Below, piece after piece: positions 1-64,000 of a stretch of DNA of 64,000 nt. How positions within the stretch are numbered: the first letter of the stretch is position 1; each line of letters starts with the position of its first letter. The stretch is from an uncultured Acidobacteriota bacterium (GTDB lineage Bacteria > Acidobacteriota > JAQAZP01). A program made the translations under genes and the position numbers. The stretch covers positions 1,600,001 through 1,664,000 of the forward strand of contig CAWIIB010000001.1 in assembly GCA_963836075.1 (NCBI GenBank), read 5' to 3'. A model generated the notes under the pieces. The model saw only the letters and a program-made list of their open reading frames with translations. It made no database searches and was not told where the DNA came from.

Positions 1-3000
1 CTGCTGATCGCTCTCCGGATCGGGCATGCGCCGCAACCGGAGCGGACGCTGCCGAAGGCGCCGAACCCCTGGTTCCACGCCGAGCGTGCCTATCCCCTGG
101 GCCACATCCCGCTGGAACACTGGCGCAGCGCCAAAGAGCAGGCCCGGCTGCTCAAGTCACAGGCCCCGGCCCGCGGCGGCAGCTGGATCCCCCGGGGGCC
201 GACCAACGTGGGTGGACGGGTGACCGACGTGGTCGTCGATCCCCTGGACGACGACATCATCTACGCCGGGGCCGCCGAGGGCGGTGTGCTGCGCAGCACC
301 GACGGCGGACAGCACTGGACGCCACTCTTCGACCAGCAGCCGAGCCTCTCCATCGGCGCCCTGGCCATAGACCCCACGGACCGCCAGACGATCTACGCCG
401 GCACCGGTGAGGTGAACCCGGGCGGAGGCAGCGTGGCCTACGGCGGGGCGGGCCTTTTCCGCTCCACCGACATGGGTGAGAGCTGGACCGCCCTGGGGCT
501 GGAGAACAGCGGTTCCATCGGCCGGATAAGGATCGACCCCTCGGACAACCAGCGGATATTCGTCGCCGTGATGGGCCACCTCTGGGAAGGCTCCACCGAC
601 CGGGGTGTCTACCGCAGCACCGATGGCGGGGCCAGCTGGGAGAATGTCCTCTACAGCGGGACAGAGACCGGCTGCGTGGACCTGGTGATGCGGCCGGACA
701 ACCCCGATGTGCTCTTCGCCGCCATGTGGGAGCGGATCCGCCAGCCCGAGTTCTACCGCTACGGCGGCGCCACCTGCGGTGTCCACCGCACCACCGACGG
801 CGGGGACAGCTGGTCCCAGGTGGGCGGCGGGCTGCCGGCGGCCACGGCCAACAGCGGCCGCATCGGCCTCAGCCTCTGCCAGGATCAGCCGGACGTGATG
901 CACGCGGTCTACGCCGACCGCACCGGCTACTTTGACGGGCTCTACGTCACGAGCAACGGCGGCAGCAGCTGGACCCGGACCAATGACGGCAGCATCTCCG
1001 GCGTCTTCTCCTCCTACGGCTGGTGGTTCGGCAACGTGCGGACCCACCCCCGCGACCCCGACACCATCTTTGTCCTCGGCCTCGACTTCTACCGCAGCAC
1101 CAACGGCGGCAGTTCCTGGTCCTGGGCCGGAGGCTCGATGCACGTGGACCACCACGCCCTCGACTTCGGCCCCGGCACGGACCCGGTGATCTACGAAGGC
1201 AACGACGGCGGGGTCTACCGCTCCACCAACGGCGGCACCGGCTGGGTCAAGCTGCCCGACCTGCCGATCACCCAGGTCTACCGCGCGGCCCTCGACGCCG
1301 GCAACCCCGACGCCCTCTACCACGGCGCCCAGGACAACGGCACCATCCGCACCCTCACCGGGGCGCTGGACGACTGGCAGATGATCTACGGCGGGGACGG
1401 GTTCCAGCCGCTGGTCCACCCCCTCGACTCCAGCCGCCTCTGGGCCCAGTATCAGTACGGCGAACTGGTCTATTCAGGCAACGGCGGATCGTCATTTTCC
1501 GGGGCCACCAGCGGCATCGGCGGCGGTGACCGCCGCAACTGGAACTCGCCGCTGAGCCAGGATCCCACCGCTCCCGACCGCCGCTACTTCGGCACCAACA
1601 AGGTCTACCGCAGCACCGGCAACACCAGCTGGACCGCGGTCAGCCCGGACCTCACCGGCGGGCCGCACTCCGGCAACCCGGGCCAGGTCAACGGCACCCT
1701 GACCACCCTGGCGGTATCACCGCTGGACGGCCAGGTAATCTGGGCCGGAAGCGACGACGGACAGGTCTCGGTGACCGCCGACGGCGGCGGCGACTGGGCC
1801 GATGTCTCGGCCGGTCTGCCGGTCCGCTGGGTCACCACTGTCCGGCCGTCCCCCCGCGACCGGGAGGCGGCCCTGGTCACCATCTCCGGCTTCCGCTGGA
1901 ACGAACCGCTGCCCCACATCTTCCGCACCACCGACCTGGGCCAGAGCTGGACGCCGGTGTCCGGCAACCTGCCCGAAGCGCCGGTCAACGACCTGGTGAT
2001 CGACCCGTCGATAACCGGCCGCTGGTACGCCGCCACCGACGTGGGGGTTTTCGAGACGTTGAACAGCGGCGAGAGCTGGCACGCTTTGGGCGCCGGCCTG
2101 CCCGAGGTGGTGGTCAACAGCCTGGTTTTCCAGGAGCAAACCCGTACCCTGGTGGCCGGGACCTACGGCCGCAGCTTTTTCTCCATGGTGGTTGGCGACG
2201 GCACGGGGCTGCCGCGAATCGTCACCGGCCCCGGCCCCGGCAGTGACAACCCGCCGCTGGTCCGCACCTTCGACCCCCAGGCAACGGGTTCCCACCTCTC
2301 CCAGTGGACGGCCTACGGGGTGGACGCCTTTGGCGTGAACACCGCCTGCGGCGACCTGGACGGTGATGGGCTGGACGACGTGGTCACCGGGCCGGGCCCC
2401 GGCGCCATCTTCGGCCCGCACATCCGCGCCTTTGACGGCGGGGGGACCCCGCTGCCGCAAGTGAACCTGCAGGCCTACGGCACACTGAAGTACGGGGTCA
2501 ACGTGGCCTGCGGCGACATCGACGGCGACGGCTTCGACGAAATAGTCTCCGGCGCCGGTCCGGGGACCGTGTTCGGGCCCCACGTGCGCGGGTGGAACGT
2601 GGACGGCTCAACGGCCGCGGCCATCCCGGGGGTCAGCTACATGGCCTACGGCACGAACAAGTACGGGGTCAACGTGGCCTGCGGCGACATCGACGGCGAC
2701 GGCTTTGACGAAATCGTCACCGGCGCCGGGCCGGGAGCCGTGTTCGGGCCCCACGTCCGGGGCTGGGACCATGACGGCAGCGGGACCACCGTGCCGATCC
2801 CCGGGGTGAACTACTTTGCCTACGGCACGCTAAAATGGGGGGTCAACGTAGCCTGCGGCGACATCGACGGCGACGGCTTCGACGAGATCATCACCGGCGC
2901 CGGGCCGGGTGAGATCTTTGGCGCGCACCTCCGGGCCTGGGACTACGACGGGGTCGCGCTGACCCCGGTGGCGGCGGTGAACCTCTTCGCCTATCCCCTG

Positions 3001-3222
3001 GCTGACTCCCGTTTCGGCCTCAGGGTGTCGACCCTCGACCTGGACAATGACGGCACCGCCGAAATACTCACCGTTCCCGGACCCGACCCGGCCCGCCCCG
3101 CCCTGGTGCGGGCCTGGAAGGTGGGCGGCGGCTCCACCACGCTGGTCGATACGGTGGACTTCGACGCGTATTCAGACCTGCAGCTGACCAGCGGGGGCGC
3201 TATCGCCGGCGGTGGTTTTTAG
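1..3222 (+). CDS. Secreted VPS10/sortilin-like BNR (Asp-box) repeat protein (glycosyl hydrolase-like) with C-terminal FG-GAP-like repeats; 5' end lies outside the window
   Basis: Frame 1 is open from base 1 (LLIALRIG…GPTNVGGRVTD). Many SxDGGxxW Asp-boxes; HVDHHA and YGGDGF motifs. Four ACGD[LI]DGDGxD repeats in the last ~330 aa. Confidence 0.85.
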   Translation: MLIALRIGHAPQPERTLPKAPNPWFHAERAYPLGHIPLEHWRSAKEQARLLKSQAPARGGSWIPRGPTNVGGRVTDVVVDPLDDDIIYAGAAEGGVLRSTDGGQHWTPLFDQQPSLSIGALAIDPTDRQTIYAGTGEVNPGGGSVAYGGAGLFRSTDMGESWTALGLENSGSIGRIRIDPSDNQRIFVAVMGHLWEGSTDRGVYRSTDGGASWENVLYSGTETGCVDLVMRPDNPDVLFAAMWERIRQPEFYRYGGATCGVHRTTDGGDSWSQVGGGLPAATANSGRIGLSLCQDQPDVMHAVYADRTGYFDGLYVTSNGGSSWTRTNDGSISGVFSSYGWWFGNVRTHPRDPDTIFVLGLDFYRSTNGGSSWSWAGGSMHVDHHALDFGPGTDPVIYEGNDGGVYRSTNGGTGWVKLPDLPITQVYRAALDAGNPDALYHGAQDNGTIRTLTGALDDWQMIYGGDGFQPLVHPLDSSRLWAQYQYGELVYSGNGGSSFSGATSGIGGGDRRNWNSPLSQDPTAPDRRYFGTNKVYRSTGNTSWTAVSPDLTGGPHSGNPGQVNGTLTTLAVSPLDGQVIWAGSDDGQVSVTADGGGDWADVSAGLPVRWVTTVRPSPRDREAALVTISGFRWNEPLPHIFRTTDLGQSWTPVSGNLPEAPVNDLVIDPSITGRWYAATDVGVFETLNSGESWHALGAGLPEVVVNSLVFQEQTRTLVAGTYGRSFFSMVVGDGTGLPRIVTGPGPGSDNPPLVRTFDPQATGSHLSQWTAYGVDAFGVNTACGDLDGDGLDDVVTGPGPGAIFGPHIRAFDGGGTPLPQVNLQAYGTLKYGVNVACGDIDGDGFDEIVSGAGPGTVFGPHVRGWNVDGSTAAAIPGVSYMAYGTNKYGVNVACGDIDGDGFDEIVTGAGPGAVFGPHVRGWDHDGSGTTVPIPGVNYFAYGTLKWGVNVACGDIDGDGFDEIITGAGPGEIFGAHLRAWDYDGVALTPVAAVNLFAYPLADSRFGLRVSTLDLDNDGTAEILTVPGPDPARPALVRAWKVGGGSTTLVDTVDFDAYSDLQLTSGGAIAGGGF

Positions 3223-3325
3223 CGGCGTCACCGATTCCGCACCGTGGAAGGCCCGCCGGGCCGGGGTGCAGTTCAGCCCGCAGCGGGCCGAAGAGAACCT
3301 TGTGGACCACCGATGGAGGGCGGCG

Positions 3326-3883
3326 ATGATTTTCTCACTTGTTCCGATTCTGATCGCGGCGGCGATTCTCTTCTGGGGAGTCAGCATCTACAACAATCTG
3401 GTAAAGTCGCGAAACCTCGTCGCGGAGGGCGCCAGCGGTATCGACGTGCAGCTGAAACGCCGCGCGGACCTGATCCCCAATCTCCTGGAAACGGTGAAGG
3501 GATACATGGCCCACGAGAAAGGCACCCTCGAGGAAGTGACCCGCATGCGGGCCCGCTGCGCCGACGCCGGCAGCCTCGGTGAGAAAGGCCAGGCCGAAGG
3601 CCTGCTTGGCGCCGCGCTGGGCCGGCTCTTCGCCGTGGCGGAGAACTACCCCGACCTGAAGGCGGATAAAAACTTCGCCGAATTGCAGGAATCGCTGGAG
3701 AAGATCGAAGAAGAGATCCAGTTGGCCCGCCGTTACTACAACGGGACGGCGCGAAACATGAACATCCTGGTGGAGTCCTTCCCCTCGAACCTGGTGGCCC
3801 GGGGCTTCGGCTTCAATACGGCCGAGTATTTCGAGATCGAGATCCCGGGGGACCGCCAGGTGCCGAAAGTGGAATTCAGCTGA
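3326..3883 (+). CDS. lemA: LemA family protein
   Basis: N-terminal TM helix; IDVQLKRRADLIPNL, AVAENYPDLKA and ARRYYN motifs; GGAGG upstream of ATG 3326. Confidence 0.93.
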   Translation: MIFSLVPILIAAAILFWGVSIYNNLVKSRNLVAEGASGIDVQLKRRADLIPNLLETVKGYMAHEKGTLEEVTRMRARCADAGSLGEKGQAEGLLGAALGRLFAVAENYPDLKADKNFAELQESLEKIEEEIQLARRYYNGTARNMNILVESFPSNLVARGFGFNTAEYFEIEIPGDRQVPKVEFS

Positions 3884-3886
3884 AAC

Positions 3887-5818
3887 ATGTCTTTCCTGCG
3901 CACAGTGCTGCTGCTCCTGGTCCTGGTGGGGCTGCTCCTTCCGGCGGCGCCGGCAGGGGCGGACCAGGGCGTCGAGCGGATTCTGCTCTTCAGCAGCCGG
4001 ATTCGCGTCGACCCGGATTCCAGTGTCACGGTCACCGAGACGATCCAGGTCAACTGCCGCCGGGAAGAGATCAAGCGGGGCATTGTCCGCGCGTTTCCCA
4101 CCACCTACATCAACCGCTTCCACAAGCGGGTCACGGTGCGCTTCGAGGTGACCGAAGTGACTCGTGACGGCCGCCCCGAACCCTACCACCTGGAAAAGGC
4201 CCCCAACGGGATCCGGATCTTTGTGGGCCGGAGCGACGTGTTCCTGGACGCCGGTGAGTACACCTACACCCTGACCTACGTCACCGACCGGCAGCTGGGC
4301 TACTTCGACACCTTTGACGAACTCTACTGGAACGTCACCGGCAGCCAGTGGAGCCTGCCCATTGACCGGGCCGAGGCGGAGATCGAGCTGCCCGCCGGCG
4401 CCCGGGTGCTGGAGCACTCCGGCTATACCGGCCCGGATGGCGCCACGGGAAACGACTACCAGGCAGATCAATCCGGCGGGAACCGGATGGCCTTCAGCAC
4501 CACCAGGCCGCTGAAGCCGTACGAGGGGCTCACCGTGGCCGTCTCCTGGCCCAAAGGCCTGGTCCAGCAGCCCTCCACCGCGGAAAACCTCGGCACCATG
4601 CTGAAAGACAACGCCGCGGCCATCGCCGGCCTCTGCTGGTTTGTCTTCCTGCTGCTCTACTACTTCGCCGCCTGGCTGGCCGTGGGCCGCGACCCGGCCC
4701 GGGGCACCGTCATCCCGCTGTTCGAGCCGCCCAAGGGGCTCTCGCCGGCGGCCATGCGTTTTGTCCACCGCATGGGCTTCGACCACAAGACCTTTGCCGC
4801 GGCCGTGGTCAACCTGGCGGTGAAGGGCAAGCTGACGATCAAGGAGAAGGACAAAGTCTTCACCGTGCGTAAAATATCCGGCAGCGGCAACGACGGTCTG
4901 AGCCGGGGCGAGAAAAAGGTGCTGGACAAACTGCTGGCGGGAAGAGCCGCCATCACCCTCAAGAACACCAACCACAAAACGATCAGCGGGGCGATGAACG
5001 GCCTGAAGTCGAGCCTGCGGGACGAATGCGAGAAGGTCTACTTCGTGGTCAACCGGGCCTTCTTCTTCCCCGGACTGGCCTTGACCCTGCTGGCCGTACT
5101 CTCCATCGTGCTCATGCCACCCATCCGGCCGGAAGCGCTGTTCATCTCCCTCTGGCTCTCCATCTGGAGCTTCGGCGTCTTCTTCATGGTGCTCAAACTG
5201 TGGCGTCTCCTGCGTGACGCCATTACCCGGCGGGAGGGACGAGTGGCCGCCCTGATCCAGGCACTGGTGCTGGGCGCGTTTTTGACCCCCTTCCTGGGCG
5301 GAGAGGTGGTTGGCCTGGCGTTCTTTGCCAGGGCCGTCTCCCCGGCCGCCACCGTGGCCCTGGCGGGAATCCTCTTGCTCAACGTCCTCTTCTACCAGTT
5401 GCTCAAGGCCCCCACTCCGGTGGGCCGCAAGCTGATGGACCGCATCGAGGGCTTCCGTCTCTTCCTCTCGGTGGCGGAAAAGGAGCGCCTGGAGTTTCTG
5501 CACCCGCCCGACCGTACCCCGGAACTGTTCGAGCGGTATCTGCCCCACGCCATGGCGCTGGACGTGGAGAACCAGTGGAGCGAACAGTTCGAGAAGGTTC
5601 TGGCGGTGGGGCCGGAAGAGAGCGGCGCCTGGTCCCCGTCCTGGTATTCCGGTAGATCCTGGACCGGGCTCAACACATCCAGTTTCGCCTCCGGGCTGGG
5701 CAGCAGCTTTTCCGGAGCCATCGCCTCGTCCTCCACCGCGCCGGGCTCCTCCTCGGGCAGCGGCGGCGGCGGTTCATCCGGGGGCGGCGGTGGCGGCGGC
5801 GGGGGGGGCGGCTGGTAG
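3887..5818 (+). CDS. DUF2207 (YciQ-like) membrane protein
   Basis: Signal peptide, DELYWNVTG motif, TM helices, FERYLPHAMAL, Gly-rich GGGGGGW terminus; directly follows lemA as is typical. Confidence 0.9.
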   Translation: MSFLRTVLLLLVLVGLLLPAAPAGADQGVERILLFSSRIRVDPDSSVTVTETIQVNCRREEIKRGIVRAFPTTYINRFHKRVTVRFEVTEVTRDGRPEPYHLEKAPNGIRIFVGRSDVFLDAGEYTYTLTYVTDRQLGYFDTFDELYWNVTGSQWSLPIDRAEAEIELPAGARVLEHSGYTGPDGATGNDYQADQSGGNRMAFSTTRPLKPYEGLTVAVSWPKGLVQQPSTAENLGTMLKDNAAAIAGLCWFVFLLLYYFAAWLAVGRDPARGTVIPLFEPPKGLSPAAMRFVHRMGFDHKTFAAAVVNLAVKGKLTIKEKDKVFTVRKISGSGNDGLSRGEKKVLDKLLAGRAAITLKNTNHKTISGAMNGLKSSLRDECEKVYFVVNRAFFFPGLALTLLAVLSIVLMPPIRPEALFISLWLSIWSFGVFFMVLKLWRLLRDAITRREGRVAALIQALVLGAFLTPFLGGEVVGLAFFARAVSPAATVALAGILLLNVLFYQLLKAPTPVGRKLMDRIEGFRLFLSVAEKERLEFLHPPDRTPELFERYLPHAMALDVENQWSEQFEKVLAVGPEESGAWSPSWYSGRSWTGLNTSSFASGLGSSFSGAIASSSTAPGSSSGSGGGGSSGGGGGGGGGGGW

Positions 5819-5903
5819 CGGGTCTTGAATATCGGTCCGGTTGAGGGATAATGACCTCGGCAACAATCCCTGCGGCAGCCACACGATCTTTCGGAGAGGG
5901 CCG

Positions 5904-8900
5904 ATGACCAGGTTCATCCTGAGTTGGATCATTCTGCTGGTAACGTTCAGCCTTGCCGGCACGGCCGGTGCAGAGCCGGCCCGGGCACCCGAGATCGAGT
6001 TCGAAGAGATTTCCATCGAAAGCGGGCTCTCGCAGAGCATCGTGGAGTGCATCATCCAGGACCGCCGCGGTTTCCTCTGGTTCGGCACCGAGGATGGGCT
6101 GAACAGATACGACGGATACGATTTCACCGTCTTCCGCAATGACCCCGATGACCAGAACACCCTGAGTTACAACCATATCCTCTCGCTCTGCGAGGATCGT
6201 CGGGGCCGGATCTGGATCGGCACCTTCCAGGGTGGCCTCAACCGCTACGATCCGATGACCCGGCAGTTCATCCTTTACCAGCACGACCCGGACAACCCGT
6301 CGAGCCTCAGCAACAACAACGCCAACCGCATCGTGGAAGGACGTGACGGCCTGATCTGGATCGGCACCGACAACGGCCTGAACTGCTTTGACCCGGACAC
6401 CGGGAACTTCACCCGCTACTTGAGCGAAGCGGACAGCCCGACCTCCTCCGGCAGCAACGTGATCCGGGCGGTCCACGAAGCGCCCTCCGGTGAACTCTGG
6501 GTCGGCACCGACGGCGGGGGTCTCGGCCGCTTCGAACGGAACCGCCTTCTGTTCACCTGGTACCGGCACGACCCCTCAGACAGGCGCAGCCTGAGCCACG
6601 ACAGGGTCAGGGCGATTTATACCGACAGAGAACGCACGCTGTGGGTCGGGACCGTGGGCGGCGGCCTGAACAGATTCGACCCGGAAAGCGATTCCTTCAC
6701 CCGGTTCCACAGCCAGTCGGACGCTCACGCCGGCCTGAGCCACGACCAGGTCTATGCCATGCACGAGGACCGCAACGGCGGTTTCTGGGTCGGGACCAAC
6801 GGCGGCGGGCTCAACCTCTTCGACCGGGAATCGGGAGTCTTTCACCACTACAAGCACGCCCCCCACAACCCGACCAGTCTCAGTTACGACGAGATCTACG
6901 CCATTCACGAGGACCGTTCGGGCGTCATCTGGCTTGGAACATATGGCGGCGGGACCAACCGCTTTGACCGAAACAGGAGGAAGTTCATCCACCACAAGCC
7001 CGACCCCGGCGACCCGAACAGCCTTTCCGCCGACATCGTCTGGGCGATCCACGAGGACCAGGACGGGATCCTCTGGATCGGAACTCACGGAGGCGGTCTG
7101 AACCGTCTGGACCGCAGCACCAACAACTACCGCCACTATCGTCACGATCCTGATGATCCGACGAGTATTTCCAGCGATATCGTCCGGGTGATCAGCGCCG
7201 ACAACGAGGGCACCATCTGGATCGGGACCCACGGCGGCGGGATCTGCCGTTTTGACCGGGAGCGCGGGACCTTCCGTTCCTACCGGCACGATCCCGGAAA
7301 TCCGAACAGCCTGAGCCATGACGAGATCAGGGCAATCTACGAGGACAGCGCCGGCGATATCTGGGTGGGGACCAATGGCGGCGGCCTGAACCGGTTTGAC
7401 CGGGAGAGCGAAACGTTCACCACCTACCGCACCGATCCGGACGCCGCGGGCAGCCTGAGCAACGACTATGTCCGGGTGATCATCGAGGACAGCCGCGGCG
7501 TCTTCTGGCTCGGGACGCAGGGCGGTGGAATAAACATCCTTGACCGGCAAAGCGGAGAGTTCACCCACTACCGTGCCGACCAGGATGACCCGACCAGCCT
7601 GAGCAACGACTTCATCTTCGCGATTCACGAAGACCGCTCGGGCGAGATCTGGATCGGCACCTGGGGCGGGGGGCTGTGCCGCTTCAACCGGGAAAACGGC
7701 ACCTTCAAAACCTACACTGAAAAGGACGGGCTTTCCAACAATTCGGTCTACGGTATTCTCGAAGACGAGCAGGGGCGGCTCTGGCTGAGCACCAACTACG
7801 GTCTCTCCAATTTCGACCCCCAGAGCGAAACGTTTCGCAACTACACCGTGGAGGACGGCCTGCAGAGCAACGAGTTCAACGGCGGCTCGTTCCACCGCAG
7901 CGCTAACGGTGAACTTTTCTTTGGCGGGATCAACGGGTTCAACACCTTCTTTCCCCTGAAGATCCGGCACAATCCGCACGTCCCGCCGGTGGAACTGACC
8001 GCCTTTCTCAAACTGAACCAACGAGTTCCACTGGAGAAACCGGTAGGAATGATGGAGGAGCTGGTTCTCTCACACCGGGACTATGTATTCTCCTTCGAGT
8101 TCGCGGCGCTGGACTTCACCGCCCCGATGAAAAACCGCTATGCGTACATGATGGAGGGCCTCGACGAGCAGTGGATCGAAACCGATGCTTCCCGGCGGAT
8201 CGCCACCTACACCACACTGCCCCCGGGGAACTACAATTTCCGGGTCAAGGGGTCGAACAACGACGGCATCTGGAACGAGGCCGGAACGTCGATCCGGTTG
8301 ACCATCACGCCGCCCTTCTGGCAGACCTGGTCCTTCCGGGTCCTGTCGGCGTGCGCCCTGCTCCTCCTCATCTACCCCTTTTTCAAGCGTAAGGTGCGCA
8401 ACGAGAGGATGGCGGCCGAGCTGCAGGCGGCCCACGCGGCCCAGATGTCGATCATGCCCCACAGCGACCCCGTGGTGCCGGATCTCGACATCTCGGGGAT
8501 CACCCGCCCGGCCAACGAGGTGGGGGGCGACTTCTTCGATTATTTCTGGCTCGACGATGAGCACCAGCGATTCGGCATTGCCGTGGGCGACGTTTCGGGC
8601 AAAGCGATGCAGGCGGCGATGATTGCCGTGATGTCCTCGGGAATGATCTGTTCCGAGGTGGCCGGGGGAGGAACCGCGGCCGGCATCATGAGCAGCCTCA
8701 ACCGGCCGCTTTTTCGCAAAACTTCGGGAAAGATGTTCGTCACGCTGCTCCTGGCCGATATCGATACCGGAACGAGGCGGCTGACCTTTGCCAACGCCGG
8801 ATTCAGCCACCCCCTGCTCAAATCGGGTGAGACCATCAGCTTTCTGGAACGGAAGGGGCCGAGGTTCCCGCTCGGCGTGGTGGAGGATACCGCATACCTC

Positions 8901-9176
8901 GAACGGACGGTCCAGCTTGAGGTCGGTGATGTTCTGGTGCTCTACTCCGACGGGATCCCCGAAGCCAGCGATTCCGAGCATAACCTCTACGAGCTGGAGG
9001 CCCTGAAAAAGCTGCTGGCCAACATGGATACCGGCCCCCTGCCTGCGGAGGAGATCAAGGAACGGATCCTCCGCGACGTGCTGCTCTTCACCGGCCGGGC
9101 TCCCCAGGCTGACGACATGACAGTGGTGGTGGTCAAGGTGCTGCCGGCGGGGCATTCAGATCAAGAGCGGACATAA
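5904..9176 (+). CDS. Sensor phosphatase: two-component regulator beta-propeller repeats + Y_Y_Y domain + TM + SpoIIE/PP2C phosphatase
   Basis: Repeated W[IV]GTxGGGLNRFD units; YAYMMEGLDEQW…LPPGNYNFRVKGSN; EVGGDFFD, GDVSGK, LYSDGI and DDMT PP2C motifs. Confidence 0.9.
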   Translation: MTRFILSWIILLVTFSLAGTAGAEPARAPEIEFEEISIESGLSQSIVECIIQDRRGFLWFGTEDGLNRYDGYDFTVFRNDPDDQNTLSYNHILSLCEDRRGRIWIGTFQGGLNRYDPMTRQFILYQHDPDNPSSLSNNNANRIVEGRDGLIWIGTDNGLNCFDPDTGNFTRYLSEADSPTSSGSNVIRAVHEAPSGELWVGTDGGGLGRFERNRLLFTWYRHDPSDRRSLSHDRVRAIYTDRERTLWVGTVGGGLNRFDPESDSFTRFHSQSDAHAGLSHDQVYAMHEDRNGGFWVGTNGGGLNLFDRESGVFHHYKHAPHNPTSLSYDEIYAIHEDRSGVIWLGTYGGGTNRFDRNRRKFIHHKPDPGDPNSLSADIVWAIHEDQDGILWIGTHGGGLNRLDRSTNNYRHYRHDPDDPTSISSDIVRVISADNEGTIWIGTHGGGICRFDRERGTFRSYRHDPGNPNSLSHDEIRAIYEDSAGDIWVGTNGGGLNRFDRESETFTTYRTDPDAAGSLSNDYVRVIIEDSRGVFWLGTQGGGINILDRQSGEFTHYRADQDDPTSLSNDFIFAIHEDRSGEIWIGTWGGGLCRFNRENGTFKTYTEKDGLSNNSVYGILEDEQGRLWLSTNYGLSNFDPQSETFRNYTVEDGLQSNEFNGGSFHRSANGELFFGGINGFNTFFPLKIRHNPHVPPVELTAFLKLNQRVPLEKPVGMMEELVLSHRDYVFSFEFAALDFTAPMKNRYAYMMEGLDEQWIETDASRRIATYTTLPPGNYNFRVKGSNNDGIWNEAGTSIRLTITPPFWQTWSFRVLSACALLLLIYPFFKRKVRNERMAAELQAAHAAQMSIMPHSDPVVPDLDISGITRPANEVGGDFFDYFWLDDEHQRFGIAVGDVSGKAMQAAMIAVMSSGMICSEVAGGGTAAGIMSSLNRPLFRKTSGKMFVTLLLADIDTGTRRLTFANAGFSHPLLKSGETISFLERKGPRFPLGVVEDTAYLERTVQLEVGDVLVLYSDGIPEASDSEHNLYELEALKKLLANMDTGPLPAEEIKERILRDVLLFTGRAPQADDMTVVVVKVLPAGHSDQERT

Positions 9177-9178
9177 CC

Positions 9179-10396
9179 TCACAATACATCCTCGAACACG
9201 GCAATCAGGCGATCGATTTCCTCGGCAGTGTTGTAGTGCACCATGCTCACCCGGACCACGCCGTCATCGGGGTCCAGGCCCAGGGCCGTGCAAAGACGGT
9301 GGGCATACATGTGACCGTTGCGGATGCCGATGTTCCGCCGGTGGGCGGCCTCGGCGATCTGCCGCGAGGAGAGATCCCGGTGGAGAAAGCTGACCGTCCC
9401 CACCCGGGAGCGACCGGCACTTTCCGGGCCCACCACGCGCACCCGCGGATGCCCCAGCAGGTAGTCCAGCAGACGCTCCTGCAACGGCAGCTCGCAGCGG
9501 GTCATCAGTTCGAAGGCCCCGGTGACGGTCTCACGATCCACCCGGTCCCGGCCGGAGAGGAAGGACAGGTAGTCCCCCAGGGCCAGCAGGCCGGCACAGC
9601 CCTCGTGGATCGCCCCCCCCAGTTCGAACTTGTAGGGGACCTGGTCGTCGGGGATGAAGTAGTGGTTCGGCCCGGTCAGCTGGGCAAAGGCCTCGTGCTT
9701 GCCGTAGAGCGCGGCCATGTGCGGGCCGTAGACCTTGTAGGTGGAGTAGACATACCAGTCCACGTCCCAGGCCTCCACGTCCATGGCGCGGTGCGGGGCA
9801 AAGGCCACACCGTCCACCACCACCCGGGCCCCGGCCTGGTGGGCCAGGCGGACGATGCCCTCCAGGTCGACGATATCGCCCAGCAGGTTCGACACATGGG
9901 GGAAGGCGACGATGCGGGTGCGGGAAGTAAGCAGGCGTTGAAGACCTTCCAGAGGACAGGTGCAGGTCCGGGGGTCCATCTTCCAGACCTTCACCGTCAT
10001 CCCCCGCCCGGCCAGGGAGGCCCACGGCCCGGCATTGGCCTCATGGGCGGTTTGGGCAATGATCAGTTCATCGCCCGGTGAGAGAACCGCGGCGTAGCAG
10101 TCGGCCAGCATCCGGCAGAGCACCGAGCAGGACGAGGCCAGCGCCACCTGGCCCGTCCGCGTACCGTTCATCAACAGGTTGATGAACTGGTGGGCCCGGT
10201 CCACTGTTTCAGTGGCTCTGGTGGAGAGGGCATAGCCGGCATCCAGCTGAACGTAGGAGTTCAGCATGTACTCGCGCATCCGGTCGGCCACCACCCGGGG
10301 CACCTGGGAACCACCGGCATTTTCCAGAAAAACGGTGTCCGAAGCCAGGGCCGGAAACTGGCGGCGGATGGACTGCTGGTCGATGTGAAGGTCCAT
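9179..10396 (-). CDS. Cysteine desulfurase-like PLP enzyme (aminotransferase class V)
   Basis: FLENAGGSQVP, HEANAGPW, VDGVAFAPH, STYKVYGPH (PLP lysine), VRVSMVHYNT. Confidence 0.88.
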   Translation of the reverse strand: MDLHIDQQSIRRQFPALASDTVFLENAGGSQVPRVVADRMREYMLNSYVQLDAGYALSTRATETVDRAHQFINLLMNGTRTGQVALASSCSVLCRMLADCYAAVLSPGDELIIAQTAHEANAGPWASLAGRGMTVKVWKMDPRTCTCPLEGLQRLLTSRTRIVAFPHVSNLLGDIVDLEGIVRLAHQAGARVVVDGVAFAPHRAMDVEAWDVDWYVYSTYKVYGPHMAALYGKHEAFAQLTGPNHYFIPDDQVPYKFELGGAIHEGCAGLLALGDYLSFLSGRDRVDRETVTGAFELMTRCELPLQERLLDYLLGHPRVRVVGPESAGRSRVGTVSFLHRDLSSRQIAEAAHRRNIGIRNGHMYAHRLCTALGLDPDDGVVRVSMVHYNTAEEIDRLIAVFEDVL

Positions 10397-10608
10397 GACT
10401 CAGAATATCACTGCTGCCGGTTGAAAACCACCCGGCCGAACCGTCAAAATTGTGCCGGGTCTACCCGCCGGCCTTGGTTCCATCTCTTGACATTGCAGGG
10501 GAATTTGGTAGCTTACCCTGGAATCACCGTATTTCAGACCTGATTCGAACACCTGCTGTGTCAAGACGGCCGTGAGGCTTGCGACAGGTGAGCCTGCGGA
10601 GCGCGATC

Positions 10609-12069
10609 ATGCAATCTGACCCCCAGTCACCGCCGAGCTTTATGGAGTGGAAGGAGCTGAAATCGCTGGTCGGCTCCATAACCACGCGCTCCCTCGTCGC
10701 CCGCCCGACGACCATCGAGCAGTGCCGGGAGGCGCTGGACTACTGCCGGCAGCACAAGATGACCATCTGTGCCCGCGGGGCCGGGCGCGGCTACGGGGAC
10801 CTGGCGCTCAACGACGGCCACGCCCTGCTGGACATGAGCGGCATGAACCGCATCCTCGAGTTCGACGAGGAGAAGAAACAGATCACCGTGGAGGCCGGCA
10901 CCCGGCTCATCGACATCTACCAGCAGGTCCACCACCTGCTGCTCACGCTCCCCTCCAGCCCCACCGAATCGCACTCCAGCGTGGCTGGAGCGATGTGCGT
11001 CAACGTCAACGGCAAGGACGGGTGGCGCCACGGCAGTTTCGCCCGGCAGGTGGTCCGTTTCACCCTGCTGCTGGCCAACGGTGAGACGGTTTCCGTCGAC
11101 CGTTCCCACGAGCTGTTCAACGCCGTGGTGGGAGGCCTGGGCCTGCTGGGCATCGTGGTGGACGCCACGCTGCAGCTCAAATCGGTGCCCTCACCCTTTG
11201 TGGAGGTCAACCGCATCCCGGCGGCCGGTGTGGACCACATGCTGGAGATCCTGGCCCGCATCGAAAAATCCCACGACATGGCCGTGGTCTGGATGGATCC
11301 CTACACCCGCGGCTCCAACATCGGGCGCTCCGTGGTCCATGCCGCCAAATGGATCGAACGCCCTGAAAACGAAACGGAACGCCGAGAACTTCTCGAAGCG
11401 GGCTACAAACGCCTGGACAACCACCGCCGCTTCGGTCTGGCGCTGCACGAGAAGTTCGGTCCCTTCCTGTCGTTGATGCTGCATGCCCAGCGGCCGATGA
11501 TGATCACGTTCAACAAGCTTTACTACGCCATGTCCCGCCTGACCTACCGCCTGGGACGCTCCTCCAACTCCGAACTCTTTTTGCGGTTCAGTTTCGAAGC
11601 CAGTTTCACCGTACCGCCGGCCCACCTGGTTTGCGGCCCGCGGGGCTACACCGTCCAGCTCACCTTTCCCCGTTCCGTGGCGCGCGAAGCCATCGTCGAG
11701 ATAATGGAGATCTGCCAGTCGTCACCCTGCCCGCCGGTCACCACCATCCTGCGCGGTCACCAGGCGGACGACTGTTTGATCTCCTTCTCCGAAGACGGCT
11801 ACAGCCTTAATTTCGAGTTCCACCCCAAGAAGCGCCACGAAGCGGCCAGCCGCGAAGCCGTCGACCGAATTGTCGATGCCACTGTGCGTTACGGCGGCAA
11901 GATCCATCTGGCCAAGGACCAGGTCCTGACCCCCGAACAGTTCTACCGTGTCTACCCCCGCTACCAGGAACTGCTGGAGATCAAGAAGCGTCTGGACCCG
12001 GAAGGGCTGTTCACCTCCGACCTGGCCCGCCGCGTCGGCATCGATCCCGTGCTCAACCAACCGCAATAG
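10609..12069 (+). CDS. FAD-binding oxidoreductase, DprE1/ALO-like (FAD_binding_4)
   Basis: RGAGRGYGD, GGLGLLGIV, YGGKIHLAKD and KKRLDPEGLFTSDLARR motifs. Start uncertain (10579/10609/10642). Confidence 0.8.
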   Translation: MQSDPQSPPSFMEWKELKSLVGSITTRSLVARPTTIEQCREALDYCRQHKMTICARGAGRGYGDLALNDGHALLDMSGMNRILEFDEEKKQITVEAGTRLIDIYQQVHHLLLTLPSSPTESHSSVAGAMCVNVNGKDGWRHGSFARQVVRFTLLLANGETVSVDRSHELFNAVVGGLGLLGIVVDATLQLKSVPSPFVEVNRIPAAGVDHMLEILARIEKSHDMAVVWMDPYTRGSNIGRSVVHAAKWIERPENETERRELLEAGYKRLDNHRRFGLALHEKFGPFLSLMLHAQRPMMITFNKLYYAMSRLTYRLGRSSNSELFLRFSFEASFTVPPAHLVCGPRGYTVQLTFPRSVAREAIVEIMEICQSSPCPPVTTILRGHQADDCLISFSEDGYSLNFEFHPKKRHEAASREAVDRIVDATVRYGGKIHLAKDQVLTPEQFYRVYPRYQELLEIKKRLDPEGLFTSDLARRVGIDPVLNQPQ

Positions 12070-12100
12070 AGATTGAACGTCTGAGGGGCGCCCGGCCGGA

Positions 12101-13261
12101 TCAGATCCTGGAGACCGCTTCGAACCCGGCGAGTTCCCGTGCGGCCATCGCTTCGTCGTAGAGGGCAAAGGCCGGCACCTGGAGGCACTGGGCGGAGATC
12201 CGTTCGGCGGCGGGGAACTGCCGCTCGGTTTTCACACCGTAGTACTCGGTGAGGGCGCTGTGCCGGTGCAGCAGCACCCCGCCGATCTTGACCACGGTGC
12301 AGCCCTGGTCCAGCAGGCGCTGGAGCACGGCATTGGGCTCGCCCAGCCGGGCATCGGCGCGGAAGGCCACGCGCCAGTACACACGGTCGGCCTCGGCCGG
12401 TGTTGCGAAGGGGGTAAAGCCCGGGAGCTCGCCCAGCGCCCGCTCGAAGGCGCGGACATTGTTCACCAGCCGGGCCGAGCGTTCGGGGTAACTGCTCATC
12501 TGCTCCAGGGCCAGGGCCAGGGCAAAGGCATGGGGGCGGTACTTGATGCCCACGGCATTGGCGATGTGCTTGTAGCGGTCGGTGAGCAGGCCCCCGGGCA
12601 CGCGGTTCACGTGCCCGTAGAGCAGCATGCGGTCACGACAGTCGTCGGTGTTGGCCGTGACCAGGCCCAGCTCACCACCGGAGATCAGCTTGCCCTTGCC
12701 CATGGAGGCGCAGATGTAGTCGTAGTAGTGGCCCAGCGGCCGCCCGCGCCACAGCGTGCCCAGGGCATGGGACACGTCGGCGATGAGCTTCAGCCCGTGC
12801 TGGTCGGCCAACGCTCTCAGCCGGTCGGCATCGGCGGGACACCCCCAGGGCTGGTGGACGACGACGGCCCGGGTGCGGGGGGTGATCATCTTCTCCACGT
12901 CGTCCGGGTCGAGGGTCAGGTCGTCTTCGCGCACGTCGCAGAAGACCGGCCTGGCCCCCATCATGCAGACCGGCAGGGCCATGGCATAGTAGCCGTAGAC
13001 CGGCATCAGCACCTCGTCGCCCGGCTGAAGGTCCATGGCGAAGAGGGCCAGGTGCAGGGCCGCGGTGCCGTTGCACACCGCCACGCCGTGCCGCGCGCCG
13101 AAGAAGGCTGCCGCTGCCTGCTCGAAACGCTCGAGGATGCCGCCCGAGACCACCGAGAGCTCCTCCTCCACCACGGTCTTGAGAATGCGGCCGAGGACTT
13201 TTTCGTCCAGGGCATAGAAGAGGCGCTGCTGGTCTTCGAGCGACAGTGCGGGTGGTTTCAT
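12101..13261 (-). CDS. DegT/DnrJ/EryC1/StrS family PLP sugar aminotransferase
   Basis: NGTAALHLAL, GDEV, ADVSHALG, KGKLISGGELG. The ORF-track N-extension overlaps the neighbour, so the start is placed at ATG 13261. Confidence 0.85.
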   Translation of the reverse strand: MKPPALSLEDQQRLFYALDEKVLGRILKTVVEEELSVVSGGILERFEQAAAAFFGARHGVAVCNGTAALHLALFAMDLQPGDEVLMPVYGYYAMALPVCMMGARPVFCDVREDDLTLDPDDVEKMITPRTRAVVVHQPWGCPADADRLRALADQHGLKLIADVSHALGTLWRGRPLGHYYDYICASMGKGKLISGGELGLVTANTDDCRDRMLLYGHVNRVPGGLLTDRYKHIANAVGIKYRPHAFALALALEQMSSYPERSARLVNNVRAFERALGELPGFTPFATPAEADRVYWRVAFRADARLGEPNAVLQRLLDQGCTVVKIGGVLLHRHSALTEYYGVKTERQFPAAERISAQCLQVPAFALYDEAMAARELAGFEAVSRI

Positions 13262-13268
13262 GGCAATC

Positions 13269-14528
13269 CTATAGCTCCGGCAGCGAAGCCCAGGCCCGGA
13301 CGGTCTTCGCGATTTTATACATCTGGCTCTCGGGCACCACCGGGTAGACGCAGATTTCCATGATCGACGCTTCGCGGGGCGGCGCTTTGTCCGCACGGCC
13401 CTCGTCGTCGCGGAACTCGTCGAGCACCGAGCAGTCGGACATGTCGCTGATCTTGGTGTCGATCCCGTTGCGCAGCAGGCGGTGGCGCAGCTCGTCCCGG
13501 TTGCCGGCATCCACCGAGAGGGGGTAGTAGACATAGATGTTGGTGCCGCCGGCCGAATCGGGGGGCCGGACACCGGGCACCTCGCCGATCTGTTCGGTGA
13601 GGATGGCGGCGTTGCGGCGCGCGCCCTCGTTGAAGGCGTCGATGTGGCGCAGCTGGAGCAGGCCCACGGCGGCCGAGAGGTTGGCCAGCGGGGTGATCGT
13701 GGGATTTGACGCGGCGAACTTCGAAAGCAGGGTGTTGCCCACCGAGGAGTCCATCAGCGGCTTGCCCATGGCCAGCTTCAGGCGCAGGGCCGGGTAGCCG
13801 GTGAGGCCGAAGACCAGCGGCCGGGTCAGCAGCCACTTGATCCAGATGGAGATGGCCTTATTGCGTATGGCCCCGGCCGGCGCCTGCTCGGTCCTGGCCA
13901 GGATGGCGCGGGTCCGCTGCGCGATGAGATCGTCAGAGGTGGCGATGACCCCGCCGCCAAAGCAGGGCATGTTCTTGCCTTCGGCAAAGCTGAAGATACC
14001 CACGTCCCCGAAGGTGCCGGCCTGCTGGCCCTCCACCCGAACACCGCAGGCATGGGCGCAGTCTTCCATCAGCCGGATATCCCGCCCCTTGATCAGTTCG
14101 GCGATACCGCGGATGTCGCAGGGCTGCCCGAAGAGGTGGGTGGCCAGCACCGCGCCGGTACTCTCGTTGAGCAGCGGCCCGACCTCTTTCGGACCGGCGT
14201 TGTAGGTCTCCGGGTCCACGTCGCAGAACACCGGTTTGTAGCCCAGCATCTTGGCCACCAGGGGCATCACCGGAAAGGTGAAGACCGGGAAGATGATTTC
14301 CCGTCCCTTTTCGATTTCCAGCGCCTCCAGCGCCAGCTGGAACGCCGTGCGCCCGGAAGACGCCCCGAAGACGTGGGTCACCCCCAGCCAGTCGGCCATG
14401 CGGCTGGTGAATTCACCGAGCTCCGGCCCGTCCTGAACCCTCTTGCGGAGAATGCAGGAGATCAGGGCACGAAGCGAACCGGGCGGGAGGTTCACGCAGC
14501 GGCGTGGTACGGCTCCTGCAAAAGGCAT
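13269..14528 (-). CDS. DegT/DnrJ/EryC1/StrS family PLP sugar aminotransferase
   Basis: SGRTAF, THLFGQPCD, EDCAHACG, FSFAEGKNMPCFGGG. Confidence 0.85.
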   Translation of the reverse strand: MPFAGAVPRRCVNLPPGSLRALISCILRKRVQDGPELGEFTSRMADWLGVTHVFGASSGRTAFQLALEALEIEKGREIIFPVFTFPVMPLVAKMLGYKPVFCDVDPETYNAGPKEVGPLLNESTGAVLATHLFGQPCDIRGIAELIKGRDIRLMEDCAHACGVRVEGQQAGTFGDVGIFSFAEGKNMPCFGGGVIATSDDLIAQRTRAILARTEQAPAGAIRNKAISIWIKWLLTRPLVFGLTGYPALRLKLAMGKPLMDSSVGNTLLSKFAASNPTITPLANLSAAVGLLQLRHIDAFNEGARRNAAILTEQIGEVPGVRPPDSAGGTNIYVYYPLSVDAGNRDELRHRLLRNGIDTKISDMSDCSVLDEFRDDEGRADKAPPREASIMEICVYPVVPESQMYKIAKTVRAWASLPEL

Positions 14529-14633
14529 TTCACATTCTCCTCTTTTCCCTGTGCCGTGCGGCAGCGGGCTTTGGAACGCTCTGCGTTACGGCGAAAAGCG
14601 ACGGCGGATTGTATATCCGGAGACCGGCCTTTC

Positions 14634-15698
14634 TCAAGTGGCCGGCGGCGGGCCCGGCGGCCCAGTTTCTCCTGTGATTACGCCGGACCGCTCGCGCCAG
14701 GTGTACAGACCGAGCTGTTTCCTGAAAATCCAGACCGCCAGACCCAGCCAGATGTGCAGCCAGGAATCGATGAGCCGGTTGAGGACGGTGACCGAAGCCG
14801 CCGTGGGATGGGCGACCCCCAGCAACCGCAGGCAGCCGTACAGGGTCGCTTCAACGAGGCCTGCGCCGGAGGGCGTCAACGGAAAGGTCGACGCCAGCAG
14901 CGGGAGCTGGAGCAGAAAAACGATTTCCACCACACTGAACTTCAGGTCGAAGGCCAGCATCAGGCAGAGCGTCCAGAGCGCCTCCAGCACCCAGATCACG
15001 ATGGTCAGGCCGCCGATGGCGCCCAGTTCCTTTCGTGCCGGCCACATCCCGGCCTGGAAGGCCTCGATCATCTCCCGCATGGTCCTGGGGACCCAGCCGG
15101 GCAACGATTTTCTGTAGATCACCAGCGGGGTCAGGATGGCGGTGAGAGCCAGCGCCAGGGTCAGACCGCCGACCAGGCCCCAGGCCACGGACGTGGGGAG
15201 TGTGGCGGAGAAGATCAGGAATGACGAGAGCACCGCCAGAACCAGCACGATCCAGGCATCGATCAAGCGGAGAAAGAAGAGGGACCCCAGGGCGGTTGTG
15301 CGGCGGACGCGGAAATTGATCCGGGCCAGGTGGGCGGCGTAGAGATCCCCCAGCTTGCCCGGGACCACGTTGTCCACCGCGTTGTAGAAAAAGACCACCA
15401 GCCCGAACTTGCGCGTGCTGCCTTCAACCGGCACGTGCCCCAGCGCCCTGCTCCACCTCATGCCCCGGACCGGGTAGGTGGCGTAGTGGGCCAGGAAGCC
15501 GAGAAAGACATACCACTTGTTGCAGGCGGCGATATCGAGCCAGACCTGGTGCAGGTCGATTTTAGTGATCATCCAGCCGAGCAGCGCCAGGGCGGCGGCG
15601 ATGCCCAGAAACGTCTGCACCCCCCAGAGACCGGGCATGTCGTGGGTCTCCGCGGGAGCAGAATCGGCGGCTGGCTTTCCGGGATCATTCTGGGACAT
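14634..15698 (-). CDS. Lysylphosphatidylglycerol synthase TM / flippase-like (UPF0104) membrane protein
   Basis: RGMRW, NVVPGKLGD and TPSGAGLVE motifs; multiple TM helices. Confidence 0.82.
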   Translation of the reverse strand: MSQNDPGKPAADSAPAETHDMPGLWGVQTFLGIAAALALLGWMITKIDLHQVWLDIAACNKWYVFLGFLAHYATYPVRGMRWSRALGHVPVEGSTRKFGLVVFFYNAVDNVVPGKLGDLYAAHLARINFRVRRTTALGSLFFLRLIDAWIVLVLAVLSSFLIFSATLPTSVAWGLVGGLTLALALTAILTPLVIYRKSLPGWVPRTMREMIEAFQAGMWPARKELGAIGGLTIVIWVLEALWTLCLMLAFDLKFSVVEIVFLLQLPLLASTFPLTPSGAGLVEATLYGCLRLLGVAHPTAASVTVLNRLIDSWLHIWLGLAVWIFRKQLGLYTWRERSGVITGETGPPGPPPAT

Positions 15699-16939
15699 CA
15701 GGTTTCCGTACCCGAACCCTGGAGCCGGGCTTCGAAGAGACGGCAGGCCAGCTCGAAGACTTCATCCACGCTGAGCTTCTGCATGCAGATGTTGTCGGTG
15801 CAGGCCGATTGCCGGTCGTTGAAGGCGTTGACGCAGGGGCTGCAGGCGATGCCGGCCCAGAGCACGTGCGTCCGCTCACTCTGCGCGCCGAAGACCGCGG
15901 GGGTCTCGGGGCCGAACAGCGCGATCACATCCATCGGCGTGACCGTGGCGTAGTGCGCCGGCCCGCTGTCGTTGGTCACCATCAGTTCAGACCGGAAATA
16001 GGTGGCAAAAAGCTGGTACAGGGTGGTCTTCCCGGCAAAGTTGATGCAGCGGGGCGAACCGACCTTTTGCACCAGCTCCCGGGCACCCTCCTCCTCGTCC
16101 GGGGCACCGGTGAACACCACGGCCAGGTCTTCGTAACGCTCCAGCAGGCGCCGGGCCAGCTCCACATAGCGCTCCCCCGGCCAGGAACGGAGCGGCAGAA
16201 AATCGCCGCGGTTGGCATTGAGCAGGATCATGGGAGGGATGGTCTCCACACCGAGCATGGTCCGCAGCAGGGTGTCAACGCTCTCGATGGTCTCCGGAGC
16301 GGGCTGGTGCTCGGGGAGCTTCCCGCCCCTCACCGGCATCAGGTCGCAGGCGGGCAGCTTGTCCGCGGGGCACCAGATGGCGTCCACGATCTGGTGGAAG
16401 ATCTCGCTGGCGTGCATGGTGGTGTTGTAGCACAGACGGTGGGTCATCAGGTCGCCGCGGTAGGAGGCTTCACCGTAGAACGCGTGAAAACCGACCCGGA
16501 TGGAGGCGCCGCTGAGCCAGGAGAGCACCGCCGTGGAACGGGCGAAGAACTCGCAGTCGATGGTGGCCTCGATGCCCTCGCGGCGCATCCTGACCACTGC
16601 CCGCAGGGCATCCATCATCGCCTGCAGGGCATTGTCGGCGCGGATGACGATGAGGTTCTCCAGGGGGACGATCTCCAGCAGCTTGACGATGAACTGGTTC
16701 TGCTCGAAGACCACGAAGAAGAGGTTCTCGCGCCCCACTTTTTCGGCGGCGCGCATCAGGGCGGGATAGGCCACCACGGTGGCGCCCTGTTCGGCGAGCT
16801 TGATCGCGGCGATCCGCTTCGGTGAATCCACCGGCCGGCGGGTCCCGAAGAGGTCGCCCAGTCTGCGCATCAGCGTGAACAGGGCGCAGAGGGGTACACC
16901 GAACCACTTGTCCACCAGGCGCATCAGTCCTACGTTCAC
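15698..16939 (-). CDS. Glycosyltransferase family 9 (heptosyltransferase-like)
   Basis: RSWP, NFAGKTTL, VTNDSGPAH, LFGPETP and CSPC…C…C motifs. Confidence 0.88.
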   Translation of the reverse strand: MNVGLMRLVDKWFGVPLCALFTLMRRLGDLFGTRRPVDSPKRIAAIKLAEQGATVVAYPALMRAAEKVGRENLFFVVFEQNQFIVKLLEIVPLENLIVIRADNALQAMMDALRAVVRMRREGIEATIDCEFFARSTAVLSWLSGASIRVGFHAFYGEASYRGDLMTHRLCYNTTMHASEIFHQIVDAIWCPADKLPACDLMPVRGGKLPEHQPAPETIESVDTLLRTMLGVETIPPMILLNANRGDFLPLRSWPGERYVELARRLLERYEDLAVVFTGAPDEEEGARELVQKVGSPRCINFAGKTTLYQLFATYFRSELMVTNDSGPAHYATVTPMDVIALFGPETPAVFGAQSERTHVLWAGIACSPCVNAFNDRQSACTDNICMQKLSVDEVFELACRLFEARLQGSGTET

Positions 16940-18549
16940 GGTTTCTCCCGGTTGGCGATGAGTATGAATTCCCTGTGCCCGATGGCTTTTCTGGCTATTT
17001 CAGGCAGGGCCGCCAGGTAGGCGTCCTCCAACTCGTCGTGGTCACTGGTACCCACGACGGCCATGGAGAAAGTCGGACGCTCCATGAAGGCCTTGAGCTC
17101 TGCTTCGGTTTCGACGACATCCACCAGGGCGTCGGTGTAATAGACAAACGCCGCCCGGTAGTGCTTGTACATCACCCACTGTCCGCCCTGTTCCAGCCGT
17201 GAGGCGATTTCCTCGCAGAACGGCTTGGGCGTTTTGTAGACGTTCATCGCCGGGATCAGGACGTGGACTCCCAGAAGTATCAGCGCACCCATGAAAGCCG
17301 CCGGCAGGAAGATCAGCGCCCGGGGGTTGTCCCGGCGCCAGGCCACGAAGAGCAGCACGGCAAACGTCCCGGTGAGCACACTGGTAATGATGCCCAGTTT
17401 GAGGAACTGGGGGTATTCCAAACTGCCGGCCACCGGCAGGGCGACGGTGATCAGCAGCAGGATCGAGGCAAAGATCAGGGCAGGGATGACGATCGACTTC
17501 CGGAAATAGTTCTCCCTCCAGCCGTCAAGGGCCCGGTGTCCCAGGTAGCCCATCAACAGCGCCAGGCCCGGATAGAGCCCGAGGATATACTGGTGCCGTT
17601 TGCACTGGGCCAGGGAGAAGAAGACCAGCAGGGCGATGACCCAGACCAGCAGAAGCTTGAGATTCCTGCGGTCCGCCTCGCTGCGCCGGGAAAAGGCCAG
17701 GTGGAACGCACCGGGCAGGAACAGCGACCAGGGGAGGAAGGCCCACAGCAGACCCGCCAGGTAGTAATGGGCAGGCTGGTTGTGGGTCCAGGTGTTGAGA
17801 AACCGGGTCAGGTTGGTGGTGATCAGGAGCTCGGACCCGTAGTCGCTTCTCATCCCGGCCGGGATATACCAGGAGAGGGCGATGGCCGCGAAGATCAGCG
17901 TCCCCCAGACCAGCTTCATCTGCAGTATGTGCTTCAGGTCCTTCATCAGCACCAGGTAGACAAAGATCACCAGGCCGGGGATCACCAGGTTCACCGGCCC
18001 CATGGTCAGCACACCGAGACCGGTGGCGGCATACATCCAGAGATACGACCCCGTCCGTTTCTCCGGTTCCGAATATCCCCGGTGGAACATGAAGATGGCC
18101 AGGGTGGCGAAGAAGGTGGACAGCATGTAGGTCTGGGCCCACCGGCCGTTCTCCAGGAACATGACACTGGTGCCCAGGGCCACCGCACTGATGAACCCGG
18201 CGCGGGGCGAAAAAGCGCGCCGGCCCATGAGAAAGGTGAGCAGGATCGTCCCCATGGCCGCCAGGGCAGAGAAGATCCTCGCCCGGAACTCGTCCACATC
18301 GCCGTAGGGCAGGGAGATGATCCCCACCAGCCAGTTGTAGAGAGCGGGTTTGATGGTCCAGGGTATGCCGTTGCAGGTGGGATAGAGCCAGTTGCCCGTC
18401 CGGATCATCTCCCGGCTGATCTGGGCATACTCGTCCTCGTCGGGAGCCCACAGGTCACGGTCACCCACACCGTAGACAAAGAGAAAAAAACCGATGAAGA
18501 GCAGGGCGATGACCATGTTTCGGGTCTGTGCCGAACTAGGCTCAGTCAT
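16936..18549 (-). CDS. ArnT-like glycosyltransferase family 39 (PMT_2)
   Basis: WAPDEDEYAQISREM, KPALYNW, HNQPAHYY, FLPWS, K..QYILGLYP. Start may be 18615. Confidence 0.87.
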   Translation of the reverse strand: MTEPSSAQTRNMVIALLFIGFFLFVYGVGDRDLWAPDEDEYAQISREMIRTGNWLYPTCNGIPWTIKPALYNWLVGIISLPYGDVDEFRARIFSALAAMGTILLTFLMGRRAFSPRAGFISAVALGTSVMFLENGRWAQTYMLSTFFATLAIFMFHRGYSEPEKRTGSYLWMYAATGLGVLTMGPVNLVIPGLVIFVYLVLMKDLKHILQMKLVWGTLIFAAIALSWYIPAGMRSDYGSELLITTNLTRFLNTWTHNQPAHYYLAGLLWAFLPWSLFLPGAFHLAFSRRSEADRRNLKLLLVWVIALLVFFSLAQCKRHQYILGLYPGLALLMGYLGHRALDGWRENYFRKSIVIPALIFASILLLITVALPVAGSLEYPQFLKLGIITSVLTGTFAVLLFVAWRRDNPRALIFLPAAFMGALILLGVHVLIPAMNVYKTPKPFCEEIASRLEQGGQWVMYKHYRAAFVYYTDALVDVVETEAELKAFMERPTFSMAVVGTSDHDELEDAYLAALPEIARKAIGHREFILIANREKP

Positions 18550-18646
18550 TGTCCAGGTCTCCTGACGGTCTTCACCATTGGCGTTCACAAGTCCCTCAAG
18601 TGTAATGAAATCCAAGTATTCGTCAAGTGAGGAAACGTCTGCCGGC

Positions 18647-20254
18647 CTAAGGATCCGGCATGTTCGAGACGATCAGGTTGTTCCCCTTGTCCCGGACGAT
18701 GAAGCACTTCTGCTGCAACGGCCCCAGGGGATCGTAGCGGCGGCGTTCGGTCACGAAATAGACCCGCCGGTCCGTTGCCAGAAATTCCTCCAGCTGGTCC
18801 GGCGAGTGCAGAACGATGGCCTGCCTTCCGGTGTAGAAGAGTATCGAATCCTTCATCTGCCAGTAGAACACGAACTTCTCGTCCGGGGGGACCAGCTGGT
18901 CCAGCTCGGCCCCCAGGGTTTTTGTGGAACGGTAGGGGTTGATGGATGGAACCACCCAGATGATGAACGGGATCATCAGCAGAAAGACCGTCCCCGCGGT
19001 CATCAGGAAACAGGCCTTGTATCTTCGGACCAGCAATAACATGAACGCAACCATGCCGCCCAGACAGGCCAGCCCGAAGATCCAGTTCACGCGTATGAGA
19101 TCGACGCCGTATCTGTATTCCACGCGAACCGGCGGCTTGAGCAGCAGGTAGACCACGGCAAAGACCAGAAAAGCCGAATAGAGGCCCGAGGACCAGATGA
19201 AAAATCGGTGGAGCCGAGGCGTGGGCTGACGAATCAGATCGTGCCAGAGCATAGCCACCAGCAGGGCTATGGCCGGGTAGAGAGGAAGGATGTATGTCGA
19301 CATCTTCGATCCCGCGGCGGAAAAGAAGAAAAAGATGAAACCGCACCAGATCAGGCAGAACAGCGTTCCGTCTTCGATCTTCCTCAGCCCCCCCCTTAAG
19401 CTGTGGACCAGGGCCAGCGGCAGGAAAAAGGACCAGGGGAAAAAGCCGCCGATCAGCCGGGGCAGGTAGTAGTAGAGCGGCTGCGGGTGCCGAGCCCCGG
19501 CCCCCCCGGTAAAGCTGTGCAGGTTCTTTTCAATGATGAAGTAGTGGAGATATTCAGTGTTTTTCAGACTGAGCAGAACATACCAGGGAGCGACGATCAG
19601 GACAAAGATCGCGATGCCCGGGCCCAGCTGCATCCGCTTGAGAAATCCGAGGTCTTTGCGGGTGAGCAGAAAGAGGCCGATGATGGCGGCGGGAACCAGC
19701 AGGCCGATGGGCCCCTTGGCCAGCACCGCGAACCCGGCCGAGACATAAAAGAGGACAAGATTCAGCCGCCGGCGCTCGGCGCAGGTACGGGCCGTATAAA
19801 AAAAATAGAGGGCGGCGGTGATGAAAAAGGCCAGGGCGATGTCATGGACCACGACGCGGGACAGCGCGATAAACTGGACACTGGTGGCCAGCACCACCCC
19901 ACCGAGAAAACCGGTCGTGCGGTTGAACATCCGCCGGCCCAGCAGGTAGGTGACCAGTACGCATCCCGTCCCCAGCAGTGCCGCGGGCAGCCGTGCCGCG
20001 AATTCGGTAAAACCGAACAGCAGAAAACAGATCGACACGAACCAGTTGAACAGTACCGTCTTGTCGTAGAACGGTTCGCCGTTGAAAACAGGGGTGATCC
20101 AGTCGCCGCTCTCCACCATTATCCTCGATGTGGAGGCATGCATCCCCTCGTCGATATCCCAGAGCGGCTGGTCCCCCAGACAGGTGAAGAACAGGACAAG
20201 ACAGCAGACGGAGAGGAGTGAGACGAAAAGAACGTCCTGCTTGTATTCGGTCAT
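18647..20254 (-). CDS. ArnT-like glycosyltransferase family 39 (PMT_2)
   Basis: WDIDEGMHA, GDWITPVFNGEPFYDK, EFAARLP, LAKGPIG, HPQPLYYY, SKMSTYILP. Start is 20254 or 20293. Confidence 0.87.
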   Translation of the reverse strand: MTEYKQDVLFVSLLSVCCLVLFFTCLGDQPLWDIDEGMHASTSRIMVESGDWITPVFNGEPFYDKTVLFNWFVSICFLLFGFTEFAARLPAALLGTGCVLVTYLLGRRMFNRTTGFLGGVVLATSVQFIALSRVVVHDIALAFFITAALYFFYTARTCAERRRLNLVLFYVSAGFAVLAKGPIGLLVPAAIIGLFLLTRKDLGFLKRMQLGPGIAIFVLIVAPWYVLLSLKNTEYLHYFIIEKNLHSFTGGAGARHPQPLYYYLPRLIGGFFPWSFFLPLALVHSLRGGLRKIEDGTLFCLIWCGFIFFFFSAAGSKMSTYILPLYPAIALLVAMLWHDLIRQPTPRLHRFFIWSSGLYSAFLVFAVVYLLLKPPVRVEYRYGVDLIRVNWIFGLACLGGMVAFMLLLVRRYKACFLMTAGTVFLLMIPFIIWVVPSINPYRSTKTLGAELDQLVPPDEKFVFYWQMKDSILFYTGRQAIVLHSPDQLEEFLATDRRVYFVTERRRYDPLGPLQQKCFIVRDKGNNLIVSNMPDP

Positions 20255-20462
20255 GGTGATTGCCGCCTGGAAGAACTCAGGATAGATAGGCATTCCGATT
20301 GTAAAAGTGTGCCAAGACCGCGTCAAGTGAGGGGGAGACCGGTCCTCCGCCGGCCTTGAAATTCCGGCCCGCCACTGTCTCTGCTTTCCCGGCACGTTCA
20401 AGGGCAGGGTTGCGCTCGAACCCCGGATGGAATAAAAATGGAGACAAAACGGTACCTGCCCC

Positions 20463-21236
20463 ATGGGCCCAAAGAAACGAAAAAGAACGTCGGCGCGCAA
20501 GCGCTCCGGGTGCCTGACCCGCCTGCTCCGCCCGGGCATGAAACTGGCGCTGCTCGCCGCGCTGGCCACGGCCGCCCTGGCCGGGTGGTGGTATCTCACC
20601 TGGCCCGACGTGGGCTCGCTGGCCACGCAGGCCCCGGAGACCACGGCCTTTATCGAGCAGAGTCGTGAGCGGTTGGGCCGGCAGCAGGTGCGATGGGCCC
20701 CGGTTCCCGGTGAGGGCATCTCCGACCGGCTGCGGGTGGCCGTCCTGGTGTCCGAAGACATCGGTTTCTTTGATCACCGGGGATTTGAAAAGAGCGAGAT
20801 CGAGGCGGCAATCCGGGACTCCATCGCGGAACGGAAGCCGCTGCGCGGTGCCTCCACCATCACCCAGCAGCTGGCCAAGAACCTCTGGCTCTCTCCCTCC
20901 CGCAACCCGCTGCGCAAGCTGCGTGAGGCGCTGCTCACCATCGACCTGGAACGCTGGCTGACCAAAGAGCGGATCCTTGACCTCTACCTCAACGTGGCCG
21001 AGTTCGGCCCCGGCATTTTCGGCGCCGAGGCGGCGTCCCGGCACTATTTCGGAAAGCCGGCCTCGGACCTGGAGGCCGGCGAAGCGGCCAGCCTGGCCGC
21101 GGGCCTCTCCCGGCCATCCCAATGGCACCCCGGCTGCGGCAGCGCCTCGTATCAAAGACACGTGCGCACCATCCGGAACAGGATGAAGAAGGTGCGCGGT
21201 CTGCCGATCGGCACGGCCGGCGGATCATCCCCCTGA
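20463..21236 (+). CDS. mtgA: Monofunctional biosynthetic peptidoglycan transglycosylase
   Basis: SEDIGFFDHRG, RGASTITQQLAKNL, RKLRE, KERILDLYLNVAEFG, GAEAASRHYF. Confidence 0.92.
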   Translation: MGPKKRKRTSARKRSGCLTRLLRPGMKLALLAALATAALAGWWYLTWPDVGSLATQAPETTAFIEQSRERLGRQQVRWAPVPGEGISDRLRVAVLVSEDIGFFDHRGFEKSEIEAAIRDSIAERKPLRGASTITQQLAKNLWLSPSRNPLRKLREALLTIDLERWLTKERILDLYLNVAEFGPGIFGAEAASRHYFGKPASDLEAGEAASLAAGLSRPSQWHPGCGSASYQRHVRTIRNRMKKVRGLPIGTAGGSSP

Positions 21237-24200
21237 CGGAGCGGCCTCATCGTCCTGTCTCACCTTGCTGAACCGGGCAAGGAAGGAGTAGACCACCGGC
21301 ACCAGAACCAGGGTGAAGAAGGTGGAGAAGAAGACGCCGCCCACCACCACGATGCCCAGCGGCCGGCGGGCCTCGGCGCCGGCGCCCAGGCCGGCGGCGA
21401 TGGGCAGCACGCCGAAGATGGTGGAGAAGGAGGTCATCAGGATCGGGCGCAGACGGATCGCCGCCGCCTCGGTCACCGCCTCGCGGATGCCCATCCCCCT
21501 CCCGCGCAGCTGGTTGGCGAACTCGACGATGAGGATCGCGTTCTTGGCCACCAGGCCGATGAGCATGATCAGGCCGATCTGGGAGTAGATGTTGAGGCTC
21601 TGGCCGAAGAAATAGAGGCAGGCCAGCGCCCCGAAGAGGGCCAGGGGCACGGTGAGCAGGATGGTCAGCGGGTCGATGAAACTTTCGAACTGCGCCGACA
21701 GGACCAGGAAGACGAAGGCCACGGCGAGGATGAACATGAAATAGAGGCTGGAGCTGGAGGTCTTGTATTCCAGCGAGCGGCCGGCGTACTCCCGCTTGAC
21801 GCTCGGCGGCAGCGAGCTGCGGGCGATGCGGTCCAGGTCGTCCAGCGCCTGGCCCAGCCCCACGCCAGGGGCCAGGCTGGCGGTGATCTTTGCCGAGCGG
21901 ACGCGGTTGAAGTGGTTCAGCTCCTTCGGCGCCACCGTCTCGCGCACGTTAACCACGCTGGCCAGCTGCACCAGACCGCCTTTGCTCCTGAGGTAGAGCC
22001 CGTCGATCACGTCGGGGGTGGAGCGGCCCGAGGGCTTCATCTGGGCGATCACGTCGTATTGCTTGGTCCCCCGCTTGAACTGCGTCACCACCCGGCCGCC
22101 GAGCAGCATCTCCAGGGTGGAGCCGATGTCGGTCACCGAGATGCCGAGGCCGGCGGCCCGTTCGCGGTCGATGAGGATGTCCAGCTGGGGCTTGTTCAGC
22201 CGCAGGTCGGTGTCGAGGTTGATCAGGTAGCCCAGCTTTGTCGCCTCGCCCATCATGATCCCCACCGCCTGGTTCAGCTGGCCGTAGGTCTCGGCCTCCA
22301 GCACGTATTCCACGTCGGAAGTGAAACGGCCGCCGAGGCTCGGCGGGTTGATCAGGAAGGCCAGTACGCCAGGGATGCCGAGCAGCCGCGGGAACATCTG
22401 CTGGACGATCTGCTGCTGCGACCGCTCCCGCTGGTCGCGCGGCTTGAGGTTGAGGAAGAGGAAGCCGTTGGTCACCCGGCCCGGGCCGCCAAAGCCGAGG
22501 CCGGTGGCGGTGAACAGCCCCCGCCGTTCGGGCAGCGGCATCAGCACCGCCTCGATCTCGCGCATGTAGCGGTCGGTGTACTCCAGGGTGGCTCCTTCGG
22601 GGGCGATGACGATGCCGAAACCGGTGCCCCGGTCCTCGGTGGGCACCAGCTCGCTGGGCAGCTGGAGGAAGAACCAGCCGCTGGCCGCCACCAGGATCAG
22701 CGAGACGAGAATCATCAGCAGCCGGAAGCGGAGCACCAGGCCAAGGGTGCCCCGGAACAGACGGTCGAGACCATTGAAAAACACGTCGAATGAACGGGCG
22801 GCCCAGCTGCTGCTCTCGCCGTGCAGCCGCTTGAGCACCCGGGCGGAAAGCATCGGCGAGAGGGTCAGGGCGACGAAGCTGGAGATGGCCACCGCCACGG
22901 CCAGGGCCACGCCGAACTCGTTGAACAGCCGGCCCACCGAACCGGTGAGGAAGGCCAGCGGCACGAAGACGGCCACCAGGGAGATTGAAGTGGCGATCAC
23001 GGCAAAACCCACCTCCTGCACCCCGTCCACCGCAGCCACCCGCCGGCGCTTGCCCATCTCCATGTGGCGGTAGATGTTCTCCAGCACCACGATGGAATCG
23101 TCCACCACCAGGCCGATGGCCAGCACCAGGGCCAGCAGGGTCAGCACATTGATGGTGTAGCCGGCGAAGTAGAGCACGGTGAAGGTGCCCACCAGCGAGA
23201 CGGGGATGGAGATGAAGGGGATGATCGTGGCGCGGAAGCTTTTCAAAAAGACCAGCACCACCAGCACCACCAGGGCCATGGCGATAGCCAGGGTTTGGGC
23301 CACCTCGTCGATGGAAGCCTGGATGAATGCCGACGAATCGTAGGCCACGTCGATGCGCATCCCCTCGGGCAGCAGTCCGGTCAGTTCGGGCAGCGCCTCG
23401 CGGACCCGCCGGGCCACGTCAAGGGTGCTGGCCTTGGACTGCTTGACGATCCCCAGCCCCACCGCCGGCAGGCCATTGAAGCGGGCCACGCTCCGCTCGT
23501 CCTCGGCCCCCACGGTGACCTCGGCCACGTCGCCGAGGCGGATCCGGTCGTCACCGTCCTGGGCCACGATGATCGCCGCGAACTCGTCGGGCATGGCCAG
23601 CTCGCCGCGGGTCCGCACGGCGAACTCCCGCTCGTCACCCTCCACCCGGCCGCCGGGGATCTCGGCGTTCTCCCGCCGGATCGCCGCCTCCACTTCCTGG
23701 GTGGTCAGTCCCCGGGCAGCCATGCGCTGCGGGTCGAGCCAGACCCGCATGGCATAGCGGCGCTCGCCGCCGATGATCACCGAACCGACGCCGCTGAGCC
23801 GCTGGAGCCGCTCTTTGAGAATCCGGTCGGCGATGTCGGACAGTTCGAGGCCGTCATGGCGGTCGCTGGAGAGGGCCAGCCAGACGATGGCCTGGGCGTC
23901 GGCGTCCACCTTGGCGATGATCGGGTCGTCGACCTCCCGCGGCAGCTGGCCGCGGATCCGTGAGACCCGGTCGCGCACGTCGTTGGCCGCCTCGTCCACA
24001 TCCCGGCTCAGTTCGAACTCGATGGTGATCACCGAGCCCTGCTCGCGGCTGGACGAGGAGAGGGTCTTGACGCCGGAGAGGGTGGCGAACTGCTCTTCGA
24101 GCACGTTGGTGATCTCGGTCTCCACCACGCTGGGGCTCGCCCCGCGGTAGAGGGTGGTCACCGAGATGATCGGCGGGTCGATGTCGGGATATTCGCGCAC

Positions 24201-24299
24201 CGGCAGCCGGGTGAAGGAAATGACGCCAAAGAGCACAATGGCCAGGCTCATCACCGTGGCAAAGACCGGCCGCTTGATGGAGAAGTCGCTCAGTTTCAC
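21225..24299 (-). CDS. RND efflux permease (AcrB/AcrD/AcrF family)
   Basis: IKRPVFA, GLVVDDSIVVLENI, KNAILIVEFA, RLRPILMT; 1024 aa. Confidence 0.95.
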   Translation of the reverse strand: MKLSDFSIKRPVFATVMSLAIVLFGVISFTRLPVREYPDIDPPIISVTTLYRGASPSVVETEITNVLEEQFATLSGVKTLSSSSREQGSVITIEFELSRDVDEAANDVRDRVSRIRGQLPREVDDPIIAKVDADAQAIVWLALSSDRHDGLELSDIADRILKERLQRLSGVGSVIIGGERRYAMRVWLDPQRMAARGLTTQEVEAAIRRENAEIPGGRVEGDEREFAVRTRGELAMPDEFAAIIVAQDGDDRIRLGDVAEVTVGAEDERSVARFNGLPAVGLGIVKQSKASTLDVARRVREALPELTGLLPEGMRIDVAYDSSAFIQASIDEVAQTLAIAMALVVLVVLVFLKSFRATIIPFISIPVSLVGTFTVLYFAGYTINVLTLLALVLAIGLVVDDSIVVLENIYRHMEMGKRRRVAAVDGVQEVGFAVIATSISLVAVFVPLAFLTGSVGRLFNEFGVALAVAVAISSFVALTLSPMLSARVLKRLHGESSSWAARSFDVFFNGLDRLFRGTLGLVLRFRLLMILVSLILVAASGWFFLQLPSELVPTEDRGTGFGIVIAPEGATLEYTDRYMREIEAVLMPLPERRGLFTATGLGFGGPGRVTNGFLFLNLKPRDQRERSQQQIVQQMFPRLLGIPGVLAFLINPPSLGGRFTSDVEYVLEAETYGQLNQAVGIMMGEATKLGYLINLDTDLRLNKPQLDILIDRERAAGLGISVTDIGSTLEMLLGGRVVTQFKRGTKQYDVIAQMKPSGRSTPDVIDGLYLRSKGGLVQLASVVNVRETVAPKELNHFNRVRSAKITASLAPGVGLGQALDDLDRIARSSLPPSVKREYAGRSLEYKTSSSSLYFMFILAVAFVFLVLSAQFESFIDPLTILLTVPLALFGALACLYFFGQSLNIYSQIGLIMLIGLVAKNAILIVEFANQLRGRGMGIREAVTEAAAIRLRPILMTSFSTIFGVLPIAAGLGAGAEARRPLGIVVVGGVFFSTFFTLVLVPVVYSFLARFSKVRQDDEAAPSGG

Positions 24300-25406
24300 C
24301 GGGCGTCCTCCGCACCACTCCCGTCAGCGGGGGCGGCCGGAGGCGGTCCGCCCATCCCCTCACCCGCCGGCTGGACCTTTGCCCCCTCGAAGAGCTTCTG
24401 GTGCCCGGAGCGCACCACCACGGGCCCCCGGTTCCAGGCCGCGGATGACCTCCACCGAGGCCGCCAGGCGGGTGCCCAGTGACACCGCCCGCCGGGTCAC
24501 CGTGCCCCCGTCGAGGATCTCGAAGACATAGGTCTGGTTGCCGTCCACAAAGACGGCTTCGTTGGGGATGGTCAGCGCCTCCAGACGCTCACCGAGCACG
24601 GCGGACACATCGGCCGACATGCCGGGCCTGAACTTCCCCTCGGGGTTGTTCACCCGGGCCACCAGGCGAGCGCTGCGGGTGGCCGCGTCGAGCAGCGGCT
24701 CCACCACGATGATCTCCCCGGTCAACTGGTAGCCCGGGAAGGCGGTGGTGGAAATGGTCACCTCCGCCCCGCGGTTCAGCCGGCCCAGATACCGCTCGGG
24801 GGCCGAAAAGTTGATCCTGATCTCGGTGATCCGGGCCAGGTCGGTGATCGCCTCACCCGCCCGCAGGTAGGCTCCAGGGCTGACCCGGCGGGCGCCGAGC
24901 ATCCCGCCGAACGGCGCGGTGATCCTGGTTTTGTCCAACCGGGCCCTGGCCAGCGCCAGGTCCGCTTCGGCCACCTTCCGCGCGGCGGCGGCATCGTCCA
25001 GGTCCTGGGGCGAACCGGCCGACTGGTCCACCACGGCCTTGATCCGGTCGTAGATCGACTGTTTCTGGGCCAGCAGCGCTTCGGCCCGCGCCAGCTCCGC
25101 TTCCAGCTGGGTGCCGTCGAGCCGGGCGATCAGCCCGCCGCGGGAGATGGGCGCGCCCTCGCGAAACGGCAGTTCCACCACCACCCCGTTGATCTCGGAC
25201 ACCACGGTGATCGCCTTCTCCGCCTCGATGGTGCCCACCGCCTGGAAATGGTCCACCACCGGCTCGGTCACCGCCTGGGCCGCTTCCACCGGTGTGGGCG
25301 GCATGGTGAACCCTCCCCCGCCCGCCGGCGGGCCGGAGCAGCCGGGGACCGCCAGGAGCAGGATGAGGAGCACCACAGTCCGGCACGCGTAGCTGTTATC
25401 AGTCAT
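24296..25406 (-). CDS. RND periplasmic adaptor (MFP), probable lipoprotein; +1 frameshift near the C-terminus (~24423), probably a sequencing error
   Basis: ATG 25406 follows GGAG; lipobox-like AVPGC; ITAPFGG and RPGMSA motifs. Removing one base restores …VVVRSGHQKLFEGAKV…DAR-TGA, overlapping the permease GTG. Confidence 0.85.
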
Positions 25407-25411
25407 CGATC

Positions 25412-27048
25412 TCACTCCCCCCCCGCTGTTCGGCCGGTCCGGATAACGGCCGGATGTCTGCTGCCGGAGACGCGCCGCGGCCTTGGCCGTCCGCACCAGC
25501 GCGTCGGAATAGCGCTGCTGAGCCGAGGCCATGTCGGCCCCCAGCCGCACCAGCTCGAAGGCGGTGATCCGCCCGTTGCGGAACTCGATCATACCGATGC
25601 GCACCTGCTCCAGGGCCGCGTTCACACCATACTCGGCGGCTTCCAGGCGTGCGGTGCCGTTGACGATCTCCCGGTGGCTGGCCCGCACCTCCTCCTCCAG
25701 CTGGCGCTCGGCGTCCACCAGCAGTTGCGCCGCCCGCTGCACCTCGGCCTCCCGCCGCTGGTATTCGCCGCGCTCCTGGCGCAGGCCCACCGGCAGCAGA
25801 AACTCGAGGCCCAGGCTCCAGGTGGGATGGTCCCAGCCGAAGACCTGGGACCAGGCGTCGGAAATGTTGCCGGACGTTTCATTGGGGATCACCGTGTCGC
25901 CGAAGATGACGTCCTGCCCTTCACCCGACAGACCCGTAGTGGCCCACCGAGCCGAAGAGGTTCACCGCGGGCCGCGCCCTCCGCCGGGCCGCCTCCACCC
26001 GCACCTCCAGGGCTTCGATCTCGTAACGGGCGGCGAGCAGCAGCTGGTTGTGCTCCAGGGCCCGGGCCACCAGGCCCTCCACCGGCTCAAGCGCCACATG
26101 GCTCAGCGGCTCGTCCAGCGGGTTGAAGCGGGAATGCCCCTCTACCGGCCGCCGGCCGATGAGCGAGGCAAGGCTGTCGGAGATCGCATCCAGCAGTTCC
26201 TGGCGGTCCAGCTCGGCCAGCTGCTGCTCGGCGAGGAAGACCCGGGCATTGGCCACCTGCCCCGGCCCCACCAGGCCCACATCGGCCCGCAGCTGCGCCT
26301 CTTCCAGCAGGGAGGCGGCACGGCTGCGGATCAGCATCTGTACCGCCAGGTCCCGCTCCGCGGCATAGAGGTCCCAGTAGAGCGACTCCACCTCGCCACG
26401 GACCGCGAAAACGGTGTCGGCATAACGAGCCCGGGATGCTTCGAGACGGCGCTCGGCAAAAGTCAGGTTCTCACGGGCGGCGGCGCCGGAACCGCCCAGC
26501 AGCGGGTGCCGGATAGTCAGGTTGGAGAAACTGTCGTACTGGGGGTTCAGCGAGGCGAATTCGGAATTGGTCCCGCCGCGGATCGAGGAGAGCGAGGCTT
26601 CGATCTCCGTGCCGGTGGGCAGGTCGATGCGCACCCCGCCAACGGCGGTGGTCTCCCGGGTTTCCAGCACCTCCGCCCCGGAAAAGAACGACGACGTGGG
26701 CGTATCGGTGTCCGAGTGCGCAAGGTCGAGAAACAGCTCCGGGTCGAAGCCGCCACGTTCCCGGATCACCGTGCTCTCCGCCGCCTCGAGACCGGCCCGG
26801 GCCTCGCGAACCGCCGCGGCCTCCAGCAGGGCCAGGTCGATGGCCTCCTCCAGGGTCAGGTCATCACCCCCGATGGCGGCCAGGGTCACCTCCAGCGCCT
26901 TCCCCGGCGAATTCTCCATCTCCTCGTCGGTGATCCCCACCTCCTCGGCCCATGCGGCGGAGGAGCAGAGCAGCACCAGGGCCGCGAGAACCGGGAGCAC
27001 GATCCAGCGCCTGCCACCGGCGGATCGGGATTCGTATCCTGTATGCAA
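25412..27048 (-). CDS. TolC family outer membrane efflux protein with two apparent +1 frameshifts (~25943 and the run at 25417-25424)
   Basis: LTLEEAIDLAL, VESLYWDL and FRNGRITAFEL motifs split across ORFs 25921-27255 and 24360-25892; AGGAGG precedes TTG 27048. Confidence 0.8.
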
Positions 27049-27334
27049 GGATCTCTTCCTCCTGAATTGATGAACCATACCGGAGAATCTATCACAGGAG
27101 GGTGAATGTGTCACAGGAGGGGGGGATGTGCAGGGGGACGCCCCCCCCGGGACTAAAGTATCTGTTGATTTAATATAAGAGGCCGGCAAGCGAACCGGGA
27201 TGGTGTGAAAAGCAGTGACACGATCCACAACAACAATAAGAGCAATAGTTTGCACTGGAGGCTCCGGCGTTCCAGTCGACTTATGCCTACAACATCGATA
27301 TACATTACAGAATTCACATACATACGAATAGCAA

Positions 27335-27363
27335 TTGACAATTACCGAAAATAAGCTTATTTA
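27335..27363 (+). promoter_or_regulatory. Putative sigma70 promoter of the first C25 peptidase gene
   Basis: TTGACA-N17-TATTTA; identical boxes and spacing occur upstream of the paralog. Confidence 0.6.
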
Positions 27364-27379
27364 ACATCGGTAAGATTGA

Positions 27380-27580
27380 CTGCCATGCAGGCGGTCCGGT
27401 ACTCAGGCAGCCGGCCCCCCGCGGTTTTTCCATCCCGTGCCTGAGGTGAGAGCTTTTGTCGCCGTCGTATTCAATAAATGCCATAACAAAGAACGAGTTG
27501 TGATACCCGGGAGAACTCTGCCGCATGGCAGAACAGAGGCAGGTCCTCCCACGAACCGCAGCACCACTGGAGGAGTTTTG
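27380..27580 (+). ncRNA. Candidate structured 5' leader RNA (family A, copy 1)
   Basis: CTGCCATGC (27380) is complementary to GCATGGCAG (27523); CTCAGGCA/TGCCTGAG stem; conserved in the paralog leader. Confidence 0.4.
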
Positions 27581-30560
27581 ATGAGCGCGAATCGCCCACT
27601 GACCATCATTTTTGCACTGCTGATATCGATCTGCCTGGTGAACGGCGCCACCGCCGACCAGGTGTGGGTCTCCACCGGCGCCCAGGGACAGCCGGTTTTC
27701 GGTGAGACCGGCGAAGCGGCCGGACCGCAGGTCCTGGTAACGGCATCCGACGCCTCCTCGATCCTGCTGGATGTGGACGTTCCCGGCTTCAGCATCGTGA
27801 GGCAGAAGACCAGGGGCGGCGATTTCCTCGTCCTCAACTGGCCCGACGCTGCCGCCGCCGGTGCGGTGGGCTCCCCCATGCTGCCGGTGGTCCGCGAACT
27901 GTTCCTCGCACCCCACGGGGCCGAGGTCAACGTCAGTGTCCAGGCGGGCCTGCCGCTGGTGATCGACGCCCAGGCCCTGGGCTTCGACTTCCGGGTCATG
28001 CCGCGCCAGGCGCCGGTGCCCAAGATCAAGGGCGCTTTTGCCAACGCCCCCTTCGCCTATGACGCGGCGGTCTACAGCACCGCCGGCCAGCTGCCCCTGC
28101 AGCAGGCCACGGTGACCGAGCTGGGCACCGCCCGCGGCCAGCGGCTGATGCTGCTGGAAGTCTCCCCGCTGGTCTACAACCCGGCGGCGGGACGGATCGC
28201 CTACACCCCGCAGATCAGCGTGCAGATCGACTTCCAGGGCGGCAGCACCGAAACATCCGCCCTGCGGCCCCTGCCCGGCCTGCTGGACAACGTGCTCAAC
28301 CCCGACCTGTCCGGCTACCAGCACGACGCGCTGCGCGGCACCGGCAACTACCTGGTGATCGCGGCTTCTACCCTTTCCGGCCACGCCAAGCTGACCGAGT
28401 TCGTCAATGCCAAGACCGCCCAGGGATTCACCGTCAGCACCTACAGCGTGCCGGGCGGCACCTCGAACACCGCCATCAAGTCCTACATCTCCGGTCTGTG
28501 GGGCGGCGCCAACTCGCCGGACTACATCCTGCTGGTGGGCGACAGCAACACCATCCCCGGCTGGACCGGCGGCGGCGACGGCAGCCCCTACACCGACCTG
28601 CCCTATGCCTGCATGGACGCCGGCGACGACTGGACCCCGGACATCGCCATCGGCCGTTTCCCGGCCGATGACGGCGCCGAACTGACCGTCCTCGTGGACA
28701 AGACCCTCAGCTTCGACAACGGCGTCTTTGCCGATGCCGAGTACACCGCCCGGGCCTGCTTCATGGCCTCGGTGGACAACTACACGGTGAGCGAGGGGAC
28801 CCATAACTACGTGGTGAGCAACCACATGGACCCCAACGGCATCGTCTCGGAGAAGCTCTACCAGGTGACCTACGGCGCCACCACCCAGGACGTGCGCGAC
28901 GCCTTCAACGACGGCAAACTCTACGGTTGTTACAGCGGCCACGGCGCCACCACCTACTGGGCTGACGGGCCGGAGTTCCACCAGAGCGACATCAACAACC
29001 TGAGCAACTACCAGATGTACTCCTGGGTGCTCAGCTTCGCCTGCATCACCGGCACCTACAACATCGACGAGTGCTTCATGGAGACCTGGGTCCTGGCCGC
29101 GGACAAGGGTGCGGTTGCCGCCTGGGGTTCCAGCGTCAACAGCTACTGGACCGAGGACGACGTGCTGGAGAAACGGCTCTTCGACGTGCTGTGGGATGAC
29201 GACGTGCGCGAACTGGGCCCGCTCTACAACACCACGAAGATCGTCTACGCCGGCGAGATGGGCAGCGGATCCTTCACCCGCCGCTACTTCGAGATGTACA
29301 ACCACATGGGCGACCCGGCCCTCTTCATCCCCTACGCCATCCAGACGGCGATGACGGTCACCCCCAACAGCGCCTTTGAGTCCGAAGGGCAGAGCGGTGG
29401 CCCCTTCACTCCGACCAGCAAGGTCTACACCATCGAGAACACCGGGGTCACCGGCTTCAACTACACGGTGAGCAAGACCCAGAGCTGGGTCACTCTCTCC
29501 TCCACCAGCGGCTACCTGACGGCCGGCGCCACGGCCAACATCACCGCCTCGATCAACTCCGCGGCCGACTCGCTGGCCGACGGCGGCTACACCGACACCA
29601 TCTCCTTCGTAAACACCACCAACCATGACGGCGACACTGCCCGCAGCGTCAACCTCCAGGTGGGCGTGCCGGTGATGCAGTACCGAGTGGAACATGGACA
29701 CCAACCCCGGCTGGACCACGGCCGGCCAGTGGGCCTACGGATCCCCCACCGGCGGCGGCGGTGCCTACGGCAACCCCGACCCCACCAGCGGCGCCACCGG
29801 CCCCAACGTCTACGGCTACAACCTTGCCGGCGACTACGCCAACAGCATGTCCGAGACGCACCTCACCTCCACGGCCATCGACTGCACCGACCTGGCCGAC
29901 GTCAGCCTGCGCTTCCAGCGCTACCTCAACGTGGAGACGCCGAGTTACGACCACGCCTACGTGCGGGTAAGCAACAACGGCTCCAGCTGGACCACGGTCT
30001 GGGAGAACACGTCTGAAGTGACCGACTCGTCCTGGTCCATGGTGGAGTATGACATCTCCGACGTTGCCGACGGTGAGTCCACCGTCTACCTCCGCTGGAC
30101 CATGGGCACCACCGATTCCAGCTGGACCTACAGCGGATGGAACATCGACGACGTGCAGATATACGCCCTCGGCGGCGGCACCGTGGTGCCCACCGACACC
30201 GTGGAAGTGGCCATCGGCTGCACCCCGGACAGCGGCGTGCTGCCCTTCGCCACCCAGATGGCGGTGTCGCTGAGCAACCTGACCACCGAGAACCGCCGGG
30301 CCGCCGGCCGGATCGACATGGTGATCGGCAACGGCAGCTCGTACACCAACTGGCGTGCCGGCTGGACCAATCTCAGCAGCGGCGAAGTCTACAGCAACAT
30401 GTGGACCCAGAACCTGCCGGGCCTGGCGTCCATGGTGGGCAACAACGTCTTCACCCTGACCGGTGTTGACGTGACTCCCGCTCCTTACAACCAGCCGCCC
30501 TTCGCGCCTTCCGGCGACACTCACACCGACGCCTGCACGGTGGTGGCCACGGCCCCCTGA
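27581..30560 (+). CDS. Secreted gingipain-like C25 cysteine peptidase (propeptide, catalytic, BACON-like and jelly-roll domains, shared C-terminal domain); +1 frameshift at ~29683
   Basis: Signal peptide; YILLVGD, IAIGRFP, YSGHG (His), SFAC (Cys), GDPA. Deleting one C of TACC joins the two ORFs as QYEWNMDTNPGW. Confidence 0.88.
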
Positions 30561-30592
30561 CCTTGTGGGCTGAAAGTTGAATCGATAAACCT

Positions 30593-30623
30593 GGCCCGGG
30601 AGCAAAATCCCGGGCCTTTTTTT
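30593..30623 (+). terminator. Rho-independent terminator
   Basis: GGCCCGGGA-gcaaaa-TCCCGGGCC followed by T7. Confidence 0.85.
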
Positions 30624-30829
30624 GCGGTCATGACGAGGAGCCGTTATCAACTTCCAGTTGATTTTTTTTCGGGCGTGCGCAAGCAGGTCGACGTCACTGA
30701 ACCATGCTCCTGGTCAAGACTCATCCCTTTCACATGGAAAGACTTAGACTCTGGTGCAGGGTTGGTCCGGACCACCTTAAATATATCATCCCAGTAGGCT
30801 TTCAGGTGATAAACTGGCCGCTGTTTTGA

Positions 30830-30858
30830 TTGACAAATCCTTTGATTGCGTTTATTTA
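30830..30858 (+). promoter_or_regulatory. Putative sigma70 promoter of the second C25 peptidase gene
   Basis: TTGACA-N17-TATTTA. Confidence 0.6.
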
Positions 30859-30876
30859 AAAGATGTATCAGAAGAA

Positions 30877-31068
30877 CTGCCATGCTGGAGGCGTCGGCAT
30901 TCAGGCGGCCGCTCCTCCCGGTTTTTCACTCCCTGCCTGAGGTGAGAGTTCTCATATCACCTGAATAAAAAGAATCCATCAAAAAGCACGTTAATGTTCG
31001 GGGATGCTGACGCGGCATGGCAGCGGAGCACCAGATCCCCGGAGAGGCCGCACCCTGGAGGAGTTCTG
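30877..31068 (+). ncRNA. Candidate structured 5' leader RNA (family A, copy 2)
   Basis: CTGCCATGC (30877)/GCATGGCAG (31015); TCAGGCGG/CTGCCTGA stem; GGGGAT/ATCCCC stem. Confidence 0.4.
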
Positions 31069-34000
31069 ATGACCGCGCACCGCACACTGATCGTCATGAT
31101 CGCTCTGCTGGCATCGTTCTGCCTGATCAGCAGCAACGCCGGCGCCACCCAGATCTGGGCCACCACGTCCGATGAGGGGACCGCCGCCCTGAAAGAGATG
31201 AGCATCGCCACTGCTCCCGAGGTGGACGTCCTGTCCGCCGACGAATCTGGCATGCGTCTCGACATCCGGGTACCCGGATTCTCACTGGACCTGCAGAAGA
31301 CCAGGGGCGGCGAGTTTCTCGTCCTCGGCTGGCCCGAAGCGGCTCCCTCGGGCGCGCTGGGCGCTCCTGCCCTGCCGGTGGTCCGCGAACTCTTCCTCGC
31401 GCCCCTCGGCGCCGCGGTCTCGGTGCAGGTGAACGCGGGCGATCCGATCCGGGTGGATGCGGACCTGCTGGGTCATGACTTCCGGGTGATGCCGCGACAG
31501 GCCCCGGTGCCCAAGCTCCCCGGTGCGTTTTCCAGCGCCCGTTTCGAGTTTGACGCACAGGCCTACGGTTCGAGCCAACTCCCCGCAGAACGGGCCCTGG
31601 TCACCGAGCTGGGCATCTTCCGCGGCCAGCGCCTGATGCTTCTCGAGGTCTCCCCCCTGGCCTACAACGCCAGGGACCAGCGGATCGCCTTCTGGCCTGC
31701 CATGAACGTACAGGTCAGTTTCCAGGGCGGCACTGCAGCCAAAAGCACGCTGCGGCCCCTGCCCGGCCTGCTGGACAACGTGCTCAACCCCGAACTTGCC
31801 GGTGAGCAGACCGCCATGCGCGGCACCGGCAATTACCTGGTGATCGTGGCCGAAACCTTTGCCGCCCACGCCAAGATGACCGAGTTCATCAACGCCAAGA
31901 CGGCCCAGGGCTTCACCGTCAGCACCTACTCCGTACCGGCGGGAACCGCCAACACGGTGATCAAGACCTATATCGAGGGTCTCTACGGCGGCGCCAGTTC
32001 CCCCGACTACATCCTGCTGGTGGGCGACAGCGACACCATCCCCCACTGGGTGGGCGGCGGTGAAGGCAGCCCGCACACCGATCTGAACTACGTCTGCATG
32101 GACGGCTCCACCGACTGGAGCCCGGACATCGCCATCGGCCGCTTTCCGGTGGACGACGGCGCCGAACTGACCGTGATGGTGGACAAGATCCTCAGCTACG
32201 ACAACGGCCAGTTCGCCGACGCCAGCTACACCTCCCGGGCCTGCTTCATGGCTTCGGTGGACAACTACACGATCAGTGAGGGGACCCACAACTACGTCAT
32301 CGACACCCACATGGAGCCCAACGGGATCGTCTCCGACAAGCTCTACCAGGTGACCTACGGGGCCGACACCCAGGACGTGCGCGACTCGTTCAACGGCGGC
32401 CGGCTCTACGGTTGTTACAGCGGCCACGGCGGCACCTACAGCTGGGCCGACGGACCGCCCTTCGAACAGAGCGACATCAACAACCTGACCAACTACCAGA
32501 TGTACTCCTGGGTGCTCAGCTTCGCCTGCATCACCGGCACCTACACCGTGGACGAGTGCTTCACCGAGACCTGGGTGCTGGCCGCCGACAAGGGCGCCAT
32601 CGCCGCATGGGGCTCTTCGGTGAACAGCTACTGGACCGAAGACGACGTGCTGGAGAGGCGGCTCTTCGACGTGCTCTACTTTGACGACGTGCGCGAGCTG
32701 GGCCCGCTCTACAACGCGACCAAGATCGTCTACGCCGGGGAGATGGGCACCGGGCAGACCACCCGCCGCTACTTCGAGATGTACAACCACCTCGGCGACC
32801 CGGCGACCTTTATTTCATACGGGATCGCCGCGTTGCGCGTCACCCCGTCCAGCGGCCTGATCGCCGAGGGACCGGAGGGCGGCCCCTTCGCTCCCGCCAG
32901 CAAGGTCTACACCCTGAGCAACCTCGCCGATTATCCCATCGACTACACGGTGGCCCTGCAGGGCGGCGAGAGCTGGCTCGACCTCACCGGCGCGCTCAGC
33001 GGCACGCTGAACACCGGCGAAACCGCTGAGGTCACCGTGGCGCTCAACGCCGGGGCGGACACCCTGCCCATCGGCGCCTTCGGCGACACCGTGGTCTTCA
33101 CCAACCTCACCGACGGCATCGGCGACACTACCCGCGAGGTCAGCCTCGAGGTGGGCCGCTACGTCTACCACTCGGCCGACGTGCCCCAGGCGATCAACGA
33201 CAACTCCACCATCACCAGCACCCTCGACGTGGCCGACCACTTCTGCATCGCCGACGTCGATGTCGAGCTGGACATCACCCACACCTACATCGGCGACCTG
33301 ACGGTGAGCCTGACCTCGCCCGAGGGCACCATGGTCACCCTGCACAACCGCAGCGGCGGCAGCAGCGCCAACATCCAGCAGACCTACGACGACGAGGGAA
33401 CCGCCCCTGACGGCCCGGGGGCACTCTCCGACTTCGACTTCGAGTCGCCCATGGGCACCTGGACCCTCACCGTCACCGACAGCGCCGGCGGCGACACCGG
33501 CACGCTCAATGCATGGTCGGTTAAGGTGCTGCCCAGCGGCGACGAGTGCCCGCCGGTGGCCCTGGACGACGAGATCTCCACCGCACCGTTCACCGTGGTC
33601 GACGTGCAGCTGCAGGGCAGCACCATGACCGCCGAACCGCTGGACTTCATCATCACCACCCTGCCGGCCCACGGCACGCTCCGCGACGGCCAGGCGCTGA
33701 TGATCGACACCGTGCCCTACACCCTCACCGGCCCCGACCAGTGGGTGCGCTACGTGCCCGAGTACGGCTACCTCGGTGACGACTCCTTCACCTTCATCAC
33801 CTACGACGGGCAGGACTCGGCCACGGCCACGGTGACCGTGCACATCGGCGAGACCTCCACGATCTACGAGTTCGATCTCGACACCGATCCGGGGTGGATG
33901 ATGAGCGGCGACTGGGCCTTTGGCCAGCCCGCGGGCATCGACGGCGACCCGACCTCCGGCGCCACCGGCACCAACGTCTACGGCAACAACCTCAATGGTG

Positions 34001-34833
34001 AATACACTGACGACATGTCCGCCGTCTACCTGACCACCGGCATGATCGACTGCACCGACCTGATCGATGTCAGCGTCAGTTTCCAGCGCTGGCTCGGTGT
34101 CGAGTCGGCCAGCTACGACCACGCGCAGTTCCAGATCAACACCGCCGGCCTGCTCTGGGACACCATCTGGGAGAACGAGGCCAGCACGATGAACGAATCG
34201 AGCTGGACCGAGCAGGTCTACGACATCTCCGGGTACGCCGACGGCCAGGCCAATGTCCGTCTGCGCTGGGTCCTCGGGCCCACCGACGGCTCGGTGACCT
34301 ACCACGGCTGGAACATCGACGACATCGCGATCATCGCCACCGACACATCGGTGGAGCCGCCGCCGGACTGCAACGAGAACGGCGTGCCCGACCTGCAGGA
34401 CATCATCGACGGCACCAGCAGCGACGTCAACGGCAACGGCATCCCCGACGAGTGCGAGGGCGTGACCTCCACCATCGATGCCTCCCTGACCTGCACCCCG
34501 GACAGCGGAGTGCTGCCCTTCACCACCCAGATGGCGGTGGATCTGGCCAACCTGACCACCGAGAACCGCCGCGCCGCGGCCCGCATCAACATGGTGCTGG
34601 CCAACGGCACGCCCTACACCAACTGGCGTGCCGGCTGGACCAACCTCTCCTCCGGGGAGACCTTCAGCACCAGCTGGAACCAGAACCTGCCGGCCCTCGG
34701 CACCCTGGTGGGCAGCAACGTCTTCACCATCGTCGGTGAGGATGTCACTCCGGCGCCCTACAACCAGCCGCCCTTCGCGCCCTCCGGCGACACGGCCACC
34801 GACGACTGCACGGTGACCGCTTCGGCGCCGTAA
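31069..34833 (+). CDS. Secreted gingipain-like C25 cysteine peptidase with BACON-like, proprotein convertase P, Ig-like and jelly-roll domains, a DCNxNG motif and the shared C-terminal domain
   Basis: Same C25 motifs as the paralog; ITHTYIGDLTVSLTSPEG (P domain); GDDSFTF (Ig-like); DCNENGVPD…NGIPDECE; GGAGG before ATG 31069. Confidence 0.9.
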   Translation: MTAHRTLIVMIALLASFCLISSNAGATQIWATTSDEGTAALKEMSIATAPEVDVLSADESGMRLDIRVPGFSLDLQKTRGGEFLVLGWPEAAPSGALGAPALPVVRELFLAPLGAAVSVQVNAGDPIRVDADLLGHDFRVMPRQAPVPKLPGAFSSARFEFDAQAYGSSQLPAERALVTELGIFRGQRLMLLEVSPLAYNARDQRIAFWPAMNVQVSFQGGTAAKSTLRPLPGLLDNVLNPELAGEQTAMRGTGNYLVIVAETFAAHAKMTEFINAKTAQGFTVSTYSVPAGTANTVIKTYIEGLYGGASSPDYILLVGDSDTIPHWVGGGEGSPHTDLNYVCMDGSTDWSPDIAIGRFPVDDGAELTVMVDKILSYDNGQFADASYTSRACFMASVDNYTISEGTHNYVIDTHMEPNGIVSDKLYQVTYGADTQDVRDSFNGGRLYGCYSGHGGTYSWADGPPFEQSDINNLTNYQMYSWVLSFACITGTYTVDECFTETWVLAADKGAIAAWGSSVNSYWTEDDVLERRLFDVLYFDDVRELGPLYNATKIVYAGEMGTGQTTRRYFEMYNHLGDPATFISYGIAALRVTPSSGLIAEGPEGGPFAPASKVYTLSNLADYPIDYTVALQGGESWLDLTGALSGTLNTGETAEVTVALNAGADTLPIGAFGDTVVFTNLTDGIGDTTREVSLEVGRYVYHSADVPQAINDNSTITSTLDVADHFCIADVDVELDITHTYIGDLTVSLTSPEGTMVTLHNRSGGSSANIQQTYDDEGTAPDGPGALSDFDFESPMGTWTLTVTDSAGGDTGTLNAWSVKVLPSGDECPPVALDDEISTAPFTVVDVQLQGSTMTAEPLDFIITTLPAHGTLRDGQALMIDTVPYTLTGPDQWVRYVPEYGYLGDDSFTFITYDGQDSATATVTVHIGETSTIYEFDLDTDPGWMMSGDWAFGQPAGIDGDPTSGATGTNVYGNNLNGEYTDDMSAVYLTTGMIDCTDLIDVSVSFQRWLGVESASYDHAQFQINTAGLLWDTIWENEASTMNESSWTEQVYDISGYADGQANVRLRWVLGPTDGSVTYHGWNIDDIAIIATDTSVEPPPDCNENGVPDLQDIIDGTSSDVNGNGIPDECEGVTSTIDASLTCTPDSGVLPFTTQMAVDLANLTTENRRAAARINMVLANGTPYTNWRAGWTNLSSGETFSTSWNQNLPALGTLVGSNVFTIVGEDVTPAPYNQPPFAPSGDTATDDCTVTASAP

Positions 34834-34872
34834 ACGGCAGCGGCCTCAGGCCGGACCAACAGTCCACAGCAC

Positions 34873-34908
34873 GGCCCCCCGCCCCGGCAACGGGACGGGG
34901 GGCCTTTT
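34873..34908 (+). terminator. Rho-independent terminator
   Basis: GGCCCCCCG…CGGGGGGCC followed by TTTT. Confidence 0.75.
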
Positions 34909-34922
34909 CCATTCCAGGTCAG

Positions 34923-34972
34923 CTACTTCAGCAGTGCCTCGACCTCCGTCTTCAGACGGGCGGCCCCGCCGG
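34923..34972 (-). pseudogene. 3' fragment of the tlpA-like gene (PGGAARLKTEVEALLK*)
   Basis: Matches 37090-37139 with two substitutions. Confidence 0.8.
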
Positions 34973-35079
34973 TTCGGTCCGGTCACCGTGCTCCTACTCA
35001 CTCAGTCCCGGAACACCACCCGGTTCCCTCGAATACTGTTCTCTCAACAGGTATCGCGCGCCCTGTTGTCCTTGGGCAT

Positions 35080-35108
35080 TTGAAATAAAAATCATTAACC
35101 CCTATAAT
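35080..35108 (+). promoter_or_regulatory. Putative sigma70 promoter
   Basis: TTGAAA-N17-TATAAT in an AT-rich spacer. Confidence 0.65.
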
Positions 35109-35249
35109 CTATACATTACATACAAGTATTCTGATGAATGTTTGGAGGAAAATCTCCCTAACAGGGTCAATTGAGCAGTTTGGATGATTTGCCAATACAA
35201 ATCTGGCCCCACCGGAAACCCTCGCTCCGCAAGAAAATGGAGAAACAAG

Positions 35250-37001
35250 ATGCTTAAATGGCCCCGAGTTCCTGTCCGGCTGTTACCGTTGCTACTGTGC
35301 GGATTTATTCTCTGCAGCGCCGGCATCGCACATGCCGCACCGCTGTCCGGCACCTACACGATCGGGGGCACCGATCCACACTTCGTCACCATCCAGGACG
35401 CGACTGCAGCCCTCAGCGCCAACGGTGTTGATGGCCCGGTGGTGTTCGACATCCGTACCGGTATTTATGACGGCCCGGTCAGCGTGCCCGATACCGCCGG
35501 TGTATCCGTTGACAACACCATTACCTTTCAGTCAGAGGCCGGGAATGCCAGCGATGTAACGGTCCGTTCAGACAGCGGGGTATGGGTCATCTTCAGTGAT
35601 TACGTCACACTGCAACACCTGACGATCATGCAAGAGCCGTTTGGCACGTCCGATTACGGCCGTGTACTCACCATATCGGGCGACACGGATCACATCAAAA
35701 TCCTCAACAACCGTTTGCATGGCAGAAGGACAACTACAAACATCCGGGACCGCTACGCGGTTCTGTTCAACTGGAAGACATCAACCTATGCGGCCGATGA
35801 TATTCTTATCGAGGGCAACGAAATTCTGTATGGCAGCGTGGGCATCGACTGGGACGGCAGTACCCTGATCACCGGCTCCGAGCTGCGCGTTCGCAACAAC
35901 AGCATTCGTGAGTTCGGCATTAACGGCGTGCAGATACTCAAGGAACCGGCGCTCGAGCTCATCGGCAACGAGATAGCCAGCCGCTCGATCTACCTCAGCT
36001 ATCCCTATGGCGTCATTCTGGAGTTCTGTGACGGACCCATTCTTGTCGACAAGAACCGCATCAGCGTCGATGGGCACATTGGCATGGGTATACGCGAGAG
36101 TCATTCAACCACGGCCGGTCCCGGCTTGATCACAAACAACTTTGTCTCAGTCGATTCTGGCAGGGTCGGCCTCAACATCGACGACTCGGAATACCAGACG
36201 GTCGCGCACAATACCGTCCGATTTACCGGCACGTACCAGTCCGATCCGGCGCTGAAGGTCTACGATGGGACCCACCATCGCCTGCTCAACAACATCTTGA
36301 TGAACACGACCGATGGAGCGGCCATCAGCATAACTTTTCCCGACATCAGTGTCGACCAATGTGACTACAACCTGCTGTATTCGGCGAGTGGCGCCATAGG
36401 TATTACCAGCACTTTCACAACGCACTACGCGCTGGCCGACTGGCAGGCCGCAACCGGGCATGATCTCAACTCGGTCGAGGCCGAGGCACTGTTCGTGAGT
36501 GCGGAAGACTCGCACCTGGTCGCAGGGTCGCCCGGCATCGACCTGGCGCTAACAGGTGAAGTCATCGATGATATCGACTACGAGCTGCGACCTGTGGCTG
36601 CCGATATGGGTGCCGACGAGTATCTGGGCGTGACCCCCACCATCGGCGCCTCCCTGACCTGCACCCCGGACAGCGGCGTGCTGCCCTTCACCACCCAGAT
36701 GGCGGTGGACCTGGCCAACCTGACCACCGAGAACCGCCGCGCCGCGGCCCGCATCAACATGGTGCTGGCCAACGGCACGCCCTACACCAACTGGCGTGCC
36801 GGCTGGACCAACCTCTCCTCCGGTGAGACCTTCAGCACCAGCTGGAACCAGAACCTGCCGGCCCTCGGCACCCTGGTGGGCAGCAACGTCTTCACCATCG
36901 TCGGTGAGGATGTCACTCCGGCGCCCTACAACCAGCCGCCCTTCGCGCCCTCCGGCGACACGGCCACCGACGACTGCACGGTGACCGCTTCGGCGCCGTA
37001 A
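35250..37001 (+). CDS. Secreted right-handed parallel beta-helix (pectin lyase-like) protein with the shared C-terminal domain
   Basis: Signal peptide ending AHA-A; LSGTYTIGG…GPVVFDIRTGIY; IxxNxI repeats; HL..GSPGID…DIDYELR…DMGADE; GGAG before ATG 35250. Confidence 0.82.
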   Translation: MLKWPRVPVRLLPLLLCGFILCSAGIAHAAPLSGTYTIGGTDPHFVTIQDATAALSANGVDGPVVFDIRTGIYDGPVSVPDTAGVSVDNTITFQSEAGNASDVTVRSDSGVWVIFSDYVTLQHLTIMQEPFGTSDYGRVLTISGDTDHIKILNNRLHGRRTTTNIRDRYAVLFNWKTSTYAADDILIEGNEILYGSVGIDWDGSTLITGSELRVRNNSIREFGINGVQILKEPALELIGNEIASRSIYLSYPYGVILEFCDGPILVDKNRISVDGHIGMGIRESHSTTAGPGLITNNFVSVDSGRVGLNIDDSEYQTVAHNTVRFTGTYQSDPALKVYDGTHHRLLNNILMNTTDGAAISITFPDISVDQCDYNLLYSASGAIGITSTFTTHYALADWQAATGHDLNSVEAEALFVSAEDSHLVAGSPGIDLALTGEVIDDIDYELRPVAADMGADEYLGVTPTIGASLTCTPDSGVLPFTTQMAVDLANLTTENRRAAARINMVLANGTPYTNWRAGWTNLSSGETFSTSWNQNLPALGTLVGSNVFTIVGEDVTPAPYNQPPFAPSGDTATDDCTVTASAP

Positions 37002-37139
37002 ACGGCAGCGGCCTCAGGCCGGACCGACGGTACACAGCACGGCCCCCCGCCCCGGCAATGGGACGGGGGGCCTTTTCATTTCGAGACTTCTACTTCAGCA
37101 GTGCCTCGACCTCCGTTTTCAGCCGGGCGGCCCCGCCGG
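36626..37139 (+). repeat. Direct repeat copy 2
   Basis: Near-identical to 34458-34972. Confidence 0.92.
37041..37076 (+). terminator. Rho-independent terminator
   Basis: GGCCCCCCG…CGGGGGGCC followed by TTTT; lies between convergent genes. Confidence 0.75.
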
Positions 37140-38394
37140 GGGCGTAGCCGATGTGCACCTGGCGGACCACCCCGTCGGGGCCGATCACCACCAGGTGGGG
37201 GATGCCCCTGACGCCGAAGGCCCGGGCCGACGAGCCATCGGCATCCAGGGCCACCGGAATGTCCAGCTTCTCCTGCTCCAGGAACGCCGTGACCTTCTCC
37301 CGGCCCTCCATCTGGTTCACCGCGAAGAAAACCACCTCACGGCCCTTCATCTCTTTGGCCAGGGCAGCCACCCCGGGCATGCTCATCACGCAGGGCTTGC
37401 ACCAGGTGGCCCAGAAATCGAGCACCACCACCTTGCCCTTCAGCGACGAGAGACTTACCGGCTCGCCCTCCAGCGGCTGCAGGGTCGCCTCCGGGGCCGG
37501 CTGGTTCAGCGAGGGATGGTCCTGGGCCGGGTCTTTTCCCGGACCGCCCATGCCGCCGCTTGGTGGTGCGAACTGGTCCACCTTTTTCAACTTCTCGTCC
37601 GGTTTGATTTCGAATCGCCCCGCCAGGTCGGGTTCGGCATCCCAGCCGCTGAACCGGAAGTCGAGACGCGGATTCACCATCACCATCCCCTGCTCGTCCG
37701 GTTTCGGTTCTGCGGACGCTTCAGGAGGCGCCGCCGAAAGACACCTCAAAATCCAGGGCTGATCACCGCGGGTCACCCAGACCTCACCCGCGAACGCTCC
37801 GCCGGTCAGCGCAAGATGGTGGCAGGGAATCTCGCCCACCGCTTCCTCGCCCAGCAGGGTCACCTGGTCCGCGTCCCGCAGTGCGCCCACCGTTCCGGCA
37901 GCCAGGCCAAACCCGGCCACCAGCCCGGCCCCGGGGACGATGGGGCCCTGACCCTCATCATCCACGATCAGCCCGGCCATGGTGGCCGGTGATTCCCGGA
38001 GCATGTACTGACCGAAGGGGGGCATCACCATATACTGCTGTTTGCCGTTCTGGATGAAGCTCGGCTCCCGGTCGCCGCCGGCCGGGGTGAAAGCCGCACT
38101 GGCCGGCTGTTCCAGGGCCAGTTCATATTTCAGCGGCTCCATGGGCATCCCGCCGCCAAAGCTTTTGGGCAGTTCGATATGCACCACCATAGAGGCGCTC
38201 ACCGTTTTGAGGCCGCCATAAAAATCGGCGGCCCGCTCCAGGATCACCCGGCCTTCGCCGGCGGTTCCGGGTTCCGTTTCCCCGAACGCGGGCAGCCCCG
38301 GACCGGCGGCCAGCATGAACAGAGCCAGAGCCAAACCGGTGACCCCGCCCCCCCTGAAAGGTGATGTATTTTTTCCGTCCTGTCTCAGATTCAC
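37090..38394 (-). CDS. Exported TlpA-family thiol-disulfide oxidoreductase with N-terminal LolA-like (DUF2092-like) domain
   Basis: GKVVVLDFWATWCKPC and GVRGIP (cis-Pro) motifs; signal peptide. Confidence 0.85.
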   Translation of the reverse strand: MNLRQDGKNTSPFRGGGVTGLALALFMLAAGPGLPAFGETEPGTAGEGRVILERAADFYGGLKTVSASMVVHIELPKSFGGGMPMEPLKYELALEQPASAAFTPAGGDREPSFIQNGKQQYMVMPPFGQYMLRESPATMAGLIVDDEGQGPIVPGAGLVAGFGLAAGTVGALRDADQVTLLGEEAVGEIPCHHLALTGGAFAGEVWVTRGDQPWILRCLSAAPPEASAEPKPDEQGMVMVNPRLDFRFSGWDAEPDLAGRFEIKPDEKLKKVDQFAPPSGGMGGPGKDPAQDHPSLNQPAPEATLQPLEGEPVSLSSLKGKVVVLDFWATWCKPCVMSMPGVAALAKEMKGREVVFFAVNQMEGREKVTAFLEQEKLDIPVALDADGSSARAFGVRGIPHLVVIGPDGVVRQVHIGYAPGGAARLKTEVEALLK

Positions 38395-38547
38395 GTTGTT
38401 CTCCTCAAATTTCCAGTGGATCGGGTACCGTCAACTGTCGAAAACGGCACACCCGAAATGGATCAGTCGGTCTATTTAAGGCCAGAATGGCACATTTTTC
38501 CAGTCCCGGAAGGGGCCGGGTAGAGAAATGCACATCCTGTGCCAGGA

Positions 38548-40080
38548 TCAGGGGGCGATTCCGGTGACCTGGCAGACAGCACTGCCGGTGTCCCCGGACG
38601 ACAGGTATGGCGGCTGGTTGTATGGCGCCGGTGTCACATCTTCGGCGGTCAGGGTGAAGTAACTGTCGCCCAGCAGGCTGGGCAGCGCCGGGATGTTCTG
38701 GACCCAGCTGTTCAGAAACACTCCGCCGCCGGCAATGTTGGTGTACCCGGCGCGCCAGGAGCTGTAGCTCTGGCCCCCGGCCAGGTCTACGTTGATGCGG
38801 GCGGCCAACCTGCGGGTGGTTTCCGGATAACGGTTGGCCAGCGACACCATCATCTGGCAGCCGAAGGGAAGTGTGCTTGATGCCGGGCTACAGGTGAAGG
38901 AGGTATCCACCGAGCTCCGGGCCGGGTAGTGAAAACCGATGTCCACCGTACCCGCATCGCGGATCTCGTCGGTGCGGGTGGTGAACTGGTCGAGACAGTA
39001 TAGCTGACCGTCCGCGGTCCAGCAGATCGATTCGACAGGCGCGCTGCCGGCATTGCGGCAGGGGCTGTTTTCCGGCTGCCCCGCACTGGTTCGGGACAGA
39101 TAGTAGTCACCTGCCGGCCCGGTGACAAAGTCCGGGTCGCCTGCCAGGTTCCCGGTGCCGGGGTAGCCGCCCTGCACCACCGAGTACTCGATCAGCGGCG
39201 GGTTGTAGAGATACCCGACTTCATGGGAACCGCCCCAGAGAATGCAGTTTTTCATTTGAAGGTCGGCCGTATCGTCCTGGAATACGGAGTCGCCGTAAAT
39301 GAACGAGTTGTTTTCGTAGAAGGTGCAGTTCACCACCGTGGGACTGGCGTAGTAATAGGTTGAGATCGCTCCCCCGCCGTAATCGGCAGATCCACCATTG
39401 TGCTGGTTCTCCACGAAGAGATTGTTGATGACCAGCGGTGCGGAATCCGCACCAGAGCAGCTCACACCACCGCCGCCTCCGATAGAGGCGGAGTTCTGGT
39501 GGAAGAAGTTGTTGGCCACCACCGGCGATCCGGCATCGACGAAAACCGCTCCCCCGTTACCGTCAGCCCAATTGGCGTGGAAATAGTTGCCCATGACCAG
39601 TGTGGAATCGCCACAGCAGATGGCGCCGCCATTTTCATCGGTGAGGTTGTGGAGGAACGCGTTGTCCAGGATGCGGGGGCTCGATCCCGAACAGAGGATC
39701 GCCCCGCCGCCGCAGTCCCACTCCGATTCCGTATATCCGTTCATTATGGTGAAGCCCTGGACTAGCGCTCCCGGCCCCTCACCGCTGGTCAGCAGAAAAG
39801 CCCGGTGAACCACCTTGCCGTAATCACCCTCGCAGTCGATGGTGCAGAAATCGCGGCCGTTCTCCGAGACGACGGTCACCTCCTTGCCGCTGAAGTCGAT
39901 GTCCCGGTTGCCGGGGCCGGTGTACGTGCCGTCGGCCACCAGCACCGTATCACCGTCGGACGCCGCGTCGATGCCGGCCTGGATGGTGGGCTGGCCCGCC
40001 GGGACATGGATCACTTCGGCCGGCGCGGAGGCGGGCAGCAGCAGGATTATCAGGGCAGTGAAAGCGATCCACCTGTTCAT
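38548..40080 (-). CDS. Secreted beta-helix protein (IHVPxxQPTIQAGID type, GGAI repeats) with the shared C-terminal domain
   Basis: Signal peptide; DGDTVLVADGTY; GGAI/GGAV repeats; tail WRAGYTN…DVTPAPYNQPPY; GAGGAG before ATG 40080. Confidence 0.83.
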   Translation of the reverse strand: MNRWIAFTALIILLLPASAPAEVIHVPAGQPTIQAGIDAASDGDTVLVADGTYTGPGNRDIDFSGKEVTVVSENGRDFCTIDCEGDYGKVVHRAFLLTSGEGPGALVQGFTIMNGYTESEWDCGGGAILCSGSSPRILDNAFLHNLTDENGGAICCGDSTLVMGNYFHANWADGNGGAVFVDAGSPVVANNFFHQNSASIGGGGGVSCSGADSAPLVINNLFVENQHNGGSADYGGGAISTYYYASPTVVNCTFYENNSFIYGDSVFQDDTADLQMKNCILWGGSHEVGYLYNPPLIEYSVVQGGYPGTGNLAGDPDFVTGPAGDYYLSRTSAGQPENSPCRNAGSAPVESICWTADGQLYCLDQFTTRTDEIRDAGTVDIGFHYPARSSVDTSFTCSPASSTLPFGCQMMVSLANRYPETTRRLAARINVDLAGGQSYSSWRAGYTNIAGGGVFLNSWVQNIPALPSLLGDSYFTLTAEDVTPAPYNQPPYLSSGDTGSAVCQVTGIAP

Positions 40081-40249
40081 GATGACTCCTCTTGAACGGG
40101 GCGACAGGGACACCGGCTGAATCGACACGGTCCTGTTATCAATATAGAGTCATTCCCCGGATCGGGCAAGGGAGCGACAAAGACTTGTTTCCGGGAGCGG
40201 AAAATTCTATCCTGTCCCAGACTGGAAGCATCGATATTCGGAGACGGTG

Positions 40250-41335
40250 ATGACCGAAGAGGAACTGGACAAGCTGAACGTCTTTCTCGCAGCATACGAG
40301 CAGTATGTCCGAGAACGGCTGCAGCCGGCGCAGACCGAGATCATGACCGCGATGGAACCGTGGCGCCAGCCGGACCACTGGAAAAAATACAAGAAAGCCA
40401 ACACCGTCCCCATCCCCTCGCCGGTGCGCACCATCTTCTCCCGGATCAAGCGGCCGGAACAGGTGGTGGACAAGATCTACCGCAAGGCGCCGCTCTACCC
40501 CGCCGGCCTCCACCCGGACAGCTTCCGCGCGATGAACGACACCATGGGCGTCCGCATGCTGGTCTACTTCCTCAGCCACCTGCCGCTGATCGACCGGGAG
40601 ATCCAGAGCTCGCCCGACCTGGAGATCTCCACGGTCAAGTCGCCGGTGGCCTACATGAGCCGGGACCAGGCAAAGCTGCTCAGCCTCGGCCACCTGCACC
40701 ACCTGGAAAAGGAGAGCGGCTACGGATCGCTGCACTACATCCTGCGGCTGAAAAAACAGCCCGGGGCGGAGCAGGAAAACCCGTGGTTCGAGCTGCAGGT
40801 GCGCACCCTGACCCAGGAACTGTGGTGTGTCACCGAGCACCATATGGGCTACAAGCCGGGCAAGCGGCCCAACCTGGCGGCCATGCGGCAGTTCAAGGTG
40901 CTGAGCAAGATGCTGGGGGCCATCGACGAACAGCTGAACCTGATGTACGAGGAGATGAACCGCTTCCAGGAGGAGACCAGCTACGAGAGCAACGACCCGC
41001 TGAATCCGGAGAACATCCCCTCGGTGCTGGACGAGTTCGGCCTGAACTGCGCCCAGCGGGACATCAACAACATCCTCAAGCTGTTCTACAGCCGCGGGGT
41101 GGAGACCGTGCAGGCCCTGCGCGACATCGCCACGCCCCACCGCCTGGAGATCATCCACAACACCTACCTCTCGGTGCTCGGCCGCCCGCCGGTGAGCCTC
41201 GAGGTGGCCGCCACCCTGGCCGCGCTCAAGGGCGCCGAAGGGCACCAGGAAGAGGTCAAGCGGATCAACTCCCAGATCGCCTACCGCGGCGCCTGGGACA
41301 GCATCCGCCAGGAGATCAGCCGCAATCCCGACTGA
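40250..41335 (+). CDS. RelA/SpoT-domain protein (small alarmone synthetase-like) with C-terminal extension
   Basis: SRIK…DKI, DTMGVR, SGYGSLHY, ELQVRT…W…EH…YK; no HD hydrolase domain. Confidence 0.85.
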   Translation: MTEEELDKLNVFLAAYEQYVRERLQPAQTEIMTAMEPWRQPDHWKKYKKANTVPIPSPVRTIFSRIKRPEQVVDKIYRKAPLYPAGLHPDSFRAMNDTMGVRMLVYFLSHLPLIDREIQSSPDLEISTVKSPVAYMSRDQAKLLSLGHLHHLEKESGYGSLHYILRLKKQPGAEQENPWFELQVRTLTQELWCVTEHHMGYKPGKRPNLAAMRQFKVLSKMLGAIDEQLNLMYEEMNRFQEETSYESNDPLNPENIPSVLDEFGLNCAQRDINNILKLFYSRGVETVQALRDIATPHRLEIIHNTYLSVLGRPPVSLEVAATLAALKGAEGHQEEVKRINSQIAYRGAWDSIRQEISRNPD

Positions 41336-41406
41336 CCCGGCCCCCGTGGGACACTTTGGCGACGAGGTGGTCTAAACCGGCGAAAGGAACAGTGCATTCC
41401 TGCGCA

Positions 41407-41533
41407 TGTCATTGCGAGCCCCCGACCCGCGGGGGACGCGGGAAGTCAGAGGAAGAAACACCGTTCTTAGGTAAACGTCCCCATTTTTTGGTGATCGCCG
41501 CGTCGTCGGCTACGCCGACTCCTCGCGATGACA
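41407..41533. repeat. Palindromic REP-like element (TGTCATTGCGAG…CTCGCGATGACA type)
   Basis: Terminal inverted repeats; internal hairpins CCCCCG…CGGGGG and GTCGGC-TAC-GCCGAC. Confidence 0.65.
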
Positions 41534-41660
41534 AGAGGGTCCTGTTCCTTGAGAGGGGCACCATACCCCTTCATTTACCATTGACTGGGGCGCAGCAGTT
41601 CCCTAATCTTTCGCATCCGTTAAACTGGATTTATAGTCTGCGGCAGGGGTGCAATACAGA

Positions 41661-43121
41661 ATGAACTACAAATCCATCGCCCATGTCATGGGCAAATTGA
41701 TGGTGATCACCGGCGCCACCATGTTGTTGCCGGTGATCTGCACCTTCTTCTACCCGGGAGAGGGCGATCTCTTCGCCCTGCTGCTTTCCACTCTCATCGT
41801 CACCGGTGCGGGGCTGCCCTTTTGGTGGTTTTTCCGCCGTCACGATGAACTGAACATCCGCGACGGGTTCTTCATCGCCGTGGCCGGCTGGACCCTGATC
41901 TCCTCGGTATCGGCGCTGCCCTTCATGATCCACGGCAGCATCCCCTCGTTCACCGACGGCTTTTTCGAGATGATGTCCGGCTACACCACCAGCGGGGCCA
42001 CCATCCTCACCGACATCGAAGTGGTGCCCCACGGGCTGCTCTTCTGGCGCAGCCAGACCCACCTGCTGGGCGGAATGGGCTTTCTGACCCTGACCATCAT
42101 CTTCCTGCCCCACGGTATGGGCGGCCTGCGTATTTTCCGGGCCGAGTCGAGCCCGGGGCAGGTCATCACCAAAGAAAAGTTTCTGCCCCGCAACCGGGAC
42201 ACCATGATCTGGCTCTGGGGCATCTACCTCGGGCTGAACCTGCTGCAGACAACGCTGATGTGTCTTGGCGGAATGAGCCTTTTCGATTCGCTGTGCCATG
42301 CTTTCGGCACGGTCTCCACATCCGGGTATTCGACCCACAACGCCAGCGTGGGTTACTACAACAGCGCCTATATCGACTGGGTGATCATCATCTTCATGGT
42401 CCTCGGCGGGATGACCTTCATGCTCTTCTACCACGGCCTGAAGGGCAACTGGCGGGAAATTCGGATCAACACCGAGCTGCGCTGGTATGCCGGCTTCCTG
42501 CTCTTCTTCTGTCTCACGGTGGCCCTGCTGCTGTGGGTCAACGGGACCTATGACGGCCCGCTGGACTCGCTGCGCTACGCCAGCTTCCAGGTGGTGTCGC
42601 TGCTCACCACCACCGGCTTCACCACCGCGGACTACGAGCTGTGGCCCCAGTCGACGCAGATGTTTCTCTATGCCGTCTGCTTCATCGGCGCCTGCGCCGG
42701 GTCCACCACCAGCGGCATCAAGGTCGTGCACTACGTGCTGATCTGGAAGTTCATGGTGGCCTCGATCAAGAAGATCTTCTTCCAGCCCCTGGCGGTGACC
42801 AGCATCCGGCTGAACCGGCGTCCGGTGGAACCGGCCATCGTCAACCTGGCCGTTTGCTACTTCATCGTCAACATCTTCCTCGTGCTGGGCGGGGGCTGTT
42901 TCATGGTGCTGGTGGACGACATGGATTTCACCACCGCCATGAGCTCGGTGATCGCCACGCTGATGAACATCGGTCCGGGGTTCGGCGAAGTTGGGCCCTC
43001 GCATAATTACGCCCAGATATCGGCGGTGGGAAAGTGGTTCCTCTCCTGGCTGATGCTGGTGGGACGGCTGGAGATGTTCTCGGCGCTGGTGATCTTCTAC
43101 CCCTCGTTCTGGCGGAAATAA
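41661..43121 (+). CDS. trkH: Trk potassium uptake membrane subunit
   Basis: FEMMSGYTTSGAT, TVSTSGYS, TTTGFT, NIGPGFG, GRLE. Confidence 0.95.
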   Translation: MNYKSIAHVMGKLMVITGATMLLPVICTFFYPGEGDLFALLLSTLIVTGAGLPFWWFFRRHDELNIRDGFFIAVAGWTLISSVSALPFMIHGSIPSFTDGFFEMMSGYTTSGATILTDIEVVPHGLLFWRSQTHLLGGMGFLTLTIIFLPHGMGGLRIFRAESSPGQVITKEKFLPRNRDTMIWLWGIYLGLNLLQTTLMCLGGMSLFDSLCHAFGTVSTSGYSTHNASVGYYNSAYIDWVIIIFMVLGGMTFMLFYHGLKGNWREIRINTELRWYAGFLLFFCLTVALLLWVNGTYDGPLDSLRYASFQVVSLLTTTGFTTADYELWPQSTQMFLYAVCFIGACAGSTTSGIKVVHYVLIWKFMVASIKKIFFQPLAVTSIRLNRRPVEPAIVNLAVCYFIVNIFLVLGGGCFMVLVDDMDFTTAMSSVIATLMNIGPGFGEVGPSHNYAQISAVGKWFLSWLMLVGRLEMFSALVIFYPSFWRK

Positions 43122-43123
43122 AC

Positions 43124-43270
43124 TAGAAGTGGTTTCATAACCTCAGCTGTGGTTCGAGAGCGAGGCAACGGCTGACGAAAAGCGCAGCATCCTTTTGTGG
43201 TATGTGAGCATTTTAAGGAGGCCGGCAACGCAGCTATCGGGCCTCAGGCGAGATTCCGGGGCCGCTTCTA
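43124..43270. repeat. Putative MITE/REP-like palindromic element between convergent trkH and trkA
   Basis: TAGAAGTGGTTTC…GGGGCCGCTTCTA imperfect inverted ends, TA at both ends; nested inverted segments. Confidence 0.45.
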
Positions 43271-44668
43271 CAGGAACAGGCGCTGCAGTTCCTTGAGGCC
43301 CAGGGAGGTGCAGATGGCGATGGCCCGGTCGCCGGCCCGGATGTGCGTGCTGCCCACGGCGGTCTCCCAACCGCCACCCTGGCGCACGCCGCCGATAATG
43401 ACCCTCTCCTTGAGAATATCCATCTGGTTCAGCGGCTTGCGGGTGATCGGCGCGTCCGGGCCGGCCACGATCTCCACCAGCTCGGCGTCCAGGCCGTGAA
43501 GGTGGGCCACGGAGAGCAGTTTGCCGCGGCGGATGAACTTGAGGATCTCGTTGGCCGCCAGCACCTTCTTGTTCAGCGCGATATCCGCACCCATGGTGGC
43601 GGCCAGCACCAGGTATTCCTCCTTGTTCACCAGGGCGATGGTCTTGTTGTGCCGGGTGCTGGAGCCGTTGCCCTGCTCCTGCAGCAGGTGTTTGGCCAGC
43701 AGGCAGCTCATGATGTTGGTCTCATTGTCCCAGGTGGCAGTGATGATGGTGTCCATATCCAGCAGGCCGGCCTGGGTCAGCGTGTTGGCGTCGGAGCCGT
43801 CGCCGTGCAGCACCTCGGTGTGCTCCAGCTGCGCTGAGAGTTCCTCGGCCCGGGCCTCGTCCTTCTCGATCAGCCGGACCTCGAAGTCCGCACCCAGCAG
43901 TTCGGCCACCCGGGTGCCCACAAGTCCCCCGCCGAGGATCATCACCCGGTGGTGCTGTTCCTGCACCACGCCGGCCAGCTCCATCAGCTGGGGCAGGTGT
44001 TCCGCGGCCACGAGGATGAAGGCCTGGTCATGGGCCTGCAACTGGAAATCGCCGTCAGGGATGATGGTGGCGATCCCCCGGGCCACGGAGACAATGCGGA
44101 AGGGGAACTCGTTGTACATGCCGGCGATCTCTTTCAGCTGCCGGCCCACGATGGGCGACCCCTCCAGCACCCGCGTGGCCATTACCCGCATCTGACCCTC
44201 AGCAATGTCCACCACCACGTTCCCGGTGCGCAGCTTGATCAGCCGCAGGATTTCCTGGGCGGTCAGTTCCTCGGGGTGGATCACCATGTCGATTTTCATG
44301 TCGGGGGCGGTGATGATCGAGTTCTGCATGCCGAATTCCAGAGACCGCACCCGGGCGATCTTGGTCGGGATACCCACCCGGTCCGCGATAACCGACGACA
44401 GCATGTTCACCGCATCGTTGTCGGTCACCGCGATCATGTAGTCCATGGCCCGCGCTCCAGCCTCCTGCCAGCACTTGAAGCGCATGGCATCGCCCTGGAT
44501 CAGCCGGGCATCCACCTCGCCGTCGGCGCGGCGCAGCAAGGCGGCGTCCTGCTCCACGGCCGTGATGGCGTGGCCCTCATGAGCCAGGCGCTTGGTCAGG
44601 TAGTAGCCCACTCCGCCAAGCCCGAGGATCATGATGTTCTCTGATTTCCGGTCTTTCTTCCCGAACAT
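43268..44668 (-). CDS. trkA: Trk potassium uptake NAD-binding subunit
   Basis: Two RCK-N/RCK-C pairs; GLGGVG and GGGLVG motifs. Confidence 0.94.
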   Translation of the reverse strand: MFGKKDRKSENIMILGLGGVGYYLTKRLAHEGHAITAVEQDAALLRRADGEVDARLIQGDAMRFKCWQEAGARAMDYMIAVTDNDAVNMLSSVIADRVGIPTKIARVRSLEFGMQNSIITAPDMKIDMVIHPEELTAQEILRLIKLRTGNVVVDIAEGQMRVMATRVLEGSPIVGRQLKEIAGMYNEFPFRIVSVARGIATIIPDGDFQLQAHDQAFILVAAEHLPQLMELAGVVQEQHHRVMILGGGLVGTRVAELLGADFEVRLIEKDEARAEELSAQLEHTEVLHGDGSDANTLTQAGLLDMDTIITATWDNETNIMSCLLAKHLLQEQGNGSSTRHNKTIALVNKEEYLVLAATMGADIALNKKVLAANEILKFIRRGKLLSVAHLHGLDAELVEIVAGPDAPITRKPLNQMDILKERVIIGGVRQGGGWETAVGSTHIRAGDRAIAICTSLGLKELQRLFL

Positions 44669-44746
44669 GGATTCACTCCGCGCACCTCTTCCACTGTCGG
44701 GCAGAGGATAGGGAAAAACGGGCTGACAATCAAGGAGTAGATTACA

Positions 44747-44775
44747 GCCCCCCGGCCGCTGGACGGCCGGGGGGC
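44747..44775 (-). terminator. GC-rich hairpin after the hydrolase gene, putative terminator
   Basis: GCCCCCCGGCCG-ctgga-CGGCCGGGGGGC; weak U-tract. Confidence 0.6.
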
Positions 44776-44786
44776 AGGGGGGAAAG

Positions 44787-47700
44787 CTATGGTGAGACGC
44801 CGGTCACCGTGACGGTGTCGGTGTCGGTATCTCCCGAGAGAGCATATGGCGGCTGGTTGTAGGGGGCCGGCGTGACGTCAACACCGATGAGGGTGAAGAC
44901 ATTGCTGCCCACCAGTGTGGGCAGGCCGGGGAAGTTCTGGTTCCAGACCTTGGTGAAGACTTCACCGGAGCTGAGGTTGGTCCAGCCGGCTCGCCAGTTG
45001 CCATACGAGTTGCCGCTGGCGATCACCACGTCGATCCGGCCGGCGGCCCGGCGGTTCTCGGTGGTCAGGTTGGTCAACCGCGTGATGAACTGCGTAGTGA
45101 AGGGCAGGGTCGCCGTGTCGGGATTGGCGTCGATGAACACGCCCACCGTGTCGGTGATGACCCCGGGGTCGCAGGAGAACGCGCTGAGGGTCACGTCATC
45201 GATGTTCCAGCCGCAGTACTGCCAGGAACTGTCGGTGGTCCCCATGGTCCAGCGGAGGTAGACCGTGGCCTCGCCGTCGGCAAAGGCCGAGAGGTCGTAC
45301 TCCTCCAGAACCCATGAACCATCAGCGACTTCGGCACTATTCGACCAGAGGGTGTCCCAACTGCTGCCGTTGGTGCTGATGCGCAGGTAGGCATGGTCAT
45401 AGAGCGGCTGCTCCACACCGAGCCAGCGGCGGAAGCTGAGCACCACGCCCTGCTGGGCCGAACAGTCGATGGCCGGAGTGGTGAGATGGGTTTCGCTGAG
45501 GTTGTTCTCGTAGTCGCCGGCAAGGTTGTAGCCGTAAACGTTGTTTCCGGTGTAACCGCTGGTGGGGTCGGGGTTGCCGTACTGCCCGCCGCCGCCGGTG
45601 GGCTGACCCCAGGCCCAGAGGCCCGCGGTGGTCCAACCGGGGTTGGTGTCCATGTTGGCGGAGTAGAAAGTGGTCAACTCTCCCACCACGGCGCTGTAAT
45701 AGAGGGCCGGGGCGCTGCTGGGGCTGTAGACCATGCCGCTCACATCACCCTCGGCACTGACATAGAACTCCGGCGTATCGGTGCAGCTCGGTGCGGGCAG
45801 CGTGGCATCAAAGAGATCGCTGCCAGCCGGCACCAGGGCCGTGGTCAGCCATGAGCCGCCATCGTAGCGGTAGTGCAGAGTGCCGCTGCCCGGAACATAC
45901 GATTCCCCGGTGGCCGTGATCAGCACGCTGAAGGTGGTGGGGACGTCCGGCGGGATCACCTCGGGTGCTCCGTCCGGCAGGAAAATCGAGATGTAACCCG
46001 GGTCGGGGTCGGTCGGGGCGGCGTCGTTGGTCAGCATCAGCTCGTCCACCACGATCCGGCCCTCGTCAGCTCCCCAGGAGGGGCCGCAGTCAAAACGAAC
46101 CGCCACGATGTCGCTGAGGTCAAGACCCGAGTTGTTGTTCAGGAAATCGGTGAGGCGGAGGCGGATAACCTCCATCTCGTTGTGCCAGCCGCCGGAGCGG
46201 TCGTACGGCTGCTCGAGACCGCCGCCGTTAGCGCCGATGTTGATCGAGCTGCTGGTCCCGCTGCCGTCGCGCAGGGTCACGCTGAAGTCGAGGTCGCCCA
46301 TGACAACCAGGGTGTTCGGGTGACGGGTGCCCTGGGCACCGCGGAAAGAGAGGTAGAGGTCGTCGCTGAAGTCCTGCTGGGAGGCTACGACGCCCCACTC
46401 GATGTAGCGGTTGCTGCCGTTCCAGTCGAAGACCACGCCTCTGCTGTCGTCAGAGGAGGATGCCTGGGTGGCGCCGTTGAACGGGTCGGAGGTGGTCCAC
46501 GCGAAATCAGAGTTGTTGTCATCCAGCCGGCCTTCGGTGAGGTTGGTCACGGTGTAGGCTACCGATCCGCCGGAGCTGCTGGTGCTGGTGGATGTCTGGG
46601 ACTGGAAGTCGTCGATGAAGAAGTTGCCGGTGTCACCACCGTTGCGGTATTCGTGGGTCACCACCACGCAGGGATTCGAAGTGTCGACACCGATGGGGCT
46701 GAACTTCTCATACTGGCGCCAGAGGAAGTCCCGGGCCGGGATGTTGCCGTTGACATAGTGCTTGACCAGGGGCAGGAAGTAGCCCAGCTGGATCTGGTGG
46801 GTCACCGTCTCGCCGATGGAGCAGGGGCCGGTGAAATAGGAACTGCCGGTGCCATCGTGGAACCAGCCGTGGCCGGTGCCCTGCACCACGGTGGACTGCC
46901 GGTAGCGGGTGGCCCGGTCGTGGAGGTGGAAGGTCTGGCACAGGTCGCAGCTGGCCGAACCATTGACATCGGAGTCGCCGGCAGCGGTCCAGAGGTGGTA
47001 GTTCGCCCCGTGGGGATCCGCGTTGTTGGTCTTGAGGAAGTCGGTGGGCAGCATGCTGCTCAGCAGCACCACGTCTTCGAGAACGAACTCCGAGGGCGTG
47101 TAGCCGTCCACGATCCGGTCGTAGGCCCGGGTGATCCCCTCGCCGCCGCGGCTGTGGCCGATCCAGGTGATGGCCGAGGAATCGATGTGCCCGTTGAGAA
47201 CCCCGCCGCCGATGGTGCCCTGGTTGGCCAGGATATAGTCGGTGTTGGTCAGGGTGGTGGTGGAGGCGGTTTCGATCCCCGGGCCGGTGTTGTTCTCGTG
47301 GGACATCACGATGTAGCCATAGGAGGCCAGGTGGTAGCCGATGTGGTCATACCACGTGTAATCGTGCCCGTTGCCGTGGCTGATCACCACCAGGGGCAAG
47401 AGGCCCATGGAGGCGATGTCGGTGGGATAGTAGGTGTCCTGACCGAGCCACGATCCACCGCTGTAAATGATCTCGGTCACCGCCAGCGGCCCGGACTGGG
47501 TGGTGTCGTGCACCGCGTAGAGCCCCGCCTCGTCGCCGAGACCGTCGATATAGTCCACGTCGTCCAGCACGCCGTTCTGGTTCATGTCCAGCACGATGTC
47601 GTATCCCACGCCGAGACCGGTACCGGCACTGGCGTTGAGGGTGTTGGCGGCAGCCACCAACCAGTCATTGGCCTGGATCGAGGCGCTGCTGAAGGTCACG

Positions 47701-48059
47701 GTGAGCGGTCCGCCGGCCACATCGGTCAAGCCGGGGTTTGACGCCCACTGGGCAGCGTCCTGTGCATCAACCACAAAGATGTCCGCCGTATCCCCGACGA
47801 TGCCCGGGAACCGGAAGGGGTCGATGGCCACACGAACGGTGGAATTGACGTTGAAAGCCTTGACGTATTCGAAGTACGGATACTGGGCCAGGGAGTTCCC
47901 GGCCAGCTCGGTCTGCCGCTCAGGCGGCGGCACGGCGGCAGAGGCCGGCGCCGCGGCAAGGGCCAGGACGAGCAGCGCAAGAAACAGTGCCGGCAGGCGG
48001 CGCTGCCGATGAGACGTTCCGGAATTCGAATGACCACGGATCTTCTTGGATAGTGACAC
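44787..48059 (-). CDS. Secreted alpha/beta hydrolase-fold protein with jelly-roll module and the shared C-terminal domain
   Basis: Signal peptide; LPLVVISHGNG…HLASYGY; GHSRGG nucleophile elbow; candidate Asp (DSDV) and His (GHGWF). Confidence 0.83.
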   Translation of the reverse strand: MSLSKKIRGHSNSGTSHRQRRLPALFLALLVLALAAAPASAAVPPPERQTELAGNSLAQYPYFEYVKAFNVNSTVRVAIDPFRFPGIVGDTADIFVVDAQDAAQWASNPGLTDVAGGPLTVTFSSASIQANDWLVAAANTLNASAGTGLGVGYDIVLDMNQNGVLDDVDYIDGLGDEAGLYAVHDTTQSGPLAVTEIIYSGGSWLGQDTYYPTDIASMGLLPLVVISHGNGHDYTWYDHIGYHLASYGYIVMSHENNTGPGIETASTTTLTNTDYILANQGTIGGGVLNGHIDSSAITWIGHSRGGEGITRAYDRIVDGYTPSEFVLEDVVLLSSMLPTDFLKTNNADPHGANYHLWTAAGDSDVNGSASCDLCQTFHLHDRATRYRQSTVVQGTGHGWFHDGTGSSYFTGPCSIGETVTHQIQLGYFLPLVKHYVNGNIPARDFLWRQYEKFSPIGVDTSNPCVVVTHEYRNGGDTGNFFIDDFQSQTSTSTSSSGGSVAYTVTNLTEGRLDDNNSDFAWTTSDPFNGATQASSSDDSRGVVFDWNGSNRYIEWGVVASQQDFSDDLYLSFRGAQGTRHPNTLVVMGDLDFSVTLRDGSGTSSSINIGANGGGLEQPYDRSGGWHNEMEVIRLRLTDFLNNNSGLDLSDIVAVRFDCGPSWGADEGRIVVDELMLTNDAAPTDPDPGYISIFLPDGAPEVIPPDVPTTFSVLITATGESYVPGSGTLHYRYDGGSWLTTALVPAGSDLFDATLPAPSCTDTPEFYVSAEGDVSGMVYSPSSAPALYYSAVVGELTTFYSANMDTNPGWTTAGLWAWGQPTGGGGQYGNPDPTSGYTGNNVYGYNLAGDYENNLSETHLTTPAIDCSAQQGVVLSFRRWLGVEQPLYDHAYLRISTNGSSWDTLWSNSAEVADGSWVLEEYDLSAFADGEATVYLRWTMGTTDSSWQYCGWNIDDVTLSAFSCDPGVITDTVGVFIDANPDTATLPFTTQFITRLTNLTTENRRAAGRIDVVIASGNSYGNWRAGWTNLSSGEVFTKVWNQNFPGLPTLVGSNVFTLIGVDVTPAPYNQPPYALSGDTDTDTVTVTGVSP

Positions 48060-48290
48060 GGGGATACTCCTCTCACCGATTCGCGTTTACCCGATGATGG
48101 CTCTGCTCAGGCTGGCAGGATTCCAGGGAAGAAAAACCACCATGCCGCTGTTGGCCACTATCGGGTGCAATCGGAACAGCCGTCCTCTCACGGCAACAGG
48201 GATTGTCGCTCCCGGTTCATGCGAACGGAACAGGGGCGACAGAGAAACTTCGACGCAAAGCAACCCGGCGCTCGAGCCGGATCAGTCGAG
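48060..48290 (-). ncRNA. Candidate structured 5' leader (family B, copy 1)
   Basis: Several hairpins conserved with 50854-51080. Confidence 0.35.
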
Positions 48291-48380
48291 TATAGTAAAT
48301 ATATAGGTCATTTGCCCACTGGTTTTCCAGTGGAATTTCCGATTCGAGGGTCTTTTATGCAAAATCAGGGGGGAGTCAAC

Positions 48381-48411
48381 CGCCCCCCGGCCGCCGCACG
48401 GCCGGGGGGCG
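48381..48411 (-). terminator. GC-rich hairpin after the hydrolase paralog, putative terminator
   Basis: CGCCCCCCGGCCG…CGGCCGGGGGGCG. Confidence 0.6.
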
Positions 48412-48420
48412 GGGGGCAAG

Positions 48421-50853
48421 CTATGGCGAAACTCCGGTCACAGTGACGGAGTCGGTGTCGGTGTCTCCCGAGAGAGCATAGGGCGGCTGGTTGTACGGGG
48501 CCGGCGTGACGTCAGCAGCGATGAGGGTGAAGACATTGCTGCCCACCAGTGTGGGCAGGCCGGGGAAGTTCTGGTTCCAGACCTGGGTGAAGACTTCCGA
48601 GGGGTCGAGGTTGGTATAACCGGCCCGCCAGTTGCCAAACGAGTTGCCGCTGGCGATCACCACGTCGATCCGGCCTGCCGCCCGGCGGTTCTGGGTGGTC
48701 AGGTTGGTCAACCGCGCAATGAACTGCGTGGTGAAGGGCAAAACCGCCGTGTCGGGATTGGCATCGATGGACGCAGTCACCGTGTCGATGACGGTTGGCG
48801 GGTCCGTCGGTGACGCATCGTTGGTCAGCATCAGCTCGTCCACCACGATCCGCCCCTCGTTGGCGCCCCAGGAAGGACCGCAATCGAGACGCACCGCCAC
48901 GATGTCGGAGAGATCGAGACCCGAGTTGTTGTGCAGGAAGTCGGTAAGCCTGAGGCGGATCACCTCCATCTCGTTGTGCCAGCCGCCGGACCGGTCGTAT
49001 GGTTGCTCGAGGCCGCCGCCGTAAGCGCCGATGTTGATCGAGCTGCTGGTCCCGCCGCCGTCGCGAAGGGTCACGCTGAAGTTGAGGTCGGTCATCGCCG
49101 CCAGGGTGTTGGGATGCTGGGTGCCCTGTGCGCCGCGGAAGGAGAGGTAGAGGTCGTCACTGAAGTCCTGCTGGGCGGAGATGATGCCCCACTCGATGTA
49201 GCGGTTGCTGCCGGTCCAGCTGAAAACCACGCCTTTGCTGTCGTCGGACGAGGAGGCCTGGGTGGCGCCGTTGAACGGGTCAGACGAAGTCCAGCTGAAA
49301 CTGCTGTTGTTGTCATCCAGGCGACCCTCGGTGAGGTTGTCCACGGTGTAGGTCACCGAGCCGCCCGAGCTGCTGGTGGATGTGGAGGGTTCGCTCTGGA
49401 AGTCGTCGATAAAGAAGTTGCCGCTGGCGCCGCCGTTGCGGTATTCGTGGGTCACCACGACACAGGAGTTGGAGGTGTCCACGCCGATGGGACTGAACTT
49501 CTCGTACTGGCGCCAGAGGAAGTCCCGGGCCGGGATGTTGCCTTCGACATAGTGCTTGACCAGGGGCAGGAAGTAGCCCAGCTGGATCTGGTGGGTCACC
49601 GTCTCGCCGATGGAGCAGGGGCCGGTGAACCAGGAGGTGCCGCCGTTGTCGTGGAACCAGGCGTGGCCGGTGCCCTGCACCACCGTGGACTGCCGGAACG
49701 CGGTGGCCCGGTCGTGGAGGTGGAAGGTCTGGCAGAGGTCGCAGCTGGCCGAGCCGTTGACGTCGGCGTCGCCGGAGGCGGTCCAGAGGTGGTAGTTGGC
49801 GCCATGGGGGTTCGAGCTGGCGGTCTTGAGAAAGTCGGTGGGCAGCATGCTGCTCAACAGCACCACGTCCTCGAGGGTGAACGCCGACGGGGTGTAGCCG
49901 TCCACTATCCGGTCATAGGCCCGCGTGATCCCTTCGCCGCCGCGGCTGTGGCCGATCCAGGTGATGGCCGAGGAATCGATATGCCCGTTGAGCACCCCGC
50001 CGCCGATGGAGCCCTGGTTGGCGATGATGTAGTCGGTGTTGGTCAAGGTGGTGGTGGAGGCGGTCTCGATGCCCGGCGAGGTGTTGTTCTGGTGGGACAT
50101 CACGATGTAGCCGTACGAGGCCAGGTGGTAGCCGATGTGATCATACCAGGTGTAGTTGTGCCCGTTGCCGTGGCTGATCACCACCAGCGGCAGCTGACCC
50201 ATTGAGGCAATGTCGGTGGGATAGTAGGTATCCTGGCCCAGCCAGGTCCCGCCGCTGTAAATGATCTCGGTCACGGCCAGCGGGCCGGACTGGGTGGTGT
50301 CGTGCACCATGTAGAGGCCGGCCTCATCACCCAGGCCGTCAATGTAATCCGGGTCGTCCAGCATGCCGTTCTGGTTCATGTCCAGCACGATGTCGTAGCC
50401 CACACCGAGGCCGATGCCGGCATCGGCGCTGAGGGTGCTGGCAGCGGCAAGCAGCCAGGTATTGGCCTGGATCGAGGTGCCGCTGAAGGTTACGGTGAGC
50501 GGTCCGCCGGTCACGTCGGTCAGCCCCGGGCTGGAGGCCCACTGGGCCGCATTCTTGGACACCACAAGATAGATGTCCGCCGTCTGCCCCACCACCCCGG
50601 GGAAACGGAAGGGGTCGATGGCCGCACGAACCACGGCGTTGACGTTGAATGCCTTGACGTACTCGAAATACGGATACTGGAGAATGCTGTTTCCGGCCAG
50701 CTCGGTCTGCCGCTCCGGCGGCGGCACGGCGGCTGAGGCCGGTGCTGCGGCAAGGCCCAGCACCAGCAGCGCAAGAAACAGTGCCGGCAGGCGGCGCTGC
50801 CGATGGTACGCTCCGGAATTCAAATGACCACGGATCTTCTTGGATAGTGACAC
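48421..50853 (-). CDS. Secreted alpha/beta hydrolase-fold protein (tandem paralog) with the shared C-terminal domain
   Basis: Highly similar to 44787-48059 but lacks ~280 aa; GTG start after GAGGAG as in the paralog. Confidence 0.83.
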   Translation of the reverse strand: MSLSKKIRGHLNSGAYHRQRRLPALFLALLVLGLAAAPASAAVPPPERQTELAGNSILQYPYFEYVKAFNVNAVVRAAIDPFRFPGVVGQTADIYLVVSKNAAQWASSPGLTDVTGGPLTVTFSGTSIQANTWLLAAASTLSADAGIGLGVGYDIVLDMNQNGMLDDPDYIDGLGDEAGLYMVHDTTQSGPLAVTEIIYSGGTWLGQDTYYPTDIASMGQLPLVVISHGNGHNYTWYDHIGYHLASYGYIVMSHQNNTSPGIETASTTTLTNTDYIIANQGSIGGGVLNGHIDSSAITWIGHSRGGEGITRAYDRIVDGYTPSAFTLEDVVLLSSMLPTDFLKTASSNPHGANYHLWTASGDADVNGSASCDLCQTFHLHDRATAFRQSTVVQGTGHAWFHDNGGTSWFTGPCSIGETVTHQIQLGYFLPLVKHYVEGNIPARDFLWRQYEKFSPIGVDTSNSCVVVTHEYRNGGASGNFFIDDFQSEPSTSTSSSGGSVTYTVDNLTEGRLDDNNSSFSWTSSDPFNGATQASSSDDSKGVVFSWTGSNRYIEWGIISAQQDFSDDLYLSFRGAQGTQHPNTLAAMTDLNFSVTLRDGGGTSSSINIGAYGGGLEQPYDRSGGWHNEMEVIRLRLTDFLHNNSGLDLSDIVAVRLDCGPSWGANEGRIVVDELMLTNDASPTDPPTVIDTVTASIDANPDTAVLPFTTQFIARLTNLTTQNRRAAGRIDVVIASGNSFGNWRAGYTNLDPSEVFTQVWNQNFPGLPTLVGSNVFTLIAADVTPAPYNQPPYALSGDTDTDSVTVTGVSP

Positions 50854-51080
50854 GGGGATACTCCTCTCACCGATTTGCGTTTGCCCGATGATGGCTTCGC
50901 ACCGGCGGGACAGGATTTCAGGTTTGAAAACCGCCACGCTGCTGTTGGCCACTATCGGGTGTAATCGGAACAGCCGTCCTCATCACGGCAATAAGGGGTT
51001 GTCGCTCCCGGTTCATGCCAACGGAACAGGGGCGACAGGGAAACTTCGACGCAAGCCAACCCGGTGTTCAGACCGGTACG
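50854..51080 (-). ncRNA. Candidate structured 5' leader (family B, copy 2)
   Basis: Same stems as 48060-48290. Confidence 0.35.
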
Positions 51081-51382
51081 TATAAGTATAGAGACTAAAC
51101 AGGTCAATTGTCACCAACAATTTTCAGTAGATTATCCATGGGACTGGCCTTATTTTCGTAATTTCTCAATCCACCCGATGGGGTCGGGGGCAGATCGACC
51201 CGCCGGACGTTCACTTCAATTCTCTGCCGGCCAGGAAATTCTTTGCTTGCCAACAAAGATGAGATTGCCTAATATTAAGTGTAACCGGGTTTACCCGGGA
51301 ACGGTTTTTGAGGCCATCCCGTAAACCAAGCACTGCGGTATTGTCCGCACTTTGAAACAAAACAACGAAAGGGTTCAACACC

Positions 51383-51973
51383 ATGAGAATCAGGATGCTG
51401 TTCAGCCTGATGGTCCTGCTCACCGCATTTTCCACCATCGTCCCCGCCGGCATGCCGGAGGTCCCGCCCACACCCGCAGCGGTGGACGGAATCCTGCTGG
51501 CCCAATCGTTCACCCTCGATGAGCCGTACCAGTTCGCCTGGCAGGCGGAGCAGCCCATGGTCTCCTCGGGCATGATCCTGGTCCTGGAGGTCAACCCGGA
51601 CCTGGTGGTACCGCGGCAAACGCTGGAGCCGGTACTCTACGTGGGCAACGTCACGGCCGAGCGCGTCAACACCGGTTACCCGTCGGGCAAGGTGGTGGCC
51701 ATCGTGCCGGGTTCCGTCGATCTGTCGTCGGCAACCATCTGGTTTGGCGACCCCGCACTTCCCGAGCAGGTCACCTCGGAAATCATCAGCAACCAGCTGG
51801 CCAGCGCCACGGAAGCGGGGATCCGGCCCTTCACGTCGGGAGCCGCCGGCGATGCGCTGAAGTTAGCCGATTACGATGCCCTGCGCCGGCACGCTGCCGA
51901 GCTGATTCAGCAGTACGCCGCCGGTGAAGAAGATCTGGCTGCGGGCATCCTTGCCCCCCGGGTGCAGAAGTAG
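51383..51973 (+). CDS. Secreted hypothetical protein
   Basis: Signal peptide, coding-like codon bias, divergent from the hydrolase pair. Confidence 0.75.
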   Translation: MRIRMLFSLMVLLTAFSTIVPAGMPEVPPTPAAVDGILLAQSFTLDEPYQFAWQAEQPMVSSGMILVLEVNPDLVVPRQTLEPVLYVGNVTAERVNTGYPSGKVVAIVPGSVDLSSATIWFGDPALPEQVTSEIISNQLASATEAGIRPFTSGAAGDALKLADYDALRRHAAELIQQYAAGEEDLAAGILAPRVQK

Positions 51974-52388
51974 TGCCATAAAAAATCATCCTGCCCTCGC
52001 GGGCAGGCCACAACCCCGTCCTCCCTCTCCACCCTGACGGACGGCAGTGGTTGATCTGTGCCTCCCGGTTCGTGCGGCGCATCACCGGTGCGCCGCACGA
52101 ACATGTCATCACCCCCAATCCGCCACTGGAGCGGCGGCCACAAATCCTGCCACGCCAATGAGTCCACTCGCGCGCCCAGCAGACAACTGACACGCACTAA
52201 ACATATAATCAACATAGACTTAGATGAGACACCACAGTCCGATCTTCGCCGCCGGTTTCATTGACAGAACAACAGTCCTCGGCTATTGTCCCAAGCGTCC
52301 GCACGTCAATTGAAGTCAGTGGAAATCGATGGAATTGTTTCGGTCGCAGATTGTTTTATCGTAAAATCGAAAATGGGGCTCCGGATTC

Positions 52389-53885
52389 ATGCCCGATTCA
52401 AAAATCCCCCAGCAGGGAACTGCTCTGCCGGACAGCCATTTCAGATTGCTGGAGTACATCCCCGACGCGGTGGTGGTTCACGACATGGGTTTCAAAATCC
52501 AGTATGTGAACCGGGCCGCGGAAAAACTCTACGGATGGACGTCCGGCGAGATGGTTGGCCGGCTTCTACTGGATCTCATTCCCCTCGAAGTTCTCCGTGG
52601 CAGACGCAGCGATATTGCTGCTGAAATCCATGAAAAGGGCCGCTGGCACGGCGAAGTGATTCAGACCAGGAAAGACGGGGGAAGGATCAGGGTCCTGGCC
52701 ACCGTGTCTGCCGTCAAGGATGAGCACGGAAAAACTGTCGGGCGCATCGGTGTGAACCGGGACCTGACCGGGCATGAGAAGGTTGAAACCCGGGATGCGA
52801 TCCCCGGAGAGCTGCAGCGTGAGAAGGCGAAGAAGCCGACGGAACAGGATCGTCTGTTCAACCTGTCCCAGGACCTGATCTGTATTGCCAACCTGGACGG
52901 ATACTTCACCTATATCAACCCGGCCCTGGAACAGGCCACGGGGTATTCACATCAGAAACTGCAGGAAAACCCCATCGTGACTTTCGTTCACCCCGATGAC
53001 CGGGAAAAAACGGCAGCGGAATTAGACAAACTGGCCTCCGGCCAGGTGACGGTGGACTTTGAGAACCGCTACCTGCACGCGGACGGCTCCGTCCGCCACA
53101 TCTCCTGGGTTGCGACACCGCTCGTCGAGGAAGGGCAGATCTACAGCATCGGCCGTGACATCACACGGCAGAAAGAGGCCGCGGAACAGATCGAGGATTA
53201 CCAACTGAAGCTGCGAGCGCTGGCGTCGGAACTGACCCTGGCCGAAGAAAACGAAAGGCGCCGCATCGCCTCGGACCTCCACGACCACATCGGCCATTCA
53301 CTGGCCCTGGCCCGCATCCAGTTGGGCAAAATACTGGAATCGGGGTCGGACACCGAAAAGACCGTCCTGGTGAACGACATCTCCAACATCCTGCTCGAGG
53401 CGCTGCAGGAAACGAAGAACCTCATTTTTGATCTGAGTTCACCCACGATGAACGAACTGGGGATCGCCGCGGCCATCTCCGACTGGCTGGAGGAATTTAT
53501 CGAGCGGCGGCACGGGCTGAAGACGATTCTGATCGATCGGAGCGACGACAAGCCGGAAGACCACGGGCTGCGTGCCATTCTCTTTCGCAACACACGGGAA
53601 CTGCTGACCAACGTGGTCAAGCATGCCCGGGCTCAAAACGTTCAAGTGGTCATCGAAAACGGCCCTGACGCATTCCGTATCTCCGTGGCAGATGACGGAA
53701 TCGGCTGCGATGACGATCACAGTTCGCGCATGGGCAAAAAAGAGAGCGGCTTCGGGCTGTTCAGCATCAGGGAGCGGCTGGCCGATTTCGGCGGAGAGCT
53801 GCATATCAGGTCCGAACCGGGAGAAGGCTGCGAAGCGATCATGACCATCCCTGCCGAAAGTATGATATCCGGAGGCACGGTATGA
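52389..53885 (+). CDS. Cytoplasmic PAS-PAS sensor histidine kinase (HisKA_3, NarX-like)
   Basis: Two PAS/PAC domains; ERRRIASDLHDHIGH; ELLTNVVKHA, DDGIG, GFGLFSIRER; no TM segment. Confidence 0.92.
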   Translation: MPDSKIPQQGTALPDSHFRLLEYIPDAVVVHDMGFKIQYVNRAAEKLYGWTSGEMVGRLLLDLIPLEVLRGRRSDIAAEIHEKGRWHGEVIQTRKDGGRIRVLATVSAVKDEHGKTVGRIGVNRDLTGHEKVETRDAIPGELQREKAKKPTEQDRLFNLSQDLICIANLDGYFTYINPALEQATGYSHQKLQENPIVTFVHPDDREKTAAELDKLASGQVTVDFENRYLHADGSVRHISWVATPLVEEGQIYSIGRDITRQKEAAEQIEDYQLKLRALASELTLAEENERRRIASDLHDHIGHSLALARIQLGKILESGSDTEKTVLVNDISNILLEALQETKNLIFDLSSPTMNELGIAAAISDWLEEFIERRHGLKTILIDRSDDKPEDHGLRAILFRNTRELLTNVVKHARAQNVQVVIENGPDAFRISVADDGIGCDDDHSSRMGKKESGFGLFSIRERLADFGGELHIRSEPGEGCEAIMTIPAESMISGGTV

Positions 53886-56800
53886 AAAGAAAAGCGACCG
53901 TGCTGCTGGTGGACAACCACCCGGTTTTTCGCCAGGGAGTGGGAATGCTGTTCGACAAGCAAAAAGACATCAAGGTGGTGGGCGAAGCCAGCGACGGACT
54001 GGTGGCCATCGAGATGGTCCGGAAACTCTCACCGGACCTGGTGGTGATGGACATCAATATGCCGAACCTCGACGGCATCGAGGCCACCAGCAAAATCCTC
54101 GCCGAGTTCCCACAGGTCAAGGTGGTGGCGCTCTCCGTCCATTCCGGCAAGCAGTTCGTCAGGGATATGCTCCAGGCCGGAGCCCACGGCTACATCCTCA
54201 AGGAGAGCGCACTGGAAGAACTGGTGGCGGGAATCCGCACCGTTCTGGCGGGAGAAGTCTATCTGAGCAAGTCGATCTCGAAGCTGGTGATCGCCGACTA
54301 TGGCGAACTGCTCTCCGGAGACAATGATGGTTCCGAAACATCGCCGGACCCGATCCTGAGAACCAAGCTCCACCGTCCGCCCACCACTGCCGATATCATT
54401 CCCCGCATCCGATTGATCGAACAGTTGGAGAAAGGGCGTGACCGGGCGATGACCCTGATCTCCACACCGGCCGGCTATGGCAAGAGTATCCTGGCCAGCC
54501 AGTGGCTGGAGACCAGCCGGCGCCCCGGAGCCTGGGTCTCCCTCGATAAAGGTGACAACGACCCGCGAGAATTCCTGCGCTACCTGCTGGCGTCATTGGA
54601 AGAGGTTACTGCCGGGCTGAACTGGCAGTCGAAACCCCTGCTCAAAGCGGCCGACCTGCCACAAGCCCGAGTGCTGGCCCGCTACCTGCTGAACGACCTC
54701 GACCAGGTGACAGAGCCGCTGTTCCTGGTTCTCGATGACTATCACCTGATAAAGGAACAGAAGATCCACGATCTGCTGGCTGAATTGCTGCGCTACCCAT
54801 CGCCCAATTTGCACCTGGTGCTGCTCACCAGACGCGATCCGCCCCTGCCCCTGGGAACGATCCGGGCCTATGGTCAGTTGACCGAACTGGGCGTCAAAGA
54901 TCTGCGATTCACTCTCGATGAAACCACGGCCTTTCTCGAGCGATCCCTGCACACTTCGGTCGATAAGGATATGGCATCAGCCCTGGACGAAAAGCTGGAG
55001 GGCTGGGTTGCCGCCTTACGTCTGGCATCGATCTCGATGAGCCGGAAGGAAAGCCACGAACGCGTCCTGCAGGAGCTGAACGAGAGCCCCCAACTGGTCC
55101 AGGAGGTACCTGCTCCGGGAAGTCCTCTCGCAGATCCCTCCGGCCCAGTCGCGATATCTGCTGGAGACCTCGCCTCTGGACCGCTTCTGTGCCCCGCTCT
55201 GCACGGCCGTTTCCGCGTCCTCGGCGGACAAGGAGAACGGTGGTGAGCAACTGTCCGGCCAGGCCTTCATCCACTGGCTCGGGGAGACCAACCTGTTCGT
55301 CATCCCGCTGGACGACCGCAACGAGTGGTTCCGTTACCACCACCTGTTTCAGGAACTGCTCAATAACGAGTTGAAACAGGCATTCACGCCGGATGAAATC
55401 AGTGCGATCCACCGCCGTGCCGGTAAATGGTTCGCCGGCCGCCAGCTGATCGACGAGGCGATTCTCCACTATCTGGCCGGCGGGGATGAGGCTTCCGCCC
55501 TCAAGCTGGTGGAGCAGTCCCGCTACGACATCGTCAATGCCGACCGGTGGTTTGTCTTCAAGAAATGGCTCCCCCTGTTTCCCGAGGCCGTTATCCGGCG
55601 GAGACCGGTTCTGCTCATGACCCGGATCTGGATTTATTACCACCAGTTCGACATCGGCAAGATACCGGAGGCCCTCGATGAGGTCGAGGTGCTGCTGGGC
55701 GACGACTCGGCGGATGAATCGATGCACGGTGAGGTCGACTTCTTCCGCGGCTATATCGCCTTTTTCCAGAATGACGGGATAAAGAGCCTGAAATTGCTCG
55801 AACATGCCCAGGCCGTAGTCCCGGAGCAACTCAACGAAATCAGGGGCCAGGTCGAGATTCTCCACGGCCTGGCCAGTCAGATGCAGGGCCTGAAGAAAGA
55901 GGCCATCAAGACGCTGAACCGACTGATCACCAATCCTGATTCGTCGCGAGGTGTGCGAAGAACCCGTCAATTTGTGACGATGGTCTATATCAACATGATT
56001 TCGGGCGACCTGAATGCCGCATGGAAGGCGAACCAACAGCTGTACGAGGTTTCTAAAGCAGGCGGATATTCCTACGCCGAGGCCTGGAGCTTCTACCTCG
56101 AAGGCGTGATCAAATTCTTTCAGTGTGATTTTGAGCAGGCCATCAATGCTTTTGGTCTTGCCGCAAAGCAACGATATGTCCTCCACACACGCGCAACTGT
56201 GGACGCCATGGCAGGGCTCGCTATCGGCAGTCAGGCTGCCGGGCAATCACGCGAGGCCGAAGCGGCAATGGCCCAACTCTGCAACTATGTTGATACCCTT
56301 GACGATCCGGCATATGCCATTCTTGCCCAATCGTGCCAAAACCGGTTGTCGATCCTCCAGGGGAAAGTACCGGATTCAGAAAAGCTGTTACTGCAGGATC
56401 CCCCTCCCGCGGAGAACATGGTCTGGTGGATCGAGATCCCGGCGGTCACCCATTGCCGGGTTCTCCTCGCTAGCGGCACAAAGCACAATCTCGCAGCAGC
56501 CGAAACCGTGCTCCGGGAAGTCCTCCAGCTGAATCGAAATAATCACAACACGCTGCACACGATCGTGGTTCTTACCCTGCTGGCAATGGTCCGCGAGAAG
56601 CAGGGGGACAACCAGGAATCTCTGACGTTGATCGATGAAGCGGCTGCCCTGGCGACACCGGGGAGCATCTTCCAACCCTTCCTGGAGTTGGGCCCACCGA
56701 TGGCCGGTCTGCTGGCACAACTTGATCCCGAGGGGCCGGCAAAGGGTTTCGTCGAGCAGTTGCTGGGCTCTTTCGACAAAATGACAAGTGGCCGGGTTCC

Positions 56801-57068
56801 AGGACTGGCAGAAGACACAATACCCGGGCCGAAAACCGACCCCGCCTCCGAAGAAATCAGAGACCTTCTGACCCGGCGTGAGTCCGAAATCCTGCAGCAT
56901 CTGGCAAAGGGCCTGGGCAACAGGGATATAGCCTCCCTATTGTTTGTTTCATCCGAAACCATAAAAAAACACCTCTACAACATCTACCGGAAACTCGAAG
57001 TCAACTCGCGGGTTTCCGCCATTACCAAAGCCGGAGATCTGGGGCTGGTGAAATCGTCCGATGGTTAG
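53882..57068 (+). CDS. REC + MalT-like ATPase + TPR-like + LuxR HTH regulator; +1 frameshift at ~55105
   Basis: MDINMP receiver motif; RTKLHRP, PAGYGKS, LVLDDYH; LTRRESEIL…HLYNIYRKL. Deleting one G gives QEYLLREVLSQIPP, matching the paralog and joining the two ORFs. Confidence 0.88.
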
Positions 57069-60000
57069 AGCGACGACAATCCTGGTGGACGACCATCCGG
57101 CATTTCGCCAGGGTCTGCGTTCCCTGCTGGGCCAGGAGAAAACCCTCCAGGTGGTGGGGGAAGCCGGCGGCGGCCTGGAGGCTATCGAGCTGGTCCGGAA
57201 ACTCTCACCCGATCTGGTGGTGATGGACATCTCCATGCCGGACCTCGACGGCATCGAAGCCACTCAGCGGATTCTCTCCGAGTTTCCACAGATCAAGGTG
57301 GTGGCCCTCTCCGTCCATTCCGGCAAACGGTTCGTCAGGAGGATGCTTCAGGCCGGGGCCGCGGGTTACATCCTCAAGGAGAGCGCGGGGGAAGAACTGC
57401 TGGAGGGCCTCCGCACCGTGCTGGCGGGTGAGATCTACTTGAGCAAGTCGATCTCGGACCTCGTGATCTCTGATTATGGCAACCTGCTGTCGAAAGCTGA
57501 CGGCGTCATTGAAGAATCGACCAGCCCGATTCTGCGAACCAAGCTCCACAGTCCGCCGGCCACCACCGACATCGTTCCCCGGACACGATTGATCGAACAG
57601 CTGGAGGGCGGACGTGATCGGGTAATGACCCTGATCTCGGCTCCCGCCGGGTATGGCAAGAGTATCCTGGCCAGCCAGTGGCTGGCCGCCAGCCGGCGCC
57701 CCGGTGCCTGGCTGTCGCTGGACGAAAACGACAACGACCAACGGGAGTTCCTGAGATATTTCCTGTCGGCTCTGGATGGCGTTTCCGCAGGGTTGGGCCA
57801 GCAGTCGAAATCCCTGCTCTATGCAGCCGAGTTGCCGCCGACGATGGTTCTGGCCCGCTACCTGCTCAACGACGTCGAGCAGGTAAAAGAGCCGCTGATC
57901 CTGGTACTCGACGACTACCACAGAATCAAGGATCAAAATATCCATGACCTGCTGGCCGAGTTGCTGCGATACCCCTCGCCGAATTTGCACCTGGCGCTGC
58001 TCACCCGACGAGACCCGCCCCTGCCCCTGGGAAAACTCCGGGCCCAGGGTCAGCTGACCGAACTGGCGGTACAACAGCTGCGATTCACCCTCGATGAAAC
58101 CACGGCCTTTCTCGAACGAATTCTCCACACCACGGTGGATGAAGAAACGGCATCGGCCCTGGACAAAAAGCTGGAGGGCTGGGTCACCGGTTTGCGTCTG
58201 GCCGCGATTTCAATGGGCCGTAAGGAAAACCGGGAACGCGTTCTGCAGGAGTTGCTGGAGAGTTCCCACCTGGCGAGCGAGTATCTGGTCCGGGAGGTAC
58301 TATCCCAGATCCCTCCCTCCCATTCACGTTCCCTGATGGAGATCTCGATCCTGAACCGCTTCTGCGCTTCGCTCTGTGACGCAGTGTCCGAATCGTCCGC
58401 AACAGATACGGACGGGGGAAAACGACTGACCGGTCGGGCCTTTGTCGACTGGCTGGAGAAAACCCACCTGTTCGTGATTCCACTGGATGACCGAAGTACA
58501 TGGTACCGCTTCCACCACCTGTTTCAGGACCTCCTGCAGGTGGAATTGAAGCGGGCAAGGTCCGAGAAGGAAATCAGGGCCATTCATGTACGGGCCAGCC
58601 AGTGGTTCGAAGGCGAGGGGCTGGTCGACGAAGCATTGAAACACGCTCATTCCGCAGAGGATATCAAGCGGGTGGTCCATATCGTCGAGAAGAACAGACA
58701 ATCCGCACTCAACACCGATCAAATGTATGTTCTCGCGAATTGGCTGTCGCGAATACCGGAATCAGTGGTGTTTCAGAGCGCCGAGCTACTGTTGGCACGA
58801 GCCTGGGTCTGTCAGCACCAGTATCGCCTGGTAGAAATCGAGCAGATTCTCGACCAGGTCTACTCCCTGCTGCGGAAAGACGGGGGCCACCAGCATCAGC
58901 ATGCCGAGGTGTCGTTTTTCAGGGGGTGCCTGCAGTTCTTCCACGGAGATGGCGCAGGCAGTTTGAAGTATCTCAAAGAAGCCTTGGAGTGGATTCCGAT
59001 TTCATTTTACGAAGTACGGGCCGAGTCCGAAGTCTACTATTCTCTGGCCTGTCAGATGGAGGGACAGAAGGATCGAGCCATTGACATGCTGGACCATCAG
59101 CTAAAAGCCAATCCGCTGTCCGTGGATCTGAGGAAAACCCGCCTGCTTGCCGCAGCGGTATACGTAAACTTTGTCTCTGGCGACCTGGCGGAGGCCAAAT
59201 CCTGCAATCTCCAGTTCCGGCAGTTTGTGGAGAGGGGATATTTCCCATACGCCGAAGTGTGGTGCGACTATCTTCAGGGCCTGATCAACCTTCAGACAAA
59301 TGAACTCGACACGGCCATCGAGTTCCTGGAGCGATCCGTCGAACAACGGTTCGTGGCCCACAGAAGGGCCGCGGTGGACTCGCTGGTCGGTCTGATGCTG
59401 GCAAGTGCGGCTGCGGGTCAACGGGACAAGTCCAGCATTGCACTGCAGCAACTCCATAAATACACAGCATCATTGAATGATCCGGCCTGCCTGGCCATAG
59501 CCGATTCCGGCGAGGCACGGCTGGCCATTCTGCAGGGACAACCGGAACATGCCGCCAACTGGCTCGAGAAAACCTCGATCCCTCCTCCGGAGGTGATGCT
59601 CTGGTGGCAGGAGGTCCCCTGCCTTACCTGGTGCCGAGTATCAATTGCAGAAGGGACAGCCGGCCGCCTCCGCGAAGCGGAGAAGCAGTTGAAAAATCAT
59701 GCCGCGATGGCCGAGGCCCATCACAATATCACTCAGTCGATCACTATCCTGACTCTGCTGGCGGTCACGCTGGAGAAGCAGGGTAAGACGAAGAAAGCGC
59801 TGACTTTTCTCGAACGGGCCGTGATGCTGGCTCAACCGGGCAGCATCATCTTCCCCTTCCTGGAACTGGGGCTGCCGATGGCCGAACTGCTTGACCAGGT
59901 GGATGCCGAGGGCCCGGTGCGTGAATTCGTCGACCACCTGTTGGCCACGTTCAGCGAGCCGACGCCGGTGCCGGCCCGAAAAGCGGTGAGGGATTCTGAC

Positions 60001-60243
60001 CTTGACGCGGAAACCGGCAATTCTCCGGCAGCGGCGAAGAGTCTAATGACTCTTCGCGAACTGGAGATCCTGCCATTTCTGGGTGAGGGGTTGAGCAACA
60101 GGGAGATTTCGGAGAGGATCCAGGTCACCCCCGAGACGGTCAAGAAACACCTGAAGAACATCTTCCAAAAACTCGGCGTGGGAAGCCGGGCCCGCGCCGT
60201 GGTCAAGGCCCGGTCGCTGGGGATCCTGCCTGAAGACCATTGA
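57061..60243 (+). CDS. REC + MalT-like ATPase + TPR-like + LuxR HTH regulator
   Basis: VDDHP, MDISMP; APAGYGKS; LVLDDYH; YRFHHLF; MTLRELEIL…TVKKHLKNIFQKL. Confidence 0.92.
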   Translation: MVRATTILVDDHPAFRQGLRSLLGQEKTLQVVGEAGGGLEAIELVRKLSPDLVVMDISMPDLDGIEATQRILSEFPQIKVVALSVHSGKRFVRRMLQAGAAGYILKESAGEELLEGLRTVLAGEIYLSKSISDLVISDYGNLLSKADGVIEESTSPILRTKLHSPPATTDIVPRTRLIEQLEGGRDRVMTLISAPAGYGKSILASQWLAASRRPGAWLSLDENDNDQREFLRYFLSALDGVSAGLGQQSKSLLYAAELPPTMVLARYLLNDVEQVKEPLILVLDDYHRIKDQNIHDLLAELLRYPSPNLHLALLTRRDPPLPLGKLRAQGQLTELAVQQLRFTLDETTAFLERILHTTVDEETASALDKKLEGWVTGLRLAAISMGRKENRERVLQELLESSHLASEYLVREVLSQIPPSHSRSLMEISILNRFCASLCDAVSESSATDTDGGKRLTGRAFVDWLEKTHLFVIPLDDRSTWYRFHHLFQDLLQVELKRARSEKEIRAIHVRASQWFEGEGLVDEALKHAHSAEDIKRVVHIVEKNRQSALNTDQMYVLANWLSRIPESVVFQSAELLLARAWVCQHQYRLVEIEQILDQVYSLLRKDGGHQHQHAEVSFFRGCLQFFHGDGAGSLKYLKEALEWIPISFYEVRAESEVYYSLACQMEGQKDRAIDMLDHQLKANPLSVDLRKTRLLAAAVYVNFVSGDLAEAKSCNLQFRQFVERGYFPYAEVWCDYLQGLINLQTNELDTAIEFLERSVEQRFVAHRRAAVDSLVGLMLASAAAGQRDKSSIALQQLHKYTASLNDPACLAIADSGEARLAILQGQPEHAANWLEKTSIPPPEVMLWWQEVPCLTWCRVSIAEGTAGRLREAEKQLKNHAAMAEAHHNITQSITILTLLAVTLEKQGKTKKALTFLERAVMLAQPGSIIFPFLELGLPMAELLDQVDAEGPVREFVDHLLATFSEPTPVPARKAVRDSDLDAETGNSPAAAKSLMTLRELEILPFLGEGLSNREISERIQVTPETVKKHLKNIFQKLGVGSRARAVVKARSLGILPEDH

Positions 60244-60309
60244 GCGGTCCGGCACCGCCCCGCTGATCATCCAAGGGCCACCCCCCGGCTTCCCTCCAGC
60301 TAGCTCGAA

Positions 60310-60855
60310 CTAATCCCGGGCCACTTCGCGGACCACCGATCCGCCGGTGACCATGATCATGCCGACGAAGAAGAGCTTGATGCCGAGCAGGATGCCGATG
60401 GCCCAGGGACCGGCCAGTGGGAACTGCCGCCAGATCATGATGCCGAGCAGGATGGAGACGATCCCGCCGAAGACCATGAAGCCCCAGCCGGACACCGGTT
60501 TCAGCTGGAACCCGCCGATGATCTCGAAAATACCGTCCACCAGGAAGTAGATCGCCAGCATGATGGTCAGGACACCGGCGGCGAAGAGTGGCTTCGCCAC
60601 CAGGGCGATACCGCAGATCAGGGTCAGGGCACCGATGGCGAACATCAGCAGTCCCCTGCCGAAGCTGCCCGCCTGGAAGGCCCAGATCATCCGGACGATG
60701 CCGGCGAGCACCACCAGTATGCCCACGGCCATGGCCACCGACATCCCGGTCAACCCAGGCGCCAGCATGGCAAGGATTCCCAGAATGATGGTGATGACCC
60801 CGAAAATGGTCATATTCCGGCCACCGGCCCTGGCTTCAGCATTGAGCTCGTTCAT
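60310..60855 (-). CDS. HdeD/DUF308 family membrane protein
   Basis: About six short TM helices; GW…GIVSILLG…W…P…WAIGILLGI pattern. Confidence 0.82.
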   Translation of the reverse strand: MNELNAEARAGGRNMTIFGVITIILGILAMLAPGLTGMSVAMAVGILVVLAGIVRMIWAFQAGSFGRGLLMFAIGALTLICGIALVAKPLFAAGVLTIMLAIYFLVDGIFEIIGGFQLKPVSGWGFMVFGGIVSILLGIMIWRQFPLAGPWAIGILLGIKLFFVGMIMVTGGSVVREVARD

Positions 60856-61146
60856 GGCTTTCTCCTCTGGTTTGAAATTAGTCTCACGACCCTGTGTCGA
60901 CTCACCCCATGAAACGGTCAGATTCATGGCCCAGGCAATGGTGGAACCGAAGAGCTGGAACAAACTGCTGCCAGGATTACCCACAATCTAATCTATTCAG
61001 CGTGTGGATGTAAATCACCCGTACGTAGCAAACCGGGTGGTATTTGTGCTGCTACCCCGAACGGGGCATCTATTGACGTGAGGAATGTTCAGAGAAGAAC
61101 AGGGCGGGATCAGGGGTTGAGAAAAGGACAGGAACCGAAGAGCAAG

Positions 61147-61200
61147 AAAAAACCGGATCGACTGAATGCTGCGCAATGGCAACCGTTCAGCCGATCCGGC
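61147..61200 (-). terminator. Putative terminator of the outer membrane protein gene
   Basis: CCGGATCG/CGATCCGG stem with an A6 run on + (U-tract on -). Confidence 0.6.
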
Positions 61201-61219
61201 AAGAAAGGCTATCTACTGC

Positions 61220-61783
61220 CTAGAAGCGATACGCCACACCGGCGCTCAGGCCGAGGCCGTTCATGCTGAGGTCAAACGTGTCGAGCCCGGATAAGAGACC
61301 AGGTTCCACATTGCCTTCAATCACGCGATACATGACATCGGCCCAGAAGGACCAGGGCGCACCCGGCTCACCGGACTGATAACCCAGGTCCGCATACCAG
61401 CCCCAGGCGTCATCCATCCGGCCGTTGTTCACGTCGAGAAACGCGTAGGTCAGGCCGACGCCAAACCACATGTTCCGGTTTTCCATGAAGTGGTAGTTCA
61501 CACCCACGTCAACCGGCAGAGCCATGACATCGTAATCATGATACCCTTCCGGCACGGAGCCCGTGTCGAAGCCCAGGTCACCCATGTAGGTCAGACGAGC
61601 CATGATGCCCCACGGCGATTCACCCATCAGCCAGTCGGCATTGAGGCCGCCGCCGAATGAACTCTCGGTGTCGGAACCGTCGTAATAGGTAAGGAACAAC
61701 GCATAGTTGGACTCGGCCGCTGCGGGCAGGGTCACACAGGCACACATCAGAATCGCGATCATCAGAATACCAATTCTCTTCAT
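61220..61783 (-). CDS. Small outer membrane beta-barrel protein (OmpW/OmpA-like barrel)
   Basis: Signal peptide, amphipathic strands, C-terminal AGVAYRF. Confidence 0.8.
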   Translation of the reverse strand: MKRIGILMIAILMCACVTLPAAAESNYALFLTYYDGSDTESSFGGGLNADWLMGESPWGIMARLTYMGDLGFDTGSVPEGYHDYDVMALPVDVGVNYHFMENRNMWFGVGLTYAFLDVNNGRMDDAWGWYADLGYQSGEPGAPWSFWADVMYRVIEGNVEPGLLSGLDTFDLSMNGLGLSAGVAYRF

Positions 61784-62225
61784 CTTCCAATCCTCCTCAC
61801 TGTTCGTTTCATCGCATCATCCGGCAGTGCCGGCTCCATTGATTCCCGATGCGATATGTTACCGATAAACTGAACATGACCCAGGATCTATCTAAAAAGT
61901 TCCTTTCACCCCACAGGCTAATGACAGGATCCTTCCACCTCCTTTCAAAAGCGGGTCAACAGGCTCACCGCTGACCCGTATCTTCCAGGATTTTGAAAAG
62001 AACAATGATCAAGTGATTTATGTCGCGCATATAAATATACTATTTTGCCTCTGTTGTAAACTCCCCAAAAGTGGTATATCCAGTGGTATTTGAAGGGGGA
62101 AGCGCCATGCCACATTGCATCTTTCTCCCGAAAGACATTAAGCTAACCACCGATTGTAACGATTTCCACGCCCCAGCAATCGGAATCGCCAGCGGCTCAC
62201 GGTCAACCGACAGAAAACAACAGGG

Positions 62226-64000
62226 ATGTTGGCTTTGGAAAACAGACCGCCAGCACTGAAGATCCCCATACTTCGAACCAAGCTGCACCGGCCGGCCCTG
62301 CCCGCCAATCATGTGCTCCGTTCCCGGCTGCTGGCCGCCATGGAAGAGCAGGCTCTCCGGCCGGTGGTCCTGGTGTCGGCGCCCGCCGGATACGGCAAGA
62401 GCACGCTGGTCAGTTGCTGGCTGGAACAGAGCCGCCAACCCGGCGTCTGGCTGTCCCTGGACGAACTTGACAGTGACCTGCAGCTATTCCTGAACTATGT
62501 CGTCACGGGCGTGCAGAACATCTTTCCCGATGCCCTGGGCGACACCGCGGCGATGATCAACTCGCCGGCCCTTCCGCCGGTGCCCGTCCTCGCCGCCACC
62601 CTGGTCAACGAGCTGGACCGGATCGGGCAGGATTTCACCCTCGTTTTCGATGATATTCACAGCATCGGGGACAAGGCCGTTCTCGATCTGCTCAGCCAGA
62701 TCCTGCGCCAGCCGCCCCGCTCGTTGCGCATCATCCTGGTGGGCCGGCGGGACCCGATCCTGCCCATCGCCGCCCTGCGCGCCAGGGCCATGCTGACCGA
62801 ACTGCGCATGGAGGACCTCCGCTTCACCGTTGACGAGGCCAGAAAGTTCCTGGGGGATGCACTGGGAGACGAGGACGATCAAGCCCTTGCCGAAGCGCTG
62901 GTTGAGAAGTCCGAAGGCTGGATCACCGGACTGCACCTGGCGGTCCTGGCCATGGAGAGAACGGACGAGCGCAGCCGTATGCTACTGGAGTTGAAGGGCA
63001 CCACGCGTTACGTGGTGGACTACCTGGTGGGCGAGGTTCTGGAACAGCAGCCGGACGGCATCCGCCGGTGCCTGCTCAGTTCTTCGATCCTGCGGCGATT
63101 CTGCGCGCCGTTGTGCGATGCCCTGCTGGAGGCGTCCGGGAATACAGGCAATGAGAAGATCGACGGAAACGCCTTCATCGACTGGCTGCAGGCGCACAAC
63201 CTGTTCATCATTCCGCTGGACACGGAGAACCGCTGGTTCCGCTACCACCACCTCTTCGCAGACCTTCTCAGGGCCCAGCTCCAGCGCAGCACTGAGCCGG
63301 AGCGCATCGCGGCGCTGCACGCCCGGGCCAGCGCCTGGCACGAGGAGCAGGGGCTGGTGGAAGGTTCGATTCAACACGCTCTGGCAGCCGGAGACATGGA
63401 AGAGGCCGCCGACATCGTCGAACGGAACTCGGACACCGAGTTCGACACCAATCGATGGTTCGTGGCCGCCCGCTGGCTGGAGCTGCTGCCGGAAGAGATC
63501 ACCCGGCAGCGCCCGAAACTGCTCCTGGCCCGGGCCCGGGTGCTCAATGACAAGTTCCGCCTGATGGAGATCCCGCCCCTGATCCAGCGGGTCCAGCAAC
63601 TGCTGGAAACAGGGCCGGTCAAGCCGGCGGTCCAGGCCGAGTTCTTCTATTTCCAGGGGTTCCTCACATTCTGGGAGGGGGACGGGCATAAGAGCCGGGC
63701 TTTCCTCGAACAGGCGCTGGAACTGCTCCCCGAAACAGAGACCGGCTACCTCCGTGCACAGAGCGAGCTCTTTTACGGCCTGGCCACCCAGATCAACGGG
63801 CGCGGGGACGAAGCCGTGGCAACGCTCCGCGGGTGGATCCAAAAGCGCGGTCTGCGCACCGGGCTGCTCTGGGAACGGTTGACCTACGGCCTGGCCGTGA
63901 TCCACCTGCTGCAGGGGCAGCTGGCTCCGGCGGAACGGGAGGGCCAGGCTCTGCTGGAGGACAGCGTGAGGACAGGCACGCAATTTATCCAGAGCTGGAG
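62226..64000 (+). CDS. MalT-like ATP-dependent regulator without REC domain; 3'-truncated by the window and absent from the ORF track
   Basis: Manual translation: MLALENRPPALKIPILRTKLHRP…VSAPAGYGKS…LVFDDIH…SEGWITGL…WFRYHHLF. Confidence 0.88.
   Translation, partial: MLALENRPPALKIPILRTKLHRPALPANHVLRSRLLAAMEEQALRPVVLVSAPAGYGKSTLVSCWLEQSRQPGVWLSLDELDSDLQLFLNYVVTGVQNIFPDALGDTAAMINSPALPPVPVLAATLVNELDRIGQDFTLVFDDIHSIGDKAVLDLLSQILRQPPRSLRIILVGRRDPILPIAALRARAMLTELRMEDLRFTVDEARKFLGDALGDEDDQALAEALVEKSEGWITGLHLAVLAMERTDERSRMLLELKGTTRYVVDYLVGEVLEQQPDGIRRCLLSSSILRRFCAPLCDALLEASGNTGNEKIDGNAFIDWLQAHNLFIIPLDTENRWFRYHHLFADLLRAQLQRSTEPERIAALHARASAWHEEQGLVEGSIQHALAAGDMEEAADIVERNSDTEFDTNRWFVAARWLELLPEEITRQRPKLLLARARVLNDKFRLMEIPPLIQRVQQLLETGPVKPAVQAEFFYFQGFLTFWEGDGHKSRAFLEQALELLPETETGYLRAQSELFYGLATQINGRGDEAVATLRGWIQKRGLRTGLLWERLTYGLAVIHLLQGQLAPAEREGQALLEDSVRTGTQFIQSW

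Follow-up and report, generated by a model that had tools for sequence, protein, structure and literature searches.

Six genes within a 64,000-nucleotide stretch of the genome of an uncultured Acidobacteriota bacterium (the stretch is hereafter called the window, the genome G000) encode proteins that end in one and the same domain of about 122 amino acids. We lean, if not strongly, towards reading this tail as a lineage-specific C-terminal sorting or anchoring tag, modelled as a folded Ig-like sandwich with a predicted disulfide. Sortases, exosortases and the type IX secretion system (T9SS) were first recognised via shared C-terminal tags. The present tag lies outside every catalogued family, in a genus without detected T9SS parts or another abundant tag. 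Should a dedicated partner exist, the tag would mark a new route for bringing proteins to the surface or the exterior of a diderm cell; even as a mere docking module it shows which proteins of this uncultured lineage are likely to be secreted or surface-bound, and its HMM is a ready annotation handle. The lineage is narrow, and the function is deduced by inference.

Six tagged genes and the genome-wide census

The six genes and their tail domains are located in the window as follows.

27581-30560, plus strand: C25 peptidase gene A, with propeptide, C25, BACON-like and MAM-like domains and the tail (translations, Pfam)
30192-30557, plus strand: tail domain copy 1, in C25 gene A (alignment, profile search; G000:C1:1630192-1630557)
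31066-34833, plus strand: C25 peptidase gene B, with signal peptide, propeptide, C25, P-domain, Big_9 and MAM-like domains and the tail (translation, Pfam)
34465-34830, plus strand: tail domain copy 2, in C25 gene B; the copy used for the structure model (pLDDT 95.3)
35250-37001, plus strand: beta-helix protein A, with signal peptide and tail (translation, Pfam Beta_helix/NosD)
36636-36998, plus strand: tail domain copy 3, in beta-helix protein A; DNA 97% identical to copy 2
38548-40080, minus strand: beta-helix protein B, with signal peptide and tail (translation, Pfam)
38551-38919, minus strand: tail domain copy 4, in beta-helix protein B; the most divergent of the six (alignment)
44787-48059, minus strand: alpha/beta hydrolase A, PAF-AH/PETase-like, with MAM-like domain and tail (translation, Pfam)
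44790-45161, minus strand: tail domain copy 5, in hydrolase A (alignment)
48421-50853, minus strand: alpha/beta hydrolase B, a paralogue of hydrolase A without the MAM-like domain, with tail (translation, Pfam)
48424-48798, minus strand: tail domain copy 6, in hydrolase B (alignment)

A preliminary description of this DNA had already assigned the genes to C25 peptidases, beta-helix proteins and alpha/beta hydrolases, two of each. Pfam searches bore out these assignments, the hydrolases being of the PAF-AH/PETase-like type, and the coordinates given earlier were right, with 27581 and 50853 as the outermost gene starts. Signal-peptide-like N-termini were likewise recognised by eye in all six translations. 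A single frameshift interrupts C25 gene A at about 29685-29734, as located by tblastn with the orthologue of a sister MAG (L031 ORF, 1009 aa), which is intact. The ORFs at 40139-41245 (minus strand) and 40360-41664 (plus strand) look spurious from their codon-position GC.

Alignment confirmed that a single module terminates all six proteins. The six-tail alignment comprises 126 residues with 44 invariant columns and a mean column identity of 75%. Tails are 48-98% identical in all 15 pairs, whereas the passengers gave no BLASTP match in 11 of these pairs, the remaining four matches being accounted for by two paralogue pairs and the shared MAM-like domain. The earlier statement that the tail is far more conserved than its passengers therefore holds across unrelated passengers but not for the hydrolase pair, in which passengers and tails are both 88% identical. 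Invariance is found in the NWRAG-TN and W-QN strands, in the DVTPAPYNQPPY loop and in the Ala-Pro at the C-terminus. Among the 186 full-length terminal copies of this genome, two Cys columns co-vary (both Cys present in 127 copies, neither in 27, a single one in 32), which fits a disulfide made outside the cytoplasm.

An HMM of the tail detected 218 copies in 217 frames of the 6.2-Mb genome, i.e. about one frame per 29 kb (217 in 6.23 Mb), compared with six in the window, and the domain is thus not restricted to this locus. The copy ends exactly at the stop codon in 181 of 218 cases; 186 of the 217 frames carry a full-length, terminal copy, and 162 of these 186 end in Pro. Among 301 Acidobacteriota genomes searched, the domain was present in three, all of one genus, and 504 of 1.84 billion cluster representatives matched it. 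The 150 best metagenome representatives have the tail in terminal position in 146 cases and end in Pro in 134; eight carry two tandem copies and four a non-terminal one, and G000 itself contains two divergent internal copies. The tail had been described as always terminal and always single-copy, which is nearly the case but has to be relaxed by these exceptions. Tandem doubles and rare internal copies are seen more typically in binding modules than in export signals and count against a sorting tag.

Passengers and the position of the tail in homologues

We sampled 64 complete tagged ORFs, of which 41 carry a Pfam family, none of these being of cytoplasmic type. The 41 comprise 15 peptidases (C25, M14, S8, M28, M23 and trypsin-like kinds occur), 7 beta-helix, 5 FG-GAP and 6 BNR/sortilin proteins and 8 others. 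At least 20 unrelated passenger types bear the tail, non-enzymes included, and a multihaem cytochrome-like protein belongs to the tagged set. A crude signal-peptide test was positive for 126 of 168 tagged frames compared with 837 of 2100 background frames, the heuristic thus still calling about 40% of the background positive although it was the stricter of two; in the sister MAGs 53 of 62 tagged frames were positive. The first heuristic (139 of 186 tagged frames) was too lax, as 1304 of 2100 background frames were positive, and its figure was therefore set aside. The preliminary description had named four observations that would speak against its reading, namely a match to a known family, frequent internal or N-terminal sites, occurrence on cytoplasmic proteins and confinement to the locus; none of the four was made.

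Homologues of the passengers indicate what else may stand at this place. Proteins with the M14-CarboxypepD_reg-MAM architecture end in Por_Secre_tail/FlgD_ig or Dockerin_1, with C-terminal tails at residues 757-835 of 840 in P0330, 852-927 of 930 in P0366 and 708-763 of 766 in P0341. PF18962 and/or PF13860 is present in 26 of the 120 homologues listed, PF00404 in 7. In C25-P-domain-MAM homologues (~50% identity), which include records named Planctomycetes/Phycisphaerae, dockerin-like tails follow directly after the end of the MAM domain. The tail thus sits in the slot that homologues from other phyla fill with a dockerin or a T9SS tail. This replacement points to an address or anchor slot.

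Fold, known families and competing readings

An AlphaFold model of the tail is all-beta, with eight strands and no helix, and therefore without a TM helix, as had been stated for the domain before. The modelled fold is a generic Ig-like/CARDB-like beta-sandwich, a common fold that says nothing specific about function. The top structural match was RbmA (PDB 4be5/4kkp, FnIII domains; Z 11.9, rmsd 2.7, 106 residues aligned), and CARDB of PF1109 (3idu) matched with Z 9.9 and rmsd 3.0 over 103 residues. Many unrelated chains follow below RbmA at Z 9-11, glycosidase sandwich domains are among the matches, and identities within the structural alignments to the tail range from 8 to 16%. A sequence search of solved structures gave a best E-value of 0.35. 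The ESM Atlas returned CARDB-like leads only, every one below 0.9. Prediction of a tail-tail complex (score 0.01, mark 0.42) is evidence in neither direction.

The claim that the sequence resembles no known motif stood up in the family searches. None of the six tails matched any Pfam family at E<=10, and hence no CBM or lectin family, and NCBIfam at the same threshold yielded nothing but one chance match to BlaC (E 0.1). Literature searches on C-terminal sorting and secretion domains of Acidobacteriota turned up nothing on the tail. With CARDB (PF07705) and other E-set Ig-like domains it shares the sandwich fold and the extracellular setting, but there is no HMM match and those domains are usually internal and repeated, whereas the tail is strictly terminal and mostly single-copy. 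The Solibacter C-terminal domain in NCBIfam/TIGRFAMs is restricted to Acidobacteria, where many proteins of a single lineage end in it, and the tail resembles it in these respects; unlike such catalogued lineage-restricted domains, however, it is matched by no NCBIfam model apart from the chance hit. PEP-CTERM and LPXTG signals consist of a short motif, a hydrophobic helix and a basic tail, while the present domain is a folded all-beta unit, as modelled, that ends in Ala-Pro.

The strongest competitor of a sorting or anchoring tag is a passive binding module of the lectin, CBM or CARDB type, which would make already secreted proteins adhere to polysaccharide, matrix or envelope of the cell that made them, or else to a polymer outside it, with neither dedicated machinery nor a role in export. 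The structural likeness to the RbmA matrix scaffold, to CARDB and to glycosidase sandwich domains agrees with such a module, as do the CARDB-like Atlas leads, the richness of the conserved tail residues in Trp, Tyr, Asn, Gln, Arg and Asp, the tandem doubles in 8 of 150 representatives and the presence of dockerins, themselves docking modules, in the same slot of homologous passengers. Lack of dedicated machinery would also account for none being found. However, such modules usually vary in position and copy number, whereas the tail mostly lies at the stop codon with a final Pro. Moreover, its passengers are mainly peptidases, beta-helix and FG-GAP proteins and not carbohydrate-active enzymes, which makes targeting to a polymeric substrate unlikely, and by sequence there is no match to a CBM or lectin family. 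We regard passive binding as unlikely, albeit with appreciable weight.

An improbable reading is that of a generic structural or folding-helper domain, i.e. a spacer or PPC-type extension that has no address function and was multiplied by duplication. The common Ig-like fold and the many peptidase passengers would suit a helper, and the family is young and limited to one genus, so that conservation alone proves little. It is harder to reconcile with the at least 20 unrelated passenger types, non-enzymes among them, and with the replacement of the tail by T9SS tails and dockerins in homologues; a spacer, furthermore, needs neither the last place nor a terminal Ala-Pro. The tail does not match PPC (PF04151) in Pfam, and the representative P0475 combines PPC, S8 and the tail in one protein, so the tail is no stand-in for PPC.

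Comparison with T9SS tails is instructive on both sides. Like the type A CTD of T9SS (PF18962/TIGR04183; PF13860), the tail is a terminal beta-sandwich, folded as modelled, on signal-peptide proteins, occurs once per protein and on many proteins per genome, has cargo rich in peptidases (C25 too), beta-helix and FG-GAP proteins, and takes the slot after a MAM-like domain in homologous M14 peptidases. Unlike that domain, it is far more conserved and measures about 122 residues as opposed to 72-75, it shows no likeness to it in sequence or profile, and its host genus belongs to the phylum Acidobacteriota and has no detected T9SS core genes; T9SS is a system of Bacteroidota and the FCB group. The tail gave no match at E<=10 to Por_Secre_tail (PF18962/TIGR04183), FlgD_ig (PF13860) or CHU_C (PF13585), and profile-profile comparison (hhalign) with 26 T9SS/FlgD_ig tails returned a probability of 1.5%. 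T9SS CTDs are absent among the top 50 fold matches listed (Foldseek, VIA-align).

Dockerin type I domains (PF00404), including the C-terminal tails of Planctomycetota/Phycisphaerae, are similar to the tail in being a shared C-terminal module of unrelated secreted proteins and are exchanged with it in C25-P-domain-MAM and M14 homologues. The occasional tandem duplication of the tail would suit a dockerin-like docking role. The dockerin, however, is a small duplicated calcium-binding helical module, whereas the tail is modelled as an eight-strand sandwich, does not match PF00404 and reached an hhalign probability of 0.2% against 14 dockerin-like tails.

Export machinery and a proposed route

Por_Secre_tail and FlgD_ig have no match above cut-off in the genus, and no PorV was found there. 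Several of the searches for T9SS parts had no working positive control: SprA, SprA_N and GldM were without a match in the genus, but the same searches were positive in no control genome, and their absence is therefore unproven. The best PorU-like C25 peptidase (G000:C1:1027244-1030054) scored 201.8 bits against a cut-off of 420 bits, and matches to the PorU model of at least 170 bits were also present in G001 and in the untagged G016, the best in G002 reaching 74.9 bits. It lies in a RiPP-like cassette, with genes for a radical SAM/SPASM-PqqD protein and for an HprK-related kinase beside it. We rejected this peptidase as a candidate sortase, given the score below cut-off, these neighbours, the comparably strong match in untagged G016 and the weak one in G002.

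That the tail is a very divergent CTD served by an unrecognisably divergent T9SS is very improbable: the common logic, in which proteins with a signal peptide end in a beta-sandwich and C25 peptidases are among the cargo, the T9SS tails in the same slot of homologues and the silence of the SprA, SprA_N and GldM searches in control genomes are compatible with it, but the tail differs from T9SS tails in length, sequence and profile, no such tail is among its top 50 fold matches, neither SprA nor PorV nor GldM was found, and all PorU-like matches fell below cut-off. The T9SS-like logic noted in the preliminary description, with C25 peptidases as classic cargo, is therefore retained as far as the common slot is concerned, whereas its counterpart in machinery was not detected in the genus by searches of which some had no working control.

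The genome searches run found no partner, translocon or scaffold for the tail. Clustering of 3982 frames within 6 kb of tagged genes revealed no clear recurrent untagged neighbour. About one third of the genome lies within 6 kb of a tagged gene, and the neighbour clusters were mostly spurious high-GC frames and common families. A GspD/E/F/G-like cluster, every member of which scored below its equivalog cut-off, would offer a route through the outer membrane. Other tags are rare, G000 having eight dockerin matches and one PEP-CTERM match. The proposal of a lineage-specific secretion signal or surface-docking domain with machinery encoded elsewhere is hence strengthened in its first half, by a numerous family of one genus on exported-type cargo, but not in its second, as neither machinery nor scaffold was found.

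Under the sorting or anchoring reading, tagged proteins would pass the inner membrane via Sec and fold once in the periplasm. One shared partner would then read the two invariant strands of the tail, its DVTPAPYNQPPY loop and its final Ala-Pro, and would hand the proteins to the cell surface or hold them there, with or without cleavage of the tail. The tag would thereby take the role that T9SS C-terminal domains have in the FCB group and dockerin-like tails in Planctomycetota. We have a weak preference for retention or docking after export via a T2SS-like secretin system over a dedicated translocon. A more far-reaching version, possible but rather doubtful, is that a deep-branching lineage of Acidobacteriota without T9SS has an undescribed pathway of export or surface attachment that uses the folded tail as its address signal, with about 200 cargo proteins per genome, and in which the DVTPAPYNQPPY loop and the free C-terminal Ala-Pro are read by a partner outside the known secretion systems.

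Recombination between the 3' ends of genes probably spread the tail through the genome, and its confinement to the C-terminus could then simply result from this process; its high conservation, too, may in part reflect the youth of the family and not constraint by a partner. Copies 2 and 3 are 98% identical in protein sequence, though the neighbouring passengers are unrelated. At the DNA level, positions 34445-34744 and 36613-36912 are 97% identical, and the likeness runs on beyond the stop codon, with 78% identity between 34876-34972 and 37043-37139.

Six window genes and their common tail

The five window genes named individually below are:

27581..30560 (+): C25 gene A, the first peptidase gene
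31066..34833 (+): C25 gene B, the second peptidase gene
35250..37001 (+): beta-helix protein A, the next gene
44787..48059 (-): alpha/beta hydrolase A
48421..50853 (-): alpha/beta hydrolase B

Translation confirmed that six genes share a C-terminal domain of ~122 residues (the tail), all as the preliminary description had them, and the Sec-type N-termini it proposed could be read from all six translations (6/6) as basic residues, then a hydrophobic segment and a site resembling Ala-X-Ala. According to Pfam, the remainders of the proteins (the passengers) are two Peptidase_C25 with C25 propeptide, two Beta_helix/NosD and two weakly matching PAF-AH/PETase-like alpha/beta hydrolases; in three of the six an InhA-like MAM domain lies immediately upstream of the tail. 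The tails align over 126 residues with 44 invariant columns and 75% mean column identity, and pairwise identity is 48-98% (15/15 pairs). Passengers gave no BLASTP match in 11/15 pairs, the four matches arising between the two C25 proteins, between the two hydrolases and through the shared MAM-like domain. Across unrelated passengers the tail is the more conserved part, as had been claimed, but not in the hydrolase pair, where both reach 88%. C25 gene A is broken by a single frameshift at window 29685-29734, which could be an assembly error or mark a young pseudogene; its orthologue in the sister MAG (L031:352-3378) is intact, with 1009 aa in one frame and 83-88% identity. Codon-position GC indicates that the real gene at window 40148-41332 (+) is a frame of ~390 aa, and by the same measure the ORFs 40139-41245 (-) and 40360-41664 (+) look spurious.

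None of the six tails (0/6) matched any Pfam family at E<=10, which agrees with the earlier impression that known tag motifs are not resembled. NCBIfam yielded one chance match only (BlaC, E 0.1), and a profile of 47 tails had no match among PDB sequences (best E-value 0.35). Judged by sequence, none of the libraries searched contains the tail family; the domain was not found in the literature searched and may be described elsewhere. An AlphaFold2 model from the 47-tail alignment (pLDDT 95.3, pTM 0.84) has eight strands; its long ordered loop, residues 98-113, corresponds to the nearly invariant DVTPAPYNQPPY..GDT stretch. The model retrieved a broad field of Ig-like/E-set sandwiches (70 chains at Z>=8), headed by RbmA (Z 11.9) and including the AlkC Ig-like domain (Z 11.2), the transglutaminase C-terminal barrel (Z 11.1), dextranase N-domains (Z 10.5) and CARDB 3idu (Z 9.9); ESM Atlas gave CARDB-like leads only, all sub-threshold. 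Such breadth points to a common fold and names no function.

Copy number, position and distribution

An HMM built from the six window tails was run on stop-to-stop frames of at least 60 aa from the genome of the window (G000; 6.23 Mb, 10 contigs). It detected 218 copies in 217 frames (domain E<1e-5); 181/218 copies end exactly on the stop codon and 186/217 frames carry a full-length, terminal tail, the remaining non-terminal or partial copies being mostly fragments divided between frames. Two internal copies are real, both divergent: after one come a MAM-like domain and an ordinary terminal tail, and after the other (residues 483-609 of a 1029-aa open frame, G000:C9:2819390-2822476 (-), 86 bits) come 420 Cys-rich, coding-looking residues. 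Among 1.84 billion cluster representatives, 504 matched at E<=1e-3 and 378 at E<=1e-30; in the best 150 the domain lies <=8 residues from the end in 146, is non-terminal in 4 and occurs as two tandem copies in 8. The tail had been described as always terminal and single-copy, which therefore stands as a rule but not without exception. A word-based search of 90%-identity clusters gave 871 matches, and none of the 120 listed bears a descriptive name.

In the 186 terminal copies of G000 the final residue is Pro in 162, and no Pro/Thr-rich linker precedes the domain. Two Cys columns are both occupied in 127 copies, both empty in 27 and singly occupied in 32; this paired presence or absence fits a disulfide and hence a location outside the cytoplasm.

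The domain extends beyond this locus to two further genomes (G001, G002), all in one genus. The HMM found it in 3/41 closest whole genomes (1/39 genera) and in 3/301 genomes of a phylum sample (1/185 genera; only 14 candidates scored per genome), tail-free genomes in both surveys being labelled only 'same phylum'; the unpublished genome G025 is among those without it. When a single genome for each GTDB species was scanned for the motif, 107 stretches were confirmed; the 76 loci kept all belong to two MAG records, whose contig prefixes are JAQAZP01 (record title Acidobacteriota bacterium) and CBESOE01.

Tagged genes are clumped: on contig C1, 37/91 gaps between successive ones are <5 kb. The tail DNA of C25 gene B and that of the adjacent, unrelated beta-helix gene are 97% identical, and the likeness persists past the stop codon (78% over 97 nt; window 34445-34972 versus 36613-37139 with this flank), which shows recent 3'-end copying or gene conversion onto another passenger. 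Such a tag can spread by 3'-end copying, which may be one reason why it is always last.

Passengers and the terminal slot

Passengers were classified in 64 complete tagged ORFs from two sister MAG records (Pfam, E<=1e-5). A family was assigned in 41/64 and none in 23; no cytoplasmic-type family occurs among the 41.

Passenger families of tagged ORFs
Peptidases: 15/41 (C25 x3, M14 x3, S8 x4, M28 x3, M23, trypsin-like)
Beta-helix or PMP-repeat proteins: 7/41
BNR/sortilin-type propellers: 6/41
FG-GAP proteins: 5/41
Other: 8/41 (arylsulfotransferase, cytochrome c3/c7-like, PQQ propeller, LamG, PAF-AH-like, CarboxypepD_reg only, DUF5122, and a DUF2341 protein also with weak GH43/130 matches)

Precomputed Pfam lists add F5/8 type C, CotH with LTD, GH5, papain C1, FGE-sulfatase and metallophosphatase, and one tagged S8 protein (P0475) also bears PPC. 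A crude and weak signal-peptide test was positive in 126/168 tagged frames of at least 300 aa versus 837/2100 other coding-looking frames, and in 53/62 tagged ORFs of the sister MAGs; an earlier, laxer test was set aside.

The most informative result is what homologues carry in the slot that the tail occupies. The nearest relatives of C25 gene B outside the genus (~50% identity, covering as much as 87% of its length; those named are Planctomycetes/Phycisphaerae) share its order of C25, P-domain, Big_9 and MAM-like domains, and directly after the MAM end 'WNIDDVEIWG' they have a short tail in which the repeat D-x-N-x-D-G...D occurs twice. Pfam places Dockerin_1 at 1106-1155 of 1164 in P0171 (22.7 bits, just below cut-off) and makes no such call for P0164 or P0177 (E<=1e-3); PF00404 is present in 9 of 120 listed homologues (precomputed lists). 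For a tagged M14 carboxypeptidase (an ORF of locus L038), 26/120 listed homologues carry Por_Secre_tail and/or FlgD_ig and 7/120 carry Dockerin_1, at the extreme end after the same order of M14, CarboxypepD_reg and MAM-like domains.

Terminal modules in M14 homologues
P0330: terminal module, 757-835 of 840
P0366: terminal module, 852-927 of 930
P0392: FlgD_ig, 791-850 of 863
P0341: Dockerin_1, 708-763 of 766

Therefore, three unrelated modules take one position: a known export/attachment signal, a known docking module and the tail. Profile-profile probabilities against the tail were 1.5% for T9SS/FlgD_ig tails (n=26) and 0.2% for dockerin-like tails (n=14).

Reading of the tail and search for machinery

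In its pattern the tail matches a sorting or anchoring tag: it ends ~200 unrelated exported-type proteins, is strictly terminal and retains its final Ala-Pro, has a likely disulfide, is confined to one genus without a competing tag, and fills a slot equivalent to that of T9SS tails and dockerins. We lean towards a tag that is read by a shared, putative partner.

Two full secretins are encoded in every genome of the genus. One in G000 lies within a PilM...PilQ cluster; the second belongs to a T2SS-like cluster (L109, G000:C1:2161001-2181000) with a GspD-like secretin, GspG-like pseudopilin, PilM-like protein, GspE/PilB-like ATPase and GspF-like protein, all below equivalog cut-offs, and with several no-family frames. 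The secretin and GspG/E/F-like genes thus offer a T2SS-like passage through the outer membrane, and we mildly favour the idea that tagged proteins would be kept at the surface after such export. That the tail is a passive binding module acting without machinery appears doubtful, and that it is a helper or spacer domain improbable.

Components of a T9SS were sought as well. Nothing exceeded the cut-off for Por_Secre_tail in G000 or for FlgD_ig in the three genomes of the genus, and PorV (NF033710) had no match there; neither had SprA (TIGR04189), SprA_N (PF14349) or GldM (TIGR03517), models that were silent in control genomes too, so that their silence does not establish absence. A very divergent T9SS tail is a highly implausible reading. 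In G000, Dockerin_1 was matched 8 times and PEP-CTERM once.

Many C25 peptidases match the PorU model, all below its 420-bit cut-off. The best in G000 (201.8 bits) is a C25 peptidase without tail, adjoined by a radical SAM/SPASM gene with PqqD domain and an HprK-related kinase A-like gene; this group (L107:8244-13735; G000:C1:1027244-1032735) looks like a peptide-maturation cassette. Best scores elsewhere were 218.4 bits in G001, 170.2 bits in the tail-free G016 and just 74.9 bits in G002. Given the shortfall from the cut-off, these neighbouring genes, the comparable score in G016 and the low one in G002, this peptidase was rejected as sorting enzyme.

Between the two tagged beta-helix genes, window 37090-38394 (-) encodes a periplasmic-type protein with a LolA-like DUF2092 and an AhpC/TSA-redoxin domain. 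Among the 41 genomes its full-length form occurs only in G000, G001 and G002, again beside tagged genes, and matches in other genomes are confined to the redoxin part. As no more than a lead, the protein might help with the tail disulfide. Elsewhere in the window, a glycan-type run at 12101-20761 (-) contains two DegT-family aminotransferases, LPG_synthase_TM, a GT9 heptosyltransferase and two PMT_2/ArnT-like glycosyltransferases, and 52389-60243 (+) encodes a PAS histidine kinase, then a receiver-AAA_16 protein, a MalT-like TPR-LuxR regulator and, at the end, a 1060-aa receiver-AAA_16-TPR-LuxR fusion.
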